The notes under the pieces were generated by a model that saw nothing but the letters and a program-made list of their open reading frames with translations, did no database searches and had not been told where the DNA came from. A stretch of 61,498 nt of DNA, from positions 1 to 61,498 of the forward strand of contig CAIOAT010000020.1 in assembly GCA_903856085.1 (NCBI GenBank). Reading direction: 5' to 3'. The DNA comes from Candidatus Omnitrophota bacterium. GTDB lineage: Bacteria; Omnitrophota; Omnitrophia; Omnitrophales; Aquincolibacteriaceae. Shown here in pieces: positions 1 through 61,498 of this stretch; the first letter of the stretch is position 1, and each line of letters begins with the position of its first letter. The position numbers were made by a program, and so were the translations under genes.

Positions 1-1531
1 CAAAGTTCACAAAACGCGGGAGGATCATTTTGATTTTTTCAGGATGGTCTTTGTTCAAGCGGAATAAATCGCTAAAAAGGTTAAGACTTTGGATCTGCTG
101 GTGGGCGGCTGACGCTTGGGCTTTTTCAGCCCTTGTTTCTTGATCCAATCGTTTTTCCTCAAGCATAAGCTCTTTTTCTTCCTGATCCAGAGTCTCGAGT
201 TTTCCCTTGATCGCCTTGAGCTGGGAAACGCCTTTATCAGCAAGAATGTCCACCAAATTCGAGATTTTAGTGCGGGCGTCTTTCAGCTTCTCACGCACCC
301 GCTCAAGGTCCTTCTGGATATGCCCTATTCGTGAGGATGTCGAATCATTTGCCTTTCCAATAACTTTTTCAATAACGCCGGGCTTCAAACGAAGATCTTT
401 CAAATATTCAATCACAGCATTGTCTATCATTTCCGCCGGAAGATAATTTTCCTCACAATCGATACCCTCCGTTTTATCCGCTTTCACGCACAAGTAATAC
501 GGATAGTTTTTTCCATGCCTTCCCGTTCCGGATTTAGGAGTCATGCTCGAATGGCAATAAGGACATTTCAGCAATCCTTGAAGAAGATAAGCATAACGCA
601 TGGGGCGGCTAATGCTGCGACGATGTTTCCGGTTCCGGTTAAAGATCTTTTCAATCATTGACTGAGTGGCAGAAGATCGAAGAGACGGCCAGTTACCATC
701 ATAAACCTGACCATCATATTCCTGCCGTCCCGTGTAGCGAATGTTTTGAAGAATCCGAGAGACTTGCGGCTTCGAGTATGTTTTCCCCCGGGAGGTTTTA
801 TATCCTTTTTTGTGAAGTTCCCGGACCACCTGGTCCAGGCTTTGGAGAGTCAGATAAAGTTTATCGATTACTTCAATATGTTTTTGATAAACCGGATCCG
901 GAATCAATGTGTGCTTCCCATCAGTTTGGTGGACAACACGATACCCCATTGGCGGAGAGCCAAGAGGTCTGCCCTGCTTCGCATGGCGCCTCACAGTCTC
1001 CACGCTATATTGAGCAATGCGCTCCGCCTGCCATTGAGCCAGATTCGCATGGTTGCGCATGATCATCTGACCATCAGGCGTTGATGTATCGATATCGAGA
1101 TCAAGACAGACTAAAGCCACTTCGTTTTCGTTAAACTCGGCGGAAATATCGATGTAATCCTTAACGTTTCGGGCAATGCGGTCCAGCTTCGTAACCACGA
1201 CCACATCGACCAAACGCGCCTTTGCCAGTTCAAGAGCTTTCGAAAGACCGTGTCTTCCTTCCCGTTTAGTCGCTGTTCTGCCTCTTTTGACACCATCCTT
1301 ATCATCATTTTCAATGAAAAGATCGACTATCTTCCATTCTTGAGGCGCACTGATGCTTGCCTTGCATTTGACCCAATTCGCAATCACTTCGCGTTGATGC
1401 TCAAGCGATTCTCCGTACTTAGCCTGTTTATCGGTAGAGACCCTAGCGATCCCGAAAACGCGGACCGTTTCTAAATTCTTGAAGTGATGAATCGTTGTGA
1501 TCTTGTTCCATCTTTTGGCTTTTTTGCTCAT
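1..1531 (-). CDS. Large serine recombinase (resolvase catalytic domain + recombinase domain + Zn-ribbon + coiled coil); the C-terminus runs off the left window edge
   Basis: It is absent from the ORF track because no stop codon lies in the window. My manual minus-strand translation from the ATG at 1531 (GGAGGG a few nt upstream) stays open to position 1. It reads MSKKAKRWNK..VRVFGIARVSTDKQ (catalytic Ser motif)..VVVVTKLDRIARN..LKCPYCHSSM..YYLC (Cys ribbon), followed by a K/E/L-rich coiled coil. Confidence 0.9.
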   Translation of the reverse strand, partial: MSKKAKRWNKITTIHHFKNLETVRVFGIARVSTDKQAKYGESLEHQREVIANWVKCKASISAPQEWKIVDLFIENDDKDGVKRGRTATKREGRHGLSKALELAKARLVDVVVVTKLDRIARNVKDYIDISAEFNENEVALVCLDLDIDTSTPDGQMIMRNHANLAQWQAERIAQYSVETVRRHAKQGRPLGSPPMGYRVVHQTDGKHTLIPDPVYQKHIEVIDKLYLTLQSLDQVVRELHKKGYKTSRGKTYSKPQVSRILQNIRYTGRQEYDGQVYDGNWPSLRSSATQSMIEKIFNRNRKHRRSISRPMRYAYLLQGLLKCPYCHSSMTPKSGTGRHGKNYPYYLCVKADKTEGIDCEENYLPAEMIDNAVIEYLKDLRLKPGVIEKVIGKANDSTSSRIGHIQKDLERVREKLKDARTKISNLVDILADKGVSQLKAIKGKLETLDQEEKELMLEEKRLDQETRAEKAQASAAHQQIQSLNLFSDLFRLNKDHPEKIKMILPRFVNF

Positions 1532-1590
1532 AACTCCCTCCGGATTATTCGCATGAGTAACAATATACTCATTTTCTTTACATTTGCAAC

Positions 1591-1938
1591 TTATAATCCG
1601 GTACGGCCTTTCGCCGTTTCCTCAGAAGTTTTTGTTTCTTGACGGGTTGTTTCCGCCCACAACATCCCAAGAATCTCCATAAATTCCTCCGTCCGATCCT
1701 TCTCGGTCATCTGCACAAAGAAATTCCCTGGGTTACGATCCAGTTCGGGATAAACGCCGCATGCAACTATTCTCACCTCAAAATGAATCGGTTTCCGATG
1801 AAGCCATTTCTTTTTTCTCAATATCTTTGTTGGAATTATTTTCCCCACAATATTGACACCCCCTTGTTGTTTTTCGGTCCTTGGTAATAGGAATGCGGCA
1901 ATTCGACCACGGCAGGGGGCGGGATCGTAAAGTCGCAT
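1591..1938 (-). CDS. Hypothetical protein (115 aa); overlaps an alternative frame at 1778..2080
   Basis: ORF track. Only the C-terminal half (KPIHFEVRIVACGVYPELDRNPGNFFVQMTEKDRTEEFMEILG) looks protein-like. It lies 60 nt upstream of the recombinase start. Confidence 0.3.
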   Translation of the reverse strand: MRLYDPAPCRGRIAAFLLPRTEKQQGGVNIVGKIIPTKILRKKKWLHRKPIHFEVRIVACGVYPELDRNPGNFFVQMTEKDRTEEFMEILGMLWAETTRQETKTSEETAKGRTGL

Positions 1939-2083
1939 TCGAAACCATATAAAAATTCAATGACGAAAAAAACACTCTTAATTCTTCAGACAATGTCTGA
2001 AGAATCTTTTCCACTAAACACTCCTGATAAAACCACCACATTAGATTCAAGTTCGCCCACCCAATTCCTAGCGGAAACATTTT

Positions 2084-2401
2084 TCAAATCAGCTGATAAC
2101 GCTCTCGCAATCTGAAGTCCTTTTCGAGCCCCATACTTACGCTCCCTCCACCGCTTCCAATCGAAGAAACTGACGGTGAGTGGATATTTTTAGCAGCAAA
2201 GCAGCCATTCCGAAGGTGCTTGTCAGGACCGATACCGCTCCGGGCGGGATTGTTGCCCATGCGGTACTGATAGAGTGGACAATCGGCGGATTGGCATTCC
2301 CGCACATCCTTTGGCCGACTGCTACACGCCAGACAGTATTTCCTTATCGATTTTAATGGCGTTATTTTTTTCGCTTCTATCATTCGTGTCTGATACCTCA
2401 C
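2084..2401 (-). CDS. Small Cys-rich (zinc-ribbon-like) protein typical of phage and plasmid regions
   Basis: The segment KSIRKYCLACSSRPKDVRECQSADCPLYQYRMGNNP has a CxxC..C..C-PLY-YR-G pattern that recurs in mobile-element small proteins. Confidence 0.55.
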   Translation of the reverse strand: MRYQTRMIEAKKITPLKSIRKYCLACSSRPKDVRECQSADCPLYQYRMGNNPARSGIGPDKHLRNGCFAAKNIHSPSVSSIGSGGGSVSMGLEKDFRLRERYQLI

Positions 2402-2403
2402 CT

Positions 2404-2649
2404 TTAAAAAGTTGAAAGCATTTTTCCAAACTGCACAAGCCCGCCGATCAACGCCTCGACTCTTTCAGATACCCGAAAGCTTGTTACCGTTCGAAACACG
2501 TAAAAACCCTGGCAAACAACTCCAATCCATTCACCAGGCACACTAATCCCCCAACGCATCGCATATACCTTCCCGTAAGCTCCTGTTGCAAATGCCGGGA
2601 TGGAAAACATTCTTGAACCCAGACCGACTGCTGGCCGTCCCACGTTCAC
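2404..2649 (-). CDS. Hypothetical protein (81 aa)
   Basis: ORF track. Its stop lies 2 nt before the start of the downstream Cys-rich ORF, which suggests co-transcription. I recognise no motif. Confidence 0.3.
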   Translation of the reverse strand: MNVGRPAVGLGSRMFSIPAFATGAYGKVYAMRWGISVPGEWIGVVCQGFYVFRTVTSFRVSERVEALIGGLVQFGKMLSTF

Positions 2650-2927
2650 ATTTCCCCGCGAGAACAGCGCACGGTCCCTTCAAGACCATTTTTCAAACCG
2701 ACCGCCTTTACCGCCAAAGCTTCCAGAGACATCACACTCGTTTCAGAAAAGAATGAGGGGGAATGCTAAAAAGCATCACACCAACGCTCAATTCATTTCT
2801 GATACAGAACGCGAACTCCAGAAACATCTTACAAACAATCAAAACCGCGAGGCTCACTCGTGTCCTGCCGCTGCTTGTTTTTTTCCGGTCTACTTCCTCG
2901 GGATCGTCCCAGGTTGATTGGCTGGGC

Positions 2928-2956
2928 TTGTCACATTAAATTTATCTCTCTATAGT
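2928..2956 (+). promoter_or_regulatory. Sigma70-like promoter in repeat unit 1 (TTGTCA-N17-TATAGT)
   Basis: Read directly from the sequence. The same element is conserved in units 2 and 3. Confidence 0.35.
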
Positions 2957-3160
2957 CTTGGGCAAAAATAGGGGGGGCTGTTCATCAAAAGTGTACATTC
3001 CCCCTATAGAAAATATTTTTCTAGTCGCCCTCAAAAACACCTTTTAAACCATATTTCCAGTTTTCCTGTTCCCGACCACAAATTCAAAAAACACCGAAAC
3101 CCCTGCATTTCTTTCCTCCGGTCTGCTTCCTCGGAATCGTCCCAGGTTGATTGGCTGGGC

Positions 3161-3188
3161 TTGTCACATTTAATTTATCTCCTATAGT
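3161..3188 (+). promoter_or_regulatory. Sigma70-like promoter in repeat unit 2 (TTGTCA-N16-TATAGT)
   Basis: Read directly from the sequence. Confidence 0.35.
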
Positions 3189-3393
3189 CTTGGGCAAAAA
3201 CAGGGGGGGCTGTCGGTCACATTTGAACATTTCCCCTTAGAAAAATATTTTTCTAGTCATCCCCCAAAACACCTTTTCAACCCAAATCCCGTTTTTCCAT
3301 GATCCCGACCACAAATTCCAAAAACACCGAAACCCCTGCATTTCTTTCCTCCGGTCTGCTTCCTCGGCATCGTCCCAGGTTGATTGGCCGGGC

Positions 3394-3421
3394 TTGTCAC
3401 ATTTAATTTATCTCCTATAGT
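3394..3421 (+). promoter_or_regulatory. Sigma70-like promoter in repeat unit 3 (TTGTCA-N16-TATAGT)
   Basis: Read directly from the sequence. Unit 4 (3628..3656) has a degenerate -35 (TTATTA). Confidence 0.35.
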
Positions 3422-4446
3422 CTTGGGCAAAAATAAGGGGGTCTGTTTATGGGTTTTCCACATTCTCCCTATAGAAAATATTTTTCTAGTCATCCCCCAA
3501 CAAACCCTTTTCGACCCAAATCCCAATTTTTTCCGATCCAGCCCACAAATTCCAAAAATACCGAAATCCCTGCATTTCTTTCCTCCAGTCTGCTTCCTCG
3601 GAATCGTCCCAGGTTGATTGGCTGGGCTTATTACTTTAAATTTATCTCTCTATAGTCTTGGGCAAAAACAGGGGGGTCTGTCGGTCAAAACTTTACATTT
3701 CCCCAATAGAAAATATTTTTCTAGTCGTCCTCCAAAAGCTCCTCTTAACCCAAATCCAGCCTTCCCTAATTCGAATCACAAACTCCAGAGAATTAAAAAT
3801 CTTTTGAATTTTTTAAAACGCTCTCTCATAACTTCGGGCAAAAACAAGGAGGGCGTTCATGGTTTTTTAACATTCCCCCCCCTAGAAATATTTTTTACAC
3901 CCTCCCAGCTCAGCCCTTCCCCCTCTAAAATTCGGACATCCATGCAGGTTTCGAATTCCTGACCTCCAGGTTCGTCAAAAACTGTTCCCCTCGTAGTTTG
4001 CCCTTTCCGACGGATCGCAATCATGAAAACGCGCGGTAAGTGGGCATTTTTGAAAGCGAATAGCCCTTTAAAAAGATTGGCTCAACAAGAACTCCACTGA
4101 ATAAGGTTCTGGCATCGCCCTAAACCTTGCCACTGCCCCTAACAGGCAACTTACGAATCAACGAATCGCTGCAAATCCGGCTAATCACTGATCCGGCCTT
4201 TTCAAGAACATCAACTCCTTGCTCCGCCACGCAAAGCATGAACACCGCCACAAAAACATCACACTAAAATTCAAACTTTTCATGATCTGGGACCTTAACT
4301 CCAGATTTTTTATTTAAAGCATCTTCAAACGATTTAACACAACCGAAACTCACTTTCACTCACTTCAAACACTTCATAATTCACTTCCTCTTTCTCATTC
4401 ATCCTTTCTCATATCCAACGCAATCCAAAGTCCTTCCCGAACCCTT

Positions 4447-4527
4447 GACTCCTGACCACCCTCTCGAAACTTCCCTAAGAAGAGAGAGGGTGGTCAGGAG
4501 TCTGTATGGTTCCGCAGAACCGTACAG
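4447..4527. repeat. Two abutting inverted repeats: a 19-bp perfect stem and an 11-bp stem
   Basis: GACTCCTGACCACCCTCTC (4447-4465) pairs with GAGAGGGTGGTCAGGAGTC (4484-4502). CTGTATGGTTC (4502-4512) pairs with GAACCGTACAG (4517-4527) with one G:U-type mismatch. No T-run follows on either strand. Confidence 0.85.
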
Positions 4528-4747
4528 GGTGAGGGAAGGACGCTTTCAAAATGCGTTTCAAAGAACATTGGAACTCGATACAAATTCAGCACTTAAAACA
4601 AAAAGTGATTTTTAAAATCAGACAAAAATTCGGGGTCGATTTTAACGACGCCAAAAATTTTTCTAAATTTTGAGTTGTATACCCCCTTTTTGTATAGTTT
4701 CAAAATCCTGTAAACGAAAAAACTTAAAAATTTGACGAAATTGAAAC

Positions 4748-5629
4748 CTATTCGTCGCCATCACGGCCTTCGTCATCTTCGTCCGAATCACCTTCGTCGT
4801 CCGCATCGTCATCTCCTCGTGATCCACCGCCAGACGAAGCGAACGGTTTTCGCTCCTGCCCTGCATCCGGAGATCCGGATTCGACTATCACCTTGATCTC
4901 TTCGCGAGTCTGGTCCGCAAGCGTGCCGTCCATAGAATATTCCACCAAAACACTTACGGGCAACTTTCCTTGAGACGACCGGAAAACGGCATTGTCTTTT
5001 TCAGCCTCCAACTCCTCTTCGCTTACGAAGTAGAATTTCTGCCAGATATAGCCCAACTTTTTCTTCAGGGATTCGATCCGTCTCTCAGTCGGCAGGATGT
5101 AAAGCACCTTCTCATACTTCGAAGCATAGTTATAGCGGTCGAAAATCTTCTTGTATCGCTCAGGCGGTTCTTTTTCCGTTAGTTCGTACTCGATCGGATA
5201 GACCTGATCCACGGTCAGGAGCAAAGCATCCGGTGTAATCCCATGGGGTTTCACGGACCGGATCACGCGCTCCGGTATCCAAAGACCGATCCCAAGCCCC
5301 TCAAAAAGAATCCGAAGATCAATCAGTCCACGATCATGGAAGTAATTCTTGAAGGTCTTGTCCTTGGAAATCCCAATGGCAAACGGATAATGACTCGCTT
5401 TCAAGGCCGTTACAGCATCCTCCGTCGGAATGTACAAATCTCTCGGATCGCTATAGACCTTTCGAGTCGTCACAAGGCCGGCATCCATCAGCTTCAGCAT
5501 TCTCCGGTACGGTGCCCGGTGAATATTGCATCCCGGAAAAAACTTGGCTCCAATCTGATCCAAATGACTGAATCGCTCGTGCAAAATCCAAGCATTAATA
5601 TCCTGATCTCGCTCCATCAACCTGATCAT
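4748..5629 (-). CDS. Replication-relaxation (Replic_Relax)-like winged-helix protein with an acidic C-terminal tail
   Basis: The N-terminus MIRLMERDQDINAWILHERFSHLDQIGAKFF..RRMLKLMDAGLV resembles the wHTH of the replication-relaxation family. The C-terminus is D/E/G-rich (GDDDADDEGDSDEDDEG). I prefer the ATG at 5629 over the Cys-rich 27-aa extension that begins at 5710. Confidence 0.55.
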   Translation of the reverse strand: MIRLMERDQDINAWILHERFSHLDQIGAKFFPGCNIHRAPYRRMLKLMDAGLVTTRKVYSDPRDLYIPTEDAVTALKASHYPFAIGISKDKTFKNYFHDRGLIDLRILFEGLGIGLWIPERVIRSVKPHGITPDALLLTVDQVYPIEYELTEKEPPERYKKIFDRYNYASKYEKVLYILPTERRIESLKKKLGYIWQKFYFVSEEELEAEKDNAVFRSSQGKLPVSVLVEYSMDGTLADQTREEIKVIVESGSPDAGQERKPFASSGGGSRGDDDADDEGDSDEDDEGRDGDE

Positions 5630-6246
5630 AAAACACCCCAGGCAACAAACGACTCCGTTACCTGCCACGCAACAAGCAGCCCTTTCCCGACCAATCCATC
5701 TCGCCTCCAAATATCCATGTAGAGAGGGATTGGTCGGGAAAGAATTCGAGCGGCTTTTGCGAGGCAGGTAAACGACTTACGAAAAAATGCCTGGGGAAAC
5801 CTCGGACCCCACCCTTTTTCCCTATCTTGGGTAGACCCAAACAAGACCCGGCTAACAGGATTTTGCTTCCAGATTGGGTCAGAGGGAGAGGGATTGCGGG
5901 CGGGATTTTTTGCAGAAAAAATCTTTATCAACAACTGATTCATGACAGAGGACTCCTTTCGGTTTGCCTTCTTGGCTAAAGTTATTTCGCCTTAAAGACC
6001 GGACTGCTTACCATTCCCTTGAGGCCTTTAGTCTCAGAAATATCCGGAAATGGAGGGCTTTAGGTCCCCGAAAGTCGCGGGACTCGCAAAAAACGAATCC
6101 CGCCGCCCCTGTACGTAGCGGCTAGAGGAAGAAGCTTTGAGGCTAAAGCCTCAAAACACTCCCCTTACATTAGGTCAAATCAGTCAGTTTTGTTCGAGGA
6201 ATTTTCTACAGGTGCGCAGATTTTTTTTCGTGCCCTGTAAAAACAC

Positions 6247-6855
6247 CTATTTCCCCGAGGAATAGGCCCTCGCGAGAAAACGGATCGTGTTGAGATTGCT
6301 ATAAATCGTGGAAAGATTCGAGTGAAGGGAACGAGCGATCATCGGCGGAGGCCAGCATCGCTCGAAATAGAGGCGAAACACACGCTTCAGCTTCCCGGCG
6401 TAAAGAACACCGTCTAAAACAGCCTTGAGCTTTTGGCCTTCCTCCCGGCGTTTTTTGATCCTCTCAAGACGCTTGGCCGCTCCGTTAACCCTTGCCCATG
6501 CGCTTGAGGGGCTTATTTTGAGCTTTTGGGAAAGCTTACGGAGTGTCATATCGGAGTTCGGGCTGAGGGAAAAGAGTTCATATGCCCGCTTTTGTTTCGG
6601 AGTAAGACGCGCGTATTTGAGATAACGCCGAAGCTGCCGTAATCTCTGGATCTCTTGATTGCGCACGGAGGGAGCCTCTTCTTCGGCGATGAGCCGATCC
6701 AAGGGAGAATCCCCGGAGACCTGGATTTCCGATAAAACTTCATTTTCGAATCCGGTGAGCCGGGCAGGCGAATCGCCTTCGATGTTTTGAAGATTCACCG
6801 AACGGACACGGTGACGAAACGGCTGTTTTTTACTTTTCTTGGCAGTGTGTTCCAA
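6247..6855 (-). CDS. HTH protein with sigma-70 region-4-like segments
   Basis: LTPKQKRAYELFSLSPNSDMTLRKLSQKLKISPSSAWARVNGAAKRLERI looks like a region-4/LuxR-type HTH. A second HTH-like segment lies near the C-terminus. The start is TTG, with AAGGGA upstream. Confidence 0.5.
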   Translation of the reverse strand: MEHTAKKSKKQPFRHRVRSVNLQNIEGDSPARLTGFENEVLSEIQVSGDSPLDRLIAEEEAPSVRNQEIQRLRQLRRYLKYARLTPKQKRAYELFSLSPNSDMTLRKLSQKLKISPSSAWARVNGAAKRLERIKKRREEGQKLKAVLDGVLYAGKLKRVFRLYFERCWPPPMIARSLHSNLSTIYSNLNTIRFLARAYSSGK

Positions 6856-7243
6856 TTCGTTTTTCCCTTTCCACTAAAAGATAGCATGAAATTCTGCATC
6901 CGTGCGAACCCGAATCTGCCGCGCTAAGAGAGCGCGGGCAATGAAGTGCGATTTATAATTAAGAGCAACGGAAAAGCGACATGAAGTTTTTCTGTCTTTT
7001 ATTTTTATAGCCCGTAAGTACTCGGGAAAATAAGTGCAAATAGATTTAAGGCCGGAAGAAATAGCACCAGGTTTGAGACTGGTCGTTTGATCTTTATGGT
7101 TCCCTCAGAGTATTGGGCCAAAACGGGGAGTTTCGGAATAGGTTTTCATAGGTTTTAGGAAATATTTTAGAGTTTATTGAGGTGAATTCGGCAGGCACCG
7201 TCTGCCGAATCCGAATATTCCAGACTAAGAGCGGGATAAAAAG

Positions 7244-7265
7244 GCTACGCAGTGCGTAGCTTTTT
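7244..7265 (+). terminator. Hairpin + T5 (GCTACGC-AGT-GCGTAGC-TTTTT), with an A-run upstream
   Basis: Read from the sequence. It lies in a 660-bp region with no credible ORF. Confidence 0.4.
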
Positions 7266-7294
7266 GGGACTTGCTCGAAGCTAATGTGAAATTG

Positions 7295-7316
7295 GCCGCA
7301 CAGCGTGTGGCTTTTT
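7295..7316 (+). terminator. Hairpin + T5 (GCCGCA-CAGCG-TGTGGC-TTTTT), similar in sequence to the hairpin at 7244
   Basis: Read from the sequence. Both hairpins are followed by TTTTTGGG. Confidence 0.35.
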
Positions 7317-7476
7317 GGGGATTGTGAGAGGGTAACTAGATAGCACGGACTCAGCCAGAACGTGGTTACCAGAGCCTCCTGGCCAGGAGACCTTTTCGCC
7401 ACCCTTCACAAAAATTTCGTCATGTTTTGCGGAGATGGCTAGATAACGCGCTACCCAGCTAAGGACGCATCACCAG

Positions 7477-7499
7477 GGCTTCCGGCCGGAAGCCTTTTT
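7477..7499 (+). terminator. Perfect 18-nt palindrome GGCTTCCGGCCGGAAGCC followed by T5
   Basis: Read from the sequence. It lies 24 nt from the stop of the minus-strand HTH gene but has the orientation of a plus-strand terminator. Confidence 0.4.
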
Positions 7500-7522
7500 G
7501 CCATCTCCAGCAAATCAAATTT

Positions 7523-7765
7523 TCAAAGAATGCACTGCCGTCTGAGGAATTTTTTAATCCGCAACTTTTGATCCTCGGAAAGCTCAAGCAAACCACGCTC
7601 AGCAAGCTCAATATCATCTCGTCTGATGCCTGTCTTCCCGGAAAGCTCCGTTAAGGTAACGCCACGTTCTTTCCGCCGCGCGTGCAAGATCGCGCCATGT
7701 TCTTTCCGTAAATTCCTGCGTGATCTCCACTGCGGCGTTTTTGAAAGCAACTCGCTTAGCCCCAT
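7523..7765 (-). CDS. XRE-family HTH protein (80 aa), paralogue of 7990..8235
   Basis: The sequence is MGLSELL..RRKERGVTLTELSGKTGIRRDDIELAERGLLELSEDQKLRIKKFLRRQ. I placed the start at 7765 by alignment with the paralogue, whereas the ORF track extends to 7855. Confidence 0.7.
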   Translation of the reverse strand: MGLSELLSKTPQWRSRRNLRKEHGAILHARRKERGVTLTELSGKTGIRRDDIELAERGLLELSEDQKLRIKKFLRRQCIL

Positions 7766-7817
7766 ATCTGAAATGTTTTTATTGGAATGGGGAATGGGCC
7801 TTTGCAACGCTTTAATT

Positions 7818-7949
7818 TCAACAAGCATGCATTTCACCGCCAAGTTCCGATTCAACCATGCAAATCCGCTTGCGATACTGAACGAACAAGCGGTAAAGCG
7901 CGGCGCAACGTCTCGTGATTTTCTTAAACGTCTTCTTCTGAATTCCCAT
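7818..7949 (-). CDS. Small basic ORF (43 aa), paralogue of 8677..8799
   Basis: Manual translation gives MGIQKKTFKKITRRCAALYRLFVQYRKRICMVESELGGEMHAC. The amino-acid sequence is conserved with the second copy, which argues that it is coding. Confidence 0.4.
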   Translation of the reverse strand: MGIQKKTFKKITRRCAALYRLFVQYRKRICMVESELGGEMHAC

Positions 7950-7989
7950 GGTTATGCTCCCTTTCTACAAATGGTTCTTATCCAAACCT

Positions 7990-8235
7990 TCAAATAATGC
8001 GCTGCCTTCTGAGGAATTTTGAGATCCGCAATTTCTGTTCCTCCGAAAGCTCAAATAAACCCATTTCCGCCTTAGAAATATCCGAGACGCTAACTCCCGT
8101 CCGCTCGAATAACTCAATTCGGGTAATTCCTCGCTCTTTGCGCCGCTGAAGAAGGCTTGCTCCGTATTCCCGTAGCATCCGATGCCGGGTGATTCTTCCT
8201 TCTTCCTCTCTATACATTTCGCTTAGATCCATCAT
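7990..8235 (-). CDS. XRE-family HTH protein (81 aa)
   Basis: The sequence contains RRKERGITRIELFERTGVSVSDISKAEMGLFELSEEQKLRISKFLRRQ. Its start overlaps the stop of the upstream ORF by 4 nt. Confidence 0.75.
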   Translation of the reverse strand: MMDLSEMYREEEGRITRHRMLREYGASLLQRRKERGITRIELFERTGVSVSDISKAEMGLFELSEEQKLRISKFLRRQRII

Positions 8236-8687
8236 TCTTTCTTCTCCGTTTCAGTGGATTTAAAACGAATATCTTTTTCCTGAGCCCTGAATGATTTCCG
8301 TTTCCCAAAGAACTCATCGAGGTGAAGCGTTTCTCGGAGATTTAATAACCGCTGCCTTGCGTTTAAGCGTTCCTCCTCATCCTGCGATATGACGTAACAC
8401 TTGATCGATATGGAGGCATAAACCCAGTGCATCAGAACCTCGACCGGCATCCCCGACAGAGACTGTCCAAGAAATTCATTTTGCCCCATGAGAAGAGAAG
8501 ATATGGTTTCCTTGGGCATTTGATACTTCAAGGCATTCCGCTCAAGAATATTTAACAGAAGCGTCGTCGTTTCGTTGACGAAATAAAAAGAGGTGAACGG
8601 AAAAATTCGGTTCTCCCAATGGACGTTGTTGGAGGCTTTGTCCAGATACGGGATGGACCCCTGAGGCTCCTTTACGTCAGCAAACAT
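8232..8687 (-). CDS. Hypothetical protein (about 151 aa)
   Basis: ORF track. The ATG at 8687 overlaps the end of the 40-aa small ORF (ATGTTTGCTGA). I recognise no motif. Confidence 0.5.
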   Translation of the reverse strand: MFADVKEPQGSIPYLDKASNNVHWENRIFPFTSFYFVNETTTLLLNILERNALKYQMPKETISSLLMGQNEFLGQSLSGMPVEVLMHWVYASISIKCYVISQDEEERLNARQRLLNLRETLHLDEFFGKRKSFRAQEKDIRFKSTETEKKE

Positions 8688-8799
8688 GGAGTTCGCCCCC
8701 AAGTTCCGCTTCCACTATGCGAATCCGCTTGCGGTACAGGCGATAAAGCGCGGCGCATCGTCTGGTGATCTTCCTAAATGTCTTCTTCTGGATTTTCAT
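8677..8799 (-). CDS. Small basic ORF (40 aa)
   Basis: Manual translation gives MKIQKKTFRKITRRCAALYRLYRKRIRIVEAELGGELHVC. Its ATG overlaps the TGA of the upstream 136-aa ORF (ATATGA), and GGAGG lies just upstream. Confidence 0.4.
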   Translation of the reverse strand: MKIQKKTFRKITRRCAALYRLYRKRIRIVEAELGGELHVC

Positions 8800-9206
8800 A
8801 TGCAACCTCCTGATTGTGGGTGTATGTCAAAGACATCGTAAAGGTCCTGAACGAAATCAAGGGCACTGCCTCTTTGCGAAGCCTTCACATTGGGAAGTTT
8901 TTGGACGAATCGTTTGAGCCAAAAAAAGACCCGGCGATATTGCTTCTGCTTTGAATCCATAAGCATGTGATGGTAAAGATCATCCAAGAAACAGCACACC
9001 CCGTTTACGACCCTCGCTTCGGGTTTATGCTGTTTGACTTGGATGAGAAAGATAAGGACCGTCATTTTGTTGTTGAAGTAGCCCTTGAACAGCTGCCCAA
9101 GAAGCCGCTCCTCGTTAAAATGACGATCCAACAAGCCCCGGATTGCCGTCCCGTTCGCTTCTTGGCTTGCTCTTTCTTTGTTATCGCTTATTTTTAGTTC
9201 GTTCAT
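8796..9206 (-). CDS. Hypothetical protein (136 aa), first gene of the minus-strand operon 9206->7523
   Basis: ORF track. GAGGA lies 8 nt upstream of the ATG at 9206. I recognise no motif. Confidence 0.5.
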   Translation of the reverse strand: MNELKISDNKERASQEANGTAIRGLLDRHFNEERLLGQLFKGYFNNKMTVLIFLIQVKQHKPEARVVNGVCCFLDDLYHHMLMDSKQKQYRRVFFWLKRFVQKLPNVKASQRGSALDFVQDLYDVFDIHPQSGGCI

Positions 9207-9385
9207 TTTCTTGTCCTCTACTCAGATGGATAGCATCCCGAGATTGGAAGAGCAAGGGTTTGTCCGGAAGTTCTTTATATGTTCTTTTTGGGTACACTTG
9301 TTAAACTGTTATTCTTGTGTTATCTTCTTAGTGGAATTAATGATGACCTTTTTTCTGTTTAAAAAAACTTTACTAGGAGGTGGTT

Positions 9386-10024
9386 ATGTACGAAGAAATT
9401 GGAAAAGACCTGGCTGAAAAGAAGATCGGCAAGCGGGCGATCCGCGCGCCACTCTGGGGAAAGGCCATTAAGTCCTTGTTGGTCCAGAAATCAGACACGC
9501 CTTCGCCGCTAACCGTGATCTGGCTAGCCAAGAAAACAGGGCTAAACGAAAAAAACCTCCATAACATTATCGCGGGCCGGGTGAAAGACCCGCCCTCTGA
9601 TAAGTTGGTTAGAATCTCGGACGCTTTTGGAATCTCGTTCTCTGATCTGGCGACACGAGCCATGGCCGAAGATCCAGGAAATTTCTTCGTGTGTGGTTAC
9701 GGGGAAAGAGGATTCATTGACTATCCGCAACACGGCTTCACCATTCAATCCCTGAGTCCGCAATCGAACAGTCAACGAGATTTCTTTTTGGGAAGGATGA
9801 CCCTGAAACCTTTCAAAGAACTTCGAAAGTGGCAGTTTAGGGAGAACTCGAGTGTCGCGATCTTCGTGGAATCAGGAACACTTGAAATAATTTATGGGGA
9901 ACGGAAGCGGGAAATCCACTCGAATGAGTCGGTTTATTTTGATGCGGGAGTGCCTCACAAAATCAAAAACATCGATTCCATTGAAGCGAAATTATTTATC
10001 GTAACTTGTCCGGCTCTTTTTTAA
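9386..10024 (+). CDS. XRE-HTH + cupin-domain transcriptional regulator
   Basis: The N-terminal HTH is LAKKTGLNEKNLHNIIAGRVKDPPSDKLVRISDAFG. The C-terminal cupin is VAIFVESGTLEIIYGERKREIHSNESVYFDAGVPHKIKN. AGGAGG lies 5 nt before the ATG at 9386. Confidence 0.8.
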   Translation: MYEEIGKDLAEKKIGKRAIRAPLWGKAIKSLLVQKSDTPSPLTVIWLAKKTGLNEKNLHNIIAGRVKDPPSDKLVRISDAFGISFSDLATRAMAEDPGNFFVCGYGERGFIDYPQHGFTIQSLSPQSNSQRDFFLGRMTLKPFKELRKWQFRENSSVAIFVESGTLEIIYGERKREIHSNESVYFDAGVPHKIKNIDSIEAKLFIVTCPALF

Positions 10025-10845
10025 GCTTTCTTTCTCAAAAGTTTGTGCTTAACGCACATCTTCTTGAGGACTTCGACGAGGACCTCAAGGTGTGCCGGTT
10101 TTGAGAAAAATTTATATCCTAACTTTCTGGCCTGTTCGACCTGTGCCGGGTCTTCAACGCCCGTGTAAATCACAAAGTCCTTCGGACAATGGCCTTCACC
10201 TGATTTCATGCGTTCGATTAGCTCTCCGCCCCACATATGAGGCATCTTGATATCGATAATCCCGATGTCAGGTTCGAATTCCAGCGAGGTTCTTAATGCT
10301 TCATCGCCTGCAAGAACCCACTTCACTTCAAAATGACAATCCCGGACATCTTCAGCTAGCGCTGGTCCCAGCAGCTCACACACTTCTATTTCATCGTCAA
10401 CGATCAATATCTTGGCGCAGGGTTCATAGCCAGACTCGATTTCAAGGGGGCTTTTTTCATCGCTCTTGCGCTCGATAACCGCCTCAATCCTGGCGTTAAA
10501 TTCCTTCATGCTGTAGGGCTTGGTCATAAACGCTTCAATACCTAAAGGTTCACATTCTTCTTTTTTATCACGAAGAGCAGTCAGAATAATCACGGGAAGA
10601 TTCGGAAAACGTTTGCGGATGGACTTCAACACTTCAATTCCACCCATGCCTGGCATTTTCAGATCAAGAACGATGAGGTCTATTTTCTCGCCGTATTCCT
10701 CGACGACTTTCAGAGCTTCCATCCCGCTTCCAGCGGTTAGGACTTTATAGCCAAGAGGTTCATACATTGTAGGGATGAACCAAAGCATATCTTCTTCATC
10801 ATCGACAATTAAAATAGTTCCTCTTATTTTTGGTATATCGACCAT
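10021..10845 (-). CDS. Response regulator with two tandem receiver (REC) domains and no output domain
   Basis: The first REC is ILIVDDEED..LIVLDLKMPGMGG..ILTA..KP. The second is KILIVDDEIE..IGIIDIKMPHMWG..YTG..SKP. Confidence 0.85.
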   Translation of the reverse strand: MVDIPKIRGTILIVDDEEDMLWFIPTMYEPLGYKVLTAGSGMEALKVVEEYGEKIDLIVLDLKMPGMGGIEVLKSIRKRFPNLPVIILTALRDKKEECEPLGIEAFMTKPYSMKEFNARIEAVIERKSDEKSPLEIESGYEPCAKILIVDDEIEVCELLGPALAEDVRDCHFEVKWVLAGDEALRTSLEFEPDIGIIDIKMPHMWGGELIERMKSGEGHCPKDFVIYTGVEDPAQVEQARKLGYKFFSKPAHLEVLVEVLKKMCVKHKLLRKKA

Positions 10846-10853
10846 AAACCCTC

Positions 10854-11234
10854 TCAGTTCTTTTTCTCTATCGCGGAGAAAATCGCTTTCTCAAGTTGTG
10901 ATAAGTCCGTTGGCTTATGCAAACAAAGCAAGGCTCCGCTGCGAATCGCCTTCGCATCCATATCGGAGTCATTAGAACCAGTGCAAAAAATTATTTTCTG
11001 CTCGGGTGCTTGCGCATGCACCTGCTGAATCACCGCTATGCCGCTCAAGCTGTCTTTCAAATGGGCATCGACGATAGCGATATCTGGCCTTTCTTGGAGA
11101 ATCAATTTTACTCCCTCGTGCCCATATACGGCTGTAATAACCTCATGCCCAAGCTCTCCGAAATAGCTCCTCATGAAATCCAGAAGTTCTTCTTCGTCAT
11201 CAACGAACAGGATTTTTGCCATCTTCTTGTCCAT
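10854..11234 (-). CDS. Single-domain CheY-like response regulator
   Basis: The sequence contains KILFVDDEEE..IAIVDAHLKD..FCTGS..HKP. Confidence 0.85.
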   Translation of the reverse strand: MDKKMAKILFVDDEEELLDFMRSYFGELGHEVITAVYGHEGVKLILQERPDIAIVDAHLKDSLSGIAVIQQVHAQAPEQKIIFCTGSNDSDMDAKAIRSGALLCLHKPTDLSQLEKAIFSAIEKKN

Positions 11235-13453
11235 TGCTTATGGGTATCAAAATGCGAAAGGCCGTACCCTTTCCGTACTCCGATTCCAAAAGAATTTTGC
11301 CTCGATGAGCATCGACCATCCGCCGAATAATATAAAGGCCAAGCCCCGTCCCTTTTTCCGCGCCTTTGGTGGTAAAGAAAGGGACGAAGAGCTTTTTTTT
11401 AGATTCTTCTGTCATACCAAGACCGTTATCGGCAATGGTGAACTCGACATATCGTTTGTCGCTGGACGTTGTTTCCTTGGCGGTAAGCCAAACAGCTCCT
11501 TTAGGAACTACGGCGGGCTTCTCAAGATTGCCCAATTTCCAAGCCGTTTCTTTCATCGTAAATGCATCGAAGGCGTTATCCAGCAAATTGAAAAGGATTT
11601 CTTCGATCTCACTCAGATTGCCGTGAACTTTCGGAAGATTGGCCTCAATTTCAAGCTTGAAATCAATGAGAGTTAAATCATGTTTGCATTCCCACAAGCG
11701 AAGACAGCTATCGATGGCTTCCGCTACACTCACAGGTTTGAAGCCTTCACTCAGTCGGCTGAAATCAAGCAAGCGTGCAACAATTTCTCCGCCATGGGCG
11801 CAATTTTTGTTGATGCTTTTGAGCAATTTCTCCATACTGGCTAAAACGCCTTCGATTCCTTCGTTTTCGACGTTCAATTCTTTCATATACTTTCTGAGGC
11901 GAGGGGAGACTGCTCATTATCATAATCTCTGCGCCGGCCTTCGTGAGGTTGAATCTGTTATTGACCTGATGGCCGATGCCGGATGCCATGGTGCCTAAAT
12001 CCGCCATTTTTGCCGCCTGAAAAAAATGAGTCTGTTGTTGCTCAAAATTTGTGAGAAAAATACAGTTCTCGATGGCAAGGGCTGCCTGATTGGCCAGAGT
12101 CGAAAGCGTATCAAGGTCGCTTTCGGAATAGAGACGTTTTGACTTTTTGTCGCCTAACACAATAAACCCAAGCAGTCGGTCCTGAACAAAACTCGGCACC
12201 ACCACCGCCGCATCCAGTCTTTCCATTTCCTGAATAACTTCGGCAGAAAGTTTCGAGGATGCAGTCCCTTGGGCTTGGATTTCTTCGAGGATTAATGGCG
12301 CTTTAGTTTCTCGAATATGTTGACTTAGGGCGGCGGTCTCGGCGATGCCATCGTTCCCTTGCTTGTGATGATCACCATGAGCCGCCTTGCAGATGAATTG
12401 TTCACCCTCGCTGTCTGAAAGAAATATGCGAGCGTGTGTGATTCGGATGGTTTTGGTGAGAATATGGACTATCAACCCTAACAGATGGTTCAGATCCTTG
12501 ATAAGAGTCATTCCTCTAGATGCCTGAAGCAGAGTTTGCTGATATGCCTTTTGTTCTCTTAAAAGAACCGCCTCTGCCCTGCGTTGGATAGTCAGATAAA
12601 TAAATGGGCCACTGAAACTTAACAAGCTGAATAATCCGGCGGGAAGCAACCACCAGTTAACACCTAATTGCCTTTCCAAAATACCTCGCATTTGGAAAAT
12701 CAAGAAGGCAGGAATTCCGACGACGAAGCAGTAAATCAAAACAAAAATACCCGTCCGAGTCACCGCAATCTGAATATCTAGCAATCGATGGCGGACGATG
12801 GCATAGGTCATTAGCAACGGATACAAAATTACAAAATACATCCCCCAAGGGAAAATGGGCCATCCAAATACGGGGAAAAAGGCTGTTGCTCCGCCCAAAA
12901 AACCAAACGAGGTGGCGGCAAACATATATACAAGTTGCAGTCGGCGCATTTGCCCAATATCTTTCCGCAAAAGAGCCTGCGCTTGAACCATAAACGCTTC
13001 GGCAATACACAGAAAGAAAGCTATCGTATAAACATAATATAGTGGAGCAACATCAGTGTAATAATGGAAAAATGGCTTCTGACTGGAAATCCGAACAATT
13101 AGGTCCTGCTTAAAAAAATTCAAAAATAAGAACGCCAAGAAAAGCGGATACCAAAAAAACAACTGCTTTTTGGTGCGGATAGAAACTTCGGTTAATTCAA
13201 AGGTGTAATGAAGAAATGTCGGTGGAATAAGAATGGCACCCAGGTAATGAATAATAAGCCAAGCTCGTGCACTTTGAAGGTTGTCAGCTGACACCACCAT
13301 CCCGAGGCCAAAACTCCAAACGGCTATCATGAGACTGCTGAGAGACCACAGCTGGTTAATTCGACGAGTTCTGTTTTTAACAAGGCAGAATATTCCAAAA
13401 AGCAAATAGCAGCAAGCGGAGGCGATGCAATAGAAACTAAAAATGCTACTCAT
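11200..13453 (-). pseudogene. Sensor histidine kinase (N-terminal 7TM + GAF + HisKA + HATPase_c) interrupted by a frameshift near 11886-11913
   Basis: ORF 11765..13453 carries the polytopic N-terminus, a GAF-like region and the H-box (MASGIGHQVNNRFN), then runs into junk. ORF 11200..11886, in another frame, carries the rest of the dimerisation domain and the ATP-binding domain (LLDNAFDAF..DNGLGM..GTGLGLYI). The downstream frame is open only from 11913 downward, and a GGGG/CCCC run lies at 11903-11906. Confidence 0.8.
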
Positions 13454-13470
13454 CGCACGCTCCGACCGTT

Positions 13471-15063
13471 TTAGAGGACTGGTTTGGTGGGGTTTCTGCC
13501 ATATTTATTATGAGTATCAACATATGTTCTATTAACCACAGCGGCAGCCGTTGGAAATTCTCCGGCTAATACGGCAGCAGCAATTATTTCTGCAAGCTTG
13601 TCGGATTTACCGTTTCCGAGACAGTCCATGAGATTTAAACATTCACGTTGGGTTCCCAAATGGGTACCTCCGCCGACCGTCCCTATTAACAAATTGTGAA
13701 GCGTGCAATCCCAATATAAATCTTTTCCGTTATTAACAATCTCGCTGGTGCCAGTACATGTATGAGCACTACTTAAATCGGCGGCATCTTGCCCGCACGC
13801 CAAAAAAATCGCAGCTATCCCATTAGAGGCATGAACATTAACCGCTCGAATGCCCGATGCCGTGCCGCACTCAATGCATCGGTCATTAAAGTCTTTCATT
13901 TGCTGGGCTGTAACGTGCAACATGTCCAACGCCTTAGAACAAACTACTCCTGACGCTTTAACAACTCTTCCATATCCTTGTTCGAGATTGGTTACTGAAA
14001 AATGTTTCACCCCACTAAAGTGGGACCTGAGATAAAAAGAACACTGAGTTTGAGATTCGATGTACTGGCACGCATTAAAAGACGCTTGGTTTATCATGTT
14101 TAAGCCGTGCGCATCTGCCGTATCATATTTGAATTTGAGCACATAGCTGTCCTTGATACGCCTCTGTTCAATCCCCAACAGAGTTGTATGCCGACTCCCT
14201 CCTTCCGTCACTTGTTTGATTTTCTCATAATTTTGATCGACAAATTTTTTAATCATTACATCTTCACCGTTCTTTATGGGAAACATAGGGGAAATGTGGA
14301 CCACTTTTGAAAGCACTTCGACATTAACACCGCCGCTCATATTGAGCAATCTGGCTCCAAGATCATACGTTAACAGCAGGGCCCCTTCCGTTGTAGCCAT
14401 TGGGACATGAAACTTGCCTTGAGCATGTTTTCCGTTAATTTGAAGAGGACCGATAACTCCAAGGGGAATTTGAATGATCCCCAGTGGATTTTCAACGTTG
14501 CCTTTCAAGGCATTGGTGTCATAAGTACAGCCTCGGATATGGCGAAGCTCCACATTCAATTTTCGGGATAAGATATCCGCCTTTTTCTCCAAACTTTGTC
14601 GGTCGTAAAGCTTTCTGATTTTTTTAAAACTTTGCTCGTCGGTTTCGTCAGCGGGCGGGGCTTCGAGAGTCTGCTGCGCATCGTAAGCTTTTTCGCATTC
14701 ATTAATTTTACTCAATAAATTCGGCGCATCAATGGGTTTGGAAACGTATTTCCAAGCCCCAAGCTGAAACACTTTCACGAGCGCAGATTCATCAGAATAC
14801 CCCGTCATGATGATGACGTTTTGCCTGTCCACCCTACCTGCTATTTCAAGGCCTCGTATCTTTTCCAAAACATCTGTTCCGTCAAGGCCGGGCATACGAA
14901 TATCCAGAAGAATGCAGAGGTAATTTCCTTTTCCGATTTTCTCTAAACCATCCTCCCCATTTTGGCAAACGTCTACATTCCAACCATTTTTAATAAAGAG
15001 GTTGGAAAGGGTTTTTAGCACGAGCGAGTCGTCATCAATGATGAGTATGCTTTTCCCTGTCAT
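13471..15063 (-). CDS. Receiver (REC) domain fused to an HMG-CoA-reductase-like catalytic domain
   Basis: The REC is MTGKSILIIDDD..ILLDIRMPGLDG..IIMTGYSD..SKP. The HMGR signatures are ENPLGIIQIPLGVIGPL..VPMATTEGALL, DTADAHGLNMIN, IGTVGGGTHLGTQ, AGEFPTAAAV and THNKYGRN. The start is at 15063, with GGGAGA upstream. Confidence 0.85.
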   Translation of the reverse strand: MTGKSILIIDDDSLVLKTLSNLFIKNGWNVDVCQNGEDGLEKIGKGNYLCILLDIRMPGLDGTDVLEKIRGLEIAGRVDRQNVIIMTGYSDESALVKVFQLGAWKYVSKPIDAPNLLSKINECEKAYDAQQTLEAPPADETDEQSFKKIRKLYDRQSLEKKADILSRKLNVELRHIRGCTYDTNALKGNVENPLGIIQIPLGVIGPLQINGKHAQGKFHVPMATTEGALLLTYDLGARLLNMSGGVNVEVLSKVVHISPMFPIKNGEDVMIKKFVDQNYEKIKQVTEGGSRHTTLLGIEQRRIKDSYVLKFKYDTADAHGLNMINQASFNACQYIESQTQCSFYLRSHFSGVKHFSVTNLEQGYGRVVKASGVVCSKALDMLHVTAQQMKDFNDRCIECGTASGIRAVNVHASNGIAAIFLACGQDAADLSSAHTCTGTSEIVNNGKDLYWDCTLHNLLIGTVGGGTHLGTQRECLNLMDCLGNGKSDKLAEIIAAAVLAGEFPTAAAVVNRTYVDTHNKYGRNPTKPVL

Positions 15064-15091
15064 GGCTTTCTCCCGGCATTTAATGACCGCA

Positions 15092-15379
15092 TTATAAAAG
15101 ACGCCAAAATTGGCCCCTTTGCCAAAACAAACAGAGCCCGACAAAAGCTCCGGTGACAGCAACGGCTAAAAAAAAGATCACTATTTTTATCGAGATTTTA
15201 TGCAGACCTTTTGTTTCTTTTTTGGAATCCGCCGCGAGCAAAAAGTGCGCTATTATAAAAAAAACAAGAAAGATAAAAGGGGGAACCGCATATTGCGGTG
15301 GATAAAAAGTTAGCGCAAGTATCAGGAATATTAACGCCAATACAATTAGCGAACGTACAAGAATCGTCTCTATTGACAT
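15092..15379 (-). CDS. Small membrane protein (95 aa, about 3 TM)
   Basis: ORF track. Hydrophobic segments include LIVLALIFLILALTF, FIFLVFFIIAHFLL and IVIFFLAVAVTGAFVGLCLF. It is the first gene of the two-component operon. Confidence 0.5.
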   Translation of the reverse strand: MSIETILVRSLIVLALIFLILALTFYPPQYAVPPFIFLVFFIIAHFLLAADSKKETKGLHKISIKIVIFFLAVAVTGAFVGLCLFWQRGQFWRLL

Positions 15380-15492
15380 ACCCCTCCCACCAAAATTGAC
15401 CTTCTATTCTGTCCCTTCTATTCTGTCTTTATGTATCGGACGTTTTGAGGGTATTCTAGAGCAGAAACCTAGAGGCGATACACTTAAATCTT

Positions 15493-16155
15493 TTAAGCCG
15501 CTGTCACAGAAACAAGCGGCGATCCAATCTCATCGAGCATTTCTCTGAATCTTGAGAATAGCTGGGATTCATTTTTTGATCGGATAAGCTCTAGAAGCCG
15601 ACGAAGATGGAAGTGCTTCAACATTGCTTGTTCCTTGTGGGTATTCAAAAAATCTTGAATTGGAGCTGGAAGTTCGAGGGTTTTGAGAACTCTGGCAATG
15701 TAAGACCAATCTTCTCCGGTAATCTCAGAGAGACCGCGAACGCTTTTAATACCTGTATCTTCGCGTAATTTGTGATAGTAGGCTGCTTTTTTGAGGGGGA
15801 AGTTTTCGAGACGGCGGAGATAGGCTTGATGCTTTTCTAGAATTCTCTGATCAATAGTGTCAGCTTGCGCAAGATCGCTCGGCCTCTCGCCAAAAACAAA
15901 CTGTTGTCGCCGCTTCTGGAAGATGCTATAAAATGCCTGTTGGTATACAAAAACACGTGAATAGGTATCTTTGCTTTCTGATTCGTCGAGAGTAAGCAAA
16001 GGGACCCCAGTTTTTTTCAAATTCGAGGTGGATGGAAATTGAAGGGAGCGCTTGTTCATAGCTATGGCTGATGCCGTGGTTATAAGTGCGGCTAGCCGAC
16101 CGGAGTTGCATTCCGGCGAAGGCGCCAATTCCCCTCGTCCTCTTTTTTTCTGCAC
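15493..16155 (-). CDS. Protein with a ParB/KorB-like HTH segment
   Basis: SVRGLSEITGEDWSYIARVLKTLELPAPIQDFL resembles the ParB HTH followed by the LP..IQ motif. The start is uncertain (GTG at 16155 or ATG at 16059). Confidence 0.45.
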   Translation of the reverse strand: MQKKRGRGELAPSPECNSGRLAALITTASAIAMNKRSLQFPSTSNLKKTGVPLLTLDESESKDTYSRVFVYQQAFYSIFQKRRQQFVFGERPSDLAQADTIDQRILEKHQAYLRRLENFPLKKAAYYHKLREDTGIKSVRGLSEITGEDWSYIARVLKTLELPAPIQDFLNTHKEQAMLKHFHLRRLLELIRSKNESQLFSRFREMLDEIGSPLVSVTAA

Positions 16156-16185
16156 AAGGGTTCAAAAAGGAACCGTTCTTAACAT

Positions 16186-16725
16186 ATGAACCGCCTTATT
16201 GCGATCAACAGAATCTCGGACATCCCGGCGAAATACCGGAATACCCCGATCGGACGTCTCCTGGAATATCAGAACCTGGATCGCCCTTTCAAACCTTATT
16301 CCAAGGCACAGCTTCTCATCGGCATGTGCATGGACAGCCGAAAGCTGTTACATATCCCCGACAACTTTGCGTTCGTTCTGCGCACGGGCGGCGCCAACCT
16401 CCGTTACAGTGAGTTCAAAGTCTCTTATGCAATCGCGGTCGGCGGCGTCTCTCACATCGCCCTCATCACGCATGACCACTGCGGCATGGTCAACCTCCCC
16501 GCCCGCAAAGATCTGTTCATCAAAGGTCTCGTCAAAAAAGGTGGCTGGAAGAAAAAAGACGCTGAGGAGCATTTCAGGAATTTTTCGCACCTTTTCGAGA
16601 TTGGCAATGAAACGAATTTTGTCTTAAGTGAGGTAAAACGGCTTCGGCTTCGATATCCCAAAGTCAAAGTCACGCCCATGTTCTATAAAGTTCATAACAG
16701 TCAACTTTTTTTATTAAAGGAATAA
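16186..16725 (+). CDS. Beta-class carbonic-anhydrase-like protein
   Basis: CMDSR ... THDHCGM matches the beta-CA zinc-ligand pattern CxDxR...HxxC. Confidence 0.65.
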   Translation: MNRLIAINRISDIPAKYRNTPIGRLLEYQNLDRPFKPYSKAQLLIGMCMDSRKLLHIPDNFAFVLRTGGANLRYSEFKVSYAIAVGGVSHIALITHDHCGMVNLPARKDLFIKGLVKKGGWKKKDAEEHFRNFSHLFEIGNETNFVLSEVKRLRLRYPKVKVTPMFYKVHNSQLFLLKE

Positions 16726-16730
16726 AACCC

Positions 16731-17957
16731 ATGACGAAACCTGTGGACCCCAGCGAAAAAACATTTCTGGCCCGAATCGAGATCCTGAATCAGCGTATCC
16801 TGGAAGCCAAAAAACATGACCTCTATCCTTACATGCATTCTTCGGATGCCGTGGAGGGAGTCCACGTCACGGTTCATGGACGTCGAATGCTTCAATTTGC
16901 ATCCTATTCCTATCTCGACCTCTTGGGTCATCCTAAAATCAACGCCGCCGCAAAAAGGGCTATCGATGAGTTTGGAACAGGCACCCATGGCGTTCGCTTC
17001 CTTGCGGGAACCACCCGAATCCATGTAGAACTTGAAAAAAAGATCGCTTCGTTTAAGAAAACCGAGGCTGCCGTCGCCGTCGCCTCAGGTTATGGCGCGA
17101 ATTTTGGAACAATCTCCGCCCTGCTCGGCCGCCATGATGTGGTCATTTCCGACAAGATCAACCACGCGAGCATTGTCGATGGCTGCATCCTGTCACGGGC
17201 CCAATTCGTCCGCTTTGAGCATAACGATATGGCGGCCCTTGAAACAGCCCTTGGCGAAGCCCCCAAGAAAGGAACCAAACTTGTGGTGGTGGACGCTGTC
17301 TTCAGCATGGACGGCGACATCATCAACCTTCCCGAAGTGATCAAACTTTGCCGGAAATTCAAAGCCCTGCTCATGATCGATGAAGCACATTCTCTTGGCG
17401 TTCTTGGGAAAAAAGGCCACGGCCTCGAAGAACATTTCGGGATCGATCCGACGGAAGGCCTCATCGATATCAGGATGGGAACCTTAAGCAAAACGATCCC
17501 GAGCATCGGAGGCTACATCGCCGGAAGCACCAAGCTCGTCAATTATCTAAGACATTCCATCCGGCCTTTTATTTTCTCCGCCGCGCTTCCTCCCCCTTCA
17601 GCCGCGGCCGCCAAAACCGCCTTTGAAGTCATCGAAGATGAGCCCTGGCGGGTGGAAAAACTTCAAAAGAACGCGGACTACTTTCTGAAGACTCTTCAGG
17701 CCCGGGGTTTCGACACACTCAAGAGCCAAACCGCGATCGTTCCGATCGTTATCGGGAACGAGGCCAAAGCCCTGGAGATGACACGCCTCACGAGAAATGA
17801 AGGGATCTTCATCGTACCGATCTTGCCTCCTGCCGTACAGCCCAACACCACCCGGATCCGCGCAACCGTAACCGCGGGCCATTCGCTTCAGGAGATCGAC
17901 CGCGCGATCAATACGTTCGAGAAGATCGCAAAATCTCTTGGCATCTTACGTCCCTAG
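16731..17957 (+). CDS. PLP-dependent alpha-oxoamine synthase (BioF/Kbl/Spt family)
   Basis: Motifs present are SYSYLDLLGHP, GTGTHGVRFLAGT, SDKINHASIVDG, FSMDGD, IDEAHSLGVLG and GTLSKTIPSIGG (the PLP lysine). Confidence 0.9.
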   Translation: MTKPVDPSEKTFLARIEILNQRILEAKKHDLYPYMHSSDAVEGVHVTVHGRRMLQFASYSYLDLLGHPKINAAAKRAIDEFGTGTHGVRFLAGTTRIHVELEKKIASFKKTEAAVAVASGYGANFGTISALLGRHDVVISDKINHASIVDGCILSRAQFVRFEHNDMAALETALGEAPKKGTKLVVVDAVFSMDGDIINLPEVIKLCRKFKALLMIDEAHSLGVLGKKGHGLEEHFGIDPTEGLIDIRMGTLSKTIPSIGGYIAGSTKLVNYLRHSIRPFIFSAALPPPSAAAAKTAFEVIEDEPWRVEKLQKNADYFLKTLQARGFDTLKSQTAIVPIVIGNEAKALEMTRLTRNEGIFIVPILPPAVQPNTTRIRATVTAGHSLQEIDRAINTFEKIAKSLGILRP

Positions 17958-17984
17958 CTCTTTTAAAACACTCGACATGCGATC

Positions 17985-18761
17985 ATGAACAAAGGATACG
18001 TACTGATCACCGGAGCCTCTGAGGGCATAGGTTATGAATTCGCCAAGCTTTTTGCCCATCACGGTTTTCCCCTTGTACTTGTCGCCCGCAACAAAACCCG
18101 TTTAGACTCACTCGCCAAAGAATTAACCGCGACCGATCACGTTGACGTAAGAACAATCGTAAAAGATCTGAGCCTCCCTACCGCTGCGGAGGAGCTAAAA
18201 ACCGCGATCGATGATCAAAAGATCGCCATCGAAATTCTGATCAACAATGCCGGCTTTGGCGTCCACGGCCTTTTCCATCATGCTGATTGGAAAGCCACCG
18301 AAGCCATGCTAAATCTCAACATGATCACCTTGACCCATTTGACACGGCTTTTACTCCCCGACATGGTCGGAAAAGATCGCGGAAAGATCCTGAATGTAGC
18401 ATCGACGGCTGCTTTCCAGCCGGGTCCCCTGATGGCCTGTTATTTCGCTTCCAAAGCCTATGTTCTTTCTTTCTCCGAAGCCCTCGCCAACGAACTTTCA
18501 GGGACCGGCGTCACAGTCACGGCTTTTTGCCCCGGCCCCACACGGACACAATTTCAGAAACGCTCCAACACAGAAAATATCCGAGAGAATTCTTTCGCCA
18601 TGGACGCGGCAACAACCGTAGCCGTGGCTTACAACGGCCTGATGATGGGTAAAACTCTCGTGATCCCAGGATTCACGAACAAACTTTTGGCAATCTTGGT
18701 CCGTCTCGCCCCACGAAAGCTTGTGATACGAATAACGCGTTATCTTGAGGAAAACGGTTAA
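17985..18761 (+). CDS. Classical short-chain dehydrogenase/reductase (SDR)
   Basis: Motifs present are ITGASEGIG (TGxxxGIG), NNAG and the YFASK catalytic YxxxK. Confidence 0.9.
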   Translation: MNKGYVLITGASEGIGYEFAKLFAHHGFPLVLVARNKTRLDSLAKELTATDHVDVRTIVKDLSLPTAAEELKTAIDDQKIAIEILINNAGFGVHGLFHHADWKATEAMLNLNMITLTHLTRLLLPDMVGKDRGKILNVASTAAFQPGPLMACYFASKAYVLSFSEALANELSGTGVTVTAFCPGPTRTQFQKRSNTENIRENSFAMDAATTVAVAYNGLMMGKTLVIPGFTNKLLAILVRLAPRKLVIRITRYLEENG

Positions 18762-18868
18762 CAGTTAGAATTCAATCCCTGTTAAAAACCCCTTGCAAAT
18801 TCACTCCACATCGGTAGACTTCACCCCGTACCAGCAATCAAATCCTCTATACAAAAGGAGTTACATCC

Positions 18869-20656
18869 ATGTCTACACCGCTTGAAAGATGGGTAGAAGA
18901 ACAAGCCAAACTGACCAAGCCTTCCAAGATCCATTGGTGCGATGGCACGGAATCTGAGGCTAAAAAGCTGATCGAGATCGGCATCAAGGAAGAAACGATC
19001 AACGGTCATCCCGTCTTTCAAAAACTGAGCGACAAACATTGGCCGAACGCCTATTACCACCAATCTCATCCCAATGACGTCGCCCGAACCGAACAGTTGA
19101 CCTTCGTTTGTCACCCGGAGAAAGAAACTGCGGGTCCTAACAACAACTGGATGGATCCAAAGGAAGCCAAGGAAAAACTCACAAAACTTTTTGACGGCTG
19201 CATGAAAGGCCGCACGATGTACGTCATGCCGTACATGATGGGTCATCCAAAATCTCCTTACGCCAAAGCCTGTGTCCAGATCACGGACAACAGCTATGTC
19301 GCCGTGAGCATGCGCATTATGACCCGCATGGGCAAGGAAGCACTTGACCGCATCGGGAGCTCTGAAAATTTCGTCCGGGGTCTTCACTCGGTCGGGGACC
19401 TCAATCCCGAACGCCGTTTCATCATGCATTTCCCCAAGGAGAACCTCGTTTGGAGTTTTGGCTCGGGCTATGGCGGGAATGCCCTGCTCGGTAAAAAATG
19501 TTTCGCGTTACGCATCGCTTCCTGCATGGGGCAAAAAGAAGGCTGGCTTGCCGAGCACATGCTCATCATGGGGATTGAAGATCCCAAGGGCCAGGTCACT
19601 TACGTTGCGGCGGCTTTCCCCTCGGCCTGCGGCAAGACGAATCTCGCCCTGATGCAATCCGCTTTACCAGGCTACAAAGTCTGGACCTTGGGCGATGACA
19701 TCGCATGGCTTAATGTCGGCCCAGACGGAAGGCTTTATGCCATCAATCCTGAAGCCGGATTTTTCGGGGTCGCTCCCGGAACTTCGCTTAAAACGAATCC
19801 GAAGATGATCGAGACTCTCAAGAACAACAAATTCTTTCCCACGCTCTACACCAATACCGCGATCGATAACGACATGAACGAACCGTGGTGGGAAGGTCTG
19901 GATGGCGCGATTCCGAAAAACGTCACCGACTGGCAGGGTCAGGCTTGGGATCCTTCCAAAGGAACCAAGGCCGCACATGCAAATTCCAGGTTCACGGTGT
20001 CGATCCTCAATTGTCCCACGCTTTCCAAGGAATTCGACAACCCCCAGGGCGTCCCGATCTCAGCCATTATCGTGGGTGGTCGGCGCAGCAAGCTGATCCC
20101 GCTGGCGATGGAGGCCTTCAGCTGGCAGCACGGCGTATTCCTCGGCACCCGGACCGGCTCCGAGACCACCGCCGCAGCCGCAGGACAGGTCGGCGTGATC
20201 CGCCGGGACCCGATGGCCATGCTCCCCTTTTGTGGTTACAACATGGGAGATTATTTTAGCCATTGGCTCGATGTCGGAAAGAAACTCAAGCATCCGCCCA
20301 AGATTTTTTCTGTCAATTGGTTCCGCACAGACGAATCCGGCAAATTCATGTGGCCGGGCTTTGGCGACAATATCCGCGTGATCAAATGGATCATCGACAG
20401 GGTTCAAGGCAAAGTTGCCGCAAAAGAAACTGCCCTCGGACTTCTCCCGGAATTGAAAGATCTCGATCTTTCGGGGCTCAATATTCCCCGCGAAACCGTG
20501 GACAAACTTTTCGCGATCGACCCTTCGGAATGGACTGCGGAGCTTCAGGATATTGAGAAATATCTTTCGCAATTCGGACCCCATACGCCGGAAGCGATCT
20601 GGCAGGAATATCGTGATCTTGCGGATAAATTAGGCCAAACCGCAGGAAAAAAATAG
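18869..20656 (+). CDS. pckG: GTP-dependent phosphoenolpyruvate carboxykinase
   Basis: The protein has the typical length (595 aa) and the AFPSACGKTNLA kinase-1a motif of PEPCK-GTP. AAGGAG lies upstream of the ATG. Confidence 0.95.
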   Translation: MSTPLERWVEEQAKLTKPSKIHWCDGTESEAKKLIEIGIKEETINGHPVFQKLSDKHWPNAYYHQSHPNDVARTEQLTFVCHPEKETAGPNNNWMDPKEAKEKLTKLFDGCMKGRTMYVMPYMMGHPKSPYAKACVQITDNSYVAVSMRIMTRMGKEALDRIGSSENFVRGLHSVGDLNPERRFIMHFPKENLVWSFGSGYGGNALLGKKCFALRIASCMGQKEGWLAEHMLIMGIEDPKGQVTYVAAAFPSACGKTNLALMQSALPGYKVWTLGDDIAWLNVGPDGRLYAINPEAGFFGVAPGTSLKTNPKMIETLKNNKFFPTLYTNTAIDNDMNEPWWEGLDGAIPKNVTDWQGQAWDPSKGTKAAHANSRFTVSILNCPTLSKEFDNPQGVPISAIIVGGRRSKLIPLAMEAFSWQHGVFLGTRTGSETTAAAAGQVGVIRRDPMAMLPFCGYNMGDYFSHWLDVGKKLKHPPKIFSVNWFRTDESGKFMWPGFGDNIRVIKWIIDRVQGKVAAKETALGLLPELKDLDLSGLNIPRETVDKLFAIDPSEWTAELQDIEKYLSQFGPHTPEAIWQEYRDLADKLGQTAGKK

Positions 20657-20693
20657 CTCCTCGCGAGGACGCCGTAAAATCCGGCGAGAAATT

Positions 20694-20738
20694 AAAAGGC
20701 AGGCGCCACTGTTCGCAGGGGTACCTGCCTTTTTTTTA
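20694..20738. terminator. Bidirectional intrinsic terminator between convergent pckG and metH
   Basis: The sequence is AAAA-GGCAGG..(GCAGG-GGTA)-CCTGCC-TTTTTTTT, a GC stem flanked by an A-run and a T-run. Confidence 0.6.
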
Positions 20739-23700
20739 TACGCTGAAGTACTTCGCCTGGGGATGATGAACAATGATGGCGGAAGTGGATTGCTCCGGCG
20801 CCATCTGGAAGGTTTCGCTTAAAGTAATCCCGATCTTCTCCACCGGAAGAAGCTGGAAAAGTTTTTTCTGGTCCTCAAGATTCGGGCAGGCCGGATATCC
20901 AAAGCTATAACGCGACCCCTGATACCCTTGCCGGAAGATCTCATCTTTCGTACGTTTATCTTGTTTATCGATCCCAAGATCGCGGCGGATCAGAAGATGT
21001 GTGTACTCCGCCAAGGCCTCGGCAGCCTCGACGGAAAGTCCGTGAAGATAAAGATATTCCGTGTACTTATTCGCCTTAAAGAGTTTCTGTTCCATCTCAC
21101 TGGCGCGCTTGCCGACGGTCACCGAGTGGAAAGCCACGACGTCAAGCTCTCCCCCCTTCGGCCTGAAAAAATCCGCGATGCACTGATAAGGTTCCCGTGA
21201 TTGCCGCGGAAATGTGAAGCGGGTCAACTCACTCTGAGCGGCCCCATCCAACACCACGAGGTCATCTCCCTCGGAATAACATTTGTAAAAACCATAGATG
21301 ACTTTCGGCTCGAGGATTTTCTCGCGAACCGTCTGGTCCTTGAATCGCTCGAAAATAGGCTCCACATTCTCCTGAAGATAAAGTTCAAATTCGCGCGGAG
21401 TCCTTTCCCCATGCTTGAACTGCCACTGAGATCGGTAAAGCGCGATCTTGTTGACCCACGGGAATACATCCTGCATACGGATATTCTTCAGAATGCGGTA
21501 ACCGAAGAACGGCGGTTTTGGAATGGGATTATCACGATGGACATGAAAAGAGGGTCCCTTTTGAACGACACCTTGAATGGTGCCAGGCACGAAAGCTTTC
21601 GGAAGGGTCCCCGGTACCGTTTGAGGCTGGGAGATTTTAGCCTCCTGTTTATTCAGAACTAGAACGTCCGGCTTGGGGGCTGGGATCTCGGGTTTTTCTT
21701 GTTTTTCCAATTTTTCTGGAACCGACCCTCTTTTGATCCCCTCCATGATCTTAAGGCCGGAAAAAGCATCTCGACCGTAATGAACGGGGCCCTGATAGAC
21801 CTGGGCAAGATCACGCTCCACATAGCGTTCCGTGAGTGCCGCACCTCCGCAGATCACCGGCAACTTGATCCCTCGCCGGTTCATTTCCTCAAGATCTTCT
21901 TTCATGACAAGCGTCGATTTCACGAGAAGCCCGGAAAGCCCGATCGCATCGGCATGGTTCTCGACCGCGGCTTTCACGATCGCATCCACCGGTTGTTTGA
22001 TCCCGATATTGAAGACCTTGTAGCCGTTATTGGTGAGGATGATGTCGACTAAGTTCTTCCCGATGTCGTGAACGTCGCCCTTGACGGTCGCAAGCACGAT
22101 CCTGCCACGCTCCTGCCCCTCTTTTTTCTCCATGAACCGCTCGAGATATGCCACGGCCTTTTTCATGACTTCCGCCGATTGGAGCACGAACGGAAGCTGC
22201 ATCTTGCCGGCACCGAAAAGCTCCCCGACCTGTTTCATGCCATCCAACAGAAACTCATTGATGATCTCAAGCGGCTTGTATTTCTTGAGGGCCTCATCAA
22301 GATCCGCGCCAAGACCGTCCGCACTTCCGTCGAGGATGTGATTTTTCAGGATCTCCTCGATCGTACCAGCCCTTTCACGCGGCTGTTCGGCAATTCCCTG
22401 TTTCTTCTCAAAATGTGCGATGAACTCCTGGAGAGGATCCTTCCCGTCGATCCATTTGTTGTGGAGCAGCCGTTTCGCAGCCTCAAGGTCATCCGCCGCG
22501 ATCTTGAAAAGGGGCACTATCTTTTTGGCATGTACGATTGCGGCATCCAGTCCCGCTTCCAGACATTCATGAAGGAAAACACTGTTTAAAATCTGGCGCG
22601 CGTGCGGTGCGAGCCCGAAGGAAATATTACTGACCCCGAGAATGGTGTGAACCCCGGGGAGTTCTTTTTTAAGACGGCGGATCGCCGCGATCGTTTCGGG
22701 TGCCGCATTGCGAAACTCTTCACTGCCGCTTCCAAGCGTAAAAGTCAGCAGATCGAAGAAAAGATCTTCCGGCCGGATACCGTATTGCTGGGTCACGATC
22801 TGATAAATCCTCTTGGCGATACGAAGCTTTTCTTCCCGCGTCTTCGCCATGCCTTTTTCATCGATCGTCAGCACCACCAACGCAGCCCCGTACTTTTTCG
22901 CCATAGGACAGATCTTGCGCAGCCGCTCGCCACCATCCTCAAGATTGATCGAATTGATGACGGGTTTTCCCGCAACATGCTTCAGAGCCTCCTCGATCAC
23001 CTCAAATTCCGTCGAATCGATCATCACGGGTACCGTCACCTGCTGGTTGAAACGGCTGATCGCTTCGACCATATCCTTCTTTTCATCGCGGCCGACATAA
23101 GCCACGCAAAGGTCCACAAGATGCGCGCCTTCTTTTACGGCTTCGCGCGCCACACCCACAATCGCGTCATAATCTTCACGTTCCAAGAGCTGCTTGAATT
23201 TTTTACTGCCGTTCGCATTGGTCTGTTCCCCCACAAGAAGGGGCGCGGGTTTCTGCGTGTAGTTCGCAATCCCATAGAGACTCGCGCAGGACGGCTCATG
23301 TTTAGGCTCCCGCTTTTTCGGAGCACATTTTCCGACCCGATCCACCACAGCCTTCAGATGTTCGGGCGTGGTGCCGCAGCAGCCGCCCACGATCGAGACT
23401 CCGAACTCCTTGACGAACCGCTCATGAAAATCTGCGAGTTCCTTGGGAGTCAGATGATAATGGGCCACGCCTCCGACATTCTCCGGAAGACCGGCATTCG
23501 GCAGCACCGAAATATGTTTCACAGAGCTCTCACAAAGCGTGCGCACGTGTTCCGCCATTTCGGCGGGACCTGTCGCGCAATTCATCCCGATCACATCCAC
23601 CGGGAACATTTCAAGCGTGGCGATCACGGCCTGAATGTCTGTCCCGAGCAGCATGGTGCCCATAGATTCCAAAGTAACCTGAGCCATGATCGGAAGTCTT

Positions 23701-24254
23701 TTACCGATTTCCTTGAAATATTCCACCGCAGCGATGATCGCGATCTTGGTCTGGAGCAGATCCTGGCAGGTCTCGATCAAGAGCCCGTCCACCCCGCCCG
23801 CGATGAGCCCCTGATATTGTTCTTTGTAGGATTCCTTGAGCTCATTAAAACTGATATGCCCAAGCGACGGAAGCTTGGTCCCGGGACCGACGGAACCCAT
23901 GACAAATCGCGGATGATCCGGCGTGGAATATTTGTGGGCGAGTTCTTTGGCGAGTCGCGCGGCTTTTTCATTGAGCTCCACGACACGGTCTTGTAAGCCG
24001 TACTCCGCCAGGACGATGCGGTTAGAGCCGAACGTGTCGGTCTCGATCACATCGCAGCCCACTTTGAGGAAATCTTCATGGACCTTGCGGATGGCATCGG
24101 GCTTGGTGATAACCAAGTACTCATTGCACCCGTCTTTGCCGCCAAAATCCTGAGAAGTGAGATTGAGCATCTGGAGATTCGTCCCCAACGCCCCGTCGAA
24201 CACAAGGACCTTCTCATTAAGTTTTTTAAGGATGGGATGGCTCATAGATGACAC
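20736..24254 (-). CDS. metH: Cobalamin-dependent methionine synthase
   Basis: The 1172-aa protein has the full domain order: Hcy S-methyltransferase, pterin-binding, B12-binding (DVHDIGKN) and AdoMet-activation domains. The start is either GTG at 24254 or ATG at 24245. Confidence 0.95.
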   Translation of the reverse strand: MSSMSHPILKKLNEKVLVFDGALGTNLQMLNLTSQDFGGKDGCNEYLVITKPDAIRKVHEDFLKVGCDVIETDTFGSNRIVLAEYGLQDRVVELNEKAARLAKELAHKYSTPDHPRFVMGSVGPGTKLPSLGHISFNELKESYKEQYQGLIAGGVDGLLIETCQDLLQTKIAIIAAVEYFKEIGKRLPIMAQVTLESMGTMLLGTDIQAVIATLEMFPVDVIGMNCATGPAEMAEHVRTLCESSVKHISVLPNAGLPENVGGVAHYHLTPKELADFHERFVKEFGVSIVGGCCGTTPEHLKAVVDRVGKCAPKKREPKHEPSCASLYGIANYTQKPAPLLVGEQTNANGSKKFKQLLEREDYDAIVGVAREAVKEGAHLVDLCVAYVGRDEKKDMVEAISRFNQQVTVPVMIDSTEFEVIEEALKHVAGKPVINSINLEDGGERLRKICPMAKKYGAALVVLTIDEKGMAKTREEKLRIAKRIYQIVTQQYGIRPEDLFFDLLTFTLGSGSEEFRNAAPETIAAIRRLKKELPGVHTILGVSNISFGLAPHARQILNSVFLHECLEAGLDAAIVHAKKIVPLFKIAADDLEAAKRLLHNKWIDGKDPLQEFIAHFEKKQGIAEQPRERAGTIEEILKNHILDGSADGLGADLDEALKKYKPLEIINEFLLDGMKQVGELFGAGKMQLPFVLQSAEVMKKAVAYLERFMEKKEGQERGRIVLATVKGDVHDIGKNLVDIILTNNGYKVFNIGIKQPVDAIVKAAVENHADAIGLSGLLVKSTLVMKEDLEEMNRRGIKLPVICGGAALTERYVERDLAQVYQGPVHYGRDAFSGLKIMEGIKRGSVPEKLEKQEKPEIPAPKPDVLVLNKQEAKISQPQTVPGTLPKAFVPGTIQGVVQKGPSFHVHRDNPIPKPPFFGYRILKNIRMQDVFPWVNKIALYRSQWQFKHGERTPREFELYLQENVEPIFERFKDQTVREKILEPKVIYGFYKCYSEGDDLVVLDGAAQSELTRFTFPRQSREPYQCIADFFRPKGGELDVVAFHSVTVGKRASEMEQKLFKANKYTEYLYLHGLSVEAAEALAEYTHLLIRRDLGIDKQDKRTKDEIFRQGYQGSRYSFGYPACPNLEDQKKLFQLLPVEKIGITLSETFQMAPEQSTSAIIVHHPQAKYFSV

Positions 24255-24362
24255 ATCTTAACACGGGAAACACGGAACGGGGAATGGGAAACAAAAAAAA
24301 CATAAAACGAACTCGCCACCCGCCTGACGTTTGCTATCGGATCGGTGCCCGTTCTCCGCGGC

Positions 24363-27300
24363 TTAAGCAGAAGCGGAGATCTCACGCTCCGCTGCCGCGA
24401 TATGCTGCAGAAAGGCCGCGACGATGGCAATGCCCTGCCCAATCCGAAATGCGGCCGAGGCAAACAGATCCGGAAGAGCATGCCGTAGAGTCGTCGCGTT
24501 AATATCCGATGTCGCAGTTTTCGCAAAGTAGCGTGACAGCGCAGGAAGAAGCAGGATGCCGTATTCTTTCGGGATCTCAGAGCGGACCACACGCTGCCAT
24601 TCGGAGATCTTTTGGGCCATCGCCTCCTCAGGAAAGAAAATTCCGAATTTCCCTCTAAATTGTTCGTTTTCAAAAACGCTACGGCTAAGCTCTGCGGCAA
24701 TATCTTCCGGATCCTTCCCCCCGATAAAATGAACGCCGCGAAGCATCCCGGTCCCGGATTTTGAAAGCTCGGTCTCAAACTTTAGAAGTTCGGCCTTGTT
24801 CTCCGAAACGAGCGTGATCCGGTACTGCTTGCCCGTCGCATCTCCCACGGCTTCAAATCCCTGTTGAACGGTCAAGATGAACTTCGTCAACCGGTCTTTC
24901 ATCTCCGGAGAATAGAAAATAACAGGCGCCATACCGCCAACTTCGCGCGTCCGGATTGATTCGGCAAGCGAATTTAAATCCGTCTGAAAGAGTTTCTCGG
25001 CTAAACGCTCCATTTTTTCACGGCTCAAATTCTTTTCACGTAGCACACGTTCCAGCTCCTGGAAGGCCACGGCCTGCCCTGTTTCCCCCGTGATCATCTC
25101 CGCCATTGCTTGTGGCAGGATCTGCTCCGCCAGACTGGCCCGGAGATCCCGGATGACATCTTCAATATTCACCCGCACCGCCGCGATGAGATTTGTGAGC
25201 TCGTTTTGGCCTATCGGTTTCCCCTCGACTACGGCCCTCGCGATCCCTGCATATAAATCGGTTTTTGCTTCTACGACTCGAGACTCCGAACGAATGGTTA
25301 TGGGAGTCTTCGGTGCCGAAACAACACCCCGAACAAAAAGTGCGTGCGATGTATCCGAAGATAAGGCGAGTGGGTCCGATGAACGTATCGTGGCCCACTG
25401 CGTCGAATGTTCAAAGATCGCCGCGGCATCAGAGGCTGGAGTATGGGCACCCTCCACCCGGTCAAAAATGCCTTTCTGTGCACATTGGAGCATAAAAGAA
25501 ACGTCTTCGGACTTTGCCGGATAAAAAACTGTCACAAATCCCTCTTCCCCCCCGGATCTTTCAGATGAAATCTCCCCCGAGATCCAATGCATAACAGCAG
25601 AGCTAAATCCTTTATGAGTATCACTTTTATCAAAAATATGAATACTAATATATGCTTTCCGATCGGTCCGGCTGGCCGCGGCATAAACAACCCCGACGGG
25701 TCTTTCTTTTTCAAACAGAAAATACCAATTCGAAGAGTAGGCCTTCAAAGAAAGATGCTTCTCCTCCGACAGAACTTTATCCCTACCATCCAGACTTTCA
25801 TGCCAGAAATGGTCATGACCCCTGAGCTCCTTAAAGATTACAAAAAAATCTGTTAAACCCAGGATAAGATCGGGTTGGGGGACAAGTTTTGAGAGCTGCG
25901 CCATAAAAGAAGGCGTTCGACGATCGGTAGCGATCATATCGATACCAATCATTTTCTGTACAAGCTCCGCGATAACGCTTTTCACCATATCTCCGGTACC
26001 CTCTCGCACAAGATAGAATGCAACGCGTTGGACAACTGGGGCCTCAAGAAACGGCTGTCGGCGACAAGCCTCAATGATCGTGTTAAGAACCGAATGATTC
26101 ACACAGCACGGCACACGTGATGGATCAGCGGAAGCAAGTATCAGCACATCAAGAGCAGTCAGCAAAAGCTCTTCATCACCACGTTCCTGAAGGTGAATTA
26201 AACGCTCCACAATTTCCGGATAACGACGGGCGCTCAAAAGCGTCTCGATTCCGTCTTGATCTCCATGACGCGCAGGAACGGTTGTCAAAACGATCTTCTC
26301 AGTTCGAAGATCGCTCACCGCCTCGGGTGTCTCCGAAGACGGACCGAAAGAATGTTTGAAGCCGTACGCGGCCAATCGTTGGATAATATTAGCCCTTCCT
26401 TCAGAGCCGATATTTCGAATGCTTTCTAACTCCACCTCGGAGAGCTGACGGAGCTGACCAATGGTCGTTATCTCATGCTGGATGAGAACGTTCCTGACTC
26501 GCTCATCAAGCTCCAAAAGCTCGATCCTGTCATTATCCGTTAATTGTCTCTCCTTATCGCTAAGGGACGGCAATCCATTGCGGGCTAAACGTTCGTTGAT
26601 GTGCTGCAATATCGTTGACGTCGCTTCCCCTGCGGCTTGAAGCTTACGCGGCGATATCGCAAGCAATTCCCCAATCGTCTCGATTTGAAGTCGCGTCATC
26701 ACCCTCATCGCCGCAGCATTCAGACGTAGATACAAAACCGGATGTTCCGGTCCGAGAGGTTGGGCCCTGTAGATCTCGTAATATTGCTCCATCTTATGCA
26801 ACGCTCTCCTGAAACGGAACCAAGCCGCCTTAGCCCCGCTAGTTCCCTTTTCCCTGGCTGCCTCCGAAATCGATTTCGGATTGGTGTCAACAACTTGCCG
26901 GATCAAATCCTTTTGCGAATCAATCAGAACCTCAGAGGATTGAAGTACAAAACTGAGATAACCCTGATCCCGTAAGAACGAGTAGTCTTCCCGGAGCCTT
27001 TCCTGAAAACTCAGCTTGGGGGTGCTCGGAGAGATGGCCGTAACCACAGCCGAAGATTTATCGATCTTTTTTATTTCGATCACACGATTGCGGTTCTTTT
27101 CAAAATAGCCCCCGATCACAATCTGGTCACCTTCCCGAACCGTAACAATTGAAATAGCGGATTCCCCGGAGAAAATCTGGCCAAGCGCCATGGGCTCGGC
27201 CTTCACGGCAAGCGGATCTTTTTTTCGTTCCTGCTCGACAAATGCAGCGAATTGATCGCCTTGCCCAGAAATCAAATGGACATGCCTTGGAACCGCATCG

Positions 27301-30300
27301 AGCATGACTTGCATTTCAAGGATACGGGCCCCTGTCACAGAAGGGCCGGGCGTTTTCTCTGAGATTTTTTTCGGAGTAGACGCTGTGATTCGAATATTTT
27401 CAAAAACTATTTGAGGACTCTCTGGCTGGAGCGTTACTTCTTTCCGTACAGGCTCCTGCTCCTTGGCCCGCAACTCGGAACGGGGCGTCGCTCGTCCTTC
27501 CTCCTTTAGCTGCACAGTTTGAGATTCAGAAAGAATGCCCGCTAACCTTAAGATGCGATTGGTAATGCGGATATACTTCGCGGCGCCTCCGGCTTCGGCG
27601 GGAACGTCGGAAAAAATAACAAGACCTTTGGGGTGAAATCGAAGGTCCTTTTTAGGACCTACCTGAACACCGATCTCGGCCACATTCATCGCAGGCCCAT
27701 CGTTACCGATGTCGTCAATTTGATCGCCTAAAAAGACGAAGTATTCGTTTGGCTTTAGAAATCGGGTTTGGATTTCGGCTAAGGCGCGGCCCTTGTTCGT
27801 CGTGGTGATATTCACTGCCGTTTTCCCTCCGACTTCGGCCTGAATATTGGGATCGGACAGCCGCCCCCGGATCTGTTTATTGATATCCTGCGCTATTTGT
27901 TTAAGAAATTTTACATTTAAACGGTCACTTTGAAATGTTCGCCTCGATTCCTGCGTCAGCAATCCAGGTACGTAAAAAGCAATCGAAACGTCATCATTCT
28001 CCTCAGACACGGGACGAATTTCGACCAGGCCGGGATAGGAATCCACTTCGTGGTGATAGCCAAGACCCTCCGAAAAAATACTTCTAAGCCCCTGCCTTTC
28101 GGCGGTGCTCTTGAGCACTTGGCGGAGGATCTGAAGATCTCCGGGTTTAATTCCAGCAATGAGTTGGTTGCGTTTAAAAATATCTTCCTGAGGATCGTAA
28201 ACAAAACTATTAATGCCGGTATTGGAAAGAGAAACGATATTCTTTGCAGCCTCTGTTTGGGGTCGTATATGTTGGCTTGCGTCACGAAAAACAAATCCGG
28301 TCGGCAGGAGAAACTTTTCAAAAAGCGTCGTTGAACGGTCTCCAGTGACCAAATAAAATTTCCCTAGAGCGAGCGCTTCCTGAAGCGCCTGCGCGACGTC
28401 TGGATAGATTGTATCGGACTTGGGAGTGAAAAGAGCCAGCGTTTCTTTAACGTCGCTCGCGAGTACGGGCGTTCTTCCCCCCAGCAAATTCTGAAAAAGT
28501 TTGTACTTGAAAAGAAACTCCGGCTCGGTGAGGCGCAGTTTTTGGATCTCCGCCTCAGACAAATCAAACAAGGACCGCAGAGACGTCAAGAGACTCTGAA
28601 ACGTTTCCGTTCGAATGCCCATTTTGAGGGCCTCCAACTGAGACGGACTTTGACCTTGAAGCAACCCTGACAATTCGTCAAGCAGCGTGACCGCGACCCT
28701 AACATCCCGAACGTTTTGGGCTTTCTTTGAAAAATCTTCGATCAAAGAGGACGGAAGATCCGGCGCCGGCTTCAACCCATCCCGAACCTCCGCACGGCCC
28801 GACGGAAACTGCGCGGGTGCATTATGTTCCAGGACAGAAGCCTCGTACTCATTCAGCGCATGGTTCCACGTCGCAAGGTAGTGGACATAAACAAATGGAT
28901 AGAAAAGCTTGGAAGCCTCTCTTAATCCTGAGTGAGTATAAATTCCTTGAGCAAGGGATTCACGTATGAAAGGCAAATGCTTGGCGTCAATACTATGGCC
29001 CTGGAGCTCTACATCGCGAACAGCCCGCCGGACAATTTTGCGCAATTCACCCCAAGCCGCCTCGGAATTCTGAAAACTATTTTTAATCCATTCCTCGATC
29101 CGAAATTCCCTTTTTAAGATGCTATTCCCGGTCAGTAATGGGATTTTTTCATTCAAGGCCATGATTTGATCATAATCTGTTCGGAATTCCTTTTTGAATC
29201 CGGCAAGCTGGCTTTGCCACACCGGAAGATCAACTTCCGGCTTTAAACGGAAGGCTTGGAGATCGGCCGCGGACTTGAGTGCCAACGGTTTCCACAAATG
29301 AAGTACACGACCTACGACTCGCCACCACGGCTCCTCGGTACGCGGTTCTTTCCGTCGATCCATAAACACCTTGGATGACATTTGATCAACACGCAGAACC
29401 AAAGGTTTACTTAAAATAGCGCCATTTCTCCGCCCAGTGATGCGTTGGATCAGAGTGACGAACCCCACGCCAAAGAACAGGGCTGGCAAACAAACAAAAA
29501 CAGCGAGAGGGATATCGCGTACCACGGGGATATCAGACAATTTACCGTTCGACTCCAAAACCAATCGCCCCGTCAAAAGCAAGGTTGAAGCGCTCATCAA
29601 AGTCATGGACGCTCTCATCGCAATCCCCAGCTTTCTCTCCCGCCCAAGCGGGATCTTCGCGTGCTTTTCTCCCCGCAACTCAGACCGAAAGTTTTCAGAA
29701 TTTTCTGCTGTTGTTGGGACTTTTTTTTCAGGGCGCGAAACAACGTGAACCGTATAAATCCGCTTCCCATGGATCTGTTGAAGGAGAATACTCGATATGC
29801 TCATGACACCCAAAAACAGGGCTGGTAAACCGACGAAAACAGCAAGTGGGATGTTGTTCATGATCGGAACATCAGTCAATTTTCCATTCAACCCCAGAAA
29901 CAACCTCCCCATCAAAAACAATATCGAAACATTCATCAACACCATGGCCACGCTTATCACGATCTCCAGCTTCCTCTCCCGACTGAGCGGAATTTTCTTG
30001 AGTTTCTCCAGTCGAAGATCGGAGCGAAATCCCGGCGTGTTGGTTTCAAGAAAGGCTTTGGAACCAAGATCTTGATTCTTCACGCGATGAGATGCCGAGA
30101 CTGCAAGAGACGGCGGAAAGGTAATTGTCGCCTGGCCTTCTCTCACTATGACAGAAGCCAATGATGTGATCTCAAAAAAATCGGACTGGCGGGCTTTTTG
30201 GAAGCCAAAACTTTCAAGGTGTTCTTTGACAGCTTCGCTCGCAGTAGCGCTCCCAAGATTCCAGATCACAGTCCTGACATCATTGTTCACATTGGCTTCA

Positions 30301-33300
30301 AAAGTAAGGACGAAATCATTCCCCACCTGTAAGAGCCTCGCCATCGGAGTATCGATTTGGATCGTCACATCCGGGCTGAGTCTCTCGACAAATGCGTTAA
30401 ATGCGAATTCGTCAGGGACAGTCAACAAATAACCGCTTGTGATCCCCGCAGGCACTGGCATGCTTCGGGACCCAAACGACATCGCCGACCGGACCTCAGA
30501 ACGCGGAGGACCTTCAATGCCTTGAGTTTTGAAATACTTCTCAAGAGCCCCGGCAATAACATCCGCGGTTCTCAAACGATCTGCGCTGTTAAAAGCCGTT
30601 ATGTTCGACTGCTTATCGAGCAATTCTTTTTCAAGAAATTCATAGATCTGCTGGTCATTCCACCCATGTTTACGCAACCGACTGTAAGCCGTCAAGATCG
30701 TCTGGCGAGAAGGTTCGCGACCTGAGAGCCAATTTTGTTTCAACACAAGATACGCTCTCAGATAAAAGGGCCTGAGCGTACTTAAAATTTCAGGAGATAT
30801 TTCATGCATCCCAAATGTTTCCAGACCTTGACGGAGATATTCGATAAAATCTGCGTTCTTTTGGTCAATGTAGGTCTGAAATTCTCCGGGTGTCCATTGT
30901 TGCTGCAGCATTTCGCTGAAAAGAGAATCTTTGACGCGCGGCGCCAGGATCCTGTCTCCTGCGTCAAGATCCTTCGCCAACGCCCTGATCTGATCCATTT
31001 GAGTTTCAGATTCGGAGGGCTGAGAATTAGATCGGAATTCGGATCGAATTTGAGAAGAAAAGTTCTTTGCTTTTTTAAGGATCAGTTCACGGGGCTCATC
31101 CATCATTTTTAGAAAATCAGCGTCAAGACGGAGGGTCAGTTGGTCCTGCGCACCGGATTTTCTCATCTCAACCTTAGCAGTCATGGACTGGGCACCATAC
31201 AATCTCTTATAAGCTGCCCTAGTCTCGGGATCAGGGACAACATTCCTTAAATTGGGAAGAAAGACATTCATAAAATCCGCGGATCTCGCAATAATGATCT
31301 CAACAGGTTCACGATACATAGCCCCCAACAATATGAGATCATCCCCTTCTTTGAATCCAAAGCTCTCCGGTAAAACGATTCGGCGACCTTTGGAGATCGC
31401 CACCCGAATCCGCTCTCCTTCATTCCGTTTTTGAAAAACGGGGATCGTTGTCTGTTCGCTACCGCGTAGCGTGCACCACTGATTTTCCTGAAGGACAGTG
31501 ACCGAGGGGATCGAATACGGAACCTGCTTCGACGGATCCGTCAGATTAGCCTCCCATTTTCCAGAAAAATCATCGGCTTTTTGACGAATATATTCGAAGA
31601 CCTTCTTTTTTTGTTCCGCACGAACAGCCGGATCATCGGAATAAGGAAGGGACATAATACGCCCGACCGTGACATGCCCTCGTTTCTCCCATCCCGTGAC
31701 TCTTTGGCCAAGCGCCACAACTGTTTTCTCGGAGACATTCTTCTGGAAATTCGAAAGACGCCCGCTCTCATCCCAGAGAAACGTCACAAAACCACCGTCG
31801 GCCGTGATCCCATAACCGGCCTGAAGGACTTTGAAAGGTGCCGCTTCGCGCTGAGCTTCCTCCCTAACGATCCCGCGAACCTTCGAACGCTGATCAGAAT
31901 CTAAGGGGGAGACTTTCTCATCGCTGAATTCATTGGAGTTCTGAAAGACATGGAGCGCGAGATGATACGCACTGTCTTCCGGAATCCAAAAACCGACCTT
32001 TCCACCATCCTTACCAAAAATACCGCGAAGCCCAGTCAAAAAATCCGAGAATTCTTTTTTCGCTTCTTGAATGATCCGTTCATTTGCAGAGATCGGGTGG
32101 ACCATGATGTAAAATCCGGGATCAAGAACACGGCCTTGGTATTTCCCGTCCCGGACTTCCAATCCCTTGAGAATCCTCGAAAGACCCTGAGGGTCCGGAT
32201 ATTCGGTGATCGTGGCGAGTTTCCCCTGGTAATTCGTTTTGAACGAGGTAACCGCATTGCTGACGGCCTGTTGCCGCATCTCGGCGCGGACATCGGCGGC
32301 TGATTTAATTTGAATTTCGTTTTCAGGGATCACTAACCGCATCGTAGTGCTGTAGCCAGAATAAGGTGACGGAGAAAGAATCTCCAATCGCCCGCCCCGC
32401 GCTTCCAGCAAAAGCTTTATCCACGGCAACGCGATTCCATATCCGGATTGCACGTTTTTATCCGAAACAACAGAAATCCATGTTCCACGATCCTCCACCG
32501 TCTTGATACCAACACCCTCATCGGACAATTCGATCCACAGAGAGCCCTCTCTTTTGGAAATCTTCAGTTGGATTTTCCCGTATTTGTTCGGCCCTTTCAA
32601 AGACTTCGCAGCATTTTTGACCAGCTCTGTGAGGACAAACTGAAAATCCCGTGTCTCAACTTCCTTCCGCATGTATTGCTTTTGTTCGTCGACCACCGGA
32701 GGTTCAAATCTCCCATCGACCCGGCCCCATTGTCTTACAACATTCTCGCGCAGCCGCACTAAGGACTCGGGAATACCCTGCGGAAATTCATGGGTCCAAT
32801 TCAAAGATAAGCGCTGCCCCTTGCCGTCGTTCAAAAGATCATTCGAGACTTTCTGCAAGAATTTACCTTGCTCGGCAGAAGAAGCGTGGAAATCGGACGC
32901 ACTCTCGCGAGTGAAGACAAATTCCCTCTCATGAATTTTCCCCGCCGGACCCACTGCTAACCGCGCCTCAGAACGAGGCTCACCTGTTTTTTTGCCGCCT
33001 TGATCTGGAACGATAATTACTTCGTGTCTGCTGAATGATGCTGTTAATTCCGTAAGCCAGTCCTTAAAACGCCCCTCACGACCCGCGATTTCATCTTTCG
33101 AGGGAACAACTGTCACTAATTCGGGAACTTCCCTCAGGCGGGCATTCAACCGCGCCGCGGCCTCCACCACGTCCTGGTTTACAGGAACAGGCGTGATAAA
33201 ATCACCCCGGGGCGGAACATAATCCCAAAGCTTGATCAATTCCGTGACAAGATAAGCCGCAACTCGAACCGCTTCTTCTGTCGCAAGCTCACGGATCGGT

Positions 33301-36300
33301 TTTCCCTTGGCCGGCCACTGGATGATCCGGCGGATCCCGAGATCCTTCAGGCTTTTCCCTTGCGCGAACTCCTCCGGCGTCAATAATTGTTTCCTGAAAA
33401 CGGCAGTAACTCTCAGAGGATCCACATCGACGATCAGAAGATTCTCAGGCCTTATCTTTTTTTCATCCATCAAACTTCTGGTCCCCTGGGCGATCTCGCC
33501 GGTATGCGTGTATTTTTCGACCACGTAATCCGGCTCAACACCGCGCATGCTCATATGAAGCGCATGATATTTTGCTTCGGTCATGCGCTTTCCGAATTCA
33601 TCCCAAAACCATCCGACGCGGTGTTGGCTTGGCAATTCGCCGTATTTCCCCGCCACGAGGATTTGAAGATCCGGGTTGCGTTTGCGGATCATATTCGCGA
33701 TACGCACGGCCTCGAGAGAACTTTCGTCAAATTTTGAACTTGGAACCACAAGAAGCACGCGTCCGTGGCTTGTCAATTCGAGTAAATCGTCCGGACTCAG
33801 AGGATGCCACATATTGTCCTCGTAATAACCCGCCTGATTCTGGAACTCAAAAACGGTCTCGGCATCTTTCAAGAAGTCTTCCCACCACACCGGTTTCCAT
33901 CCCCGAGCCTCGGAACGTACATTCAACCGCTGTAAGATCGGTAGAAGTCCGGACTCGATTTTTATGAACGGTTCACGAAAATCACTGAATTTTTTCTGGA
34001 TAGCCGCCTTAACGCTGGGATCGACACTTTCCCCAAGAAATTTCTCCATGACATTTCGGGCCATGGTGATCCGGTCCGGAAAGTCTTTGAATTTTTCAGG
34101 ATTTTTTATAACCGCTTCTGACAATCCCCTCAATGTGATCCCGCTCTTAAACGTCTTGTCCGGCTCCGCAAAACGCTCGACCGTCCAATGGATCATAGAT
34201 AAGTCTCGGGCGATTTGATCAAGATATTCTCTTTTTACAACACCTTCTCGATCGAAGGTATCCCGGGCGACGACAAATGCTGCGTAAAGTCTTGCTCCTG
34301 GATCCGCAAGAATGGGCGTGTTTTTGAGATCATTCAGTACGGGTTGGATGCCGCTCTCGTGAAACAGCGTGACAAATTGTGTCACTAATCGCTCGCCTTC
34401 AACCCAATCATTTTTAACGGAAGCATCCGCTCCTCGTTTTCCGTTCTCCACACCGGAAATATCCTTCGTTACGATCCAGCGAGAAAGCATGGCATTAAGC
34501 ATCGCAAAAAGCGCATGCGTTCCGGACACGGCCATGCCGCCGGCCGGGTCTTTCATCCATGCCAAGCCCATGATCACGGTCATGACAAGGGCGATGATCG
34601 GATACATATCCAGGTAACTTTTCACCGCTTTGGAATGCCGGTAAGGCCGTGTCAAGGCGTCTTTCTCCATCTCGCCAAGCACAACTTTCGTAACCACCTG
34701 CATAGGGCCATGAACGAGCGCGGTGACAATTGTAAGATCGAAGGCGAGCTTGAGGATCGCAGTCGAAAACGACGCGGCCAGTGACGGTGAAAAGAAATGT
34801 AAAAGAAACGGAAAATGAAGAGCCACGGGGATCGTCGCCCCAAGAAACGGGTAAAAGATCGCGTAAAAAAAGAAACCAAGCACAAGCCCGTCACCCATGG
34901 CCCAACGAAGCCCCGTCGACAACGGTGTTTTCTTGGCAGCCTCCGTATGTTTGAGTACCTTTCCTTCGATCAGGACATAAAAGAAGATCCCGCTGAAGAT
35001 ACCCGCGGCTCGCATGCCAATCTTGAGAACCACATCACCAAGATTGCCCAGAGATGAGAACGCAAGGATCGTGACAAAATGCGGCAAGAACACGTGAAAG
35101 AAAAGAGCCAATGCCGCGATCCCCACGGCGGCAACACCCACAGCTTTCCAAGGGGCTTTCACGTTCCGTAATTGATACAACAACATCGTGATAAGCGTAC
35201 CTTCCACGCCAATAAGCAGGTATTGCCCGATAACCGATCCGACCAGCAGCGGATTCATTGCAAGCAAGATCACATCGATCCCGAGGACTCCCCACCCCAT
35301 GATCTTGGCAGCCTTGAACCCGAACTCCGCGGTCTTTTTGATCAAACCTTTCAGATCCCGTACCTCGGAGCGGCGCGGCTGGGCCTTAGCCCATGCAAGG
35401 ACAAGTCCGGCGACGTTCTGATAAGCTTCCGCTTGTGATTCCCGAAATTGAAGTCCATTTTTTAAAGTATATTCTTCCGCCGCTTCGTTTCCTACGATAG
35501 CGCCGTGGAAGCGTCCCGAAAGAAAGAGGATATTTGTGCGCTCTGGGTAATTTTTCAGCTGACGATTTAATCGAAGCCTTCCAATGTCATTGATCACCTT
35601 GTTCATCTTAAGTTGGATGTCATAAGCTTTCCTCGTCCAATCGCGGGCAGATTCGCCGCCCTGATAAACTGTTCTGGCGTTCGAAGTTACATCACGAATC
35701 ATCTGCTTACGATCCGATTTGCTTTCCTCTGCCTGCAGATCAATTGCAATAGTAACGAGCCGATAAAGTTCATCTTCTGTCATATAAGGATTCAAACGTA
35801 TCTGGTCAAAAATATTCCGGTAAATATATGCCCTGTTGATTTCAGAAAGAGAAATCCCATATTGATTCGCCATCTCCTTAGAGACTGCGGGATCAAACTG
35901 AGAAGGAACGGGGTCCATGAAAGGTATGTCACCGAGCTCTGCGAGTTTCAAAGCAGCATCGGTTTCAGGATAAGAGGGCGTACCATCCGAGTGCAAAGGC
36001 TCGACAAAAATGAGCCATTTCTCCGATTGATTTAGAATTGCTTCGGCATAACGGTCTATGGCTTCAATGTTTTTTAAAGACCAATGCGGTCCCGAAATAG
36101 CTACACGATGTTTTCCATTCCACATTCCATCCAGCACGATCGCCGGTGCGTAAAGCCCTCCAGAATAGGGGCTGCTCGCTTGCGACTCACCTCTTAAGAC
36201 TTGTAAATGATTCCGGAAAAGAGCGATATTTTTCGCGGCGGTTTGAACGACATTTTTCGCATGTTCCCTCTCTGTTTTCTGCTGTTTTAGCCTCACCTCG

Positions 36301-39300
36301 GAACGAATGCCCGGTTCAACCTCGCCGGCGAGCAATTCGGGCCGCAAGGAATCCGGCATCGCGTCTGCAGAGCCACTTTGTGACAGGGCCTCAGACCAAG
36401 GACGCGACGGACGGGCTTCCCGGAAATAATGCCGAAAGGCTCCGACAAATTCTTCAGCGTGATGCCTTTCCATCCAAAATTCCGAAAATATTTCGAATGC
36501 TTTGATGACAACTTGTTTTTCGAATCCAGGCGGGACATTCTCCGACGCCATCCGAGCCAAGGAATCTTCCACAGCATTCAGGAACCCGCCCAAATTGAAC
36601 GCGCGTCCCGTGCGGAGCAATTGATGGATTGATTCCTTGAGTTCTGGTGATAGCACCACAGCCTCGATACCGATATCACGAAGATCGGTAAACACCGCTT
36701 CCGCGGGATAAAGACTTATCTTGCGATGCTCTCCTTCTCCCAGCTGATGCATAATGAGTTCGCCCGCCCACTCCCCAGGCATCCCGGTTCGATCGACCAT
36801 CCGCCGAACCGTATCGTGCAACAATTTCCACTCCTCGAAAAAAAGCGTCGGCTTACGCGTCTCCTCAATTTCTTTCGGTTCTTCTTCTGTTCCGTCATCA
36901 AGAAAGTGGTCCAGCGAAGCGGAATCTAGAACCCCCAGCTTCTTGAAATATTCAAATCGTTCCATCATTTCAACCGTATGGTCAAACAGAACCGGTTCCC
37001 TATTGTTCTTCACCCATTGCGCTAAAGCAGTCCAGGCAACCCGTTTAAGGCCCAATTGTTCAAACGCCGAAGGAAGCGCTTCATAACTAGGCCTTTCTAG
37101 AGGACGGTTCCGGATAAGCCAATAGACTGCTTTCTGAAGATCCTGGCGCCGCCTGTCACCGAAACCGGTCATTACGGTGGCACCAAGCTCTGCTAGTTGC
37201 TCGCCCCCGACACGGCCGACCTGCGCAATCGTTAATCCGAGTACTCCGGATAATTGGGCGGCAGTCGCCCCGGGATTTTTTTGAAGCGCGTCCCTGAGTA
37301 AATCGGTCCTTTGCTCCCGGAGCTTCTCTGACAGAGTCTGCAGGTCATAGAACACGGTCCCGAGCCCCTCGAGGACCTTGCGACCCAGCTTCTTGATCGA
37401 ACTCTGACCCATGCCCGTCAGCTCCGCGAGGCTCTTTATATTAATCTCCTCACCCGCTTCTTTCAGAATTTCTGCTGCCCCCGAGACGATCTCAAAGTTG
37501 TTTTCGCGGCGCTGAGCGCCAGCTCCCGGCAGAAGACCCGCCCGCTTCAAGGGCATCTTGAAATGGCGGAGCGCGACAGGCAAAGCCTCCTCACCAAACC
37601 CCGGATCCACCAAACGCACAACACCTATGACCTGGCGAACCGTCAATAGCGCGTTAGGTCCTGAACCCAGGAACGCACGAGATAAATCGATCAACTTTAA
37701 CCAATCCGCGAGTGTTTTCCGTTTGATCGTTAAGACATGACGCAATTGAGTTTTGATCTTTCCTTCTGCAAGCAAATTCGTTAACTGGCTAAACGGAGCC
37801 GCAAGAATTCTGACAAGATCTGTTCTCGCCCTGTGAAGTTCGGCATCCTGCATCTCAAATCGCAACTCCGAGCGCTGTAACTGTCCGGCAACTTCCTCCC
37901 TTTCTTCCAGAAGGGGTGTGGATTCTTCATCATCAAACGAGGGTGTTTTGGGAAGATCGTCCAAAGCGGACAAAACAAGCTGATGGGAGGCCTTTGTGCG
38001 CTCCACCAACGCTTCCAATCGACGGATCATTCCGGTATTAGCGCGCATACTCGGGATCATGGATGGCAGCCAGCGACCGAGAATTTTCAGGTCGTTACTT
38101 TCCGGTGATAAGCCCTGTCCGGACCGGTTGCCGTCACTCTTCAGCACTTTTAGTAACAAGGACGATAATTGCTCAAATCCCGCGACCCATGCTCGGATAT
38201 CCGCAACGCAACGCGGAACGGCATAACCTTCCACTGCCATTCTTTCATAAGCAGCCCGGAGAGCGACCGTATTGAACTGTTCCACTGCATCGGCAAGAAA
38301 GTCGATGCATTTTTCTAGATTATACGCCGTATAAAAACTGCCCCAATCCTTCTTGTTCCTCTCCAGAATGTCCCAACCCTCTTTCCAGACTCCTGTTGCA
38401 AGACGGGTTTTTAATCGAGCCATAAACCTATCACCAAAAACTCTGCGAGGCGACATCCCTTGTTCAGCGGTTTCACCCGGCATCCGGTCCACCTCTGCAA
38501 ACAAAGTCGCCACCATCCCCTGCTCCCTCCGCTCGAACTCAAGTCGAACCGGAACATTCATCAACGCAAGCTTCGAAAAACTCTCCAGGCCTTTACCGTA
38601 ATTTTCTTTCAAATGGAGTGCACTCCTCCAATAAAAATCTTGCAACAAAAGGAGACTGAGCTCTGAATTCCGGGCCAATCGCGTCCACTGTTCTTCCGTC
38701 ACTCGCCCCTGGCGGACGACGACCCGCAGAAGAGTCGGGCCCTCCGGTATCTGCATTACTCGAGCTTCTACCTTGGCATCGCTCCCACCCGGTTGCCGTT
38801 CTGAGGCATTCCTGACAACCTCACCCACCAAAACCCCAAGAAGATTTGCAGAGCCCTCATCATCCATAAGCGCTATAAAATTCTTCTCACGACCCGCCCA
38901 ATATTCCTCAAATTTTCTGCCCGAGATTGTTTCATTAAGAAGCACTTTTTCTACAGCGTCGAATCCATGACTCTGAAAGACCCCGGGATCACTTTGCCCA
39001 TTAAAAATGATCTTATTTTCCGCCGCCCGCGACTCCGACCGAGGCCCGCCGCTTTTCTGTGAACGAATGGATGGCTTGGAACGCAGAGCCGTATTTTCCT
39101 TCCTCAGTCTCGTCAATTCCTCATCAAAAGTTTCTTTTCCCTCTAAAACTTTGGAAACCATTTTTGGGGACGAAAGAACCGCCGCTGGCTTTGAAACTCT
39201 CTGGCTTTTTTCACCCATCGTTTTCCCCTTTGAGGCAGCGTTCCTTAATTCGTCGTTCGCTCTCTGTAAGTCAGCGATTTCAGCATCGAGATCGACTATT

Positions 39301-42300
39301 CCCCGTTGTTTTGCATCCTTCAGCCTGCGCTCAAGCTCTTTTTCTTCCATCCGTACATTGAAACGCGTTTCCGATCGCATAAGCGAATGAAGAAACTGAT
39401 TTTGCCCCAAACGAATGAGAAACAGTGCGCGTTCGAGTGTATTCTGAGCCATCGCCTGGTTTTTGGCCTCTCCGGCGGTGCGTTGCAAAAGAGGATCTAG
39501 TTGGCGCAACTGTTCAGGAGTCAGCACATCCATCTCCCGAAGCTTTGAAAACCAGCCCGGATAATATTGAATGCGCTGGTCCCAATAAGCGGCATACGCG
39601 TTCAGAAAACGCACATGCGCGGGTTTCACTTCCCGAAGATCACCGTGAGAGCGCGTAACAAGGGCCTCGAGCGTCTGTGCCGCAGCAAGAGATGCTTTCC
39701 ATGAATTGACCAAGTCCCCTCTCGGATCATTGAATTGGCTTTTATAAGAAGCGATCCGAATCGCCAATTTTTCAAGATCGCCTTCTGTCATTGTCCAAAT
39801 TTTGTTACGCATGCCTTGCCGGATCGCATCCAAGACCTGCTTCTCCCCACTGTCCGGCTTGTAATTAAGTCCGAGATAGAACATCTGCGACACGTCATCA
39901 TCGACATACAATTTCAACAGGTCCTCGTTGGAGACCAGTCTTGAATCCAGTATTTTTTTGATCACCGCGATCCTGCCCGGATGCTGCGCGGAAGTATCTT
40001 CCATCGTGATGTCGACGCCCAAACCTTTCCAGACCGTCTCAAAGATCGCATGGTCATAGCCACGTTCCATCAACAAAGCCTGCGGCCTGAGCTGCCCGAC
40101 CTTGACGCTCATCAACTTCACCATCGCCTCATCACGTCTGTGCTGAAAATCCCAATGCCTGCGGACTGCCTCGCGATAAGCCCCGTAAAAATCCGGGACT
40201 ATCCTGTCCTGTGTCTTGTCGATATGCACTTCAAGCAATTGTGCCGGATCAAAGGTTGCCTCGACAAAATCGAGCCAAACATCAAACGGAACGATCTCAT
40301 CCAGAACCGTCGCGTTCGGGATCCCAGCGTAAAGGCTGTAACGCTTTTCCGAAATGTCCTGGTCATATCCCATGTCTTTCGTCAGTTTTTGAAGCTGTCC
40401 GTTTGCACGCATCGCCTGCAATTCGGCCATCAGCCCATAATAATAAGGCTCAATTTGTGCGGCGAATTTCCGAAGGTCCCGAGTATCATTCACCGGGATG
40501 CCCTTCCCCCTTGCGAGATCCATAATGGTCCCAGGCGGCAAAACATCTTCATTAAAAATCAAAATTCGAGCATTCGCACCATACTGGGCCTGGATCCGTG
40601 CAGCTTCCGCCTTGAATTTGGACCCCGTCTCGCCTAATCCTCCGAGGTGGGCATGGTCCTTAAAAAGAAGATAGAAATGGGTGGCCGGTGCAGCAGCAAC
40701 AGGAACGGAAGTTTTGCCTTGATGAGATCGGGGGTTAAAAATCAAATGACTCGCGAATGCCATGATACCAAGCAAGGCAACGGTGACGACTATTTTTTTG
40801 AATAACGACGATTCGTTTGATAAATCAAGACGGGAAAGCAGCGCGGAACGCTCGAATGACCCAGAAAGCTGATCGAGATAATCTCCGGGCGGCGCTTTAT
40901 TGACCATTCCAGAAACCAGAAATTCTTTAAGATCCCGGCCGGCAGCATTTCGAAAGACCAGCCGGTGAACCATCGCCGGCTTTTCGGAAACAACGCTTGC
41001 CTCAATGGATGCCACCGCAGCGTACTGGGGATTCGACTTTGCCTTTCGTCCAATGAGTCCGGCGATCTCTTCCCTGACCCGGGCTCCCAAATTCCCGCCT
41101 TGGATGGTCACCCTCACCTCAGAACGTTGTTTGCCTGTCACGGCAGCCTCTTTTTTTCCGGTTCCCTTTTTTACTGAACGATAACCTTCTTCAAACCATT
41201 GAGCAGCTTCAGGACTAAATAGACTCTCCACAGATCTACGAACGTCTCGAAACTCACGCAGGCCCTCGGAACTTCCAGGAATAATCTCTTTCCCTGATTC
41301 AAAATCAATAAAAGAAACATGAAACAGATTGGATTCCAGCGGTTGGGCATAAATATGGTCCAAACGGAGTGTCCATCGAGTATCGTTAGAGTAGGAATGA
41401 GTCAGCTCGCCGTGTCGAACCCCTGCTTTCTTGTGAAGATTTGCGAGAGCGCTTCCGAATGATCGCATGAGACCAGGCCAAAGGTCTTTTTTCTTTCGGA
41501 AATAAGCCAAAGACCGGCCGGCCACTTGCCTCGTCACCAAGATCTTGTCACCATCTTTCCTTGAAATAAACATCACTTCCGGGTAATGATTGACCGCCGC
41601 AGCTTTTTGGGCCAATCGATATTCTTGTTCCATAAGGAACGAGAAAAAACCAAACAGAACAGCAAGTTTTTTTTCTTTTTCGTAGACGCTACGACGAACC
41701 TCTTTGGTAAAGAAAACCAAAGGCTTCTGTCCTTCGAACGTAACATTATGACGAAAAACACGCGTCTCATTCCCTGCTCTGATCACACTCTTTCTTTGGT
41801 AATGGGTGATCGACAATGAACCCGGCTGTTTTCCCGCGAGAAAAGATTTGATTTGCCCTGTCATTTCTGGATCATCCCAGAACCACTCCCGAAAATCCTG
41901 CTCCGCCCTGACGGTTTCCCCGGAACTCTTTTTCTGCCGATCTGCATTTCGAACTTCGGCACGTACGTTTTCGATTTCCGGAGCAACGTGAGCCGGCTCT
42001 GGTAACCCAACGGCTTTGGGAATATTAACTTCGCGAGGAACTTCCTCTCCCCCGGAACGCGTGGAACTGGAAATGCCCAACGTGGTCGCTCCTCGCTCCC
42101 CGTCTAGCGTTTGCTTCAAGGCCGTTGTTTCCCACTGACCAAAACCCCTTACGTCCATCACGGCGCCTGGTCGCAATGAAGCCGCGGCACAGGGTGTTTG
42201 ATTCGCGGGCTGCTGAAAAAGCTTCATCACATTGGCTTCACTGAGCTGATTTTTCCCATTGAGGAAACGCAGTCCTTCGATGAATTTTTCGAGCTTGGCA

Positions 42301-44198
42301 GTCCATTTTTCTTTCAACGCCCGGAATTCCTCAGAATGCCCGGCAAGGGACTGGTCGATGAAACGCGTGTATTTCGAGTGCTCCGCAACACGGCCTTCAG
42401 CAGCAAGAGTGCGAATAATATCGTCGCGCCATTCCTTTAAGGCAGTACGCGACAGATCGTATGTCGCATATCGCGATCCCGTTCCCTGCAACGTAAGCCG
42501 TTCAACGGTTGCGTTGACAAAAGCATCATACAGATTGATCTTCCCGTTCTTCGGTCTGAAATATTTTTGCCACGATACTTTCCCCTGCATCTGGTCGAGG
42601 TAGCGATGGTCGTTTGGAATTTCTCCAATGCGTGGCGAAACTACGACATACGAGACACCTTGTTCCTTGAGCTTGGCCGCAAGACCCTCCGTGTGGAAGC
42701 CCCCGGCCACAAACACAACGGTGTTTGTGTCACGGGAAACGGGAAACGACGGGTGTGAAGCACTAACGCCCAAAAGATCTTTGAGTCGCGAATAAAAAAT
42801 TTTTTCACGCTCCATGGCAATTTCATAAAAACGGAAGAAGTCCGTTACTAGCGCTAAGCGATAGGTGGCAAGAAACTTGCCCCGGAGAGATTGAATGTCT
42901 GGGGTGTCGGGTAATTTTACGTTTGTCGTTCCCCCTTCCCCGTTCCCAGCGCGGAGCGTTTCCCATTCGCTTCGCGACAGTTCGAATTTAATGAGCTTCT
43001 CCATCCGTTGCACCCGCCCATCGAGTTCATCGACAGCTTTCGCTTCCGGAGTGGTGAGAAGTTTTGCCTTGATCGACTCGATGAACCCAGCAAGCTCGGC
43101 TGAAAACGTCTGCCCTTTCATGCTCACGAGGGTTTCATGTCCTGTGACCATCTTCTGAAGATTTTCTGAGAGCGAAGGAACCTGCTTCCCAGCTTTTCTT
43201 AGCAAATTCGAAACCTCGTAGGCAAAAGCTGCGAGAGAGAGGTGACCGGTCCTGTAGTCCTGCACAAACCCGTTTAGCTCTGCACTAGGAACGATTTTGT
43301 GGGCATCTTGGGCAAGCCTCTTCACTTCCGCTTCAATCTTTGAATCTCTGGTTTTTTCTTGCGCCAAGGTCTTGAACAATGCGCTGAGTGCTAAGCGCTT
43401 GATACTTGGCACTTCGTACTTTGCAAGAAACTCCAGGAATGAAATCAACTTTCTAGGATCTGCCTGCCATGCCCGGAACTTCGCATCGAATTCAATCGCT
43501 TCCTTGGAATAGTATTTTGTTTTGAGCTTTTGAAGTTCTTTATTGAACGTTGCGTTTTGCGTATTGAGCTCGCCTTGTTTCTTAAGCCCTCCAAGGAATG
43601 CGGCAACACCTTCTTGATAGAGCTTCCAATCTTCGATCCCGACATAGTCCGCTTTGTGGGATGAAAGCACGCTCGCGGCCACAGCTCCGGAAAGTTCCCC
43701 CGAATCAAGATACTCCGTGAAAACTTTCACGAGTTTTTCCCGGTCATGAAAATTCCTGAAAAGTTGCGGGTCAAGCTTCCCTTCCGCACCTTCAAGCGCC
43801 ACGGTCGTAACGCCGTAGACCTCCTGGAGATATTCGATCAGTTTCTCAAGCGACCGCTGGGCGTCCGGAACACTGTGCGCATCTTCAATGAGCACGACTT
43901 CGCTTGGATTGAACTGTATTGGGGCCGCTCCGCGTGCGATGCGATAAACATCGTTTATCGTCCCAATGTCGGGAGGGATGACGAGCTCCTGCACTTTTCC
44001 GCTTGTCGCGGAGGCCGAGGCAAGAAGGCTGGTGTCAGTCCCTCCCTGAACATTAGATGAAATCGGAGTTTGGCCCAAGGCCTGGGCCGGAAAAGAAAGA
44101 AAGCTAGAACACAGGAAGACGCCCGCTGTGAACAGGCTGATCGCCTTGAGGGAAAAACGTGAAAAAAGATCCTTGTGTAGAGATGTTTTTTGGTTCAT
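24363..44198 (-). CDS. Giant multi-pass membrane mosaic protein (about 6,611 aa)
   Basis: A single open frame of 19.8 kb ends at the TAA at 24363. I prefer the ATG at 44198 (MNQKTSLHK.., GAGG upstream), which is followed by a signal/anchor helix. Domain-like segments are listed separately below. Confidence 0.9.
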   Translation of the reverse strand: MNQKTSLHKDLFSRFSLKAISLFTAGVFLCSSFLSFPAQALGQTPISSNVQGGTDTSLLASASATSGKVQELVIPPDIGTINDVYRIARGAAPIQFNPSEVVLIEDAHSVPDAQRSLEKLIEYLQEVYGVTTVALEGAEGKLDPQLFRNFHDREKLVKVFTEYLDSGELSGAVAASVLSSHKADYVGIEDWKLYQEGVAAFLGGLKKQGELNTQNATFNKELQKLKTKYYSKEAIEFDAKFRAWQADPRKLISFLEFLAKYEVPSIKRLALSALFKTLAQEKTRDSKIEAEVKRLAQDAHKIVPSAELNGFVQDYRTGHLSLAAFAYEVSNLLRKAGKQVPSLSENLQKMVTGHETLVSMKGQTFSAELAGFIESIKAKLLTTPEAKAVDELDGRVQRMEKLIKFELSRSEWETLRAGNGEGGTTNVKLPDTPDIQSLRGKFLATYRLALVTDFFRFYEIAMEREKIFYSRLKDLLGVSASHPSFPVSRDTNTVVFVAGGFHTEGLAAKLKEQGVSYVVVSPRIGEIPNDHRYLDQMQGKVSWQKYFRPKNGKINLYDAFVNATVERLTLQGTGSRYATYDLSRTALKEWRDDIIRTLAAEGRVAEHSKYTRFIDQSLAGHSEEFRALKEKWTAKLEKFIEGLRFLNGKNQLSEANVMKLFQQPANQTPCAAASLRPGAVMDVRGFGQWETTALKQTLDGERGATTLGISSSTRSGGEEVPREVNIPKAVGLPEPAHVAPEIENVRAEVRNADRQKKSSGETVRAEQDFREWFWDDPEMTGQIKSFLAGKQPGSLSITHYQRKSVIRAGNETRVFRHNVTFEGQKPLVFFTKEVRRSVYEKEKKLAVLFGFFSFLMEQEYRLAQKAAAVNHYPEVMFISRKDGDKILVTRQVAGRSLAYFRKKKDLWPGLMRSFGSALANLHKKAGVRHGELTHSYSNDTRWTLRLDHIYAQPLESNLFHVSFIDFESGKEIIPGSSEGLREFRDVRRSVESLFSPEAAQWFEEGYRSVKKGTGKKEAAVTGKQRSEVRVTIQGGNLGARVREEIAGLIGRKAKSNPQYAAVASIEASVVSEKPAMVHRLVFRNAAGRDLKEFLVSGMVNKAPPGDYLDQLSGSFERSALLSRLDLSNESSLFKKIVVTVALLGIMAFASHLIFNPRSHQGKTSVPVAAAPATHFYLLFKDHAHLGGLGETGSKFKAEAARIQAQYGANARILIFNEDVLPPGTIMDLARGKGIPVNDTRDLRKFAAQIEPYYYGLMAELQAMRANGQLQKLTKDMGYDQDISEKRYSLYAGIPNATVLDEIVPFDVWLDFVEATFDPAQLLEVHIDKTQDRIVPDFYGAYREAVRRHWDFQHRRDEAMVKLMSVKVGQLRPQALLMERGYDHAIFETVWKGLGVDITMEDTSAQHPGRIAVIKKILDSRLVSNEDLLKLYVDDDVSQMFYLGLNYKPDSGEKQVLDAIRQGMRNKIWTMTEGDLEKLAIRIASYKSQFNDPRGDLVNSWKASLAAAQTLEALVTRSHGDLREVKPAHVRFLNAYAAYWDQRIQYYPGWFSKLREMDVLTPEQLRQLDPLLQRTAGEAKNQAMAQNTLERALFLIRLGQNQFLHSLMRSETRFNVRMEEKELERRLKDAKQRGIVDLDAEIADLQRANDELRNAASKGKTMGEKSQRVSKPAAVLSSPKMVSKVLEGKETFDEELTRLRKENTALRSKPSIRSQKSGGPRSESRAAENKIIFNGQSDPGVFQSHGFDAVEKVLLNETISGRKFEEYWAGREKNFIALMDDEGSANLLGVLVGEVVRNASERQPGGSDAKVEARVMQIPEGPTLLRVVVRQGRVTEEQWTRLARNSELSLLLLQDFYWRSALHLKENYGKGLESFSKLALMNVPVRLEFERREQGMVATLFAEVDRMPGETAEQGMSPRRVFGDRFMARLKTRLATGVWKEGWDILERNKKDWGSFYTAYNLEKCIDFLADAVEQFNTVALRAAYERMAVEGYAVPRCVADIRAWVAGFEQLSSLLLKVLKSDGNRSGQGLSPESNDLKILGRWLPSMIPSMRANTGMIRRLEALVERTKASHQLVLSALDDLPKTPSFDDEESTPLLEEREEVAGQLQRSELRFEMQDAELHRARTDLVRILAAPFSQLTNLLAEGKIKTQLRHVLTIKRKTLADWLKLIDLSRAFLGSGPNALLTVRQVIGVVRLVDPGFGEEALPVALRHFKMPLKRAGLLPGAGAQRRENNFEIVSGAAEILKEAGEEINIKSLAELTGMGQSSIKKLGRKVLEGLGTVFYDLQTLSEKLREQRTDLLRDALQKNPGATAAQLSGVLGLTIAQVGRVGGEQLAELGATVMTGFGDRRRQDLQKAVYWLIRNRPLERPSYEALPSAFEQLGLKRVAWTALAQWVKNNREPVLFDHTVEMMERFEYFKKLGVLDSASLDHFLDDGTEEEPKEIEETRKPTLFFEEWKLLHDTVRRMVDRTGMPGEWAGELIMHQLGEGEHRKISLYPAEAVFTDLRDIGIEAVVLSPELKESIHQLLRTGRAFNLGGFLNAVEDSLARMASENVPPGFEKQVVIKAFEIFSEFWMERHHAEEFVGAFRHYFREARPSRPWSEALSQSGSADAMPDSLRPELLAGEVEPGIRSEVRLKQQKTEREHAKNVVQTAAKNIALFRNHLQVLRGESQASSPYSGGLYAPAIVLDGMWNGKHRVAISGPHWSLKNIEAIDRYAEAILNQSEKWLIFVEPLHSDGTPSYPETDAALKLAELGDIPFMDPVPSQFDPAVSKEMANQYGISLSEINRAYIYRNIFDQIRLNPYMTEDELYRLVTIAIDLQAEESKSDRKQMIRDVTSNARTVYQGGESARDWTRKAYDIQLKMNKVINDIGRLRLNRQLKNYPERTNILFLSGRFHGAIVGNEAAEEYTLKNGLQFRESQAEAYQNVAGLVLAWAKAQPRRSEVRDLKGLIKKTAEFGFKAAKIMGWGVLGIDVILLAMNPLLVGSVIGQYLLIGVEGTLITMLLYQLRNVKAPWKAVGVAAVGIAALALFFHVFLPHFVTILAFSSLGNLGDVVLKIGMRAAGIFSGIFFYVLIEGKVLKHTEAAKKTPLSTGLRWAMGDGLVLGFFFYAIFYPFLGATIPVALHFPFLLHFFSPSLAASFSTAILKLAFDLTIVTALVHGPMQVVTKVVLGEMEKDALTRPYRHSKAVKSYLDMYPIIALVMTVIMGLAWMKDPAGGMAVSGTHALFAMLNAMLSRWIVTKDISGVENGKRGADASVKNDWVEGERLVTQFVTLFHESGIQPVLNDLKNTPILADPGARLYAAFVVARDTFDREGVVKREYLDQIARDLSMIHWTVERFAEPDKTFKSGITLRGLSEAVIKNPEKFKDFPDRITMARNVMEKFLGESVDPSVKAAIQKKFSDFREPFIKIESGLLPILQRLNVRSEARGWKPVWWEDFLKDAETVFEFQNQAGYYEDNMWHPLSPDDLLELTSHGRVLLVVPSSKFDESSLEAVRIANMIRKRNPDLQILVAGKYGELPSQHRVGWFWDEFGKRMTEAKYHALHMSMRGVEPDYVVEKYTHTGEIAQGTRSLMDEKKIRPENLLIVDVDPLRVTAVFRKQLLTPEEFAQGKSLKDLGIRRIIQWPAKGKPIRELATEEAVRVAAYLVTELIKLWDYVPPRGDFITPVPVNQDVVEAAARLNARLREVPELVTVVPSKDEIAGREGRFKDWLTELTASFSRHEVIIVPDQGGKKTGEPRSEARLAVGPAGKIHEREFVFTRESASDFHASSAEQGKFLQKVSNDLLNDGKGQRLSLNWTHEFPQGIPESLVRLRENVVRQWGRVDGRFEPPVVDEQKQYMRKEVETRDFQFVLTELVKNAAKSLKGPNKYGKIQLKISKREGSLWIELSDEGVGIKTVEDRGTWISVVSDKNVQSGYGIALPWIKLLLEARGGRLEILSPSPYSGYSTTMRLVIPENEIQIKSAADVRAEMRQQAVSNAVTSFKTNYQGKLATITEYPDPQGLSRILKGLEVRDGKYQGRVLDPGFYIMVHPISANERIIQEAKKEFSDFLTGLRGIFGKDGGKVGFWIPEDSAYHLALHVFQNSNEFSDEKVSPLDSDQRSKVRGIVREEAQREAAPFKVLQAGYGITADGGFVTFLWDESGRLSNFQKNVSEKTVVALGQRVTGWEKRGHVTVGRIMSLPYSDDPAVRAEQKKKVFEYIRQKADDFSGKWEANLTDPSKQVPYSIPSVTVLQENQWCTLRGSEQTTIPVFQKRNEGERIRVAISKGRRIVLPESFGFKEGDDLILLGAMYREPVEIIIARSADFMNVFLPNLRNVVPDPETRAAYKRLYGAQSMTAKVEMRKSGAQDQLTLRLDADFLKMMDEPRELILKKAKNFSSQIRSEFRSNSQPSESETQMDQIRALAKDLDAGDRILAPRVKDSLFSEMLQQQWTPGEFQTYIDQKNADFIEYLRQGLETFGMHEISPEILSTLRPFYLRAYLVLKQNWLSGREPSRQTILTAYSRLRKHGWNDQQIYEFLEKELLDKQSNITAFNSADRLRTADVIAGALEKYFKTQGIEGPPRSEVRSAMSFGSRSMPVPAGITSGYLLTVPDEFAFNAFVERLSPDVTIQIDTPMARLLQVGNDFVLTFEANVNNDVRTVIWNLGSATASEAVKEHLESFGFQKARQSDFFEITSLASVIVREGQATITFPPSLAVSASHRVKNQDLGSKAFLETNTPGFRSDLRLEKLKKIPLSRERKLEIVISVAMVLMNVSILFLMGRLFLGLNGKLTDVPIMNNIPLAVFVGLPALFLGVMSISSILLQQIHGKRIYTVHVVSRPEKKVPTTAENSENFRSELRGEKHAKIPLGRERKLGIAMRASMTLMSASTLLLTGRLVLESNGKLSDIPVVRDIPLAVFVCLPALFFGVGFVTLIQRITGRRNGAILSKPLVLRVDQMSSKVFMDRRKEPRTEEPWWRVVGRVLHLWKPLALKSAADLQAFRLKPEVDLPVWQSQLAGFKKEFRTDYDQIMALNEKIPLLTGNSILKREFRIEEWIKNSFQNSEAAWGELRKIVRRAVRDVELQGHSIDAKHLPFIRESLAQGIYTHSGLREASKLFYPFVYVHYLATWNHALNEYEASVLEHNAPAQFPSGRAEVRDGLKPAPDLPSSLIEDFSKKAQNVRDVRVAVTLLDELSGLLQGQSPSQLEALKMGIRTETFQSLLTSLRSLFDLSEAEIQKLRLTEPEFLFKYKLFQNLLGGRTPVLASDVKETLALFTPKSDTIYPDVAQALQEALALGKFYLVTGDRSTTLFEKFLLPTGFVFRDASQHIRPQTEAAKNIVSLSNTGINSFVYDPQEDIFKRNQLIAGIKPGDLQILRQVLKSTAERQGLRSIFSEGLGYHHEVDSYPGLVEIRPVSEENDDVSIAFYVPGLLTQESRRTFQSDRLNVKFLKQIAQDINKQIRGRLSDPNIQAEVGGKTAVNITTTNKGRALAEIQTRFLKPNEYFVFLGDQIDDIGNDGPAMNVAEIGVQVGPKKDLRFHPKGLVIFSDVPAEAGGAAKYIRITNRILRLAGILSESQTVQLKEEGRATPRSELRAKEQEPVRKEVTLQPESPQIVFENIRITASTPKKISEKTPGPSVTGARILEMQVMLDAVPRHVHLISGQGDQFAAFVEQERKKDPLAVKAEPMALGQIFSGESAISIVTVREGDQIVIGGYFEKNRNRVIEIKKIDKSSAVVTAISPSTPKLSFQERLREDYSFLRDQGYLSFVLQSSEVLIDSQKDLIRQVVDTNPKSISEAAREKGTSGAKAAWFRFRRALHKMEQYYEIYRAQPLGPEHPVLYLRLNAAAMRVMTRLQIETIGELLAISPRKLQAAGEATSTILQHINERLARNGLPSLSDKERQLTDNDRIELLELDERVRNVLIQHEITTIGQLRQLSEVELESIRNIGSEGRANIIQRLAAYGFKHSFGPSSETPEAVSDLRTEKIVLTTVPARHGDQDGIETLLSARRYPEIVERLIHLQERGDEELLLTALDVLILASADPSRVPCCVNHSVLNTIIEACRRQPFLEAPVVQRVAFYLVREGTGDMVKSVIAELVQKMIGIDMIATDRRTPSFMAQLSKLVPQPDLILGLTDFFVIFKELRGHDHFWHESLDGRDKVLSEEKHLSLKAYSSNWYFLFEKERPVGVVYAAASRTDRKAYISIHIFDKSDTHKGFSSAVMHWISGEISSERSGGEEGFVTVFYPAKSEDVSFMLQCAQKGIFDRVEGAHTPASDAAAIFEHSTQWATIRSSDPLALSSDTSHALFVRGVVSAPKTPITIRSESRVVEAKTDLYAGIARAVVEGKPIGQNELTNLIAAVRVNIEDVIRDLRASLAEQILPQAMAEMITGETGQAVAFQELERVLREKNLSREKMERLAEKLFQTDLNSLAESIRTREVGGMAPVIFYSPEMKDRLTKFILTVQQGFEAVGDATGKQYRITLVSENKAELLKFETELSKSGTGMLRGVHFIGGKDPEDIAAELSRSVFENEQFRGKFGIFFPEEAMAQKISEWQRVVRSEIPKEYGILLLPALSRYFAKTATSDINATTLRHALPDLFASAAFRIGQGIAIVAAFLQHIAAAEREISASA
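26356..26735 (-). other. Giant protein: two RpoA alpha-CTD-like helix-hairpin-helix domains
   Basis: LELDERVRNVLIQHEITTIGQLRQLSEVELESIRNIGSEGRANIIQRLAAYG closely follows the alpha-CTD pattern LELSVRS.N.L...gI.tigdL......eL..i.N.G.KS..EI...L...G. A weaker copy is LNAAAMRVMTRLQIETIGELLAISPRKL. Confidence 0.55.
27680..28365 (-). other. Giant protein: HAD (Cof/IIB)-like segment, possibly degenerate
   Basis: Motifs present are FYLVTGDRS (TGR-type motif II), NKGRAL and FLGDQIDDIGNDGPAM (motif IV-like). I found no clean DxD motif I. Confidence 0.3.
29415..30029 (-). repeat. Giant protein: in-frame tandem duplication (2 x about 113 aa); each copy is RS[DE]LR + KIPL-RERKL + a two-helix TM hairpin
   Basis: Copy 1 is FRSDLRLEKLKKIPLSRERKLEIVISVAMVLMNVSILFLMGRLFLGLNGKLTDVPIMNNIPLAVFVGLPALFLGV. 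Copy 2 is FRSELRGEKHAKIPLGRERKLGIAMRASMTLMSASTLLLTGRLVLESNGKLSDIPVVRDIPLAVFVCLPALFFGV. The period is 339 nt. Confidence 0.85.
31285..31415 (-). other. Giant protein: SpoVT/AbrB-like segment
   Basis: RIRVAISKGRRIVLPESFGFKEGDDLILLG resembles the AbrB-type pattern 'kGqitIPkeiR..lglkeGD.l'. Confidence 0.4.
32320..32650 (-). other. Giant protein: GHKL (HATPase_c-like) ATP-binding domain
   Basis: FVLTELVKNAAKS is the N-box, ELSDEGVGI is the G1/DxGxG motif and SGYGIALPWIKLLLEARGG is G2. Confidence 0.6.
34470..35330 (-). other. Giant protein: polytopic transmembrane block (about 290 aa, roughly 8-10 helices)
   Basis: Hydrophobic helices run continuously from FGFKAAKIMGWGVLGIDVILLAM to ALFAMLNAMLSRWIV. 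Confidence 0.7.
35480..36030 (-). other. Giant protein: ChaN/Tiki-like module 3
   Basis: The module runs from KWLIFVEPLHSDG to NILFLSGRFHGAIVG. Confidence 0.3.
37190..37450 (-). other. Giant protein: two HTH-like segments
   Basis: The segments are NIKSLAELTGMGQSSIKKLGRKVL and GATAAQLSGVLGLTIAQVGRVGGEQL. Confidence 0.3.
40020..40580 (-). other. Giant protein: ChaN/Tiki-like module 2
   Basis: The module runs from ARILIFNEDVL to LLMERGYDHAIF and lies directly after the TM helix at 40741-40800. Confidence 0.3.
41270..41800 (-). other. Giant protein: protein-kinase-like (Kdo/RIO-type) fold segment
   Basis: LVFFTKEV is VAIK-like, VRHGELTHS resembles a catalytic loop with D->E, and VSFIDFESG is DFG/IDF-like. 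Confidence 0.35.
42640..43910 (-). other. Giant protein: ChaN/Tiki/TraB-superfamily-like module 1
   Basis: VVLIEDAHSVPDAQ resembles ChaN 'vvllGExHdnp', and VVFVAGGFHTEGL resembles the C-terminal GxxH motif. Confidence 0.35.
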
Positions 44199-44555
44199 TT
44201 GCCTCGGCCTTGCTTGATTTCTAAAAGGATTTATAAAAAGATAACATACAATTAAGTTTCGACAAGGGCGTGGCACATTTATATTTGATAAAACTTCGTC
44301 AATCGAATGATTTTATCAATAGGAATATGGAGATCATTTTCAATTCTTAATGCTATAAATTACATTAAAATACGAATAGCAATAAATAGCATGATATAGC
44401 TATTTAAATCACACGGCTAGCGTAGAAGGACCGCGAACGCAGCAGGAAAAACAAGGAACTTAGAATCTGGATGCGCTTTAGGACATGAAGGGTTTACACC
44501 ACCAGAGGCTTAACTTAGCAGAACTAGCTTTAATTGAATTTCAAAGGCTCTTACG

Positions 44556-46118
44556 TCAGGACGTTGGCGTCCGAGGAGAAGAAACTGATCCTTTGGCGGA
44601 ATTTAAAAAGGAAAAGATGCGGATGGCGATGTCGCGTTCGATCCCTGGGACAGCACAAAGTTGTTCGATATCGGCACTCCGGATCTCATAGATGGAGTTA
44701 AAATGCCGGAGCAGAAGGCGCTTACGCTTCTCCCCGATGCCAGGGATGTCATCGAGCACAGAACGCTCCAGCAACTTCGACTTGAGTTTTCGGTGATAGG
44801 TGATGGCGAACCGGTGCGCCTCATCACGGACCTTCTTCAGGAGATAGAGGGCCGGAGAATCCGAGGCGATGACAAGCGGCGCTCGAAATTTTGACGAATG
44901 GACCCACTCGAACTGCTTGGCGATGGAAATAAGATCGATCTGCTCCATCCCCTCCCGCACGAGCACTTTGACCGCAGTATTTAGATGCCCTTTCCCTCCG
45001 TCGATCATGATGAGATCAGGCATGAAATCCTCCCGCCCCTCCTTGATGCCGCGAAGCATCCGCGTCAAAGCCTCTGCAATCATGGCGTAATCGTTAATCC
45101 CGGCAACACTTTTGATTTTGTAACGCCGGTAGCCGAACTTGTCCGGAAGTTCGCGGTAGAAACTCACCTTCGATGCCACGGCCTGATCACCCTGGACGTT
45201 GGAGACATCGAAGCAGACGATCCTCTCCGGGATTTTTTCAAGTCTGAGATTCTCTTTGAGTTCGAGCGTCGCGGAAAGAGAGATACCTTGCCCCGGATTT
45301 TTCGGAAGAAAACGCTTTTTGCGCAATTTCGAGAGCGCATCGACCTGTTCCTTGAAAAATTGCGCGTCTTCGAACCGCAGCTCCCGGCTCGCTCGATCCA
45401 TCCGCTCCTCCAGATATTGTGCAATGGTTTTTTTGCCACCACCGAGGAACCGCTTCACCTCATTAACCAGACGGTCGTATTCGGGCTTTACCTCCGGCTT
45501 GATACATGGAGCGATGCACTGCCCAAGGTGATGATAAAGACATGACGACTTCGGCAGGGTCTGGCATTTACGGATCGGGAAAAGGCTTTGGATCAGATTT
45601 ACGGCCTGGCGCAGGAGTTTCGCGTCCGTATAAGGACCATAATAGTCGGCCTTGTCTTGTATTTTCTTTTGCTTCACGGCAGTCAAGACCGACCCCATTT
45701 GAACTTCGCTTGAATGGATAGGCCTTAGGACGGCTTTCGGGTCCGTTTTTTGACGCGTAATACAAAGACGGGGGAATTTTTCACGGGTGATCTTGAGAAG
45801 CGGAAAGCTTTTATCGTCTTTAAGTTCCTGATTGTAACGGGGCTTGTACTTCCGGACAAGATGCGCCTCTAAAAGCAGCGCGTCCACCTCGGTCGGAGTT
45901 TCGATATGATCGATCACCCGCACTTTGCTCATCAGAACCGTGATCTTGGGGACCAGCGCCGGAACTTTGAAATACGAACGGACTCTTTTGCGAAGGGATT
46001 TAGCCTTGCCAATGTAGAGGATCACTCTTCGGACATCGCGCATCAGATAAATACCGGGGGTCAACGGCAATTTATCCGCGAGCAAACGAAGGGCTTTAAG
46101 AGAATTTTTGATTTTCAC
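44556..46118 (-). CDS. uvrC: Excinuclease ABC subunit C
   Basis: The protein has an N-terminal GIY-YIG (TPGIYLMRD..ILYIGKAKSLRKR), a UVR motif (ELRFEDAQFFKEQVDAL), a RNase-H-like nuclease region and a C-terminal (HhH)2 (IPGIGEKRKRLLL). The start is GTG. Confidence 0.9.
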   Translation of the reverse strand: MKIKNSLKALRLLADKLPLTPGIYLMRDVRRVILYIGKAKSLRKRVRSYFKVPALVPKITVLMSKVRVIDHIETPTEVDALLLEAHLVRKYKPRYNQELKDDKSFPLLKITREKFPRLCITRQKTDPKAVLRPIHSSEVQMGSVLTAVKQKKIQDKADYYGPYTDAKLLRQAVNLIQSLFPIRKCQTLPKSSCLYHHLGQCIAPCIKPEVKPEYDRLVNEVKRFLGGGKKTIAQYLEERMDRASRELRFEDAQFFKEQVDALSKLRKKRFLPKNPGQGISLSATLELKENLRLEKIPERIVCFDVSNVQGDQAVASKVSFYRELPDKFGYRRYKIKSVAGINDYAMIAEALTRMLRGIKEGREDFMPDLIMIDGGKGHLNTAVKVLVREGMEQIDLISIAKQFEWVHSSKFRAPLVIASDSPALYLLKKVRDEAHRFAITYHRKLKSKLLERSVLDDIPGIGEKRKRLLLRHFNSIYEIRSADIEQLCAVPGIERDIAIRIFSFLNSAKGSVSSPRTPTS

Positions 46119-46210
46119 GTGTGTTTAGCACTCCAGGAAAGTGGGTGGCGGGAAACGCTTAACGAATAGCTTTTACGTTCCATATTCCCCCTTCGACGTT
46201 CCCCGATCTG

Positions 46211-47797
46211 TTATGCTCCGTCCATCAAGTTTTCGACATCGATCGGATTGGCGGCAGGTTTCCTTTTTTTCCTGAACCATTCCCACGCCTCCTTGGCCTC
46301 GGGGACGCGGCACAAAAGACAGATTGCAAGATAAGCGACGGTCGCGATCGTGATGCTGCCCAACACCTGAAGAAGCCGCATTTTGGTGCTCTGCCCCGGC
46401 AACTCGTACTGTAAAAGTCCAAGGCTGTAGTGGCCGATCACTCCCATCACAAGAGACGCAATCAGGATACGCAGGAAGGAAGCGCCGACTTCGCGAAACG
46501 GAAATTCTCCGACTTTTTTAGGGTAGAAATAGATCAACTGTCCGAATTGGATAATACCGGCGATCGAGGTGGCGACCGCCAACCCCGCCTCCCTGAACGG
46601 AACCATCAGGATCAGATTCAGAACGATATTTGAAAGAAGCGCGATGATCGAGGTCCGCATGGGGGTCCGGGAATCCTGGGCGGCATAATAGCCACTATTC
46701 ATGATCTTTTGACCCGCAAACGCAAAAAGGCCGATCGTGTAACCCAATAATACGGCCGAACTACGCGCAGTCGAGATTGCATTGAACTCACCGCGTTCAA
46801 AAAGCATCCGGATGATGGGTTCGCGAAGCACGATGAGCCCGACCGAGGACGGAATGATGATAAAGAAAATGCTCCGGAGCGCAAACGAAAGCGTTTTGCG
46901 CGACGCATCCTTCTCACCCCGTGCGATCTGCTGCGCAAGCATCGGAAGCAGCGCGGTGCCCATCGCCAGCGCAAACACCCCAAGCGGAAATTGCATGAGC
47001 CGGTTCCCGTACCAAAGGCTTGAGTTTGCCCCCGGCCCGAGCGCCATACCGAGAGTCATATCCACGGTAATATTGATCTGAACGATCGCAAAGCTCAAAA
47101 CCACGGGAAGCAAAAGAGTCCATGTCTTTTTAAGACCTTCATAGCCGGTATTCCAAATCCACTGGAACTTGAAACCGATCTTGCGAAGAGGCGGCAACTC
47201 GACTGCCACGTGCAGGAACCCGCCCAAAAGGATCACATAAGAAAGCCAGCTAATTTTCGCAAGATAATCATGCCCCATCCAGGATGGAACCCAAAGCACA
47301 GCACCGATCCACACAAGATCGAGAATCGCAGGGCCCATGGCCGGTGCGAGAAAATGCCGGTGGCTGTTCAGGATCCCCATTCCGAGCGCGTAAAGCGACA
47401 GGAACCAGAGATAAGGGAAAAGGACACGCGAAAGCTCCAGGGTCAGCATGACCGTCTGAGAATGAAAACCAATCTTTAAAAGAATATTAAGAACACCTTC
47501 CGCTACCAAAATAAAAGCAAAAAGCGCAAGGCTTAGAAAGCTGATCGTAATATTTGCAAAACGGAACGCCTCTGCGTGACTCTGTTTTTCCCGGATCTCG
47601 TTGTAGACCGGGATAAAGGCGCTCGTAAGCCCGCCTTCTCCCACGATGCGACGAAAAAGATTCGGCAGCATGAAGGCATAGAGGAACGCGTCATATTGCC
47701 AGTTCGTTCCAAAGCTTTTGGCGCTTACAATATCGCGGATAAGCCCCAAGATACGACCGATCAGGGTCATGACCGCCACCACGGCAACCGCCTTCAT
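46211..47797 (-). CDS. murJ: Lipid II flippase MurJ (MviN family)
   Basis: The N-terminus MKAVAVVAVMTLIGRILGLIRDIVSAKSFG is typical of MurJ, and the protein has about 14 TM helices. I trimmed the start from 48007 to 47797 to remove an extension that overlaps the rpsT promoter and gene. Confidence 0.85.
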   Translation of the reverse strand: MKAVAVVAVMTLIGRILGLIRDIVSAKSFGTNWQYDAFLYAFMLPNLFRRIVGEGGLTSAFIPVYNEIREKQSHAEAFRFANITISFLSLALFAFILVAEGVLNILLKIGFHSQTVMLTLELSRVLFPYLWFLSLYALGMGILNSHRHFLAPAMGPAILDLVWIGAVLWVPSWMGHDYLAKISWLSYVILLGGFLHVAVELPPLRKIGFKFQWIWNTGYEGLKKTWTLLLPVVLSFAIVQINITVDMTLGMALGPGANSSLWYGNRLMQFPLGVFALAMGTALLPMLAQQIARGEKDASRKTLSFALRSIFFIIIPSSVGLIVLREPIIRMLFERGEFNAISTARSSAVLLGYTIGLFAFAGQKIMNSGYYAAQDSRTPMRTSIIALLSNIVLNLILMVPFREAGLAVATSIAGIIQFGQLIYFYPKKVGEFPFREVGASFLRILIASLVMGVIGHYSLGLLQYELPGQSTKMRLLQVLGSITIATVAYLAICLLCRVPEAKEAWEWFRKKRKPAANPIDVENLMDGA

Positions 47798-47909
47798 AAG
47801 ATGACGATTTCCGGACTTGTGCGCTGCCTCCGACGGGGGAACCTCGTTGACAGAACCGGTGGCCCGTGTTACATTGCCGCAACTTTTTTCACCAAAAGGA
47901 GTCATTGAA

Positions 47910-48173
47910 ATGCCCAACATTCGTTCCGCTGCAAAACGTATTCGAAGCGATGCCAAAAAACGCGCGAAAAACATGGCCGTTCTCTCTGAGTTGAAATCTC
48001 TCAGCAAGAGATTGGCCCAGCTCGCCTCCGAGCCCGAAAAGGCCCAGACGGTAGCATCGACCCTGGTCGCTCGTTATGACCACGCGGTCAGCAAGGGTGT
48101 TATCCCGCACGGCCGCGCCGACCGGAGAAAATCCCGCATCGCGCTTTTCCTCGCTAAAATCAAGAAAAAGTAA
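47910..48173 (+). CDS. rpsT: 30S ribosomal protein S20
   Basis: The sequence begins MPNIRSAAKRIRSDAKKRAKN. AAGGAG lies upstream of the ATG at 47910. Confidence 0.9.
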   Translation: MPNIRSAAKRIRSDAKKRAKNMAVLSELKSLSKRLAQLASEPEKAQTVASTLVARYDHAVSKGVIPHGRADRRKSRIALFLAKIKKK

Positions 48174-48194
48174 AACTTCCGAACTTTCTCTTCC

Positions 48195-48230
48195 AAAACC
48201 GGGTTTTAGTTACGCCAGAAACCCGGATTT
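48195..48230. terminator. Hairpin between convergent rpsT and holA (CCGGGTTT-N12-AAACCCGG)
   Basis: An 8-bp stem (48199-48206 with 48219-48226) has AAAA upstream and ATTT downstream. The U-tract is weak. Confidence 0.35.
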
Positions 48231-48240
48231 GGATCGGATG

Positions 48241-49185
48241 TCACGAGGCCGTATACTCCAGAAGCCACGCTTCCAATCCCGAAACGCCCTCGATTTGTCC
48301 GCTCTTGGACTTCCGGTCGATCTGATAGAGTGCTTCCACGGCTGATTCTAATCGCTCGACGGGAAATCGCCGTAGCGCATTCAAACGACTCGGAGACATC
48401 CGAAGCTTGGAGCCGATCTCTCGCTCAGAAATTCCCGATGTTAAAAGCATGGCCGCTTGCCATAATTGCCGAAGCTGCCAGTGCAGGATCCCAACCAATG
48501 AAAAAAGATCTGCCTCGTAAAGTCCCATCAAATCACGAAAAACCTTGAGAGCTCTGGCAGGATCACGGTCCACCAAAGCGTTCGTAAGCTTGAAAACATC
48601 CATCTCCGTCCAGTTCTCTTCGAACCGGTTGACCATGTCCTCATCGATCTCTTGCTGATCACCCGCGAATTGCACGAGCCTCTCAAGCATGGTATCGAGA
48701 AACATCACCGCCTCCCCGCACATCGCAAGAACCCGAGATTTGGCCCCTGGAGCCATGGTTTTATGATATTGCATGAGCTTTTGCTGGATGAACGTTGCGC
48801 CTACCCCGCGGGCCTCTTCATTCGCCAAAAGGATCAGCTGTCCTTTTGCTTTTACTATTTTTTGAAGTTCGGAAGCACCCTTAAGATTATCTGCCTCTAG
48901 GATCAGTGTGGTCTTCGGAGCGGGATGATCGAGGTAAGCGGTGAGGACCACAAGGTCCGGTTCCTTCAGCAATTCCGCCCCTTGAATATACAAGATCTGT
49001 CCGGATGAGAAAAATGGTAGGGTTTTCGCAGCAGCGAGAACGTCCTCGAGCGGTTTTTCGCTGAGATCGAAAGATTGATGAGTAAGAGACCCTCCGGTTT
49101 TTTTTTCAATCTCCGCAGCGAGGGCCTTGGCTTTTTGTGTTCTAAGGAACGGGTCGCCCGAGATGAGGAATACGTCGGTATTCAC
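48241..49185 (-). CDS. holA: DNA polymerase III delta subunit
   Basis: FLISGDPFLRTQKAKALAAEI and the overall delta-subunit layout support the call, as does the conserved lptE-holA adjacency. The start is uncertain. I chose the GTG at 49185 to avoid overlapping lptE. Confidence 0.7.
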   Translation of the reverse strand: MNTDVFLISGDPFLRTQKAKALAAEIEKKTGGSLTHQSFDLSEKPLEDVLAAAKTLPFFSSGQILYIQGAELLKEPDLVVLTAYLDHPAPKTTLILEADNLKGASELQKIVKAKGQLILLANEEARGVGATFIQQKLMQYHKTMAPGAKSRVLAMCGEAVMFLDTMLERLVQFAGDQQEIDEDMVNRFEENWTEMDVFKLTNALVDRDPARALKVFRDLMGLYEADLFSLVGILHWQLRQLWQAAMLLTSGISEREIGSKLRMSPSRLNALRRFPVERLESAVEALYQIDRKSKSGQIEGVSGLEAWLLEYTAS

Positions 49186-49207
49186 AAGAGACGGCCGGGA
49201 GGAGGAA

Positions 49208-49735
49208 TTACCAGTCCTGGACAATGCGATCCACGATGTTGAGCGCAAGACGATCGATAGCATCCACGGCGGCCTTCTGCTCACCAATCGAATTGACACT
49301 GCTCACATAATACTCATTGTCTCCCGTAAAGGTCGGTTCTTCCCATATCAGGTCGCCGGTCTTGGCATCCACAAGCCTGAGGCGAACCTCAATGAAAAGC
49401 TGGTATTCTTGAACACTTTGAAGATTGGTAAATCGTAACCCCTGCTGGACAAAGGATAAAAGGTCTGTCTTGAGGATTGCATCCGCATGTTCCTTCGAGA
49501 CGACTTTCACGATACCTTCCTGCTGAAGTCGGCGGATCACCGCGTTGGTAATGTCCATTTCAAGCCCGGGCTGATAAGCGTAGATCTTCTCGACATCGAT
49601 TTTGTTTTTCACGGTCTCAACATAGATCGTTTTGATATTGCGAGGAAGCACGGTCTTGCGGGTATAACCACAACCGCTCAAAACCATCGCTGTCACCAGA
49701 AGCCATACTCCCACCTGTCGCAGATTTTTCATCAT
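49208..49735 (-). CDS. lptE: LPS-assembly lipoprotein LptE-like
   Basis: The protein has a signal peptide with a lipobox (VLSGC), then GYTRKTVLPRNIKTIYVETVKN and Y.L.IEVRLRLVDAKTGDLIW. It sits immediately upstream of holA, as in many diderms. Confidence 0.6.
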   Translation of the reverse strand: MMKNLRQVGVWLLVTAMVLSGCGYTRKTVLPRNIKTIYVETVKNKIDVEKIYAYQPGLEMDITNAVIRRLQQEGIVKVVSKEHADAILKTDLLSFVQQGLRFTNLQSVQEYQLFIEVRLRLVDAKTGDLIWEEPTFTGDNEYYVSSVNSIGEQKAAVDAIDRLALNIVDRIVQDW

Positions 49736-49748
49736 AAGTCCCCGTTGG

Positions 49749-52736
49749 TCACTTGACACTGAAACGTTCTTTTTCCTTGGAAAGAAAATCATGGCGCGTG
49801 ACCAGGTCCGAAAGACGCTGCCCGATACGGTCCTTTTCGGTCTCGAGATCCTGCTGCATTGCCTTGGAAGTCACGGTCGGCATCACTTTGTCAACTTCCC
49901 CGATCCTTTTTTCGAGGATCGATCTCTCCTGCTGTTCGATCGCGAGCTCTTGATCGATCACACCCACGAGCTCCGCTCCCACTTCCTTATATTCTTTAAA
50001 TCTTTTAGCGCCCTGAGCATCACTAGGAGCTTCTTGCTTTCCCGCATCCCCCAGTGCGACTTCTTGTTCCTGGGCATAAATGCTATAGGAGATTTCAAGC
50101 TGCTCCCGCAAGTTCATGGCATCTTCCCGGAGCTGCTTCTCATCCGGGGCCGGCTCCGCTTTTTCCTTTTTCTCGGCATCCGTTCCTGGAGCCGCAACAT
50201 CGATCGGGGGAGCCACCGGGGTCTTTTTCTTGATCAAAGCCTCTGTAGCTTCCAATTCAGACTTGAACCGATCGAGTTCTTTAGTCTGATTATCCAGGCG
50301 ATTTAGAAGCACGTCCTTCCGGCTTTTTCGGGGGACAACTCGACCGGCACTTTGGACCGCCTCTTCGATAAACGTATACGGAACCTTGACGAAGGAAGTT
50401 CGAAACTTCATGCCTCCGTTGAGCGAGGCTTTCGCCTTCAGAATCTCGAGCTCCTTTTCAAGTTTCTTGATCTTTTCAGCTTGCGCCTGAATCATAAGAC
50501 TTTCCAGCTCGATCCCCTCTTGAAGTTTTTTGGCTTTTTCGTCAGCGCCTGGTTTCTTCGCGGCCTCGGTCAACGTAACATCCTCGTTCGGAAGTCCAAA
50601 AAGAAATGCCTTAGCGAGATAGGCCGAACCCGTGACCGGTTTCGCGAGGGTCCGTAGAACTTTCCCCTGTTTCTCCTGAGAATTCAGCGTCTCATCCAGT
50701 TCGGCAAGAAGCTTCTTCTTGTTTTTTTGACGATCTTGAATGTCCTGATAACATTTGCGAAGTTCTTTTTCCACAGCCTTACTCTCTTTGCGGAGTTTAC
50801 GTACGTCTACTTTCTCATGGTCGTCGAGAGACTTCATCATAACTTGCTGTTCCTTCAGGGCCAACTCCTTATCAAAGGCGGTAGAAAGCGTATCAACGAT
50901 ATCCTGCTGGGACTGGACTTGCTCGCTGAGATGCATTTTTAGTTCGAGCAATTCTTCGACGCTCTTTTTTTGAAGGTCACCGGCCTCGACGGTGAAAGGA
51001 TTAAAAGCCGCCTTCTGAGCCGCTTTGCTTTCGATCATTGCTTCAAGCTCCTGCTGGGCGGACTTGCCAAAATATTTTTCATAGAGCGCCATCTTCGCAT
51101 CCAACTTAGCCTCAAGAGTTTCGATATCTTTTTCACGCGCCAAAAGTTTTGGGTCGGTGGGTTTGCGAGAATCTTTAGGCGCAATACCACGGAGACGCTT
51201 CCGTTTCAAACCACTTTCGGAACGCTCGGGAACAAGCAAAGACTGTAGCTCGCTGTAGCGCTTGTAAAGTTTTTCCTTTTTTTCGAGAAGTTCTTTCTTC
51301 TTCTTTGAAAGTTTGTAAAGTTCCTTTTCATCCATCCGTTGGATCTTTTGAAGCGGCGTCTCGGGCTGTGCCATGAACGGGATTAGGTTCTCATAGAACT
51401 TTTCGTCCGAAACACCAAGCTCGGATCGCCAGGATTCAAGACGGCCCTTCTCCTCGGCGAGCGCATCACGTTCGGCCTCAAGTGACGCCTGCCAGCGATC
51501 AATGGCCTTTTGGAATTCAGGAGACGTATTGTTTTTGAAGCGCTTCTTTTTACGCTCGATCTCTTTAAACTTCTCGTTCAGCTCACTTTCGCGGCGCTTT
51601 AGATCTTGCTTACGACGCTCCAGGCTCTCAATCTTGTTTTTATTGATCGCCTTCATACGTTTTTTTATCTGGGCGATCTCTTTTTTAAGCTGCTCTCGCT
51701 CGGCTTTCTGCCCCGCCCCCAGCGCTTGATATTTTGCCTCCAACGCCCCTAACTCTTTCTGCAGCTCCTCAGTCTTGGTATTAAGATACTTCACAGGTTC
51801 TTGCAGCGAATGGAGCTTTTCCGCGGCCTTTTGTCCCCAACTCGTATTCGGATAGCGTTTCGCAGTATCAGCGTAATAGATCAACGAACTTTGGAGATAA
51901 TTGTCCTTTTCATAATAAAGACCGATGCGATAGTTCTTCTCGGCGTTGAGCTCATCTACTTTCAGGCTGATCTTTTCGGCTTCTTCGGCCTCTTGGGAGC
52001 CCGGATATCGCTTGAGATAGCCCTGCGCCTGGCGAGCCGCTTCATCAAGCGCACCTTGGTCACGCGCCTGGCCTCCGGACTTCGCGTACGAAACTTCCGC
52101 CATCTGTAAACGGGCTTGTTGAACCAAATTACTTTGCGGATACTGATCGATCAAAGCCTGGAAAGCCTCCACGGAATTGTCAAACTGCCCGGATTTCTGA
52201 TAAGCAACTCCGAGATTGAATTGGGATTTGTCCCCAAACGCCCCGTAAGGCGCAGCCGTCACGATCTTTTGGAACACTTCGATGGCCAGTGGCAGAGACG
52301 GACGAATATCAAGCCCCAAGAGCTTTCCTTTTTTCCCAGAAAGAAACATGATCCCGATCTGATACTCGCGCTCGATCACCTCTTCAAAACGCTCGCTCTG
52401 GGGATAGGATTTGATCAGTGCCTGATAGGCCTTGTGAGCCTCCACATAATCGCCGGTCTCTTCGAAAATCGTCCCAAGCCGGTACTGCGATTCAGGGGCC
52501 ACTCGGGATTTCGGGTATTGCTTGAGAACTATTTTGAATTGTTCGGCCGCCTTATCAAGCTTCTTTTCTTTGTAAAGGTCGAGGGCATTATCGAAGATGT
52601 CATCAGCACCGCTTTGAGTCTCGGATTCGGTGTTGATGAACTTCCCCTGTTCGGGAGACCAAACCCAATCCGCGGAGGCAAAAGAGTGTGGAAGGAGCAA
52701 TATAAAAATGAAGGCAAAAACCTTCGAGATTTTCAT
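49749..52736 (-). CDS. BamD/YfiO-like TPR protein fused to a ~650-aa K/E-rich coiled coil
   Basis: The protein has a signal peptide and then BamD-type TPRs (FKIVLKQYPKSRVAPESQYRLG.., ALIKSYPQSERFEE.., LIDQYPQSNLVQQARL..). From about residue 300 it is a continuous heptad-like E/K/L/Q-rich sequence. Confidence 0.7.
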   Translation of the reverse strand: MKISKVFAFIFILLLPHSFASADWVWSPEQGKFINTESETQSGADDIFDNALDLYKEKKLDKAAEQFKIVLKQYPKSRVAPESQYRLGTIFEETGDYVEAHKAYQALIKSYPQSERFEEVIEREYQIGIMFLSGKKGKLLGLDIRPSLPLAIEVFQKIVTAAPYGAFGDKSQFNLGVAYQKSGQFDNSVEAFQALIDQYPQSNLVQQARLQMAEVSYAKSGGQARDQGALDEAARQAQGYLKRYPGSQEAEEAEKISLKVDELNAEKNYRIGLYYEKDNYLQSSLIYYADTAKRYPNTSWGQKAAEKLHSLQEPVKYLNTKTEELQKELGALEAKYQALGAGQKAEREQLKKEIAQIKKRMKAINKNKIESLERRKQDLKRRESELNEKFKEIERKKKRFKNNTSPEFQKAIDRWQASLEAERDALAEEKGRLESWRSELGVSDEKFYENLIPFMAQPETPLQKIQRMDEKELYKLSKKKKELLEKKEKLYKRYSELQSLLVPERSESGLKRKRLRGIAPKDSRKPTDPKLLAREKDIETLEAKLDAKMALYEKYFGKSAQQELEAMIESKAAQKAAFNPFTVEAGDLQKKSVEELLELKMHLSEQVQSQQDIVDTLSTAFDKELALKEQQVMMKSLDDHEKVDVRKLRKESKAVEKELRKCYQDIQDRQKNKKKLLAELDETLNSQEKQGKVLRTLAKPVTGSAYLAKAFLFGLPNEDVTLTEAAKKPGADEKAKKLQEGIELESLMIQAQAEKIKKLEKELEILKAKASLNGGMKFRTSFVKVPYTFIEEAVQSAGRVVPRKSRKDVLLNRLDNQTKELDRFKSELEATEALIKKKTPVAPPIDVAAPGTDAEKKEKAEPAPDEKQLREDAMNLREQLEISYSIYAQEQEVALGDAGKQEAPSDAQGAKRFKEYKEVGAELVGVIDQELAIEQQERSILEKRIGEVDKVMPTVTSKAMQQDLETEKDRIGQRLSDLVTRHDFLSKEKERFSVK

Positions 52737-52841
52737 AAGTCGTTTATGATCTTCAAGTTAGGAAAATTTGCGAGGCGTTACTATATCATGGGTCAAGAAA
52801 AACTGTCAATAGAAATGGCCTAAAAATGGCCAAAAAAAGAC

Positions 52842-55148
52842 TTACGGATACGAGTAAACACCCAGGAGCCCTTTCAAGAATGACGTCAGTTCAAGTCGGG
52901 AACCGTTTTTCCTGAAACTTAACGCACCGGTATGCTTCAGATCAAGATAGGAGACATGGCGGGAAACCAAATACGGAATAAGTTCCTGCTGCAGGTCCGG
53001 CAAAACAACAAGCAATGGCCGGACTCGATCGAGCCAATCTTGAAATTCGCCAGGGATTCCTTGCCCAGACTCCGGTAAAAATACCGCGTGGATCTCAATC
53101 ATCTCTCCAGGACACCGGAGAAGCTCCTTGAAAAGTTCAGGATCCCATCGCGAGATGAGAAGGATACGCCAAGGCCCCGACTCCATCAGAAAAGCAGCGC
53201 CTTTTTTTGACTGTGCAATCATCCGTATTTTCTCCTCCCCCATCGACACCTCGTCCCCCTGCTGAAAGGTTTTAGCCTTGCGACCGAGCTTTCGGATATT
53301 TTTATAAAATTCATCCGGTCCGCACAAGGATGCGACAGGATAGAGAAGATAACGAACCGGAAAATCCCGCAAGACAGCTACGAGACCTCCCGTGTGCTTC
53401 TTGGAAAGATCGGTAAAGAGCATCCCCTCCAGCCGTTGGATCCCCCGGTTCCTCAGATAGGGCGCGATCAACCACTCGCCCTGGTCCGATGGAAAATTCC
53501 TTCCGGCATTAAGTAACCAGTGAGCTTCGTTGGAGAAATGCGCGTGCACGATCTGGTTCCTGCCGCTCGCAAGCAGGGTGACCTCAAATCGTTTTCCTCC
53601 AGATCCAATAAAAAATACGGTTGAAAGACTTAGCCAACAACCGAGGAGACCCGTCATGAGAAAACGCTTTCCATGAAAAGCCCTCTTATGAAAAAACAAG
53701 ATCATCGCCATGCTCAGGTAATAAGCCGCCAGCAATCTGAGAGATGGCCGTTCCAGAAACCAGTACCCCCACCACCACGTGGAAAGATATTTGATCCAAA
53801 AAAGCCCGATCCCAAGGATCCAACTTGACACTCGAATCAAAAGGAGATTCGCAAACGGCACACCACTTACGATCAGCGCAAAAAGTGCACTGAAAAGCGC
53901 CGCATCGAAAAGCGGGATCGCGACAAGATTCGCAAGAATGCTAATGGGGGAGAAAATATTGAAGTGATAAAGAACGACGGGAAAGGTCCCAAAAAGCACC
54001 GCAAGACTTGAGCCCATAGACAAGGTCCATGCGCTGAAACGAGATAAAAGCGGCAGAACCAGTATAAGCGAGAAAACAGAGAGAAATGAAAGCTGGAATC
54101 CGATATTCCAAAGGCTCTTGGGATTCCACAGGAGAAGCACAAAGAAAGCAAAGCAGAGCGCGTTCAGAAGGTTCGCCGGCCGTCCGAGAAGGACTCCGCA
54201 CAGCACGAGCACAGATCCATACCCCGCGCGTTGAACCGGAATCCCAGCTCCCGCAAGCCCGACGTAAACAATCACGATCAGGATCGTCAAAAACGAGGTC
54301 TTACGATATCCGAGTCCCGAAAAAAGAAACATTAAGTAAAAAGTCCCTGCGATCATCGTGATATTCAGTCCACTGATCGCAAGCAAATGGATCGTCCCGG
54401 TCTTCATAAACTGGCTCCGGACTTCTGGCGCCACATCACTCCTCAGTCCAAGCACCAGAGCCTTCAGAATCGCGGCTTCTGACGCAACATAAAGTTTGTC
54501 GATCAACGCGGCCAGGCTCCGGCGAGTTACCGCTAAGATCCGCCCCGGGGAAAATCTCGATCCTACTTGGACGACACGAACACTTTTTTGTCCGATCGTC
54601 TGGAAAACAGCGCGGATATTCTGTTGGGCCAGAAAACTTCCGTAATCGAATTCTCCAGGATTCAAGACCTGCTTCGGAGCACTCAGCTCACCAAAAATCC
54701 GGAGTGTGTCTCCGACTTGAGGAAGAGAGAACGACTGTAACAGGCAAGTCTGTACATCCCCGCGCACTTTAAAAAATTTCCGGCGACCACCTTCTTCTTG
54801 GGTGAGCGACTGCGCGGAAAGAACGAAGGAAACCGTTTTCTTTTTTCCGCGCGATTTTATCTCCGGCAAAGAACTCACAATCCCCTTAAGCGTTACGCGC
54901 CCGGGGCCTGTAAAATTCTGGACCGCATTCGCGGGAACATAGGCGTCAAGACGCGCCCAAAGAATTCCTGAGCAGCCCACAAGCAGAACGAAAAACACCA
55001 GAAAGCACCTTCGCGCACGCAAAAACCACAGAAAAATGATCCCCGCGAAAAGTCCGCACACAAGCCAGAGGACGGGAAGATTACAATGCTTTTCCGTAGC
55101 GATCCCTAACGAAAACCCCATGGCGATCCAAAGAAAAGGAAATTTCAT
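52842..55148 (-). CDS. comEC: DNA internalisation competence protein ComEC/Rec2
   Basis: The 768-aa protein has an N-terminal DUF4131-like region, a polytopic competence domain (TGTIHLLAISGLNI) and a C-terminal metallo-beta-lactamase-like region. Confidence 0.9.
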   Translation of the reverse strand: MKFPFLWIAMGFSLGIATEKHCNLPVLWLVCGLFAGIIFLWFLRARRCFLVFFVLLVGCSGILWARLDAYVPANAVQNFTGPGRVTLKGIVSSLPEIKSRGKKKTVSFVLSAQSLTQEEGGRRKFFKVRGDVQTCLLQSFSLPQVGDTLRIFGELSAPKQVLNPGEFDYGSFLAQQNIRAVFQTIGQKSVRVVQVGSRFSPGRILAVTRRSLAALIDKLYVASEAAILKALVLGLRSDVAPEVRSQFMKTGTIHLLAISGLNITMIAGTFYLMFLFSGLGYRKTSFLTILIVIVYVGLAGAGIPVQRAGYGSVLVLCGVLLGRPANLLNALCFAFFVLLLWNPKSLWNIGFQLSFLSVFSLILVLPLLSRFSAWTLSMGSSLAVLFGTFPVVLYHFNIFSPISILANLVAIPLFDAALFSALFALIVSGVPFANLLLIRVSSWILGIGLFWIKYLSTWWWGYWFLERPSLRLLAAYYLSMAMILFFHKRAFHGKRFLMTGLLGCWLSLSTVFFIGSGGKRFEVTLLASGRNQIVHAHFSNEAHWLLNAGRNFPSDQGEWLIAPYLRNRGIQRLEGMLFTDLSKKHTGGLVAVLRDFPVRYLLYPVASLCGPDEFYKNIRKLGRKAKTFQQGDEVSMGEEKIRMIAQSKKGAAFLMESGPWRILLISRWDPELFKELLRCPGEMIEIHAVFLPESGQGIPGEFQDWLDRVRPLLVVLPDLQQELIPYLVSRHVSYLDLKHTGALSFRKNGSRLELTSFLKGLLGVYSYP

Positions 55149-55407
55149 AATATTTATTATACATTATTATATTAATTATTACACATATTATAAATCCGGG
55201 AATTTCTCTCGCGGAATGCGCAGAACGGATGGGTCGGCTCCAAGAAAAGATTTGTGGAAAGGCGTATGGTATCCGCCCGGCTATAGACGACCGGACCTCT
55301 ACTGCGTCCAATACCGGTAAGCGATAAAAAGGGCGAAGGCTAAAAGAAACGCGATCAGGAGGGTATATTGAAATCGCTGAGATGAAAACATGTGGATCTT
55401 GATTCCG

Positions 55408-55914
55408 TTAAAGCGTGAGCTTAATCTCTTTACCCTGAACATCCAGCCGGACTTCTCCGCTACCGATCGCTCGAACAACAGCCTTCCCGTCAAGGGCATC
55501 CCCCACGCCTACAAGGCGTCCGTTGATCACGGCAATGGCCTTGCCGCTAAGATCGGTAATACCCGTAAGCCGGTAGATATTTCCCGAGTAGATCCTGACC
55601 GGCATTTGAGGCGCCGTCGGGACTATGGCCTTCACGGGTTCAGACTTCCCGGACGAGGACTTCACGCCCAAAGGAATTTGCCGTATCCCCATATAAGAAA
55701 GTCCGGCAATAAATCCTACAAGCAGCACTCCCAATGCGACCTTCCAGTAGAAACTCCGGCGACGGGCATATTTCTGCTGGATCTGGCTGAGTTCCCGCTC
55801 AAGAGCAGCGCCCATGGGGTCACGGTCACACGTCTTCGGAAGAGAAACGGAATTCGCAGTCCTCGTTTCTTGCACGCGGCTTGTTTTATCCAAAGCTTGT
55901 TGGATCAGGCTCAT
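55408..55914 (-). CDS. GspB/ExeB-like single-pass membrane protein
   Basis: It has one TM helix (YWKVALGVLLVGFIAGLSY) and a C-terminal segment (AVINGRLVGVGDALDGKAVVRAIGSGEVRL) typical of T2SS protein B. The ATG at 55914 overlaps the stop of the upstream ATPase gene (ATGA). Confidence 0.55.
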   Translation of the reverse strand: MSLIQQALDKTSRVQETRTANSVSLPKTCDRDPMGAALERELSQIQQKYARRRSFYWKVALGVLLVGFIAGLSYMGIRQIPLGVKSSSGKSEPVKAIVPTAPQMPVRIYSGNIYRLTGITDLSGKAIAVINGRLVGVGDALDGKAVVRAIGSGEVRLDVQGKEIKLTL

Positions 55915-56720
55915 ACGCTTACTCCTTGGAGATCGGCTTCGGCGCATTCCACCAGCACCGGATCGATCACGAAAGTACTTTTGGCATAAGCGGCGAGCAG
56001 GGCCCGGTCCGCCAGCACGTTAATAACCCTCGGAATCCCCGAGGAAAGTTCATAAATGCGTCGCATGGCTTCCAGTGAGAAAAAATTTTCACGCGCGCCG
56101 GCCACGCTCAAGCGATGCGCGATGTAATACCCGACTTCTTCCAAGCTAAGTTCCGGTAAATGACACCGCACGGTGATGCGTTGGCGAAGCTGCTTGAGGT
56201 CGGGACGTTTTAAAAGGTCTTTCAGCTCCGGCTGTCCCATCAAAATGATCTGCAAAAGTTTTTGCGTCGTGGTCTCGAGATTCGACAAAAGACGGATCTG
56301 TTCCAAAGCCCGCGGCGGCAGAAGCTGCGCCTCATCAATGATCACGACGGCGTTGAACCCCTTGGCGCTCTCCTCGAGAAGAAAACGATTCAGACAATCA
56401 AAATATTCCTTACGCCGTCTCGCTTTCGGCTTCAATCCAAAATCCTCGACGATCCCTTGAAGAAGTTCCAGCTCGGAAAGTTTGGGGTTAAAAACAAGCG
56501 AACTATGAACATTTTCTCCCAACTGCTGGAGGAACATGCGCGAAAGTGTGGTCTTCCCCGCTCCGATCTCGCCGGTGATCTGGATGAAACCCGATCGCCG
56601 GTCTACCCCGTAGCGCATCGCCGACAAAGCCGCCTGATGATGTTTGCTCAGGTAGACAAAACGCGGGTCCGGCGTGACATTAAACGGAGATTCGTTCAAT
56701 CCAAAAAATGTTTCGTACAT
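55911..56720 (-). CDS. ExeA/GspA-like AAA ATPase
   Basis: Motifs present are MYETFFGLNESPF and Walker A ITGEIGAGKTTL. GGGAGGA lies 7 nt upstream of the ATG at 56720. Confidence 0.85.
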   Translation of the reverse strand: MYETFFGLNESPFNVTPDPRFVYLSKHHQAALSAMRYGVDRRSGFIQITGEIGAGKTTLSRMFLQQLGENVHSSLVFNPKLSELELLQGIVEDFGLKPKARRRKEYFDCLNRFLLEESAKGFNAVVIIDEAQLLPPRALEQIRLLSNLETTTQKLLQIILMGQPELKDLLKRPDLKQLRQRITVRCHLPELSLEEVGYYIAHRLSVAGARENFFSLEAMRRIYELSSGIPRVINVLADRALLAAYAKSTFVIDPVLVECAEADLQGVSV

Positions 56721-56797
56721 GATCATTCCTCCCAGTGAATCGCGGGACACTCCCGATCAAGCAACAGCAACCGAGGAACGCTGCTCCCAAAAACCCC

Positions 56798-58843
56798 TTA
56801 ACCGCGGGAGAACACGAACTCCAAAACCCGACCGTCTTTACGCGCAACGGGAATATTAAGCGGATGCCGGCCCTCTTTCGAATAAACCGTCTTTTTCCCG
56901 TTCATCAGATCGCGAACGGTCATCTTTCCCTTGATCTTGGCAAGCGCCGGAAGATAAATCGCCGCGCTCTTATCTTCATTACCATTATTGACCAGCACCA
57001 GAAAATAACGCCGTCCACGGCTAAAAAGCGCGGTCTTCACATCCTTCGTCTGTGAATAGCAAACAAGGGGCACCTTGAGATGGTTCAAAACTCCCAGCAC
57101 CAGCTCCGGGACCGGCTCCATGCCCAGATGGATGATCTTGCCTTTGCCAACCTTTTTGATATACCCGACTGTTTGCTTTCCGTAAGTCCCGAGATCCGCT
57201 TGGATCTTTTCGCATCCTGCAGCTTTAAAAATATAGACCGAACTATTGACGGCGATCGGCATCTCACCCTTGCTAAGCGTAAGAGTGAATTGCCTTTTAA
57301 ACTCGAAAAGTGTACGCTCGGGCTCCTCAAATCCCACCACTTGATACGGCTTGAAGTCGTCATCCTTACGCGGGAACGAACGAAACGCCACAAGCGTCCC
57401 TCCCTCCTCCACATAGCGGAGGAGATTCTGATGCGCGACTTTCTCAAGCCACTGATTCCCGGAATAAAAAAGGATTTTCTTAGACGGAATTTTGCGCCGG
57501 GGATCGCACATATCATAATCCACATCGCCCTGATAAAGCGCCACAAGGATGGGGCTATTATGCGTCAGCGTTCGAGCCGCATACTGGAGCGGATTGAAGG
57601 TGACACCGATCTCCGTGAGCTTGGTAAGCGAAGTTGGCTTGAGCTGTTTAAAAGCGGCAACGATCTGCTTAAAAACATCGTACAATTCGCCGCGCACTCG
57701 CCCCCACTCATTGATCGGGGACATATACCAATTGTCGCGATTGACAAGCATGTACCAATTCCATCCCTTGATCCCGGCCAGAAACGCGGAAAGGCAGATC
57801 ATCCGGTAGTGATTGGGCGTAAGCACGCTCGTTTCATAATGACGTCCATGCCAAATTCCGGACTGAAATTCTGCAATGAACGGAAGCTTGGAAACGCTCG
57901 AAAGGTAACGGATCTTGTCGCAAAGCTTGCGATGCTCAAACTCGTCTTCTTTGAGTTCATTGGAGGGATAAAGATCGAGCCCGACCAGATCGGAGGCCTC
58001 TTGAAAAGAGGCCCAATCATGCGCGTAAAAGAACGGATAGGTATTCAAATAGATCGGAATGTCGACGCCGAGATCGCGATACATCTGGATGCTTCCCTTC
58101 GCGACCTCCTGGGAATACCAGTACTTGAACTTGAAGTAATCGAGATGCCGCTTGAGCTCCTTGTCGCCTTTGAGCGGAAGTCCCGGTTCGCCGGGCAACA
58201 TGGTCGCAATGAAGGGTGACGCTTCACGAAAGGACGCGTAATTCGTGCCCCAGCACTCGTTCAGAGCCGGAAGATCTTCCTTGTAAAGATTGCGCATAAA
58301 ATCCTGAAAAAGCCCCGGCTTTTTCGAAAGCCCATACTGATGTCCAAACACATCCGGCCACGGATCGATTTCATTATCCGCCTGAAGCATCAGGATATGA
58401 CCGTTCTTTCGCGATGCAAGATAGGGCATGAAGACCTTGCTTACTTGTTTCAAATATTCTTTGGCGTAGGACAAAAACTGGGGATGCAGACGATGATATT
58501 TGTAAGCGTAGCTGGGAACACCATCATGAGGCCATTCGCTGTAAATATACGGCCCCGGGCGGATGATGAGCCAGAAACCTTCTTTGCGGGTCAGCTCAAG
58601 AAAAGCCTTAAGGTTGCGTGCAGCGTCGGTCTTTCCGGTAAAATCAAAGTGCCCGCGTTTGTATTCGTGAAAATCCCAGGGGACATACGTCGAAATGATC
58701 TTAAGGCCCATTTCCTGGGTGCGCTTGAGGGCTTCGCGCCAAGCGTGAGGATTGAGGCGCCAGTAATGAATTTCTCCGGAAATAAGCGGGACTTCTTTTT
58801 TCCCGACAAAGATCTTTTGATTCCTGATCTCGACTTTAGGCAT
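56798..58843 (-). CDS. Glycoside hydrolase family 35-like beta-galactosidase
   Basis: GEIHYWRL..W...L.....[21 protein letters not shown]...L..F......[22 protein letters not shown] matches the GH35 N-terminal signature. The start overlaps the end of leuS by 8 nt. Confidence 0.8.
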
Positions 58844-61295
58844 CCGCCACCACTAGGTTGATCGTGCGCCCCGGAACAATGATGACCTTCTTGAGGACTT
58901 TCCCCATGAGCATTTCTTTCACCCGCGGATGGTCAAGGGCCAGTTGTTTTACTGCTTCTTCACTCTGATTACGAGAAACGACCATTTTCGCGCGTACTTT
59001 ACCGCCCACCAGAATGGCCATCTCGCTCTGATCTTCGATAAGGTAACGTTCATCATACTCGGGCCATTTTTCGTAAGCAAGCGTCTTTCCATGACCCGAC
59101 CGCTGCCACAATTCTTCAGCCACATGGGGCGCAAGGGGCGCTAAAAGAAGCAGGAATTTCTCAAGCACTTCCCTCGATTGATCTTGTTCCTGCGTTATTT
59201 CGTTCATAAAGATCATCAAGGCCGAGATCGCGGTATTGAAGCGCAATCCTTCAAAATCTTCCGTTACTTTCTTAATCGTCTTGTGAAGCGTCTTCAACTC
59301 GGTAGCGTTGGGCGCACGCTCAACGATATTCGCCTGGAGTCTGTTGTCTTTATCGATAAAAAGCCGCCACACCTTCCCGAGAAACCGGTAAACGCCTTCC
59401 ACTCCTGAATTCGCCCAGGGCTTCGTCATCTCCAACGGTCCCATGAACATTTCGTACAACCGGAGACTGTCGGCACCATACTGCGCGATCATATCGTCGG
59501 GATTCACCACATTACCGCGCGATTTGGACATTTTCTGGCTGTCCTCGCCGAGGATCATGCCCTGGTTCGTTAATTTTTGAAACGGTTCAAGCGTGGAAAC
59601 AACACCGATATCATAAAGCACTTTGTGCCAGAACCGTGAATAAAGCAAATGAAGCACTGCATGTTCCGCGCCGCCGACATAAAGATCCACATTCATCCAG
59701 TACTTTTCTTTTTGGGGATCTATCGGAGCTTTCATGTTCTTCGGATCGAGATAGCGGAGATAATACCAGCACGAACCCGCCCACTGCGGCATGGTATTCG
59801 TTTCGCGGAGAGCCGGACCGCCGCACTTCGCGCACGAACATTTCAACCAATCCGTTGCCTTGGCAAGCGGCGGCTCCGCATTTCCGGTCGGCGAATAATC
59901 TTTCATTTCCGGAAGCCTGAGCGGCAATTCGCTTTCAGAAATAAGCACGGGACCGCATTTCGAGCAATGCACAACCGGGATCGGCTCGCCCCAATAACGT
60001 TGACGACTGAAGAGCCAGTCTCGAAGTTTGTACTGAACCGCTTCTTTGCCGATCTTTTTTTCCTCAAGCCAGTGCGTGATCTTTTTCTTCGCTTCCGACG
60101 TGGAGAGCCCCGTGATAAGCCCTGAGTTCACGCTGATGCCGTCCCCCACAAATCCTAGTGATTCCTTCCCTTCCGGCGCCTGCACCACAATTTCAACCGC
60201 GAGTCCGTAGACTTTGGCAAATTCAAGGTCGCGAGTGTCATGCCCCGGCACGGCCATGATCGCGCCAGTCCCATAACCCATCAGCACATAATCCGCAATC
60301 CACACAGGAATTTTTTTATCATTCACCGGATTGATCGCGTAGGCACCGGTAAAAACGCCGGTCTTTTCTTTGGCGAGATCAGTGCGATCAAGATCGGATT
60401 TGTGCGTCGCGGTGGCCACATAATCCTCCACAGCCTTCTTTTGAGCTGACGTCGTGATCTTGGCCACTATCGAATGTTCAGGTGCTAAAACCATGTAGGT
60501 CGCTCCAAAAAGCGTGTCTGGCCGCGTGGTAAAAACGCGGATAACATCCGAGCTGTTTTCAAGCTTGAAGTCGACTTCCGCGCCCGTAGACTTCCCGATC
60601 CAATTACGCTGCATCTCCTTGATCGGTTCCGACCAATCCAAAATCTCAAGATCCTTCAAAAGCCGTTCGGCGTATGCCGTGATCTTCAGGATCCATTGCC
60701 TGAGCGGCCGGCGATAAACGCCTGAATGCCCTTTTCGTTCGCACGTTCCGTTCGCATCCACTTCCTCGTTCGCAAGAACCGCCTTGCAGCCATCGCACCA
60801 CCACACCGGGATCTCGGCTTCGTAGGCCAGACCTTTTTCAAAAAGCTTCATAAAAATCCACTGGGTCCACCGGTAGTAATTCGGGTCCGTGGTATCGACT
60901 TCGCGGTCCCAGTCATAACTGAAACCAACCTGGCGGATCTGGCGTTTGAAAGTCTGGATATTCCTTTGGGTGGTCTCGCGAGGATGCGTCCCGGTCTCGA
61001 TGGCATATTGCTCAGCCGGAAGTCCAAAAGCATCCCAACCCATCGGATGCAGGACATTGAATCCGCGCATCCGTTTGTAGCGGCTGACGATATCGGTCGC
61101 GGTATACCCTTCTAAATGTCCCACATGAAGGCCGGAACCCGAAGGATAAGGAAACATGTCGAGGACGTAATACTTGGGCTTTTCGCCGCCGGATTCTCCG
61201 GGGTCGGGAGCGCGGAAAGTCTGATGGTCAGCCCAGTAGGTCTGCCATTTTTTTTCTATTTCATCGAAAGGATATGCTTTAAAACCGCTGGCCAT
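58836..61295 (-). CDS. leuS: Leucyl-tRNA synthetase
   Basis: The 819-aa protein carries [16 protein letters not shown] (HIGH) and KMSKSRGN (KMSKS) and has the typical LeuRS layout. Confidence 0.95.
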
Positions 61296-61326
61296 GAGTG
61301 GGCTATCCCCTGGAAGTGAGAAATCA

Positions 61327-61410
61327 TGCGGAGAGAGAGAGTCGAACTCTCATGGTATTGCTACCGCTGGATTTTGAGTCCAGTGCGTCTGCCAGTTCCG
61401 CCATCCCCGC
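61327..61410 (-). tRNA. tRNA-Leu, anticodon CAA (class II, long variable arm)
   Basis: The minus-strand sequence is GCGGGGATGGCGGAACTGGCAGACGCACTGGACTCAAAATCCAGCGGTAGCAATACCATGAGAGTTCGACTCTCTCTCTCCGCA. It has a 7-bp acceptor stem (one G:U), the anticodon loop CTCAAAA and a GTTCGACTC T-loop. No CCA is encoded. Confidence 0.9.
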
Positions 61411-61498
61411 AAAAACTCTAACTTAATTAGGCAAAAGAGCTTACAGCTTTTTCGACTTCAGCGTCACTTTTTGAAATGGGCGCTCATGCCCCATGGGA

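Follow-up and report, generated by a model that had tools for sequence, protein, structure and literature searches.

A receiver domain fused to a class-I HMG-CoA reductase fold and encoded beside a 7TM histidine kinase: a candidate two-component output in Omnitrophota

The window analysed here is a 61,498-nucleotide stretch of Omnitrophota DNA, and on its minus strand, at 13471-15063 (stop codon included), lies a gene for a protein in which a response-regulator receiver (REC) domain is followed by a domain resembling HMG-CoA reductase (HMGR). The gene was delimited from the list of open reading frames, Pfam matches and a Shine-Dalgarno sequence; the reading frame begins with an ATG at 15063, ends at 13471, and encodes 530 residues plus a stop codon. 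The ATG at 15063 is favoured as the start because a GGGAG Shine-Dalgarno sequence lies 7-8 nt upstream and homologues of 96% and 87% identity are likewise 530 residues long. A longer alternative beginning with a TTG at 15162 is unlikely.

The receiver domain occupies residues 4-120 (14704-15054, minus strand) and is delimited by Pfam, residue conservation and the beta-alpha pattern of an AlphaFold2 (AF2) model. Pfam Response_reg matches at residues 6-120 (E 6.8e-26), and the receiver residues Asp10/11/12, phospho-acceptor Asp54, Thr87 and Lys109-Pro110 are all found; among 30 full-length homologues, Asp10/11/12, Asp54, Thr87 and Lys109 are each either invariant or shared by at least 90%. An extended helix alpha-5 and a short flexible linker follow at residues 121-141 (14641-14703, minus strand), where the AF2 model is helical over 113-134 and disordered, with pLDDT below 50, at 132-138. 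The remainder, residues 142-530 (13474-14640, minus strand), is a reductase domain of the class-I HMGR fold, assigned from Pfam, PDB sequence matches (6hr7 and 1dq8), Foldseek and residue mapping. Pfam HMG-CoA_red (PF00368) matches at residues 158-523 over profile positions 2-368 of 368 (E 8.3e-85), and both domain matches are far above chance. The AF2 model has a mean pLDDT of 85.6, and its top structural matches in Foldseek are both class-I HMGRs, the archaeal 6hr7 (TM 0.88) and the human 1dqa (TM 0.87). The fusion of a receiver domain, with its DD, phospho-acceptor D, T and K present, to a complete HMGR-like domain had been proposed in an earlier note, and the full-length Pfam matches, the conserved receiver residues and the class-I fold bear this out. 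The linker of about 70 residues described there is too long, as the HMGR helices begin at residue 142 and the Pfam match at residue 158, which leaves approximately 10-25 residues.

The reductase gene appears to be the first of an operon. A histidine kinase gene of HisKA_7TM-GAF-HATPase architecture lies 17 nt downstream (11200-13453, minus strand) with a GGAG Shine-Dalgarno sequence before its ATG at 13453. In the window this gene is split into two reading frames, each recognised by Pfam, by a 1-nt indel in a run of four C residues near 11905-11908; tblastn with the intact 753-residue kinase orthologue of locus L090 places the frame switch at 11891-11904. The reductase of L090 is the homologue with 87% identity to the window protein. 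The frameshift may reflect either an inactive local system or an assembly error. The next gene, encoding a single-domain response regulator of 126 residues (10854-11234, minus strand; Pfam Response_reg E 1.3e-19), starts before the kinase gene ends, and the gene order is alike on the P0003 contig and at locus L009. The last gene of the apparent operon encodes a 274-residue tandem REC-REC protein with two Pfam Response_reg stretches and no output domain (10021-10845, minus strand); L090, L009 and the P0003 contig likewise have this gene following the kinase. A convergent gene (9380-10024, plus strand) encodes a regulator with Pfam Cupin_2 and HTH_26 domains; it has an identical position and orientation on the P0003 contig and a related gene in L009, and is possibly associated with the module. 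Promoter and terminator matches around the operon are not above shuffled expectation.

Residue mapping shows that Glu226, Lys353, Asp426, His518 and Asn414 correspond to human Glu559, Lys691, Asp767, His866 and Asn755, such that the catalytic Glu, Lys, Asp and His, for which the earlier note had proposed scoring by alignment, are all kept. The HMGR motifs quoted in that note are all in the sequence, although the Glu in ENPLG corresponds to human E528 and is not catalytic; the catalytic residue, E559, lies in MATTEG and is Glu226 here. E559, K691, D767, H866 and N755, together with the DAxGxNM and GTVGGGT motifs, are conserved in essentially all of approximately 125 family members, and the catalytic residues and Asn755 hardly vary across family sequences down to about 37% identity. 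The intact Glu226, Lys353, Asp426, His518 and NADPH motifs speak for an active enzyme rather than a pseudo-enzyme, and because all of the catalytic residues are kept, a two-component system could plausibly use the domain as an enzymatic output.

A different pattern is seen in the acyl pocket. The class-I HMGR residues R590, S684, D690, K692 and K735 are contact points for the HMG moiety or statins (PMC9500038), and the corresponding residues in the window protein are Ile257, Arg346, Val352, His354 and Asp394, the last of these in an ambiguous alignment with Arg395 adjacent. Relative to human HMGR the substitutions are R590I, S684R, D690V, K692H, L862Y and M655H, with Lys735 lost; those flagged in the earlier note are thus real, DAMG to DAHG being M655H and DKK to VKH being D690V with K692H. 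The remodelled pocket comprises Leu235, His256, Ile257, His319, Arg346, His348, Val352, His354, Asp394, Thr505 and Tyr514, and the remodelling is family-wide. Among 126 family sequences, position 590 is I, L or V in 123, position 684 is R in 124, position 690 is V or I in 124, position 692 is H in 86 and K in 23, position 568 is L in 77, and position 862 (Tyr514 in the window protein) is Y in 105 and F in 16, or 121 together. R568, R590, N686, D690, K691 and K692 are kept in all 35 canonical class-I sequences. The window protein scores 233.1 bits against TIGR00533, the NCBIfam equivalog for NADPH-dependent HMGR, and does not pass the cut-off of 441.8. Because the pocket is rebuilt, the substrate is most likely another acyl-CoA or acyl-ACP rather than HMG-CoA. 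This pocket differs from the simply hydrophobic one described for FcrA, an HMGR-type fatty acyl-CoA reductase of Ca. Promineifilum breve and Natronomonas pharaonis (PMC11948995, ISME J 2025); it gains Arg346 and His256, His319, His348 and His354, and the substrate could therefore carry an anionic or polar group. The invariant Arg at position 684 might substitute for Lys735 in carboxylate binding.

The REC and HMGR fusion is rare. It is represented by at least 33 clusters at 90% identity among the 120 matches listed, and a full-length match is seen in only about three of the best 150 representatives from a library of 1.84 billion proteins. Metagenome-assembled genomes with the gene include GCA_030698625.1 and Ca. 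Omnitrophus fodinae ASOC01. Searches for REC with HMGR, PilZ with HMGR, Omnitrophota with mevalonate, and the architecture by Pfam names returned no relevant paper in the searchable literature, which agrees with the suggestion in the earlier note that this would be an unusual output for a two-component system. In databases its relatives are named either 'HMG-CoA reductase' or simply 'response regulator'. Some carry PilZ, REC+PilZ or ACP+PilZ in place of REC, and the two motifs for c-di-GMP binding (RxxxR and [DN]xSxxG) are both present in 14 of the 17 PilZ forms. In a neighbour-joining (NJ) distance tree without support values, rooted on canonical sequences, the REC/PilZ HMGR-like family is a separate clade within which REC, PilZ, REC+PilZ and no-domain forms are interleaved; a midpoint root was discarded as it fell inside this heavily sampled family. 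The window protein is 35-38% identical alike to archaeal HMGR, a FadD-fused FcrA-like group and a clade linked to ACP and ketosynthase genes, and the family is an undescribed branch of the HMGR fold. In the collection of species genomes, a single-protein query gave no match and the loci were recovered by an alignment-based rescan; N-terminal extensions in stop-to-stop reading frames at high-GC loci were excluded as mostly read-through artefacts. The plasmid collection contains no relative above 36% identity, and matches on Alteromonas and Sinorhizobium plasmids are other HMGR homologues in unrelated contexts.

Genome comparisons show that pairing with a 7TM kinase is near-obligate. A HisKA_7TM kinase gene adjoins the gene in 19 of 21 independent family contexts, and the start and stop codons of the two genes often overlap. 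In an unbiased scan of species-representative genomes, a HisKA_7TM kinase is encoded just downstream at all eight signature-positive loci but at none of 72 other HMGR loci (Fisher p 3e-11). The linkage is present whether or not the HMGR-like protein bears a REC domain. The family members L003 and L094 lack a kinase in their vicinity; the reading frames that follow them were considered as stand-alone 7TM domains and rejected, as they encode unrelated soluble proteins.

Some of the wider neighbourhoods contain genes of lipid-type metabolism; no pathway genes are consistently downstream across the family loci. L001, L006 and L009 each have, next to the gene, an ACP and a ketosynthase whose Cys-His-His residues are intact; in P0117 the enzyme itself bears a fused ACP domain, and L001 encodes REC-thioesterase and REC-ketosynthase fusions. 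A FadL/TodX channel gene is directly upstream in L013, L014 and L019. In the window no ketosynthase, ACP, thioesterase or FadL gene is near the operon. Mevalonate genes are absent from both the larger reading frames of the window, as the earlier note had also observed, and the annotated family neighbourhoods. The annotated neighbourhoods also lack a WS/DGAT gene, no beta-oxidation genes are seen in the family neighbourhoods, and we found no paper in the searchable literature on an HMGR acting in reductive release with ACP and ketosynthase.

A scenario that we consider reasonably probable is that the protein is a phosphorylation-switched, four-electron acyl-CoA or acyl-ACP reductase acting as the output of the adjacent kinase. 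The protein would be a response regulator with an enzymatic output, in which a REC domain and short linker precede a class-I HMGR-fold thioester reductase dependent on NAD(P)H, encoded at the head of a putative operon with the 7TM GAF histidine kinase, the single REC and the REC-REC protein. We infer a reductive reaction, in which an acyl thioester would be converted to an aldehyde and then to a primary alcohol. The membrane kinase would sense a membrane or lipid-related cue and phosphorylate Asp54 of the receiver; phosphorylation would alter receiver dimerisation or its packing on the N-terminal helices of the HMGR domain, and this could switch the enzyme, as the active sites of known HMGRs lie at subunit interfaces. 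In relatives, equivalent control would be exerted by c-di-GMP through PilZ, replacing or added to REC. A more speculative extension, which we regard as unlikely, is that the reductase and the kinase are paired as synthase and receptor of one lipid-derived signal, which would be an aldehyde, a diol or a fatty alcohol produced from acyl-ACP or acyl-CoA. Production of the signal would be gated post-translationally by its receptor through REC or by c-di-GMP through PilZ, with FadL providing outer-membrane passage.

Three other explanations were weighed. The earlier note had raised the idea of a mevalonate pathway under phosphorelay control, such that the protein would be a genuine HMGR and the fusion would regulate isoprenoid synthesis. 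The full-length Pfam match, the class-I fold and the intact catalytic tetrad and cofactor motifs are all compatible with this, and the invariant Arg684 could in principle bind the HMG carboxylate. However, positions 590, 684, 690, 692 and 735 are replaced family-wide, of which R590, D690 and K692 are invariant in the 35 canonical sequences; the TIGR00533 score is well short of its cut-off, mevalonate genes are absent from the window and annotated neighbourhoods, and one Omnitrophota genome encodes a separate HMGR homologue with canonical R590, D690 and K692 (L037). FcrA moreover provides an example of a homologue without HMG-CoA activity (PMC11948995), and with this evidence together a true HMGR is very improbable. 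The alternative offered in the earlier note, an HMGR-derived NAD(P)H/CoA-binding output, comes near the reading favoured here.

The reaction could instead run oxidatively, with a hydrophobic alcohol or aldehyde imported from outside, in some relatives via FadL, and converted to acyl-CoA, and the 7TM kinase sensing that compound and turning on its catabolism. HMGR chemistry is reversible in principle, as established for class-II degradative HMGRs that work oxidatively; a sensor kinase with a catabolic enzyme is a common layout, and FadL/TodX is directly upstream at the three loci noted above. Set against this are the ketosynthase, ACP and thioesterase neighbours and the fused ACP, which point to carrier-protein biosynthesis, the lack of beta-oxidation genes in the neighbourhoods, and the reductive, NADPH-dependent activity of FcrA (PMC11948995), and we consider the oxidative direction improbable. 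The last explanation is that the HMGR-like domain is not flux-carrying and is mainly a module that binds NAD(P)H or an acyl thioester as ligand and informs the phosphorelay, as might fit a kinase linkage that persists with or without REC, the absence of pathway genes shared downstream across loci and the lack of output domains in the other response regulators of the operon. Near-invariance of the four catalytic residues and Asn755 to about 37% identity is hard to explain without catalysis, and the ACP and ketosynthase partners imply substrate delivery; we consider this explanation very improbable.

The switched thioester reductase favoured here has consequences for annotation, as the labels 'HMG-CoA reductase' and 'response regulator' are both misleading for the REC/PilZ HMGR-like proteins, and to infer a mevalonate pathway from such proteins, in Omnitrophota or in comparable uncultured phyla, is probably wrong. 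Together with FcrA and the ACP-ketosynthase-linked clade, the family would suggest that bacteria have diversified the class-I HMGR fold into thioester-to-alcohol reductases with differing pockets. A metabolic oxidoreductase with its own REC or PilZ domain (and, in L001, a ketosynthase and thioesterase likewise) would place lipid-type biosynthesis under direct post-translational control by phosphorelay and c-di-GMP. The near-obligate pairing also provides an entry point to the ligand of HisKA_7TM, a sensor domain that is widespread yet uncharacterised. A synthase-receptor pair, if true, would give Omnitrophota, Elusimicrobiota, Lentisphaerota and further little-studied phyla a new type of circuit for signalling between cells or at the envelope.

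Among more distant analogies, the Rpf/DSF and CqsA/CqsS systems resemble this one in function only, in that the gene of a fatty-acyl-thioester enzyme neighbours that of a multi-pass membrane sensor kinase. The kinase of the Rpf system restrains the synthase by way of a receiver domain, and c-di-GMP-linked response regulators are part of the circuit. The synthases have no sequence relationship to the window protein, however, and the kinase sensor here is HisKA_7TM plus GAF. Response regulators with enzymatic outputs (CheB, PleD/WspR, RpfG and PorX) also have an intact REC N-terminal to an enzyme and an adjoining histidine kinase gene, but an HMGR-fold metabolic oxidoreductase as the output was not found in the literature searched. 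Eukaryotic HMGR is phosphorylated by AMPK at a C-terminal Ser, a mechanism unlike that of a receiver domain. Canonical class-I HMGRs (human 1dq8/1dqa, Arabidopsis 7uli and Methanothermococcus 6hr7) share the fold (TM 0.87-0.88), the tetrad, DAxGxNM, GTVGGGT and the C-terminal helix with the catalytic His; the window protein differs in its 29-35% identity, its replaced HMG-binding residues, a score below the NCBIfam equivalog cut-off, its receiver domain and the lack of a mevalonate-pathway context.

The closest characterised relative is FcrA, a class-I HMGR homologue in which the catalytic tetrad is kept and positions 684, 735 and 862 are changed, with Ser684 replaced by Glu in N. pharaonis, Lys735 by a small residue and Leu862 by a bulky one; its substrate is fatty acyl-CoA, which it converts to alcohol, and it shows neither reduction of HMG-CoA nor inhibition by statin (PMC11948995). 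The window protein and FcrA are alike in their class-I fold, in keeping the catalytic Glu, Lys, Asp and His, in changes at the same three positions with a bulky aromatic at 862, in being annotated as HMGR without mevalonate genes (for the window protein, within the window and the annotated neighbourhoods), in the common presence of extra N-terminal domains (ACP-containing ones included), and in a four-electron thioester-to-alcohol reduction that for the window protein is predicted only. They differ in chemistry at position 684, which is Arg346 rather than the Glu of N. pharaonis FcrA, and at position 735, which is Asp394 (in the ambiguous alignment beside Arg395) rather than a small residue. 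R568, R590, N686, D690 and K692 are replaced here, whereas the FadD-fused FcrA-like group keeps them, and in the NJ tree the family lies apart from that Glu684-bearing group at about 36% identity, FcrA itself being compared by description only. The N-terminal addition is REC or PilZ here but Lad or FadD+ACP in FcrA, and the partner is a 7TM kinase rather than WS/DGAT, with no wax-ester or ether-lipid context in the annotated neighbourhoods.

The query is a 530-aa open reading frame on the reverse strand (15063-13471), whose ATG at 15063 is preceded at 7-8 nt by a Shine-Dalgarno sequence (GGGAG); its nearest database homologues (96% and 87% identity) are both 530 aa long. Pfam matches place a Response_reg domain at residues 6-120 (E 6.8e-26) and an HMG-CoA_red domain at residues 158-523 (E 8.3e-85), with the entire profile of the latter covered. 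The top solved relative is the archaeal HMGR 6hr7 (E 5e-60), followed by plant and human HMGR, and an AlphaFold2 model made from 30 full-length homologues (mean pLDDT 85.6) superimposes on 6hr7 and on human HMGR complexes with TM scores of 0.87-0.88. The receiver residues Asp10/11/12, Asp54, Thr87 and Lys109-Pro110 are present and are kept in homologues. The fusion of a receiver to a complete HMGR-like domain, as first read from the sequence, is therefore real, and each half is complete. The linker is not the roughly 70 aa proposed in the earlier note, since in the model the HMGR helices start at residue 142 and disorder is confined to residues 132-138.

To distinguish an enzyme from a pseudo-enzyme, we aligned the query with its top 120 database homologues, three HMGRs of solved structure and the HMGR homologues of 80 genomic loci. 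The catalytic residues E559, K691, D767 and H866 (human HMGR numbering, used throughout unless a query residue is named) are kept in essentially all aligned sequences, as are N755, H752 and the DAxGxNM and GTVGGGT motifs. This conservation argues against a degenerate domain, and the pseudo-enzyme reading fails. With the numbering anchored on D767, K691 and H866, the catalytic Glu is that of MATTEG (query Glu226), and the Glu of the ENPLG motif picked out in the earlier note corresponds to human E528.

The acyl pocket is a different matter. In class-I HMGRs, R590, S684, D690, K691, K692 and N755 contact the HMG moiety or statins and K735 salt-bridges the HMG carboxylate (PMC9500038), and R568, R590, N686, D690, K691 and K692 are invariant in all 35 canonical sequences of our dataset. 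The pocket of the query and its relatives (n=126; hereafter the family) departs from this in a fixed pattern: R568 is Leu in 77 (query Leu235), T589 is His in 122 (His256), R590 is Ile, Leu or Val in 123 (Ile257), M655 is His or Gln (His319), S684 is Arg in 124 (Arg346), N686 is His in 94 (His348), D690 is Val or Ile in 124 (Val352), K692 is His in 86 and Lys in 23 (His354), and L862 is Tyr or Phe in 121 (Tyr514). Lys is also missing at position 735 (query Asp394), a position of ambiguous alignment with an Arg next to it. The NCBIfam equivalog model for NADPH-HMGR gives the query 233 bits, short of its cut-off of 441.8, and no mevalonate-pathway gene is found among the larger open reading frames of the window, in agreement with the first reading. 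The proposal that phosphorelay controls the mevalonate pathway here is thus not supported.

The strongest contextual signal is pairing with a 7TM sensor kinase. On the same strand, 17 nt beyond the reductase gene, lies a HisKA_7TM-GAF-HATPase histidine kinase gene (13453-11200), and after it come genes for a single-REC protein of 126 aa (11234-10854), whose start overlaps the kinase end, and, 8 nt further on, a REC-REC protein of 274 aa (10845-10021); a convergent HTH-cupin gene bounds the far end of the operon. A 1-nt indel in a C4 run at about 11905-11908 splits the kinase into two frames, which could mean that the assembly is wrong here, that the gene is a pseudogene or that the run is a slippage site; L090, the orthologous locus, has an unbroken 753-aa kinase. 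An unbiased scan in which each species is represented by one genome gave 80 HMGR-homologue loci, and eight of these, from Omnitrophota, Elusimicrobiota, Nitrospirota, a Clostridia MAG, Ca. Makaraimicrobium and Bryobacterales, carry the family residue signature. A HisKA_7TM kinase lies immediately downstream in all eight (one gene away in L026) and in none of the remaining 72 (Fisher p 3e-11). Adding contigs from exact protein look-up, the kinase is present in 19 of 21 independent family contexts, alike for REC-fused, PilZ-fused and unfused forms, and start and stop codons often overlap; in the two exceptions (L003 and L094) the neighbours are unrelated soluble proteins. Genes 3' of the kinase encode single-REC, REC-REC and REC-kinase proteins, one NtrC-type regulator and one GAF-HD protein.

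Among other features of the window, we note a small hydrophobic 95-aa open reading frame just upstream of the reductase gene (15092-15379, reverse strand; not conserved in L090) and a terminator-like hairpin (15132-15152) upstream of the reductase ATG at 15063. An alpha-oxoamine-synthase-family PLP enzyme (16731-17957, forward), with a best match to a serine palmitoyltransferase model and a further match to a CqsA/LqsA-type autoinducer synthase model, both below cut-off, precedes a short-chain dehydrogenase (17985-18761, forward); across other loci, these two genes are not conserved neighbours of the reductase. An uninterrupted 6637-aa open reading frame (24363-44276, reverse) has no Pfam match in its N-terminal 1759 aa.

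In the 62-sequence tree of the close subfamily, members with REC, PilZ, REC+PilZ or no fused domain are intermixed, and 14 of 17 PilZ forms carry both c-di-GMP-binding motifs (RxxxR and [DN]xSxxG), so the catalytic core appears to have been put repeatedly under a second-messenger or phosphorelay switch. Two single chains, each with a 7TM kinase directly after it, are a REC + PilZ + HMGR-like triple fusion (P0039; L091 118-2055) and an ACP + PilZ + HMGR-like protein (P0117; L006 809-2950). The active sites of known HMGRs form at subunit interfaces and receivers commonly work through phosphorylation-driven dimerisation; since the modelled query linker is short (an extended alpha-5, then about 8 disordered residues), a reasonable mechanism is that the receiver would control assembly or the HMGR N-terminal helices.

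Substrate hints come from the neighbourhoods of relatives. In L009 and L006 the reductase gene adjoins genes for an ACP and for a FabF-type ketosynthase whose Cys-His-His triad is intact; both genes are also present in the L001 cluster (8618-21587; Omnitrophota MAG GCA_030698625.1), where a separate N-terminal REC is found on the reductase, on a 4HBT thioesterase and on a ketoacyl synthase, alongside two ICMT/PEMT-type methyltransferases, a 7TM kinase and further REC proteins. In three distant family members, the gene directly 5' of the reductase encodes a FadL/TodX outer-membrane channel for hydrophobic molecules (L013 8620-9921, L014 7857-9128, L019 8066-9478). LemA-family genes are a further recurrent feature (L005, L011). 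A second non-canonical HMGR-like clade (F684, G686, E690, R692), from Acidobacteriota, Verrucomicrobiota and Planctomycetota (L016-L018, L020, L022 and about 30 more loci from the species-genome scan), has a ketosynthase pair (KS and a KS-like, CLF-type gene) ahead of it in nearly all loci that include upstream sequence, with ACP detected in some; in L017 (2895-14889) it lies among ACP, LolA-like, MMPL, FabA-like and FAD-enzyme genes, a cluster that resembles the aryl-polyene type. Together these contexts point to lipid- or polyketide-type acyl-CoA or acyl-ACP thioesters as substrates of the non-canonical HMGR-fold reductases. None of the ketosynthase, ACP, thioesterase or FadL genes is found in the window itself and the family pocket is richer in Arg and His than that described for the fatty acyl-CoA reductase FcrA, so the substrate may be anionic.

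The best-supported reading is that the query is a predicted phosphorylation-switched acyl-thioester reductase of HMGR fold; its family, hitherto undescribed, is conserved as a module together with a 7TM sensor kinase. In an unlikely, more speculative version, such a module would pair a lipid-signal synthase with its receptor and include built-in feedback. The REC + HMGR architecture is rare, with 33 clusters at 90% identity among the 120 matches listed; a library of 1.84 billion 50%-identity representatives has only 459 proteins at E 1e-30 or better, and of its best 150 matches only about three extend over the full length (P0005, P0124, P0126). Among the loci listed from 185,579 species genomes, Ca. 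Omnitrophus fodinae (66%) has the sole homologue above 45% identity. Database names for family proteins are 'response regulator', 'hypothetical protein' and 'HMG-CoA reductase', and no description of the architecture was found in the literature searched.

FcrA, the closest characterised relative, is a class-I HMGR homologue that retains the four catalytic residues and is changed at S684 (Glu in Natronomonas), at the HMG-salt-bridging Lys (printed Lys795) and at L862 (bulky Trp); it converts long-chain acyl-CoA into fatty alcohol using NADPH, has no activity on HMG-CoA and is insensitive to simvastatin (PMC11948995, ISME J 2025). Bacterial 'class-I HMGRs' are mostly FcrA, many from organisms without a mevalonate pathway, and FcrA is extended N-terminally by a lipid-carrier domain (Lad) or by FadD+ACP; the paper makes no mention of receiver domains, PilZ or histidine kinases (PMC11948995). 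A FadD-fused, FcrA-like group in our dataset (AMP-binding + HMGR; for example L083, 1006 aa) has Glu684 and Phe862 and retains R568, R590, N686, D690 and K692, five residues that the family replaces. By neighbour joining, the family (124 sequences) and the second non-canonical clade described above, linked to ACP and ketosynthase (36 sequences), each form a single clade, with canonical and FcrA-like sequences in separate groups, and the query reductase domain is 35-38% identical to every other group. HMGR homologues in non-mevalonate contexts also occur on plasmids: one has an AMP-binding enzyme and an SDR as neighbours (L092, Alteromonas pBGP9) and another lies between acyl-CoA carboxylase subunits (L093, Sinorhizobium pMl1). 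Two kinds of protein already known are combined in the query, the response regulator whose output is an enzyme and the neofunctionalised HMGR-type reductase, of which FcrA is an example; judged against the published description of FcrA, the family shares its evolutionary logic yet is distinct.

Follow-up and report, generated by a model that had tools for sequence, protein, structure and literature searches.

A 6,611-residue mosaic protein of an Omnitrophota bacterium, punctuated by a recurring pentapeptide, as a possible polyprotein

Does a bacterial gene of nearly 20 kb, which brings a signal peptide, scattered membrane segments and a series of unrelated modules together in a single frame, give rise to one protein or to several? 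The question is raised by an open reading frame (ORF) of Candidatus Omnitrophota bacterium, located on the minus strand at 24363..44198 of the stretch of DNA analysed here (contig CAIOAT010000020.1, 61,498 nucleotides, hereafter the window). Giant, poorly conserved, multi-enzyme ORFs interleaved with transmembrane (TM) segments have been described for this phylum (Seymour 2023, PMC10066038; West-Roberts 2023, 10.1101/2023.11.21.568195; Nielsen & Lui 2026, 10.64898/2026.06.07.730766); they combine a signal peptide and TM helices with mixed modules of the HATPase_c, HAD and methyltransferase type, and in the last of these studies they appear as class 1 (‘multi-enzyme’), topology class SP+TM. These publications contradict the original prediction of an architecture without known parallel: a giant ORF of this mosaic, TM-interleaved kind is to be expected in Omnitrophota, as one more case of an already published phenomenon. 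Our protein shares with the published giants the phylum, the signal peptide, scattered TM helices (about 2% of residues, by hydropathy and positive-inside inspection), a mixture of enzyme and regulatory domains of unrelated families (among them HATPase_c and a HAD-like module) within mostly unannotated sequence, and a poor conservation that leaves near-singleton sequences. At 6.6 kaa it does not, however, reach the published cut-offs (>20 kb, at least 10 kaa, >30 kaa), its 19,836 nt falling just below the 20-kb line of Seymour and far below the others. No type II secretion (T2SS) or pilus genes were seen in the window flanks, and, unlike the Archaeovorin-type giants, the protein has no SecA-DEAD, C39 or S8 domain (Pfam/NCBIfam, E <= 0.1). 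What appears to be new is a head-body-tail family, the wholesale replacement of the body at syntenic loci and a punctuation by R-[S/A]-E-x-R; conserved head, conserved tail and delimiter are not mentioned in the three papers, and a literature search on the motif strings returned nothing relevant.

The gene, its conserved ends and its locus

The longest possible ORF (24363..44276, minus strand; 6,637 aa) starts at the first GTG, at 44276. As judged from the sequence, translation begins instead at the ATG at 44198 (6,611 aa plus stop): this codon is preceded by GAGG, and the N-termini of the homologues P0001, P0002 and P0014 (MNxKTS...) line up with it. In all thirteen 500-aa tiles, frame 0 alone agrees with the housekeeping neighbours in codon usage (r = 0.69-0.82, versus at most 0.38 in the other frames), the GC content is level along the whole ORF without compositional break, no direct DNA repeats of at least 30 bp, a possible cause of misassembly, were found within it, and the probability of a stop-free run of about 6,600 codons arising by chance is negligible. 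The single uninterrupted frame proposed at the outset is thereby borne out, and the ORF is a genuine gene of Candidatus Omnitrophota bacterium.

The protein opens with a Sec-type signal-like N-terminus (44076..44198, minus strand; aa 1-41), recognized by hydropathy and the AXA rule, in which a basic n-region is followed by the hydrophobic stretch AISLFTAGVFLCSSFLSF and then by PAQA/LGQ; it is conserved in P0001-P0003 and P0014. A signal or anchor had been predicted there, in agreement with the Kyte-Doolittle profile and with the AQA at the end of the segment. Next comes a conserved head module of about 620 aa (42129..44003, minus strand; aa 66-690), defined from two alignments (A1 and A2) and an AF2 model (pLDDT 79.4, pTM 0.69), with an alpha/beta core split by a large helical insert of about 290 aa. 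Invariant in both alignments are IQDAH, EGA, GIED, the R of ALxRE and GGFH (positions D41/H43, E71, E124, R399 and G434-G435-F436-H437), which may correspond to the bipartite signature of the Tiki/TraB/ChaN/erythromycin-esterase superfamily, i.e. a His motif plus Glu, then Arg plus GxxH. Features that the head may share with this superfamily are a two-lobed alpha/beta core, a His at a strand end (in IQDAH), acidic residues (in EGA and GIED), an Arg that is conserved and, in GGFH, a second GxxH; differences are the first motif of the head, which is QDAH instead of GxxH, and the insert that splits the core. The resemblance is weak. The top four matches of a Foldseek search against the PDB were erythromycin esterases (EreC, BcR135) at sub-significant values (E 0.17-0.36, TM 0.09-0.22), PF04187 matched two of nine heads below significance (best E 0.11), no significant profile match to PF04187, PF01963 or PF05139 was obtained, and a PDB sequence search with the head profile gave nothing significant. 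We regard the head as a hydrolase-like domain placed after a signal peptide. It is the one copy to survive, on weak evidence, of three ChaN/Tiki-like modules initially proposed; the second and third were rejected, hmmsearch with the head profile returning a single copy.

At the opposite end lies a conserved tail of about 310 aa (24366..25292, minus strand; aa 6303-6611), which finishes with a hydrophobic or amphipathic helix and a C-terminal ...EISASA. About 35 other large proteins have this tail at their extreme C-terminus; it begins at an R-[S/A]-E-x-R motif in six aligned proteins and occurs together with the head in eleven full-length proteins; a PDB sequence search with its profile returned nothing significant.

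A search for orthologues and conserved neighbours placed the head in 69 loci of GTDB genomes. Almost all of these are in Omnitrophota, and there are several paralogues to a genome; the named homologues are of Candidatus Omnitrophota or Omnitrophica. The giant belongs to a family of very large proteins that is specific to the phylum and has a head-body-tail build; 23 of 48 family members have no TM segment after the head. Eight of the 69 loci show synteny with the window: their neighbours have 64-87% identity, and ComEC-TPR/YfiO-HolA-MurJ-UvrC and MetH flank the giant gene at a conserved position. What these loci, and P0014, have in common with the giant is limited to the head (45-55% identity) and the tail; the body is replaced wholesale, by entirely different module sets, between syntenic orthologous loci. 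A word-indexed search for homologues gave one match for aa 1201-3700 and one for aa 3701-6611, and is not exhaustive, as P0008 was missed with the latter segment. No relatives were found when metagenome contigs were scanned, once with a body stretch of 4,971 aa and once with the M3 alignment. In some relatives the gene is split into consecutive ORFs. Elsewhere in the window, 12.6 kb from the giant ORF, a GH35/42 gene (56798-58843) lies beside an AAA_22 ATPase.

Modules and membrane segments of the body

The giant can be described as about 17 building blocks, with some 15 domain-sized modules, many of them orphans, between head and tail. Matches above the Pfam thresholds were limited to HATPase_c and RNA_pol_A_CTD. 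The former corresponds to a GHKL ATPase domain of the histidine-kinase type (32322..32648, minus strand; aa 3851-3959) with a DEGVG G1 box (PF02518, 29.8 bits versus a cutoff of 26.4), the residues of which are also covered by NCBIfam sensor-kinase models; no HisKA/DHp domain with a phospho-acceptor His was matched by Pfam at E <= 0.1. The latter is part of a DNA-binding-like pair (26370..26714, minus strand), a sigma-70 region-4-like HTH (aa 5829-5875) followed by an RNA polymerase alpha-CTD (aa 5885-5943; PF03118, 41.9 bits versus a cutoff of 23.8). The HTH is supported by transitivity through P0083, a stand-alone protein of 165 aa composed of Sigma70_r4 and alpha-CTD. The NCBIfam rpoA models match in their CTD part only (about 233-314), with whole-protein scores far under the cutoffs, and the N-terminal assembly domain of the alpha subunit is absent from these matches. 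A role in anti-phage defence was also considered and discarded, the single PADLOC match being to PglW, over 67 residues that coincide in part with the alpha-CTD. A third module, HAD-IIB-like (27456..28595, minus strand; aa 5202-5581), lies below threshold; it is suggested by the motifs SDVKETL, VTGD, NKG and GDQIDDIGNDGPAM and by the NCBIfam model TIGR01484 (E 0.006, under its cutoff), and it is common to other giants (P0057, P0054, P0070, P0034 and P0065). SDVKETL stands for HAD motif I (DxDxT), with the first Asp retained and Lys in place of the second.

Two further modules have homologues, a soluble one (39348..40637, minus strand; aa 1188-1617) with 76% identity to the fragment P0008 and another (25293..26273, minus strand; aa 5976-6302), without assigned function, with stand-alone homologues of 299-375 aa, some of which have their own signal peptide. 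For a suspected 2H phosphoesterase, HVTV at aa 4175 fits H-x-T/S-x, HLAL is degenerate, with Ala for Thr/Ser, and no 2H profile match was found with Pfam. In relatives, Pfam recognizes GT2, patatin, deaminase, MarC, PALP, MTase and radical SAM modules. A PDB sequence search with the whole protein found nothing significant, and an AF2 run on three modules without alignment (aa 3433-4565) gave no usable structure (mean pLDDT 35.6). In evolution the modules behave as units independent of one another.

As to the original prediction, the mosaic of unrelated modules interleaved with membrane segments is supported, as are the GHKL, HAD-like and HTH-like assignments. One of its two alpha-CTD-like modules was confirmed, and neither Pfam nor motif inspection lends support to kinase-like or AbrB-like modules. 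The absence of a P-loop, of HExxH and of adhesin repeats holds, Pfam agrees that the protein is not an adhesin, an NRPS/PKS or an RTX protein, and most of its length indeed matches nothing in Pfam, NCBIfam or the PDB.

The membrane segments are of three kinds. The lone TM helix foreseen at 40741-40800 coincides with a Kyte-Doolittle peak (40737..40808, minus strand; aa 1131-1154) and co-aligns with the first helix of a MarC-type membrane module found at that place in relatives. The polytopic block of about 290 aa foreseen at 34470-35330 coincides with a module of about 8-10 hydrophobic helices (34479..35312, minus strand; aa 2963-3240), for which Pfam gave no family match. The two 2-TM hairpins foreseen at 29415-30029 are repeats (29766..30041, aa 4720-4811, preceded by a variant motif, RSDLR; and 29436..29702, aa 4833-4921; both on the minus strand) with 61% identity and a hydrophobic span of 29448-29963; they are the sole internal protein repeat detected by BLAST. 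Both ends of each hairpin are basic, and the hairpins can serve as simple anchors of cytoplasmic modules. The claim that the membrane must have large soluble stretches on either side overstated the necessity: an alternative topology, with the first 1,100 aa or so outside and the remainder in the cytoplasm with membrane-embedded insertions, fits both the positive-inside rule and the presence of modules that depend on ATP and DNA. If, moreover, cleavage at RSExR is real, one multi-spanning chain need not exist.

A pentapeptide at the module boundaries

The giant contains 16 copies of R-[S/A]-E-x-R, 13 of RSExR (0.18 expected) and three of RAExR, all encoded on the minus strand. The first delimiter after the head is RAEVR at aa 746 (41949..41963), with equivalents in P0001-4, P0009 and P0014. 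It is followed by RSEVR at aa 1025 (41112..41126), RSETR at aa 1608 (39363..39377), exactly where the homology with P0008 stops, RSESR at aa 1720 (39027..39041), RSELR at aa 2109 (37860..37874), RSEVR at aa 2632 (36291..36305) and RSEVR at aa 2943 (35358..35372), directly before the polytopic module. Further on are RSEAR at aa 3428 (33903..33917) and aa 3742 (32961..32975), RAEMR at aa 3971 (32274..32288), RSEFR at aa 4385 (31032..31046) and RSEVR at aa 4566 (30489..30503), where the homology with P0008 and P0016 resumes. The last four are RSELR at aa 4838 (29673..29687), RAEVR at aa 5135 (28782..28796), RSELR at aa 5573 (27468..27482) and RSESR at aa 6303 (25278..25292), at the start of the tail. 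Elsewhere in the window there are only six chance matches in about 120,000 six-frame codons.

The enrichment extends to the family, in which 211 RSExR are found versus 4.7 expected (about 45-fold), at a median spacing of 312 aa. RSExR is the only over-represented pentamer outside the head across the family, and the motif is the top gapped pentamer in the independent giants P0016, P0108, P0014, P0055, P0027 and P0072. Its density is 1.57 per kaa in head ORFs versus 0.066 per kaa in ordinary ORF segments, where it occurs at the expected frequency with no visible avoidance (a weak test). The body modules are each bounded by the motif, which is placed in linkers and at homology breakpoints: none of about 70 motifs lies inside any of about 19 Pfam envelopes, and none of eight shared segments crosses a motif (random P 2.6e-4). 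An illustration is provided by L004, with a MarC domain (966-1153) between motifs at 937 and 1210. The flanks are enriched in P, G and S and less hydrophobic (0.25 versus 0.33, p 2e-34), a composition that suggests disorder of the linkers at internal motifs. Codons vary among the copies, so that selection acts on the protein, and a DNA or RNA signal is ruled out; phosphorylation is disfavoured since 26% of copies have Ala in place of Ser. In eight ORFs that have a head and exceed 2,000 aa the motif is absent or nearly so and no replacement motif was found; the head is therefore not strictly dependent on it. The strings ARLA and SSPAQ in other giants may be alternative dialects of such a linker code.

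One chain or several

Our main reading, to which we give a probability of about 0.4, is that the giant is a polyprotein of autonomous modules cut at R-[S/A]-E-x-R. The pentapeptide would be the recognition site of a dedicated endopeptidase, and the gene would amount to an operon whose fusion takes place in the protein. Export would be the fate of the head and insertion that of the membrane modules; the soluble modules that need cofactors would function as separate cytoplasmic polypeptides. What one would expect of a polyprotein, a short sequence recurring at the junctions between autonomous modules, is found here, and whole membrane proteins (MarC) as well as whole enzymes occur as modules in relatives. 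Furthermore, a signal peptide and ATP-, SAM-, radical-SAM- and DNA-dependent modules on one chain create a clash of compartments that favours separation. Viral polyproteins of the picornavirus, flavivirus or nidovirus type likewise combine soluble and membrane proteins in one ORF; between these proteins recurs a short recognition sequence in which one position is occupied by a small residue. The giant differs from them in being a cellular chromosomal gene with a module content that is hypervariable among close relatives, and in that its cleavage is a prediction from sequence, with no cognate protease found. The latter point counts against cleavage: Pfam detects no protease domain in the ORF or the window, and there are no linked protease or secretion genes, only housekeeping neighbours, at the window locus and at a second conserved locus. 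It also counts against cleavage that the head, with its sub-threshold superfamily assignment, is predicted to be periplasmic while most motifs would be cytoplasmic, that eight large head-bearing ORFs do without the motif or nearly so, and that ordinary ORF segments do not visibly avoid it (by a weak test).

Current papers on Omnitrophota treat such giant ORFs as intact chains, and a second, somewhat doubtful possibility is that ours, too, remains a membrane-tethered string of enzymes and binding modules, in which the motif is an uncut linker element, e.g. a site at which a chaperone, a modifying enzyme or a partner protein docks or which it recognizes. The frame kept unbroken over 19.8 kb, the basic ends of the hairpins, which can simply anchor cytoplasmic modules, and the empty protease search all agree with this. 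However, an invariant R..E.R is needless for a mere flexible linker, the Ala substitutions speak against phosphorylation as the modification, whole MarC plus periplasmic-type, cytoplasmic and DNA-binding modules on one chain would impose awkward topologies, and some relatives have consecutive split ORFs.

Another possibility, which we hold to be unlikely, is an exported multi-effector protein for interaction with a host or prey, in which head and tail would handle export or translocation and the body modules would be effectors for the cytoplasm of another cell, released there at the motif. MARTX and polymorphic toxins are large proteins with conserved ends and variable, recombining central or terminal modules demarcated by short conserved motifs, and in MARTX autoprocessing between the effector domains frees the effectors. 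The giant resembles them in its short demarcating motifs and in its conserved ends around a middle replaced wholesale at a conserved locus, where, moreover, the head (45-55% identity) evolves faster than the neighbours (64-87%). Relatives carry a patatin phospholipase, a MafB19/Bd3614-like deaminase and a transglutaminase-like core, half of the family has ATP- or DNA-dependent modules behind a signal peptide without TM segments, and Omnitrophota have been proposed to be host-dependent or predatory. On this reading the tail would resemble an uncleaved C-terminal signal of type I secretion (T1SS): the tails end in ...[AS]SA and E. coli HlyA in ...TLTASA, but the likeness is limited to 3-4 residues. 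Unlike these toxins, the giant has no RTX or glycine-rich repeats, no cysteine protease (CPD) domain and no Rhs/VENN-type motifs; T1SS, T2SS or other secretion genes are missing from the window and the second locus, with no immunity genes nearby and no ABC/MFP/TolC genes in the window. In addition, many modules resemble ordinary metabolic enzymes (GT2, PALP, inositol monophosphatase, HAD), and full secretion is hard to square with integral membrane modules.

Finally, an assembly chimera, genes joined by sequencing errors or a decaying pseudogene, which the in-frame stops or frameshifts inside homologous genes of some MAG relatives might bring to mind, is very improbable in view of 6,611 codons without stop, native frame-0 codon usage, unbroken composition and lack of internal DNA repeats along the entire length, the same head, tail and motif in full-length relatives (4,500-7,000 aa) that were assembled independently, and a place beside UvrC kept in eight genomes.

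Returning to cleavage at R-[S/A]-E-x-R, we may tentatively extend it, although we would not rely on this wider proposal: Omnitrophota giants, and perhaps those of other lineages, could be bacterial polyproteins cut at a lineage-specific linker code, with head and tail serving export, processing or quality control and body modules shuffled rapidly between strains. The boundary pentapeptide supplies concrete candidate cut sites and a rational way to divide such giants for structure prediction and annotation, and the shared head and tail delimit a tractable subfamily. The wholesale exchange of bodies at a locus that is itself conserved suggests that modules are shuffled fast, and this could bear on the host interaction of these host-dependent nanobacteria. 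If cleavage is confirmed, bacteria, too, would express genes as polyproteins, a strategy that has hitherto been a hallmark of viruses.

The giant gene and its setting

On the minus strand, the ORF listing gives a frame at 24363..44276 that counts 6,637 aa from its first GTG. The ATG at 44198 is the functional start; a GAGG stands a few bases 5′ of it, and the N-termini of homologues (MNKKTS.., MNRKTS.., MNQKTSLQ..) align to it. The gene of this giant protein thus spans 24363-44198 and encodes 6,611 aa. Codon usage correlates in frame 0 with that of the housekeeping neighbours (r 0.69-0.82) in 13 out of 13 tiles of 500 aa, and no such correlation is seen in the other frames of these thirteen tiles. 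The GC content is flat along the ORF, and direct DNA repeats of at least 30 bp, a possible cause of misassembly, are absent from it. The frame is coding over its whole length and bears no sign of misassembly; the original prediction of a single ORF was correct and well located. Cysteine is almost absent from the product (0.2% of residues over aa 1-6611, and zero CxxC).

The genes around the giant are ordinary chromosomal genes: MetH, UvrC, MurJ, HolA, a 995-aa TPR/YfiO protein, ComEC, GTP-PEPCK, LeuRS and tRNA-Leu. Elsewhere in the window, a response-regulator receiver domain is fused to HMG-CoA reductase (13471-15162, minus strand), an unusual regulatory fusion. An ORF at 11765-13453 (minus) has a 7TM histidine-kinase N-terminal region and a GAF domain, with no kinase core detected, and adjoins a response regulator with two receiver domains (10021-10845, minus). 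Positions 1-9000 may represent divergent or mobile DNA: GC is ~0.45-0.48 there as against ~0.50 elsewhere, GC skew is strongly negative between 2 and 6 kb, and the ORFs are all short, without Pfam matches for the two tested (320 and 202 aa). Lastly, a gene for an AAA_22 ATPase and another for a GH35/GH42 beta-galactosidase-like protein lie at 55911-58843 (minus), 11.6-14.6 kb upstream of the giant's start; glycoside hydrolase genes are reported to flank Omnitrophota giants of far greater size.

The N-terminal 1,200 aa have few homologues, which are annotated as Candidatus Omnitrophota or Omnitrophica. A scan of GTDB species representatives with an alignment of the head, the conserved N-terminal region, yielded 69 loci; almost all belong to Omnitrophota MAGs, frequently with several in one genome. 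Eight of them (L001-L007 and L030) are syntenic with the window: ComEC, TPR, HolA, MurJ and UvrC are 64-87% identical in aa sequence and lie upstream of the giant gene. Metagenome scans for relatives of the giant were empty.

The membrane-interleaved mosaic had been put forward as unprecedented, a claim that fails because the giant displays a phenotype already published for the phylum. Most Omnitrophota classes have ORFs of >20 kb, which show poor conservation, several TM helices and few domains that can be annotated (Seymour et al. 2023, PMC10066038). West-Roberts et al. (2023, 10.1101/2023.11.21.568195) described giant proteins of Omnitrophota that combine many TM regions with enzymatic domains of mixed kinds, and posed the question of their cleavage, the cleavage points not being known. 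A catalogue of 916 proteins of at least 10 kaa reports a TM helix or signal peptide in 94% of them (39% in the class SP+TM), one domain module containing HATPase_c, methyltransferase, GNAT and HAD, and 80% sequence singletons at 30% identity (Nielsen & Lui 2026, 10.64898/2026.06.07.730766). These proteins share with ours the membrane-interleaved mosaic of enzyme and DNA-binding modules, but our giant is smaller, just under the length cut-offs of those studies, and lacks the SecA/C39/S8 domains and T2SS flanks stressed there. The head, the tail, the wholesale replacement of the body at a conserved locus and, above all, the pentapeptide R-[S/A]-E-x-R as a delimiter appear to be unreported in these three papers.

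Conserved ends and an exchanged body

The head (residues ~66-690) is conserved in all relatives, with IQDAH, EGA, GIED, the R of ALxRE and GGFH invariant. Its AF2 model, built from an 8-sequence alignment (pLDDT 79.4, pTM 0.69), has an alpha/beta core interrupted by a helical insert of ~290 aa. The four best PDB fold matches are the erythromycin esterase EreC and BcR135, at E 0.17-0.36 only, and PF04187 (ChaN, Tiki superfamily) matches two of nine heads (E 0.11). Since these weak lines agree in direction, a ChaN/Tiki-like identity is plausible, superfamily membership not being established. At the other end, an exhaustive HMMER search with aa 5412-6611 matched 116 proteins; in about 35 of these (sizes include 3,171-6,950 aa) the match covers aa ~6300-6611 and lies at the protein's very C-terminus. 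This tail, which has no match in PDB or Pfam, finishes in a hydrophobic helix and then ...[A/S]SA-COOH. Eleven full-length proteins have both head and tail.

Between these ends turnover is complete. The 69 loci yielded 62 head ORFs, and in none of these does anything align to the giant beyond aa ~766, even in the syntenic orthologues, with 45-55% identity in the head; with P0014, a homologue of 6,089 aa, the giant shares only head (50%) and tail (50.5%). The modules at orthologous loci are entirely different from those of the giant: GT2, inositol monophosphatase, APH, patatin, a dCMP/MafB19-like deaminase and MarC at L001; a cellulose-synthase-like GT2, methyltransferase, PALP and a transglutaminase-like module at L002; MarC and HAD at L004; patatin at L006; a methyltransferase at L027; and radical SAM at L046.

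Some homologous genes are split by an in-frame stop or frameshift into consecutive ORFs (the context of P0001, L010, L021, L060 and L067), for instance an 881-aa ORF followed, after a gap of 5 nt, by one of at least 2,602 aa; the splits may be genuine, or they may come from misassembly of MAGs with low coverage. A second conserved locus of head paralogues (~20 loci: L034, L038-L047, L049-L054, L056, L059, L065 and L069) lies downstream of MiaA, HflX, a transaldolase-PGI fusion, a LysM amidase, a KTSC protein and an SNF-family transporter; its paralogues are of ~2,400-3,400 aa and have a common conserved tail of a different type. At L013:1-9500, L024:1-9500 and L048:1-9200 (plus strand), large ORFs run in from the upstream edge with 1.3-4.1 pentapeptides per kaa. 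The one at L024 has the same tail as the next head gene, so family members can lie in tandem.

Pfam, run on three overlapping tiles of the giant at E <= 0.1, gave three matches in all: HATPase_c (aa 3851-3959) and RNA_pol_A_CTD (aa 5885-5943), both above gathering score, and a weak HTH_24 match below its cutoff. NCBIfam was consistent with this and added a sub-threshold HAD-IIB match; PDB sequence searches returned nothing. The GHKL ATPase of the original prediction is borne out. One of its two alpha-CTD-like modules stands but no clear second was found: because P0083, a 165-aa stand-alone protein made of Sigma70_r4 and alpha-CTD, aligns to aa 5829-5948, it is an HTH that adjoins the alpha-CTD, in support of the HTH-like module also proposed. 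The HAD-like module keeps signatures resembling motifs II-IV, but only the first Asp of motif I, and its NCBIfam match is below threshold. The 2H-like pair combines a good HxTx motif (HVTV) with a degenerate one (HLAL). Of three ChaN/Tiki-like copies only the N-terminal one was recovered, the other two being absent, and the kinase-like and AbrB-like assignments found no support. As predicted, the giant has neither P-loop nor HExxH.

A hydropathy scan reproduced the predicted hydrophobic features: a signal-like N-terminal segment (...FLSFPAQA|LGQ), a lone TM (40737-40808), a polytopic block (about 34479-35312) and two hairpins (29448-29963), all on the minus strand. The hairpins, 61% identical, are the sole internal repeat detectable by BLAST; both their flanks are basic, and the N-flank of the polytopic block is strongly so. 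If the chain were intact, the simplest topology from hydropathy would place ~1,100 aa outside and the rest in the cytoplasm. TM segments are optional in the family: a strong one after the head is absent in 23 of 48 ORFs of at least 2,000 aa.

A pentapeptide at module boundaries

Recurrent RSEMR/RSEAR was first noticed in homologue sequences. The giant has 16 copies of R-[S/A]-E-x-R (aa 746, 1025, 1608, 1720, 2109, 2632, 2943, 3428, 3742, 3971, 4385, 4566, 4838, 5135, 5573 and 6303), 13 of them RSExR as against 0.18 expected; a relaxed pattern adds 5 sites only, and just 6 chance copies occur among the remaining ~120,000 codons in the window's six frames. The codons vary between copies, and selection therefore acts at the peptide level. 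Family-wide, RSExR is the sole enriched pentamer outside the head (211 observed, 4.7 expected), and the motif occurs 1.57 times per kaa in head ORFs compared with 0.066 in ordinary ORF segments, where its frequency is about that predicted from composition, with zero in housekeeping proteins of ~960-1,010 aa. Position 4 is L/V/M/A. The flanks, nearly information-free, are poorer in hydrophobic residues (p 2e-34) and richer in P/G/S, and the median spacing is 312 aa.

The motif is also the top gapped pentamer in independent giants of a library of 1.84 billion proteins. One giant prefers RAExR to RSExR (P0070, 6,894 aa), and two others are punctuated instead by ARLA/GARLA (P0057, 7,620 aa; 15 vs 0.38 expected) or SSPA(Q) (P0047, 4,305 aa; 13 vs 0.07). 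These three and P0054 have single modules in common with our giant and different short motifs, which could be lineage-specific dialects of one linker code.

The motif marks module boundaries. Not one of ~70 motifs falls inside ~19 Pfam envelopes covering ~11% of body length, for which we calculate a chance of about 3e-4; at L004, for example, MarC (966-1153) sits between motifs at 937 and 1210. None of the giant's eight segments with homologues elsewhere crosses a motif by 30 aa or more (P = 2.6e-4 for random placement). In P0008, a fragment 76% identical to the giant, homology ends at ...SLMRSE[T/S]R and restarts at motif 4566 after a skip of ~2,900 aa in the giant, and in six aligned proteins the tail starts at a motif. 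The modules have autonomous proteins as their counterparts: MarC is an entire membrane protein, the stand-alone homologues of aa 5976-6302 measure 299-375 aa and in some cases have a signal peptide of their own, and HTH plus alpha-CTD also occurs as a 165-aa protein.

Cleaved or intact?

The family members are modular chains in which head and tail are conserved, the linkers follow a recognised code and the modules turn over rapidly. Because R..E.R is invariant, position 2 small and position 4 hydrophobic in otherwise unconstrained linkers, the motif could be a protease site, and the product a polyprotein cut there. To this reading, with predicted cleavage at the motif, we give a probability of about 0.4. 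It is favoured since processing would resolve the awkward coexistence, on one chain, of a signal peptide, a periplasmic-type head, whole polytopic proteins and modules dependent on ATP, SAM, radical SAM and DNA. Against it counts that no protease was found in the ORF, the window or the second conserved locus of the family (flanks: MiaA, HflX, transaldolase-PGI, amidase and SNF transporter). The head's hydrolase assignment is weak, most motif sites would lie across the membrane from the head, and the motif is missing in eight head-bearing ORFs.

One alternative, which we consider somewhat less probable, is that the giant stays intact as a string of tethered enzymes, the motif serving as a docking element. 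An effector or toxin of the MARTX or polymorphic-toxin type, a reading that cuts across the question of cleavage, seems unlikely; the tail's ...[A/S]SA-COOH may be set beside the ...TLTASA C-terminus of E. coli HlyA, and its likeness to a type I secretion signal is no more than a lead. An artefact is very improbable. As to the polyprotein reading, features at the level of the family, above all the motif, allow a direct test of whether cleavage takes place.

Follow-up and report, generated by a model that had tools for sequence, protein, structure and literature searches.

The pentapeptide R-[S/A]-[E/D]-x-R, which recurs along a giant protein of Candidatus Omnitrophota, is strongly supported as a delimiter between the modules of polyprotein-like giants, which form a large family in this group. 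The motif is family-specific, is located at module junctions, is selected at the protein level and varies between lineages. An earlier note on this DNA had likened the pentapeptide to a module delimiter; our analysis strongly supports this description and extends it to a whole Omnitrophota family.

The window (the whole stretch of DNA that was analysed, 61,498 nucleotides) harbors a reading frame that is open across 6,637 codons (24363..44276, minus strand). Translation from the ATG at 44198 yields 6,611 amino acids, and gene callers gave an identical length on independent ENA assemblies. In a related Omnitrophota MAG (L007) metH (79% identical) directly follows uvrC, without a giant gene in between.

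24363..44198 (-), giant gene, 6,611 codons plus stop, between uvrC and metH
44556-46118, uvrC, adjoining the giant gene
20736-24254, metH, adjoining the giant gene

All 17 in-frame motifs were found at exactly the coordinates and residue numbers that the earlier note had listed, and their spacing of 112-730 aa bears out its claim on this point.

41949..41963 (-), delimiter 1, RAEVR, aa 746; the leader module ends here
41112..41126 (-), delimiter 2, RSEVR, aa 1025
39363..39377 (-), delimiter 3, RSETR, aa 1608
39027..39041 (-), delimiter 4, RSESR, aa 1720
37860..37874 (-), delimiter 5, RSELR, aa 2109
36291..36305 (-), delimiter 6, RSEVR, aa 2632
35358..35372 (-), delimiter 7, RSEVR, aa 2943; head of the polytopic membrane module
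33903..33917 (-), delimiter 8, RSEAR, aa 3428
32961..32975 (-), delimiter 9, RSEAR, aa 3742
32274..32288 (-), delimiter 10, RAEMR, aa 3971
31032..31046 (-), delimiter 11, RSEFR, aa 4385; the family seldom has Phe at x
30489..30503 (-), delimiter 12, RSEVR, aa 4566
30012..30026 (-), delimiter 13, RSDLR, aa 4725; E-to-D variant, head of the first TM-hairpin module
29673..29687 (-), delimiter 14, RSELR, aa 4838; head of the paralogous second TM-hairpin module
28782..28796 (-), delimiter 15, RAEVR, aa 5135
27468..27482 (-), delimiter 16, RSELR, aa 5573
25278..25292 (-), delimiter 17, RSESR, aa 6303; head of the conserved C-terminal module

From composition 0.67 R[SA][ED].R sites were expected in the giant protein, and the 17 sites correspond to a ~25-fold enrichment (Poisson P(>=17) = 1.5e-18). 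The maximum in 2,000 residue shuffles was five. RSE.R alone, with 13 occurrences where 0.18 were expected, exceeds all other gapped 4-mers of the protein in enrichment by a wide margin. The five remaining frames of the window held 1-4 motif matches apiece. A background scan revealed 10 matches against 7.8 expected in non-giant ORFs of the window and 23 related Omnitrophota loci (101,201 aa), so that these are not enriched; ORFs that neighbour giants but lie outside the family likewise carry the motif at background level.

Membership of the family was defined by a conserved N-terminal module of ~700 aa, and the family comprises 8,394 representative clusters. In 151 family representatives 804 motifs were counted, where 46.4 were expected, and RSE.R alone was 56x enriched. 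Seven orthologous loci harbored 2-11 sites each (0.2-0.44 expected), and the same enrichment was observed in 35 metagenome loci, for example 16 sites against 0.44. Only 6 motifs fell in the leader modules (90,806 aa), as compared with 798 beyond the leader (376,791 aa). All relatives carry a motif at the point equivalent to delimiter 1; the median position of the first motif is aa 674, and the median distance between delimiters across the family is 317 aa. Some long members have few or no motifs (P0044, none in 3,082 aa; P0015, one in 4,727 aa). Tandem family members are present in some genomes, and paired delimiters ~20-25 aa apart also occur. An origin of the recurrence in chance, composition or past internal duplication has practically no probability: the protein is indeed rich in Arg, Glu and Ser and one module pair is truly duplicated, but the 25-fold excess over composition (p ~1e-18) comes with unrelated flanks and is replicated across hundreds of unrelated cargo modules. 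Shuffles, background ORFs, metagenome loci and family counts refute this reading.

The refined family consensus is R-[S>>A]-E-[V/L/M/A/T]-R. Thus [S/A] at position 2 of the initial motif stands, whereas [E/D] at position 3 does not: Asp is not enriched family-wide (1.4x) and falls outside the consensus. Even so, the single RSDLR site is the homologue of the RSELR site in the duplicated module. Ala replaces Ser at ~18% of sites, and in some lineages at all or nearly all of them (L046, 7/7 RAETR; P0103, 19/20 RAE.R). Such whole lineages with Ala argue against phosphorylation, and the proposal that the Ser residues are phospho-acceptor sites for embedded kinase-like or HATPase domains is disfavoured and hardly credible. 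Position 2 is most often Ser, a HATPase_c domain is found in module 10, and for module 2 there is a very weak match to Kdo/WaaP kinases (E 0.036); however, Thr is only 3x enriched, and kinase-like cargo is absent from most family members.

The location of the motif relative to the modules was examined in the giant protein and its relatives. The following features were distinguished in addition to the delimiters.

44079..44198 (-), predicted signal peptide or signal anchor, aa 1-40, read from the sequence and a hydropathy scan
42228..43991 (-), N-terminal leader module, aa 70-657, with a helical insert of ~290 aa that divides the alpha/beta core
41964..42227 (-), linker-like leader tail of low confidence, aa 658-745, up to delimiter 1
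34557..35312 (-), polytopic membrane block in module 8, aa 2963-3214, from a hydropathy scan
32322..32648 (-), HATPase_c domain in module 10, aa 3851-3959, ending 11 aa before delimiter 10
26370..26546 (-), RNA polymerase alpha-CTD-like HhH domain in module 17, aa 5885-5943
24366..25292 (-), C-terminal module, aa 6303-6611, common to a subset of the family (P0009, 50% identity)
24366..24440 (-), C-terminal tail found across the family, a helix (amphipathic or hydrophobic) and then ...[RKQ]-A-x-x-x-[IV]-x-x-[AS]-A-COOH

As the earlier note had stated, one site directly precedes the polytopic block (20 aa ahead) and one heads each duplicated TM hairpin; the two hairpin modules are 57% identical and their alignment begins at motif residue 1 in each. 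The polytopic module has a homologue in L009 (56% identity) that starts exactly at RSEMR, residue 1638, so that the alignment start coincides with the motif in both proteins (2943 in the giant protein) at different positions of the chain. L008 1585-2842 and L018 763-2025 share 58.6% identity; in each protein a motif lies 3 aa after the start of the match, and the following motif marks its end. The module after delimiter 5 has a homologue in L032 that starts at the same post-motif offset (49 vs 45 aa), and the C-terminal modules of L011 and P0026 start 38-42 aa after their own motifs, that of P0009 ~8 aa. P0009 is the closest relative and matches the giant protein only over aa 1-751 and 6315-6611. 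Across the family the distribution of internal HSP starts has its peak at -10..+10 of the motif, and 63% of HSP ends lie <=50 aa from a motif, compared with 16% at random. The 15 Pfam domains examined are all free of internal motifs (p ~0.0014), several abut a motif within 3-20 aa, and in P0003 and P0004 MarC and FabD-like domains begin 25-50 aa past the first delimiter. Cargo modules occupy different positions in different giants. The account of the motif as a linker or docking element that marks gene fusions is right as a description, because the junctions join enzymes that are stand-alone elsewhere, but it leaves the invariance of four residues unexplained.

At every junction the pentapeptide is embedded in a short linker that is rich in Pro, Ser and Ala and poor in hydrophobic residues. 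The hydrophobic content of the flanks is 0.236, compared with 0.332 overall (p 1e-12), and AF2 modelling, applied to the site at 746, gave pLDDT < 40 over residues 658 to 780, spanning that site. The preceding Pro that had been observed in the giant protein holds family-wide, with a 1.4-1.9x enrichment at -3 to -1 (1.9x at -1), whereas Pro at +1 is depleted to 0.3x (16 vs 46.8 expected, p 9e-8). Position -1 excludes acidic residues, positions +2 and +3 favour them, and +1 favours small polar residues. Beyond the five residues (15 nt) site alignments held no sequence information.

A short linear motif that is conserved in linkers and varies between lineages would be seen equally if the pentapeptide were an uncleaved docking or recognition motif and the chain stayed intact, a reading that we consider possible but unlikely. 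The partner could be a chaperone, a factor for assembly or targeting, or one of the chain's own terminal modules (leader or C-terminal), and would organise a beads-on-a-string protein or hand modules to a machine. The C-terminal tail resembles a degenerate motif copy and could be a pseudo-ligand, and the double delimiters could be bivalent binding sites. In the giant protein this tail reads ...AAFLQHIAAAEREISASA; the last two residues are [A/S/M]-A in 116 of 152 family proteins, and in 15 a full R[SA]E.R is found at -10 or -8 from the C-terminus. However, the modules are unrelated enzymes and membrane proteins with conflicting topological needs, as exemplified by MarC, which follows the secreted leader directly with a strongly basic N-flank, and the need for exactly one copy of a binding site per junction is hard to see. 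The Pro-rich -3 to -1 and Pro-poor +1 positions are more typical of scissile bonds, although an uncleaved binding motif could equally show conservation and avoidance of Pro at +1.

Selection on the motif acts on the protein. Site pairs within one protein share the same x residue with a frequency of 0.347, compared with 0.172 after permutation, and identical pentapeptides in one gene are encoded by different codons (RAETR as CGC GCT GAG ACG CGA and CGT GCC GAA ACA AGA). These lineage-preferred variants with differing codons therefore point to a co-evolving protein reader. The codon observations of the earlier note are accurate, as the first Arg codon is CGN at 17/17 sites and CGTTCNGAG is common to 7 sites, but they do not amount to a nucleic-acid signal: conserved Arg/Ser columns elsewhere in family proteins show the same CGY/TCN bias, and the CGN/TCN bias at the motif is a general signature of constrained Arg/Ser residues in these genomes. 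On the DNA level CGNKCNGARNNNMG matched 18 times on both strands of the window, and 16 of these 18 matches are the in-frame sites.

Accordingly, it is very improbable that the motif is a junction signal in the DNA, i.e. a 15-nt microhomology or recombination site for in-frame cassette swaps with the peptide as a by-product. Close relatives have exchanged their cargo wholesale while both ends are still 50% identical, motif-bounded units change position between giants and the tandem family members would also fit; but synonymous codons differ within a gene (codon identity 0.42, compared with 0.36 between genes), the nucleotide bias is explained by residue constraint, no CGNKCNGARNNNMG match occurs in the other frames or on the opposite strand of the giant gene, and the window contains no linked recombinase. 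A co-translational separation or pausing signal similar to the viral 2A 'StopGo' is improbable. Here the ribosome would stall at nascent R-S-E-x-R, or the peptide would break off the formation of peptide bonds, possibly with a contribution of its codons, so that modules fold, insert or leave singly. The secreted leader, the membrane modules and the cytoplasmic-type enzymes have different destinations, which call for early separation, and the last Arg is unusually often CGG (39% vs 24%) and the x codon G-ending (63%). Against this, the bias at the first Arg and Ser is the general one, and neither RNA pairing covariation at the motif sites nor conservation beyond 15 nt was found. A bacterial StopGo is not known, and the known arrest and skipping peptides are all longer than five residues.

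Among the three mechanisms proposed earlier, polyprotein processing is the best supported on comparative grounds, by the junctions, the linker context, the lineage variants and the Pro asymmetry, and we favour with moderate confidence the reading of the motifs as processing sites. The giants share a layout in which a leader of ~700 aa, with a putative signal peptide or anchor and a hydrolase-like core, maybe of TIKI type, is followed by a freely exchangeable string of enzyme-sized cargo modules and a conserved C-terminal tail. A sequence-specific endopeptidase would recognise the pentapeptide and cut behind its second Arg, so that the motif would occupy P5-P1 and P1' would be a small residue (Ser, Thr, Asn or Ala); the enrichment of Pro before and its depletion just after the motif fit such a cleavage. 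Each module would thereby be freed as a separate protein, and one translation unit would do the job of an operon. West-Roberts et al. (2023) suspected that Omnitrophota giants are cleaved and stated that information on cleavage points was absent; the pentapeptide looks like this missing map for a bacterial polyprotein.

The window contains no protease gene adjacent to the giant gene. A candidate protease is the leader module on its own chain, and alternatively an unlinked Arg-specific protease may co-evolve with the x residue. In residues 1-40 a basic n-region and a hydrophobic core of 18 aa are present, with A-Q-A ahead of Leu-Gly-Gln, and a comparable hydrophobic segment was identified in 66/135 family members. 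With such a signal peptide or anchor the leader should be periplasmic, while simple topology counting places most delimiters of the giant protein on the cytoplasmic side; a leader protease acting in cis would thus need to cut ahead of export, unless a second protease were involved.

The leader module (AF2 pLDDT 70-90) is common to all family members with 30-57% identity and has D106-A-H108, E136 and G-G-F-H502 as invariants. It may belong to the TIKI/ChaN/EreA hydrolase superfamily. Sequence-profile searches of PDB and Pfam with the leader module gave no match, Foldseek matches to EreC, Bcr135 and ChaN were non-significant (E-values > 0.3), and the only Pfam match to a leader was PF04187, which scored 21.8 bits on the GGFH region of P0007 and thus stayed under the cutoff of 27.7. 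Hence, where three Tiki/TraB-type modules had been suggested, only the N-terminal one is weakly supported. The TIKI superfamily includes sequence-specific endopeptidases such as Tiki and the MARTX effector RRSP (PMC6254334), and the leader keeps an acid-x-His ... Glu (+28) ... GxxH pattern.

The window protein is encoded by a single giant ORF on the minus strand (24363..44276), which from the ATG at 44198 yields 6,611 aa, a length that was also called independently on ~20 ENA/Logan contigs. An earlier note had described 17 copies of the pentapeptide R-[S/A]-[E/D]-x-R along this protein, against a rough expectation of about one, and had proposed that the motif delimits modules. A regex scan reproduced the coordinates of all 17 sites, and the composition of the protein gives a similarly low expectation of 0.67 (maximum of 5 over 2,000 shuffles; Poisson P(>=17) 1.5e-18). 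The form RSE.R, with 13 copies vs 0.18 expected, is the most over-represented gapped tetrapeptide of the window protein. The remaining five frames of the window hold 1-4 motif matches apiece. When the motif was written as a degenerate DNA pattern, 18 matches were obtained on both strands of the window, 16 of which are the in-frame sites, and no match was found in the other frames or on the opposite strand of the giant gene.

As anchors for finding relatives, uvrC and the leader module, the conserved N-terminal part of these giants, were used. In seven related MAG loci with a giant ORF after uvrC, 3, 3, 11, 3, 2, 6 and 5 sites were detected (0.2-0.44 expected), and only the first ~700 aa are common to all these giants. 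Non-giant ORFs of the window and of 23 Omnitrophota loci contained 10 matches in 101,201 aa vs 7.8 expected, one of them falling in a giant fragment, which bears out the motif as specific to the giants. When 1.84 billion representatives were searched with a leader profile, 8,394 proteins matched at E<=1e-3, a number that falls to 3,688 at E<=1e-30. The matched proteins range from 400 to ~8,000 aa and without exception carry the module at the N-terminus, and all named family members are Omnitrophota. The 151 retrieved family sequences (460,986 aa) harbor 804 motifs vs 46.4 expected. Likewise enriched are 35 further metagenome loci (L041, 16 vs 0.44; L043, 12 vs 0.35; L039, 11 vs 0.36), the flanking ORFs of which are at background save two upstream ORFs. 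One of these (locus L042, 3-2591 (+)) carries 5 motifs in 863 aa and ends in a family-type C-terminus; the other (locus L054, 2-9757 (+)) carries 7 motifs in 3,252 aa. Each lies directly upstream of a family member, and their motif density and the C-terminus of the former suggest that both may be tandem family members.

The leader module itself is nearly free of motifs, with 6 in 90,806 aa vs 798 in the 376,791 aa beyond it. The first motif is found at a median residue of 674, and the median spacing of 317 aa approximates the length of an ordinary bacterial protein. Short spacings peak at 20-29 aa, forming double and sometimes triple delimiters, which would free small spacer peptides if the sites are cut:

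L041, positions 1708/1728 and 2384/2406, double delimiters
L060, positions 884/904 and 3469/3491/3509, double and triple delimiter
L048, positions 749/769/789, triple delimiter
L065, positions 1988/2009, double delimiter
P0024 (family protein representative), positions 4153/4179, double delimiter

A few long members are almost motif-free, namely the representatives P0044 (3,082 aa, 0 motifs) and P0015 (4,727 aa, 1 motif) and the protein of locus L053 (2,721 aa, 0 motifs); these may use a different delimiter or be single-unit proteins.

The consensus was refined by substitution scans, in which the enrichment was determined for each residue. At position 1 Arg is enriched 56x and Lys 3x, at position 2 Ser 56x, Ala 9x and Thr 3x, and at position 3 Glu 56x, while Asp (1.4x) is not enriched; position 5 accepts Arg only. 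At the variable position x, V, L, M, A and T are the usual residues; I, S, Q and N are rare, and charged or aromatic residues, Gly and Pro are practically absent. No conservation beyond the five residues was found at the protein or at the DNA level, and the flanks show preferences only: Pro/Ser/Ala at -3..-1, Ser/Thr/Asn/Ala at +1 and Asp/Glu at +2 and +3. Pro is 1.9x enriched at -1, falls to 0.3x at +1 (16 vs 46.8 expected, p 9e-8) and is normal again by +3. Within +/-12 aa of the motif the hydrophobic fraction is 0.236 vs 0.332 (p 1e-12), control R...R sites giving 0.33.

The position of the motif relative to shared modules was analyzed by comparing family proteins with each other. Residues 1585-2842 of the L008 protein correspond to residues 763-2025 of the L018 protein at 58.6% identity, and in both proteins the shared segment runs from 3 aa upstream of one motif to the following motif. 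The polytopic membrane module of the window protein (from 2943) recurs in the L009 protein from 1638, both beginning at motif residue 1, and in two other shared modules the matching starts lie 38 vs 42 aa and 45 vs 49 aa after the motif. The window protein has two paralogous TM-hairpin modules, and their alignment begins at the motif. When all family members were compared with one another, internal HSP starts clustered at -10..+10 of the motif, and 63% of HSP ends were no more than 50 aa away from a motif vs 16% at random. Furthermore, 0/15 Pfam matches contain a motif (joint chance ~0.0014), several of them beginning or ending 3-20 aa away from one. The HSP boundaries, the relocated modules and the Pfam matches thus sustain the delimiter role that had been read from the window alone, and on this comparative evidence we regard the motif as established, almost certainly, as a module delimiter.

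The junction motifs appear to lie in exposed, unstructured linkers, as supported by the flank composition, the Pfam boundaries and the pLDDT at site 746. Run on the leader with an alignment, AF2 gave a confident model for aa 70-657, after which pLDDT falls to <40 through the first delimiter; a model of aa 3700-4760 built with no alignment reached a mean pLDDT of only 35 and is uninformative about domain boundaries.

Between the delimiters the cargo is exchanged. The representative closest to the window protein, P0009 (6,089 aa), is 50% identical to it over aa 1-751 and 6315-6611, shows no detectable similarity over the intervening ~5,500 aa and has its own 18 motifs. Conserved ends with a hypervariable center (window 25293-41963 (-) compared with P0009) are also seen in polymorphic toxin/effector systems. 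The recognizable cargo of the family is made up of ordinary enzymes or membrane proteins in complete form:

2-hydroxyacid dehydrogenase
DUF1537-type kinase and PdxA
PCMT
adenylate kinase
methyltransferases
PPDK parts
MarC
FabD-like acyltransferase
HATPase_c
HAD

Pfam and NCBIfam leave nearly all 18 modules of the window protein unrecognized. Its cargo (modules 2-17) is almost entirely orphan sequence, in which the only matches are HATPase_c, an HhH like that of the RNAP alpha-CTD, and two poorer ones, to HAD-IIB (weak) and to a Kdo-kinase-like domain (very weak). Modules 8-9 and aa 3700-5200, searched against 5.8 billion proteins, retrieved only the protein's own fragment and one weak HATPase match, and scans with back-translated cargo peptides gave no matches in GTDB genomes or JGI metagenomes. 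The proteins returned by the word-indexed protein search included nothing above ~2,200 aa.

Subsequently, we consider what reads the motif. Within one protein the residue at x is identical between sites at a frequency of 0.347 vs 0.172 after permutation, and the choice of Ser versus Ala at 0.811 vs 0.696. Some members are nearly or fully uniform:

L046, 7/7 sites RAETR
P0038, 8/8 sites RSELR
P0151, 9/9 sites RSEVR
P0103, 19/20 sites RAE.R

Since the same pentapeptides inside one gene use differing synonymous codons and have unrelated flanks, this homogeneity is selected at the protein level, and homogenization of the sites at the DNA level is ruled out by the differing codons. Such uniformity would be expected if a lineage-specific protein pocket reads all sites of a chain. 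The proposal that Ser serves as a phospho-acceptor is disfavored by position 2, where Ala is found in 147/789 sites and takes the place of Ser across whole lineages, so that a hydroxyl residue is not indispensable.

The codons of the motif have a bias of their own. The first Arg had been noted to use CGN codons at 17/17 window sites, and this holds. In a codon analysis of 50 sites and then of 153 independent sites, Arg1 was encoded by CGY in 74-78% vs ~40% background (p 9e-7 and 3e-19) and the motif Ser by TCN in 93-94% vs ~70% background. Arg5 lacks the CGY bias and prefers CGG (39% vs 24% background), and over all loci the x codon ends in G in ~60% of sites. The conserved Arg columns of the leader are likewise 72.7% CGY vs 41% for other Arg (p 3e-12), and its conserved Ser columns contain 0/67 AGY codons. 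Because these columns are biased alike, a nucleic-acid meaning of the CGN/TCN codons is ruled out, and the bias is best read as a general mark of strongly constrained residues in these genomes, arising through accuracy selection and codon-class lock-in. A Shine-Dalgarno-like GAG-GUN element was rejected, as the GAG preference is independent of the next base, and so was a small RNA hairpin (CGY...G-CG), in which pairing was no better than for independent columns. Phosphorylation, a DNA-level signal and chance are each disfavored or excluded as explanations of the motif.

Among the mechanisms, we favor proteolytic processing with cleavage after Arg5, which we consider slightly more likely than not. 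The asymmetry of Pro, enriched at -1 and depleted at +1, would be expected from cleavage of the bond that follows the second Arg. On this reading the motif fills P5-P1 and a small polar residue lies at P1', and each module would be released by an Arg-specific endopeptidase that is dedicated to cutting after R-S/A-E-x-R and for which the leader is a possibility. In the most exotic version, module separation would be co-translational. The main rival, which we consider unlikely, holds that the motif is a docking motif and is not cleaved.

If processing is the function of the motif, the leader is a candidate for the protease; no protease gene was found in the window. Its N-terminus forms a basic/hydrophobic signal with A-Q-A / L-G-Q in the window protein, and its core is modeled by AF2 as a parallel-beta alpha/beta fold split by a ~290-aa helical insert. 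Invariant in the aligned homologues are D106-A-H108, E136 and G-G-F-H502. Active members of the TIKI superfamily have a 2His/2Glu site and some are sequence-specific endopeptidases (PMC6254334); His85/Glu113 of Bcr135 and His3902/Glu3930 of the MARTX endopeptidase RRSP are examples from this superfamily (PMC6254334). The 2His/2Glu pattern (acid-x-His, Glu ~28 on, distal GxxH) is present in the leader, and the 28 residues between His108 and Glu136 equal the spacing in Bcr135 and RRSP, a match of sequence pattern only. With the TIKI/ChaN/EreA superfamily (Tiki, RRSP, TraB/PrgY, Bcr135, EreA-C) the leader shares the alpha/beta core and acid-x-His/Glu/GxxH, and it differs in the ~290-aa insert and in that no match is significant. 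PF04187 (ChaN, TIKI superfamily) scored 21.8 bits vs a cutoff of 27.7 over the GGFH region in 1/8 homologues, and at gathering score neither PF04187 nor PF01963 or PF05139 matched the window protein or 26 N-core segments. Foldseek against the PDB listed EreC, Bcr135 and ChaN at E 1.0-2.8 and TM <0.25, and leader profile searches of PDB and Pfam gave no match; the weak pointers from Pfam and Foldseek thus all lead to this one superfamily. As these tests are weak, a TIKI-like hydrolase is taken as a lead and not as a result. By simple TM counting most delimiters of the window protein would be cytoplasmic, whereas the leader should be exported; cleavage would require either that the leader works ahead of its export or that a different protease does the cutting.

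The other end of the chain is conserved as well:

window 24366-24440, minus strand, C-terminal tail; also in the family representatives P0009-P0152 and in the loci L041, L042, L050 and L060

Of 152 family members, 116 end in [A/S/M]-Ala-COOH, which is preceded by an amphipathic helix and then [RKQ]-A-x-x-x-[IV]-x-x-[AS]-A; the window protein ends in ...AAAEREISASA. A full R[SA]E.R is present at -10 or -8 from the end in 15 members, e.g. ...RAEVRLESAA and ...RSEARIKAAA. The tail may act as a degron or as a pseudo-substrate; a role in secretion or as a PDZ ligand is also conceivable.

Taken together, we tentatively propose, at somewhat below even likelihood, that Omnitrophota possess an operon-like polyprotein system in which thousands of genes combine a TIKI-like leader and the tail with unrelated enzyme and membrane-protein modules that are cut free after R-S/A-E-x-R. 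If this is true, the pentapeptide is a sequence-readable cleavage map of bacterial giant proteins and the cargo between delimiters consists of freely exchangeable cassettes. The motif predicts exact termini for metaproteomes, shows where giants should be split for structure prediction and annotation, and defines a substrate for a protease search.

The giant gene is chromosomal and lies in housekeeping surroundings between uvrC and metH. Its neighbors in the window are:

5' of the giant gene: uvrC, murJ, rpsT, holA, lptE, BamD-like TPR protein, comEC, leuS
3' of the giant gene: metH, GTP-dependent PEPCK (pckG), aminotransferase

According to neighbor annotation, no protease, secretion or T1SS genes adjoin the giant gene in the window. 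UvrC of the window is 56-77% identical to UvrC of Candidatus Omnitrophota MAGs. In locus L007 uvrC is followed by metH (MetH 79% identical; 11660-15133) and the giant gene is absent from the site, and in L016, L024 and L026 uvrC is followed by a motif-free ORF of MetH length. Because some relatives thus have uvrC directly followed by metH, the giant gene is a lineage-variable occupant or insertion of the uvrC-metH site. In another sample (ENA ERZ1426852) the window protein has a variant of 6,351 aa, which gives a weak PP-binding match. In L032, from the same organism as locus L005, the gene was called as two parts of 460 aa (10001-11383) and 9,158 aa (11323-21383), a split that may stem from misassembly or a frameshift within the leader module. 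Elsewhere in the window an ORF (13471-15162 (-)) combines a response-regulator receiver (aa 39-153) with a complete HMG-CoA reductase (aa 191-556), an unusual regulatory fusion; next to it lie a tandem-receiver protein and an ORF resembling a 7TM-GAF sensor.

Several known systems share features with the family. Eukaryotic precursors likewise have regularly spaced Arg motifs in linkers, with Arg at the presumed P1: prohormones are cut at KR/RR, and nematode polyprotein allergens at R-x-[KR]-R by furin-like convertases. Unlike these, the family is bacterial, its R-x-x-x-R has an obligatory Glu at P3, and its units are unrelated and not repeats. MARTX (Vibrio RtxA) is also a giant chain with conserved ends and central modules that differ between close relatives, and its central effector array is autoprocessed in the inter-domain linkers by an internal cysteine protease domain. 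Inter-module linkers are unstructured in both systems, cut in MARTX and possibly cut in the Omnitrophota family, and MARTX contains a TIKI-superfamily endopeptidase (RRSP). MARTX linkers are, however, cleaved after Leu with no strict multi-residue motif, its T1SS genes have no counterpart adjoining the giant gene in the window, and its cargo comprises toxins, whereas that of the family is largely housekeeping-type enzymes. RTX/hemolysin-type repeats, which in MARTX form glycine-rich regions at both ends, and an InsP6-activated cysteine protease domain (Peptidase C80) were not detected by Pfam scans of the whole window protein.

By taxon and by its many distinct tiled domains the window protein fits the class of Omnitrophota giants described as 'multi-enzyme metabolic clusters' and Archaeovorins (West-Roberts et al., 2023; 2026 complete-genome preprint). 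Those giants come from the same phylum and tile many enzymes on one chain, including HATPase_c, HAD and methyltransferase. They differ in size, the literature focusing on >=10 kaa (the threshold of the 2026 preprint) while the family spans 0.4-8 kaa in our sample and 6.6 kaa in the window protein, and in the C39 or S8 peptidase domains pointed to, both of which are absent from the window protein in Pfam scans. Post-translational cleavage was suspected in these papers; West-Roberts et al. (2023) stated that the cleavage points are not known and that this gap blocks structure prediction and functional dissection. The delimiter motif was not reported by West-Roberts et al. (2023) or in the 2026 survey, and a literature search for the motif peptide strings returned nothing but an unrelated PL7 alginate lyase catalytic motif. 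Whether Omnitrophota giants act as single chains or as many cut proteins becomes testable with a family-wide junction pentapeptide.

The family resembles viral polyproteins in having one ORF, many unrelated units, a junction motif that is rare elsewhere and lineage-specific motif variants. In viral polyproteins one ORF likewise yields unrelated mature proteins, the motif variant co-evolves with the lineage and with a protease that is often part of the same chain; the potyvirus NIa/TEV heptapeptide and the picornavirus 3C Q/G are short, near-invariant motifs found at every junction and nowhere else. Unlike these, the Omnitrophota gene is cellular and chromosomal, its modules are exchanged and not fixed, and its processing is proposed from sequence comparison. 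Even in uncut chains, a conserved linker motif with ~800 occurrences across 151 proteins would represent a new recognition element in need of a reader. Confirmed cleavage would make the family the cellular equivalent of viral polyprotein expression and would give bacteria a new route to co-express and shuffle sets of genes.
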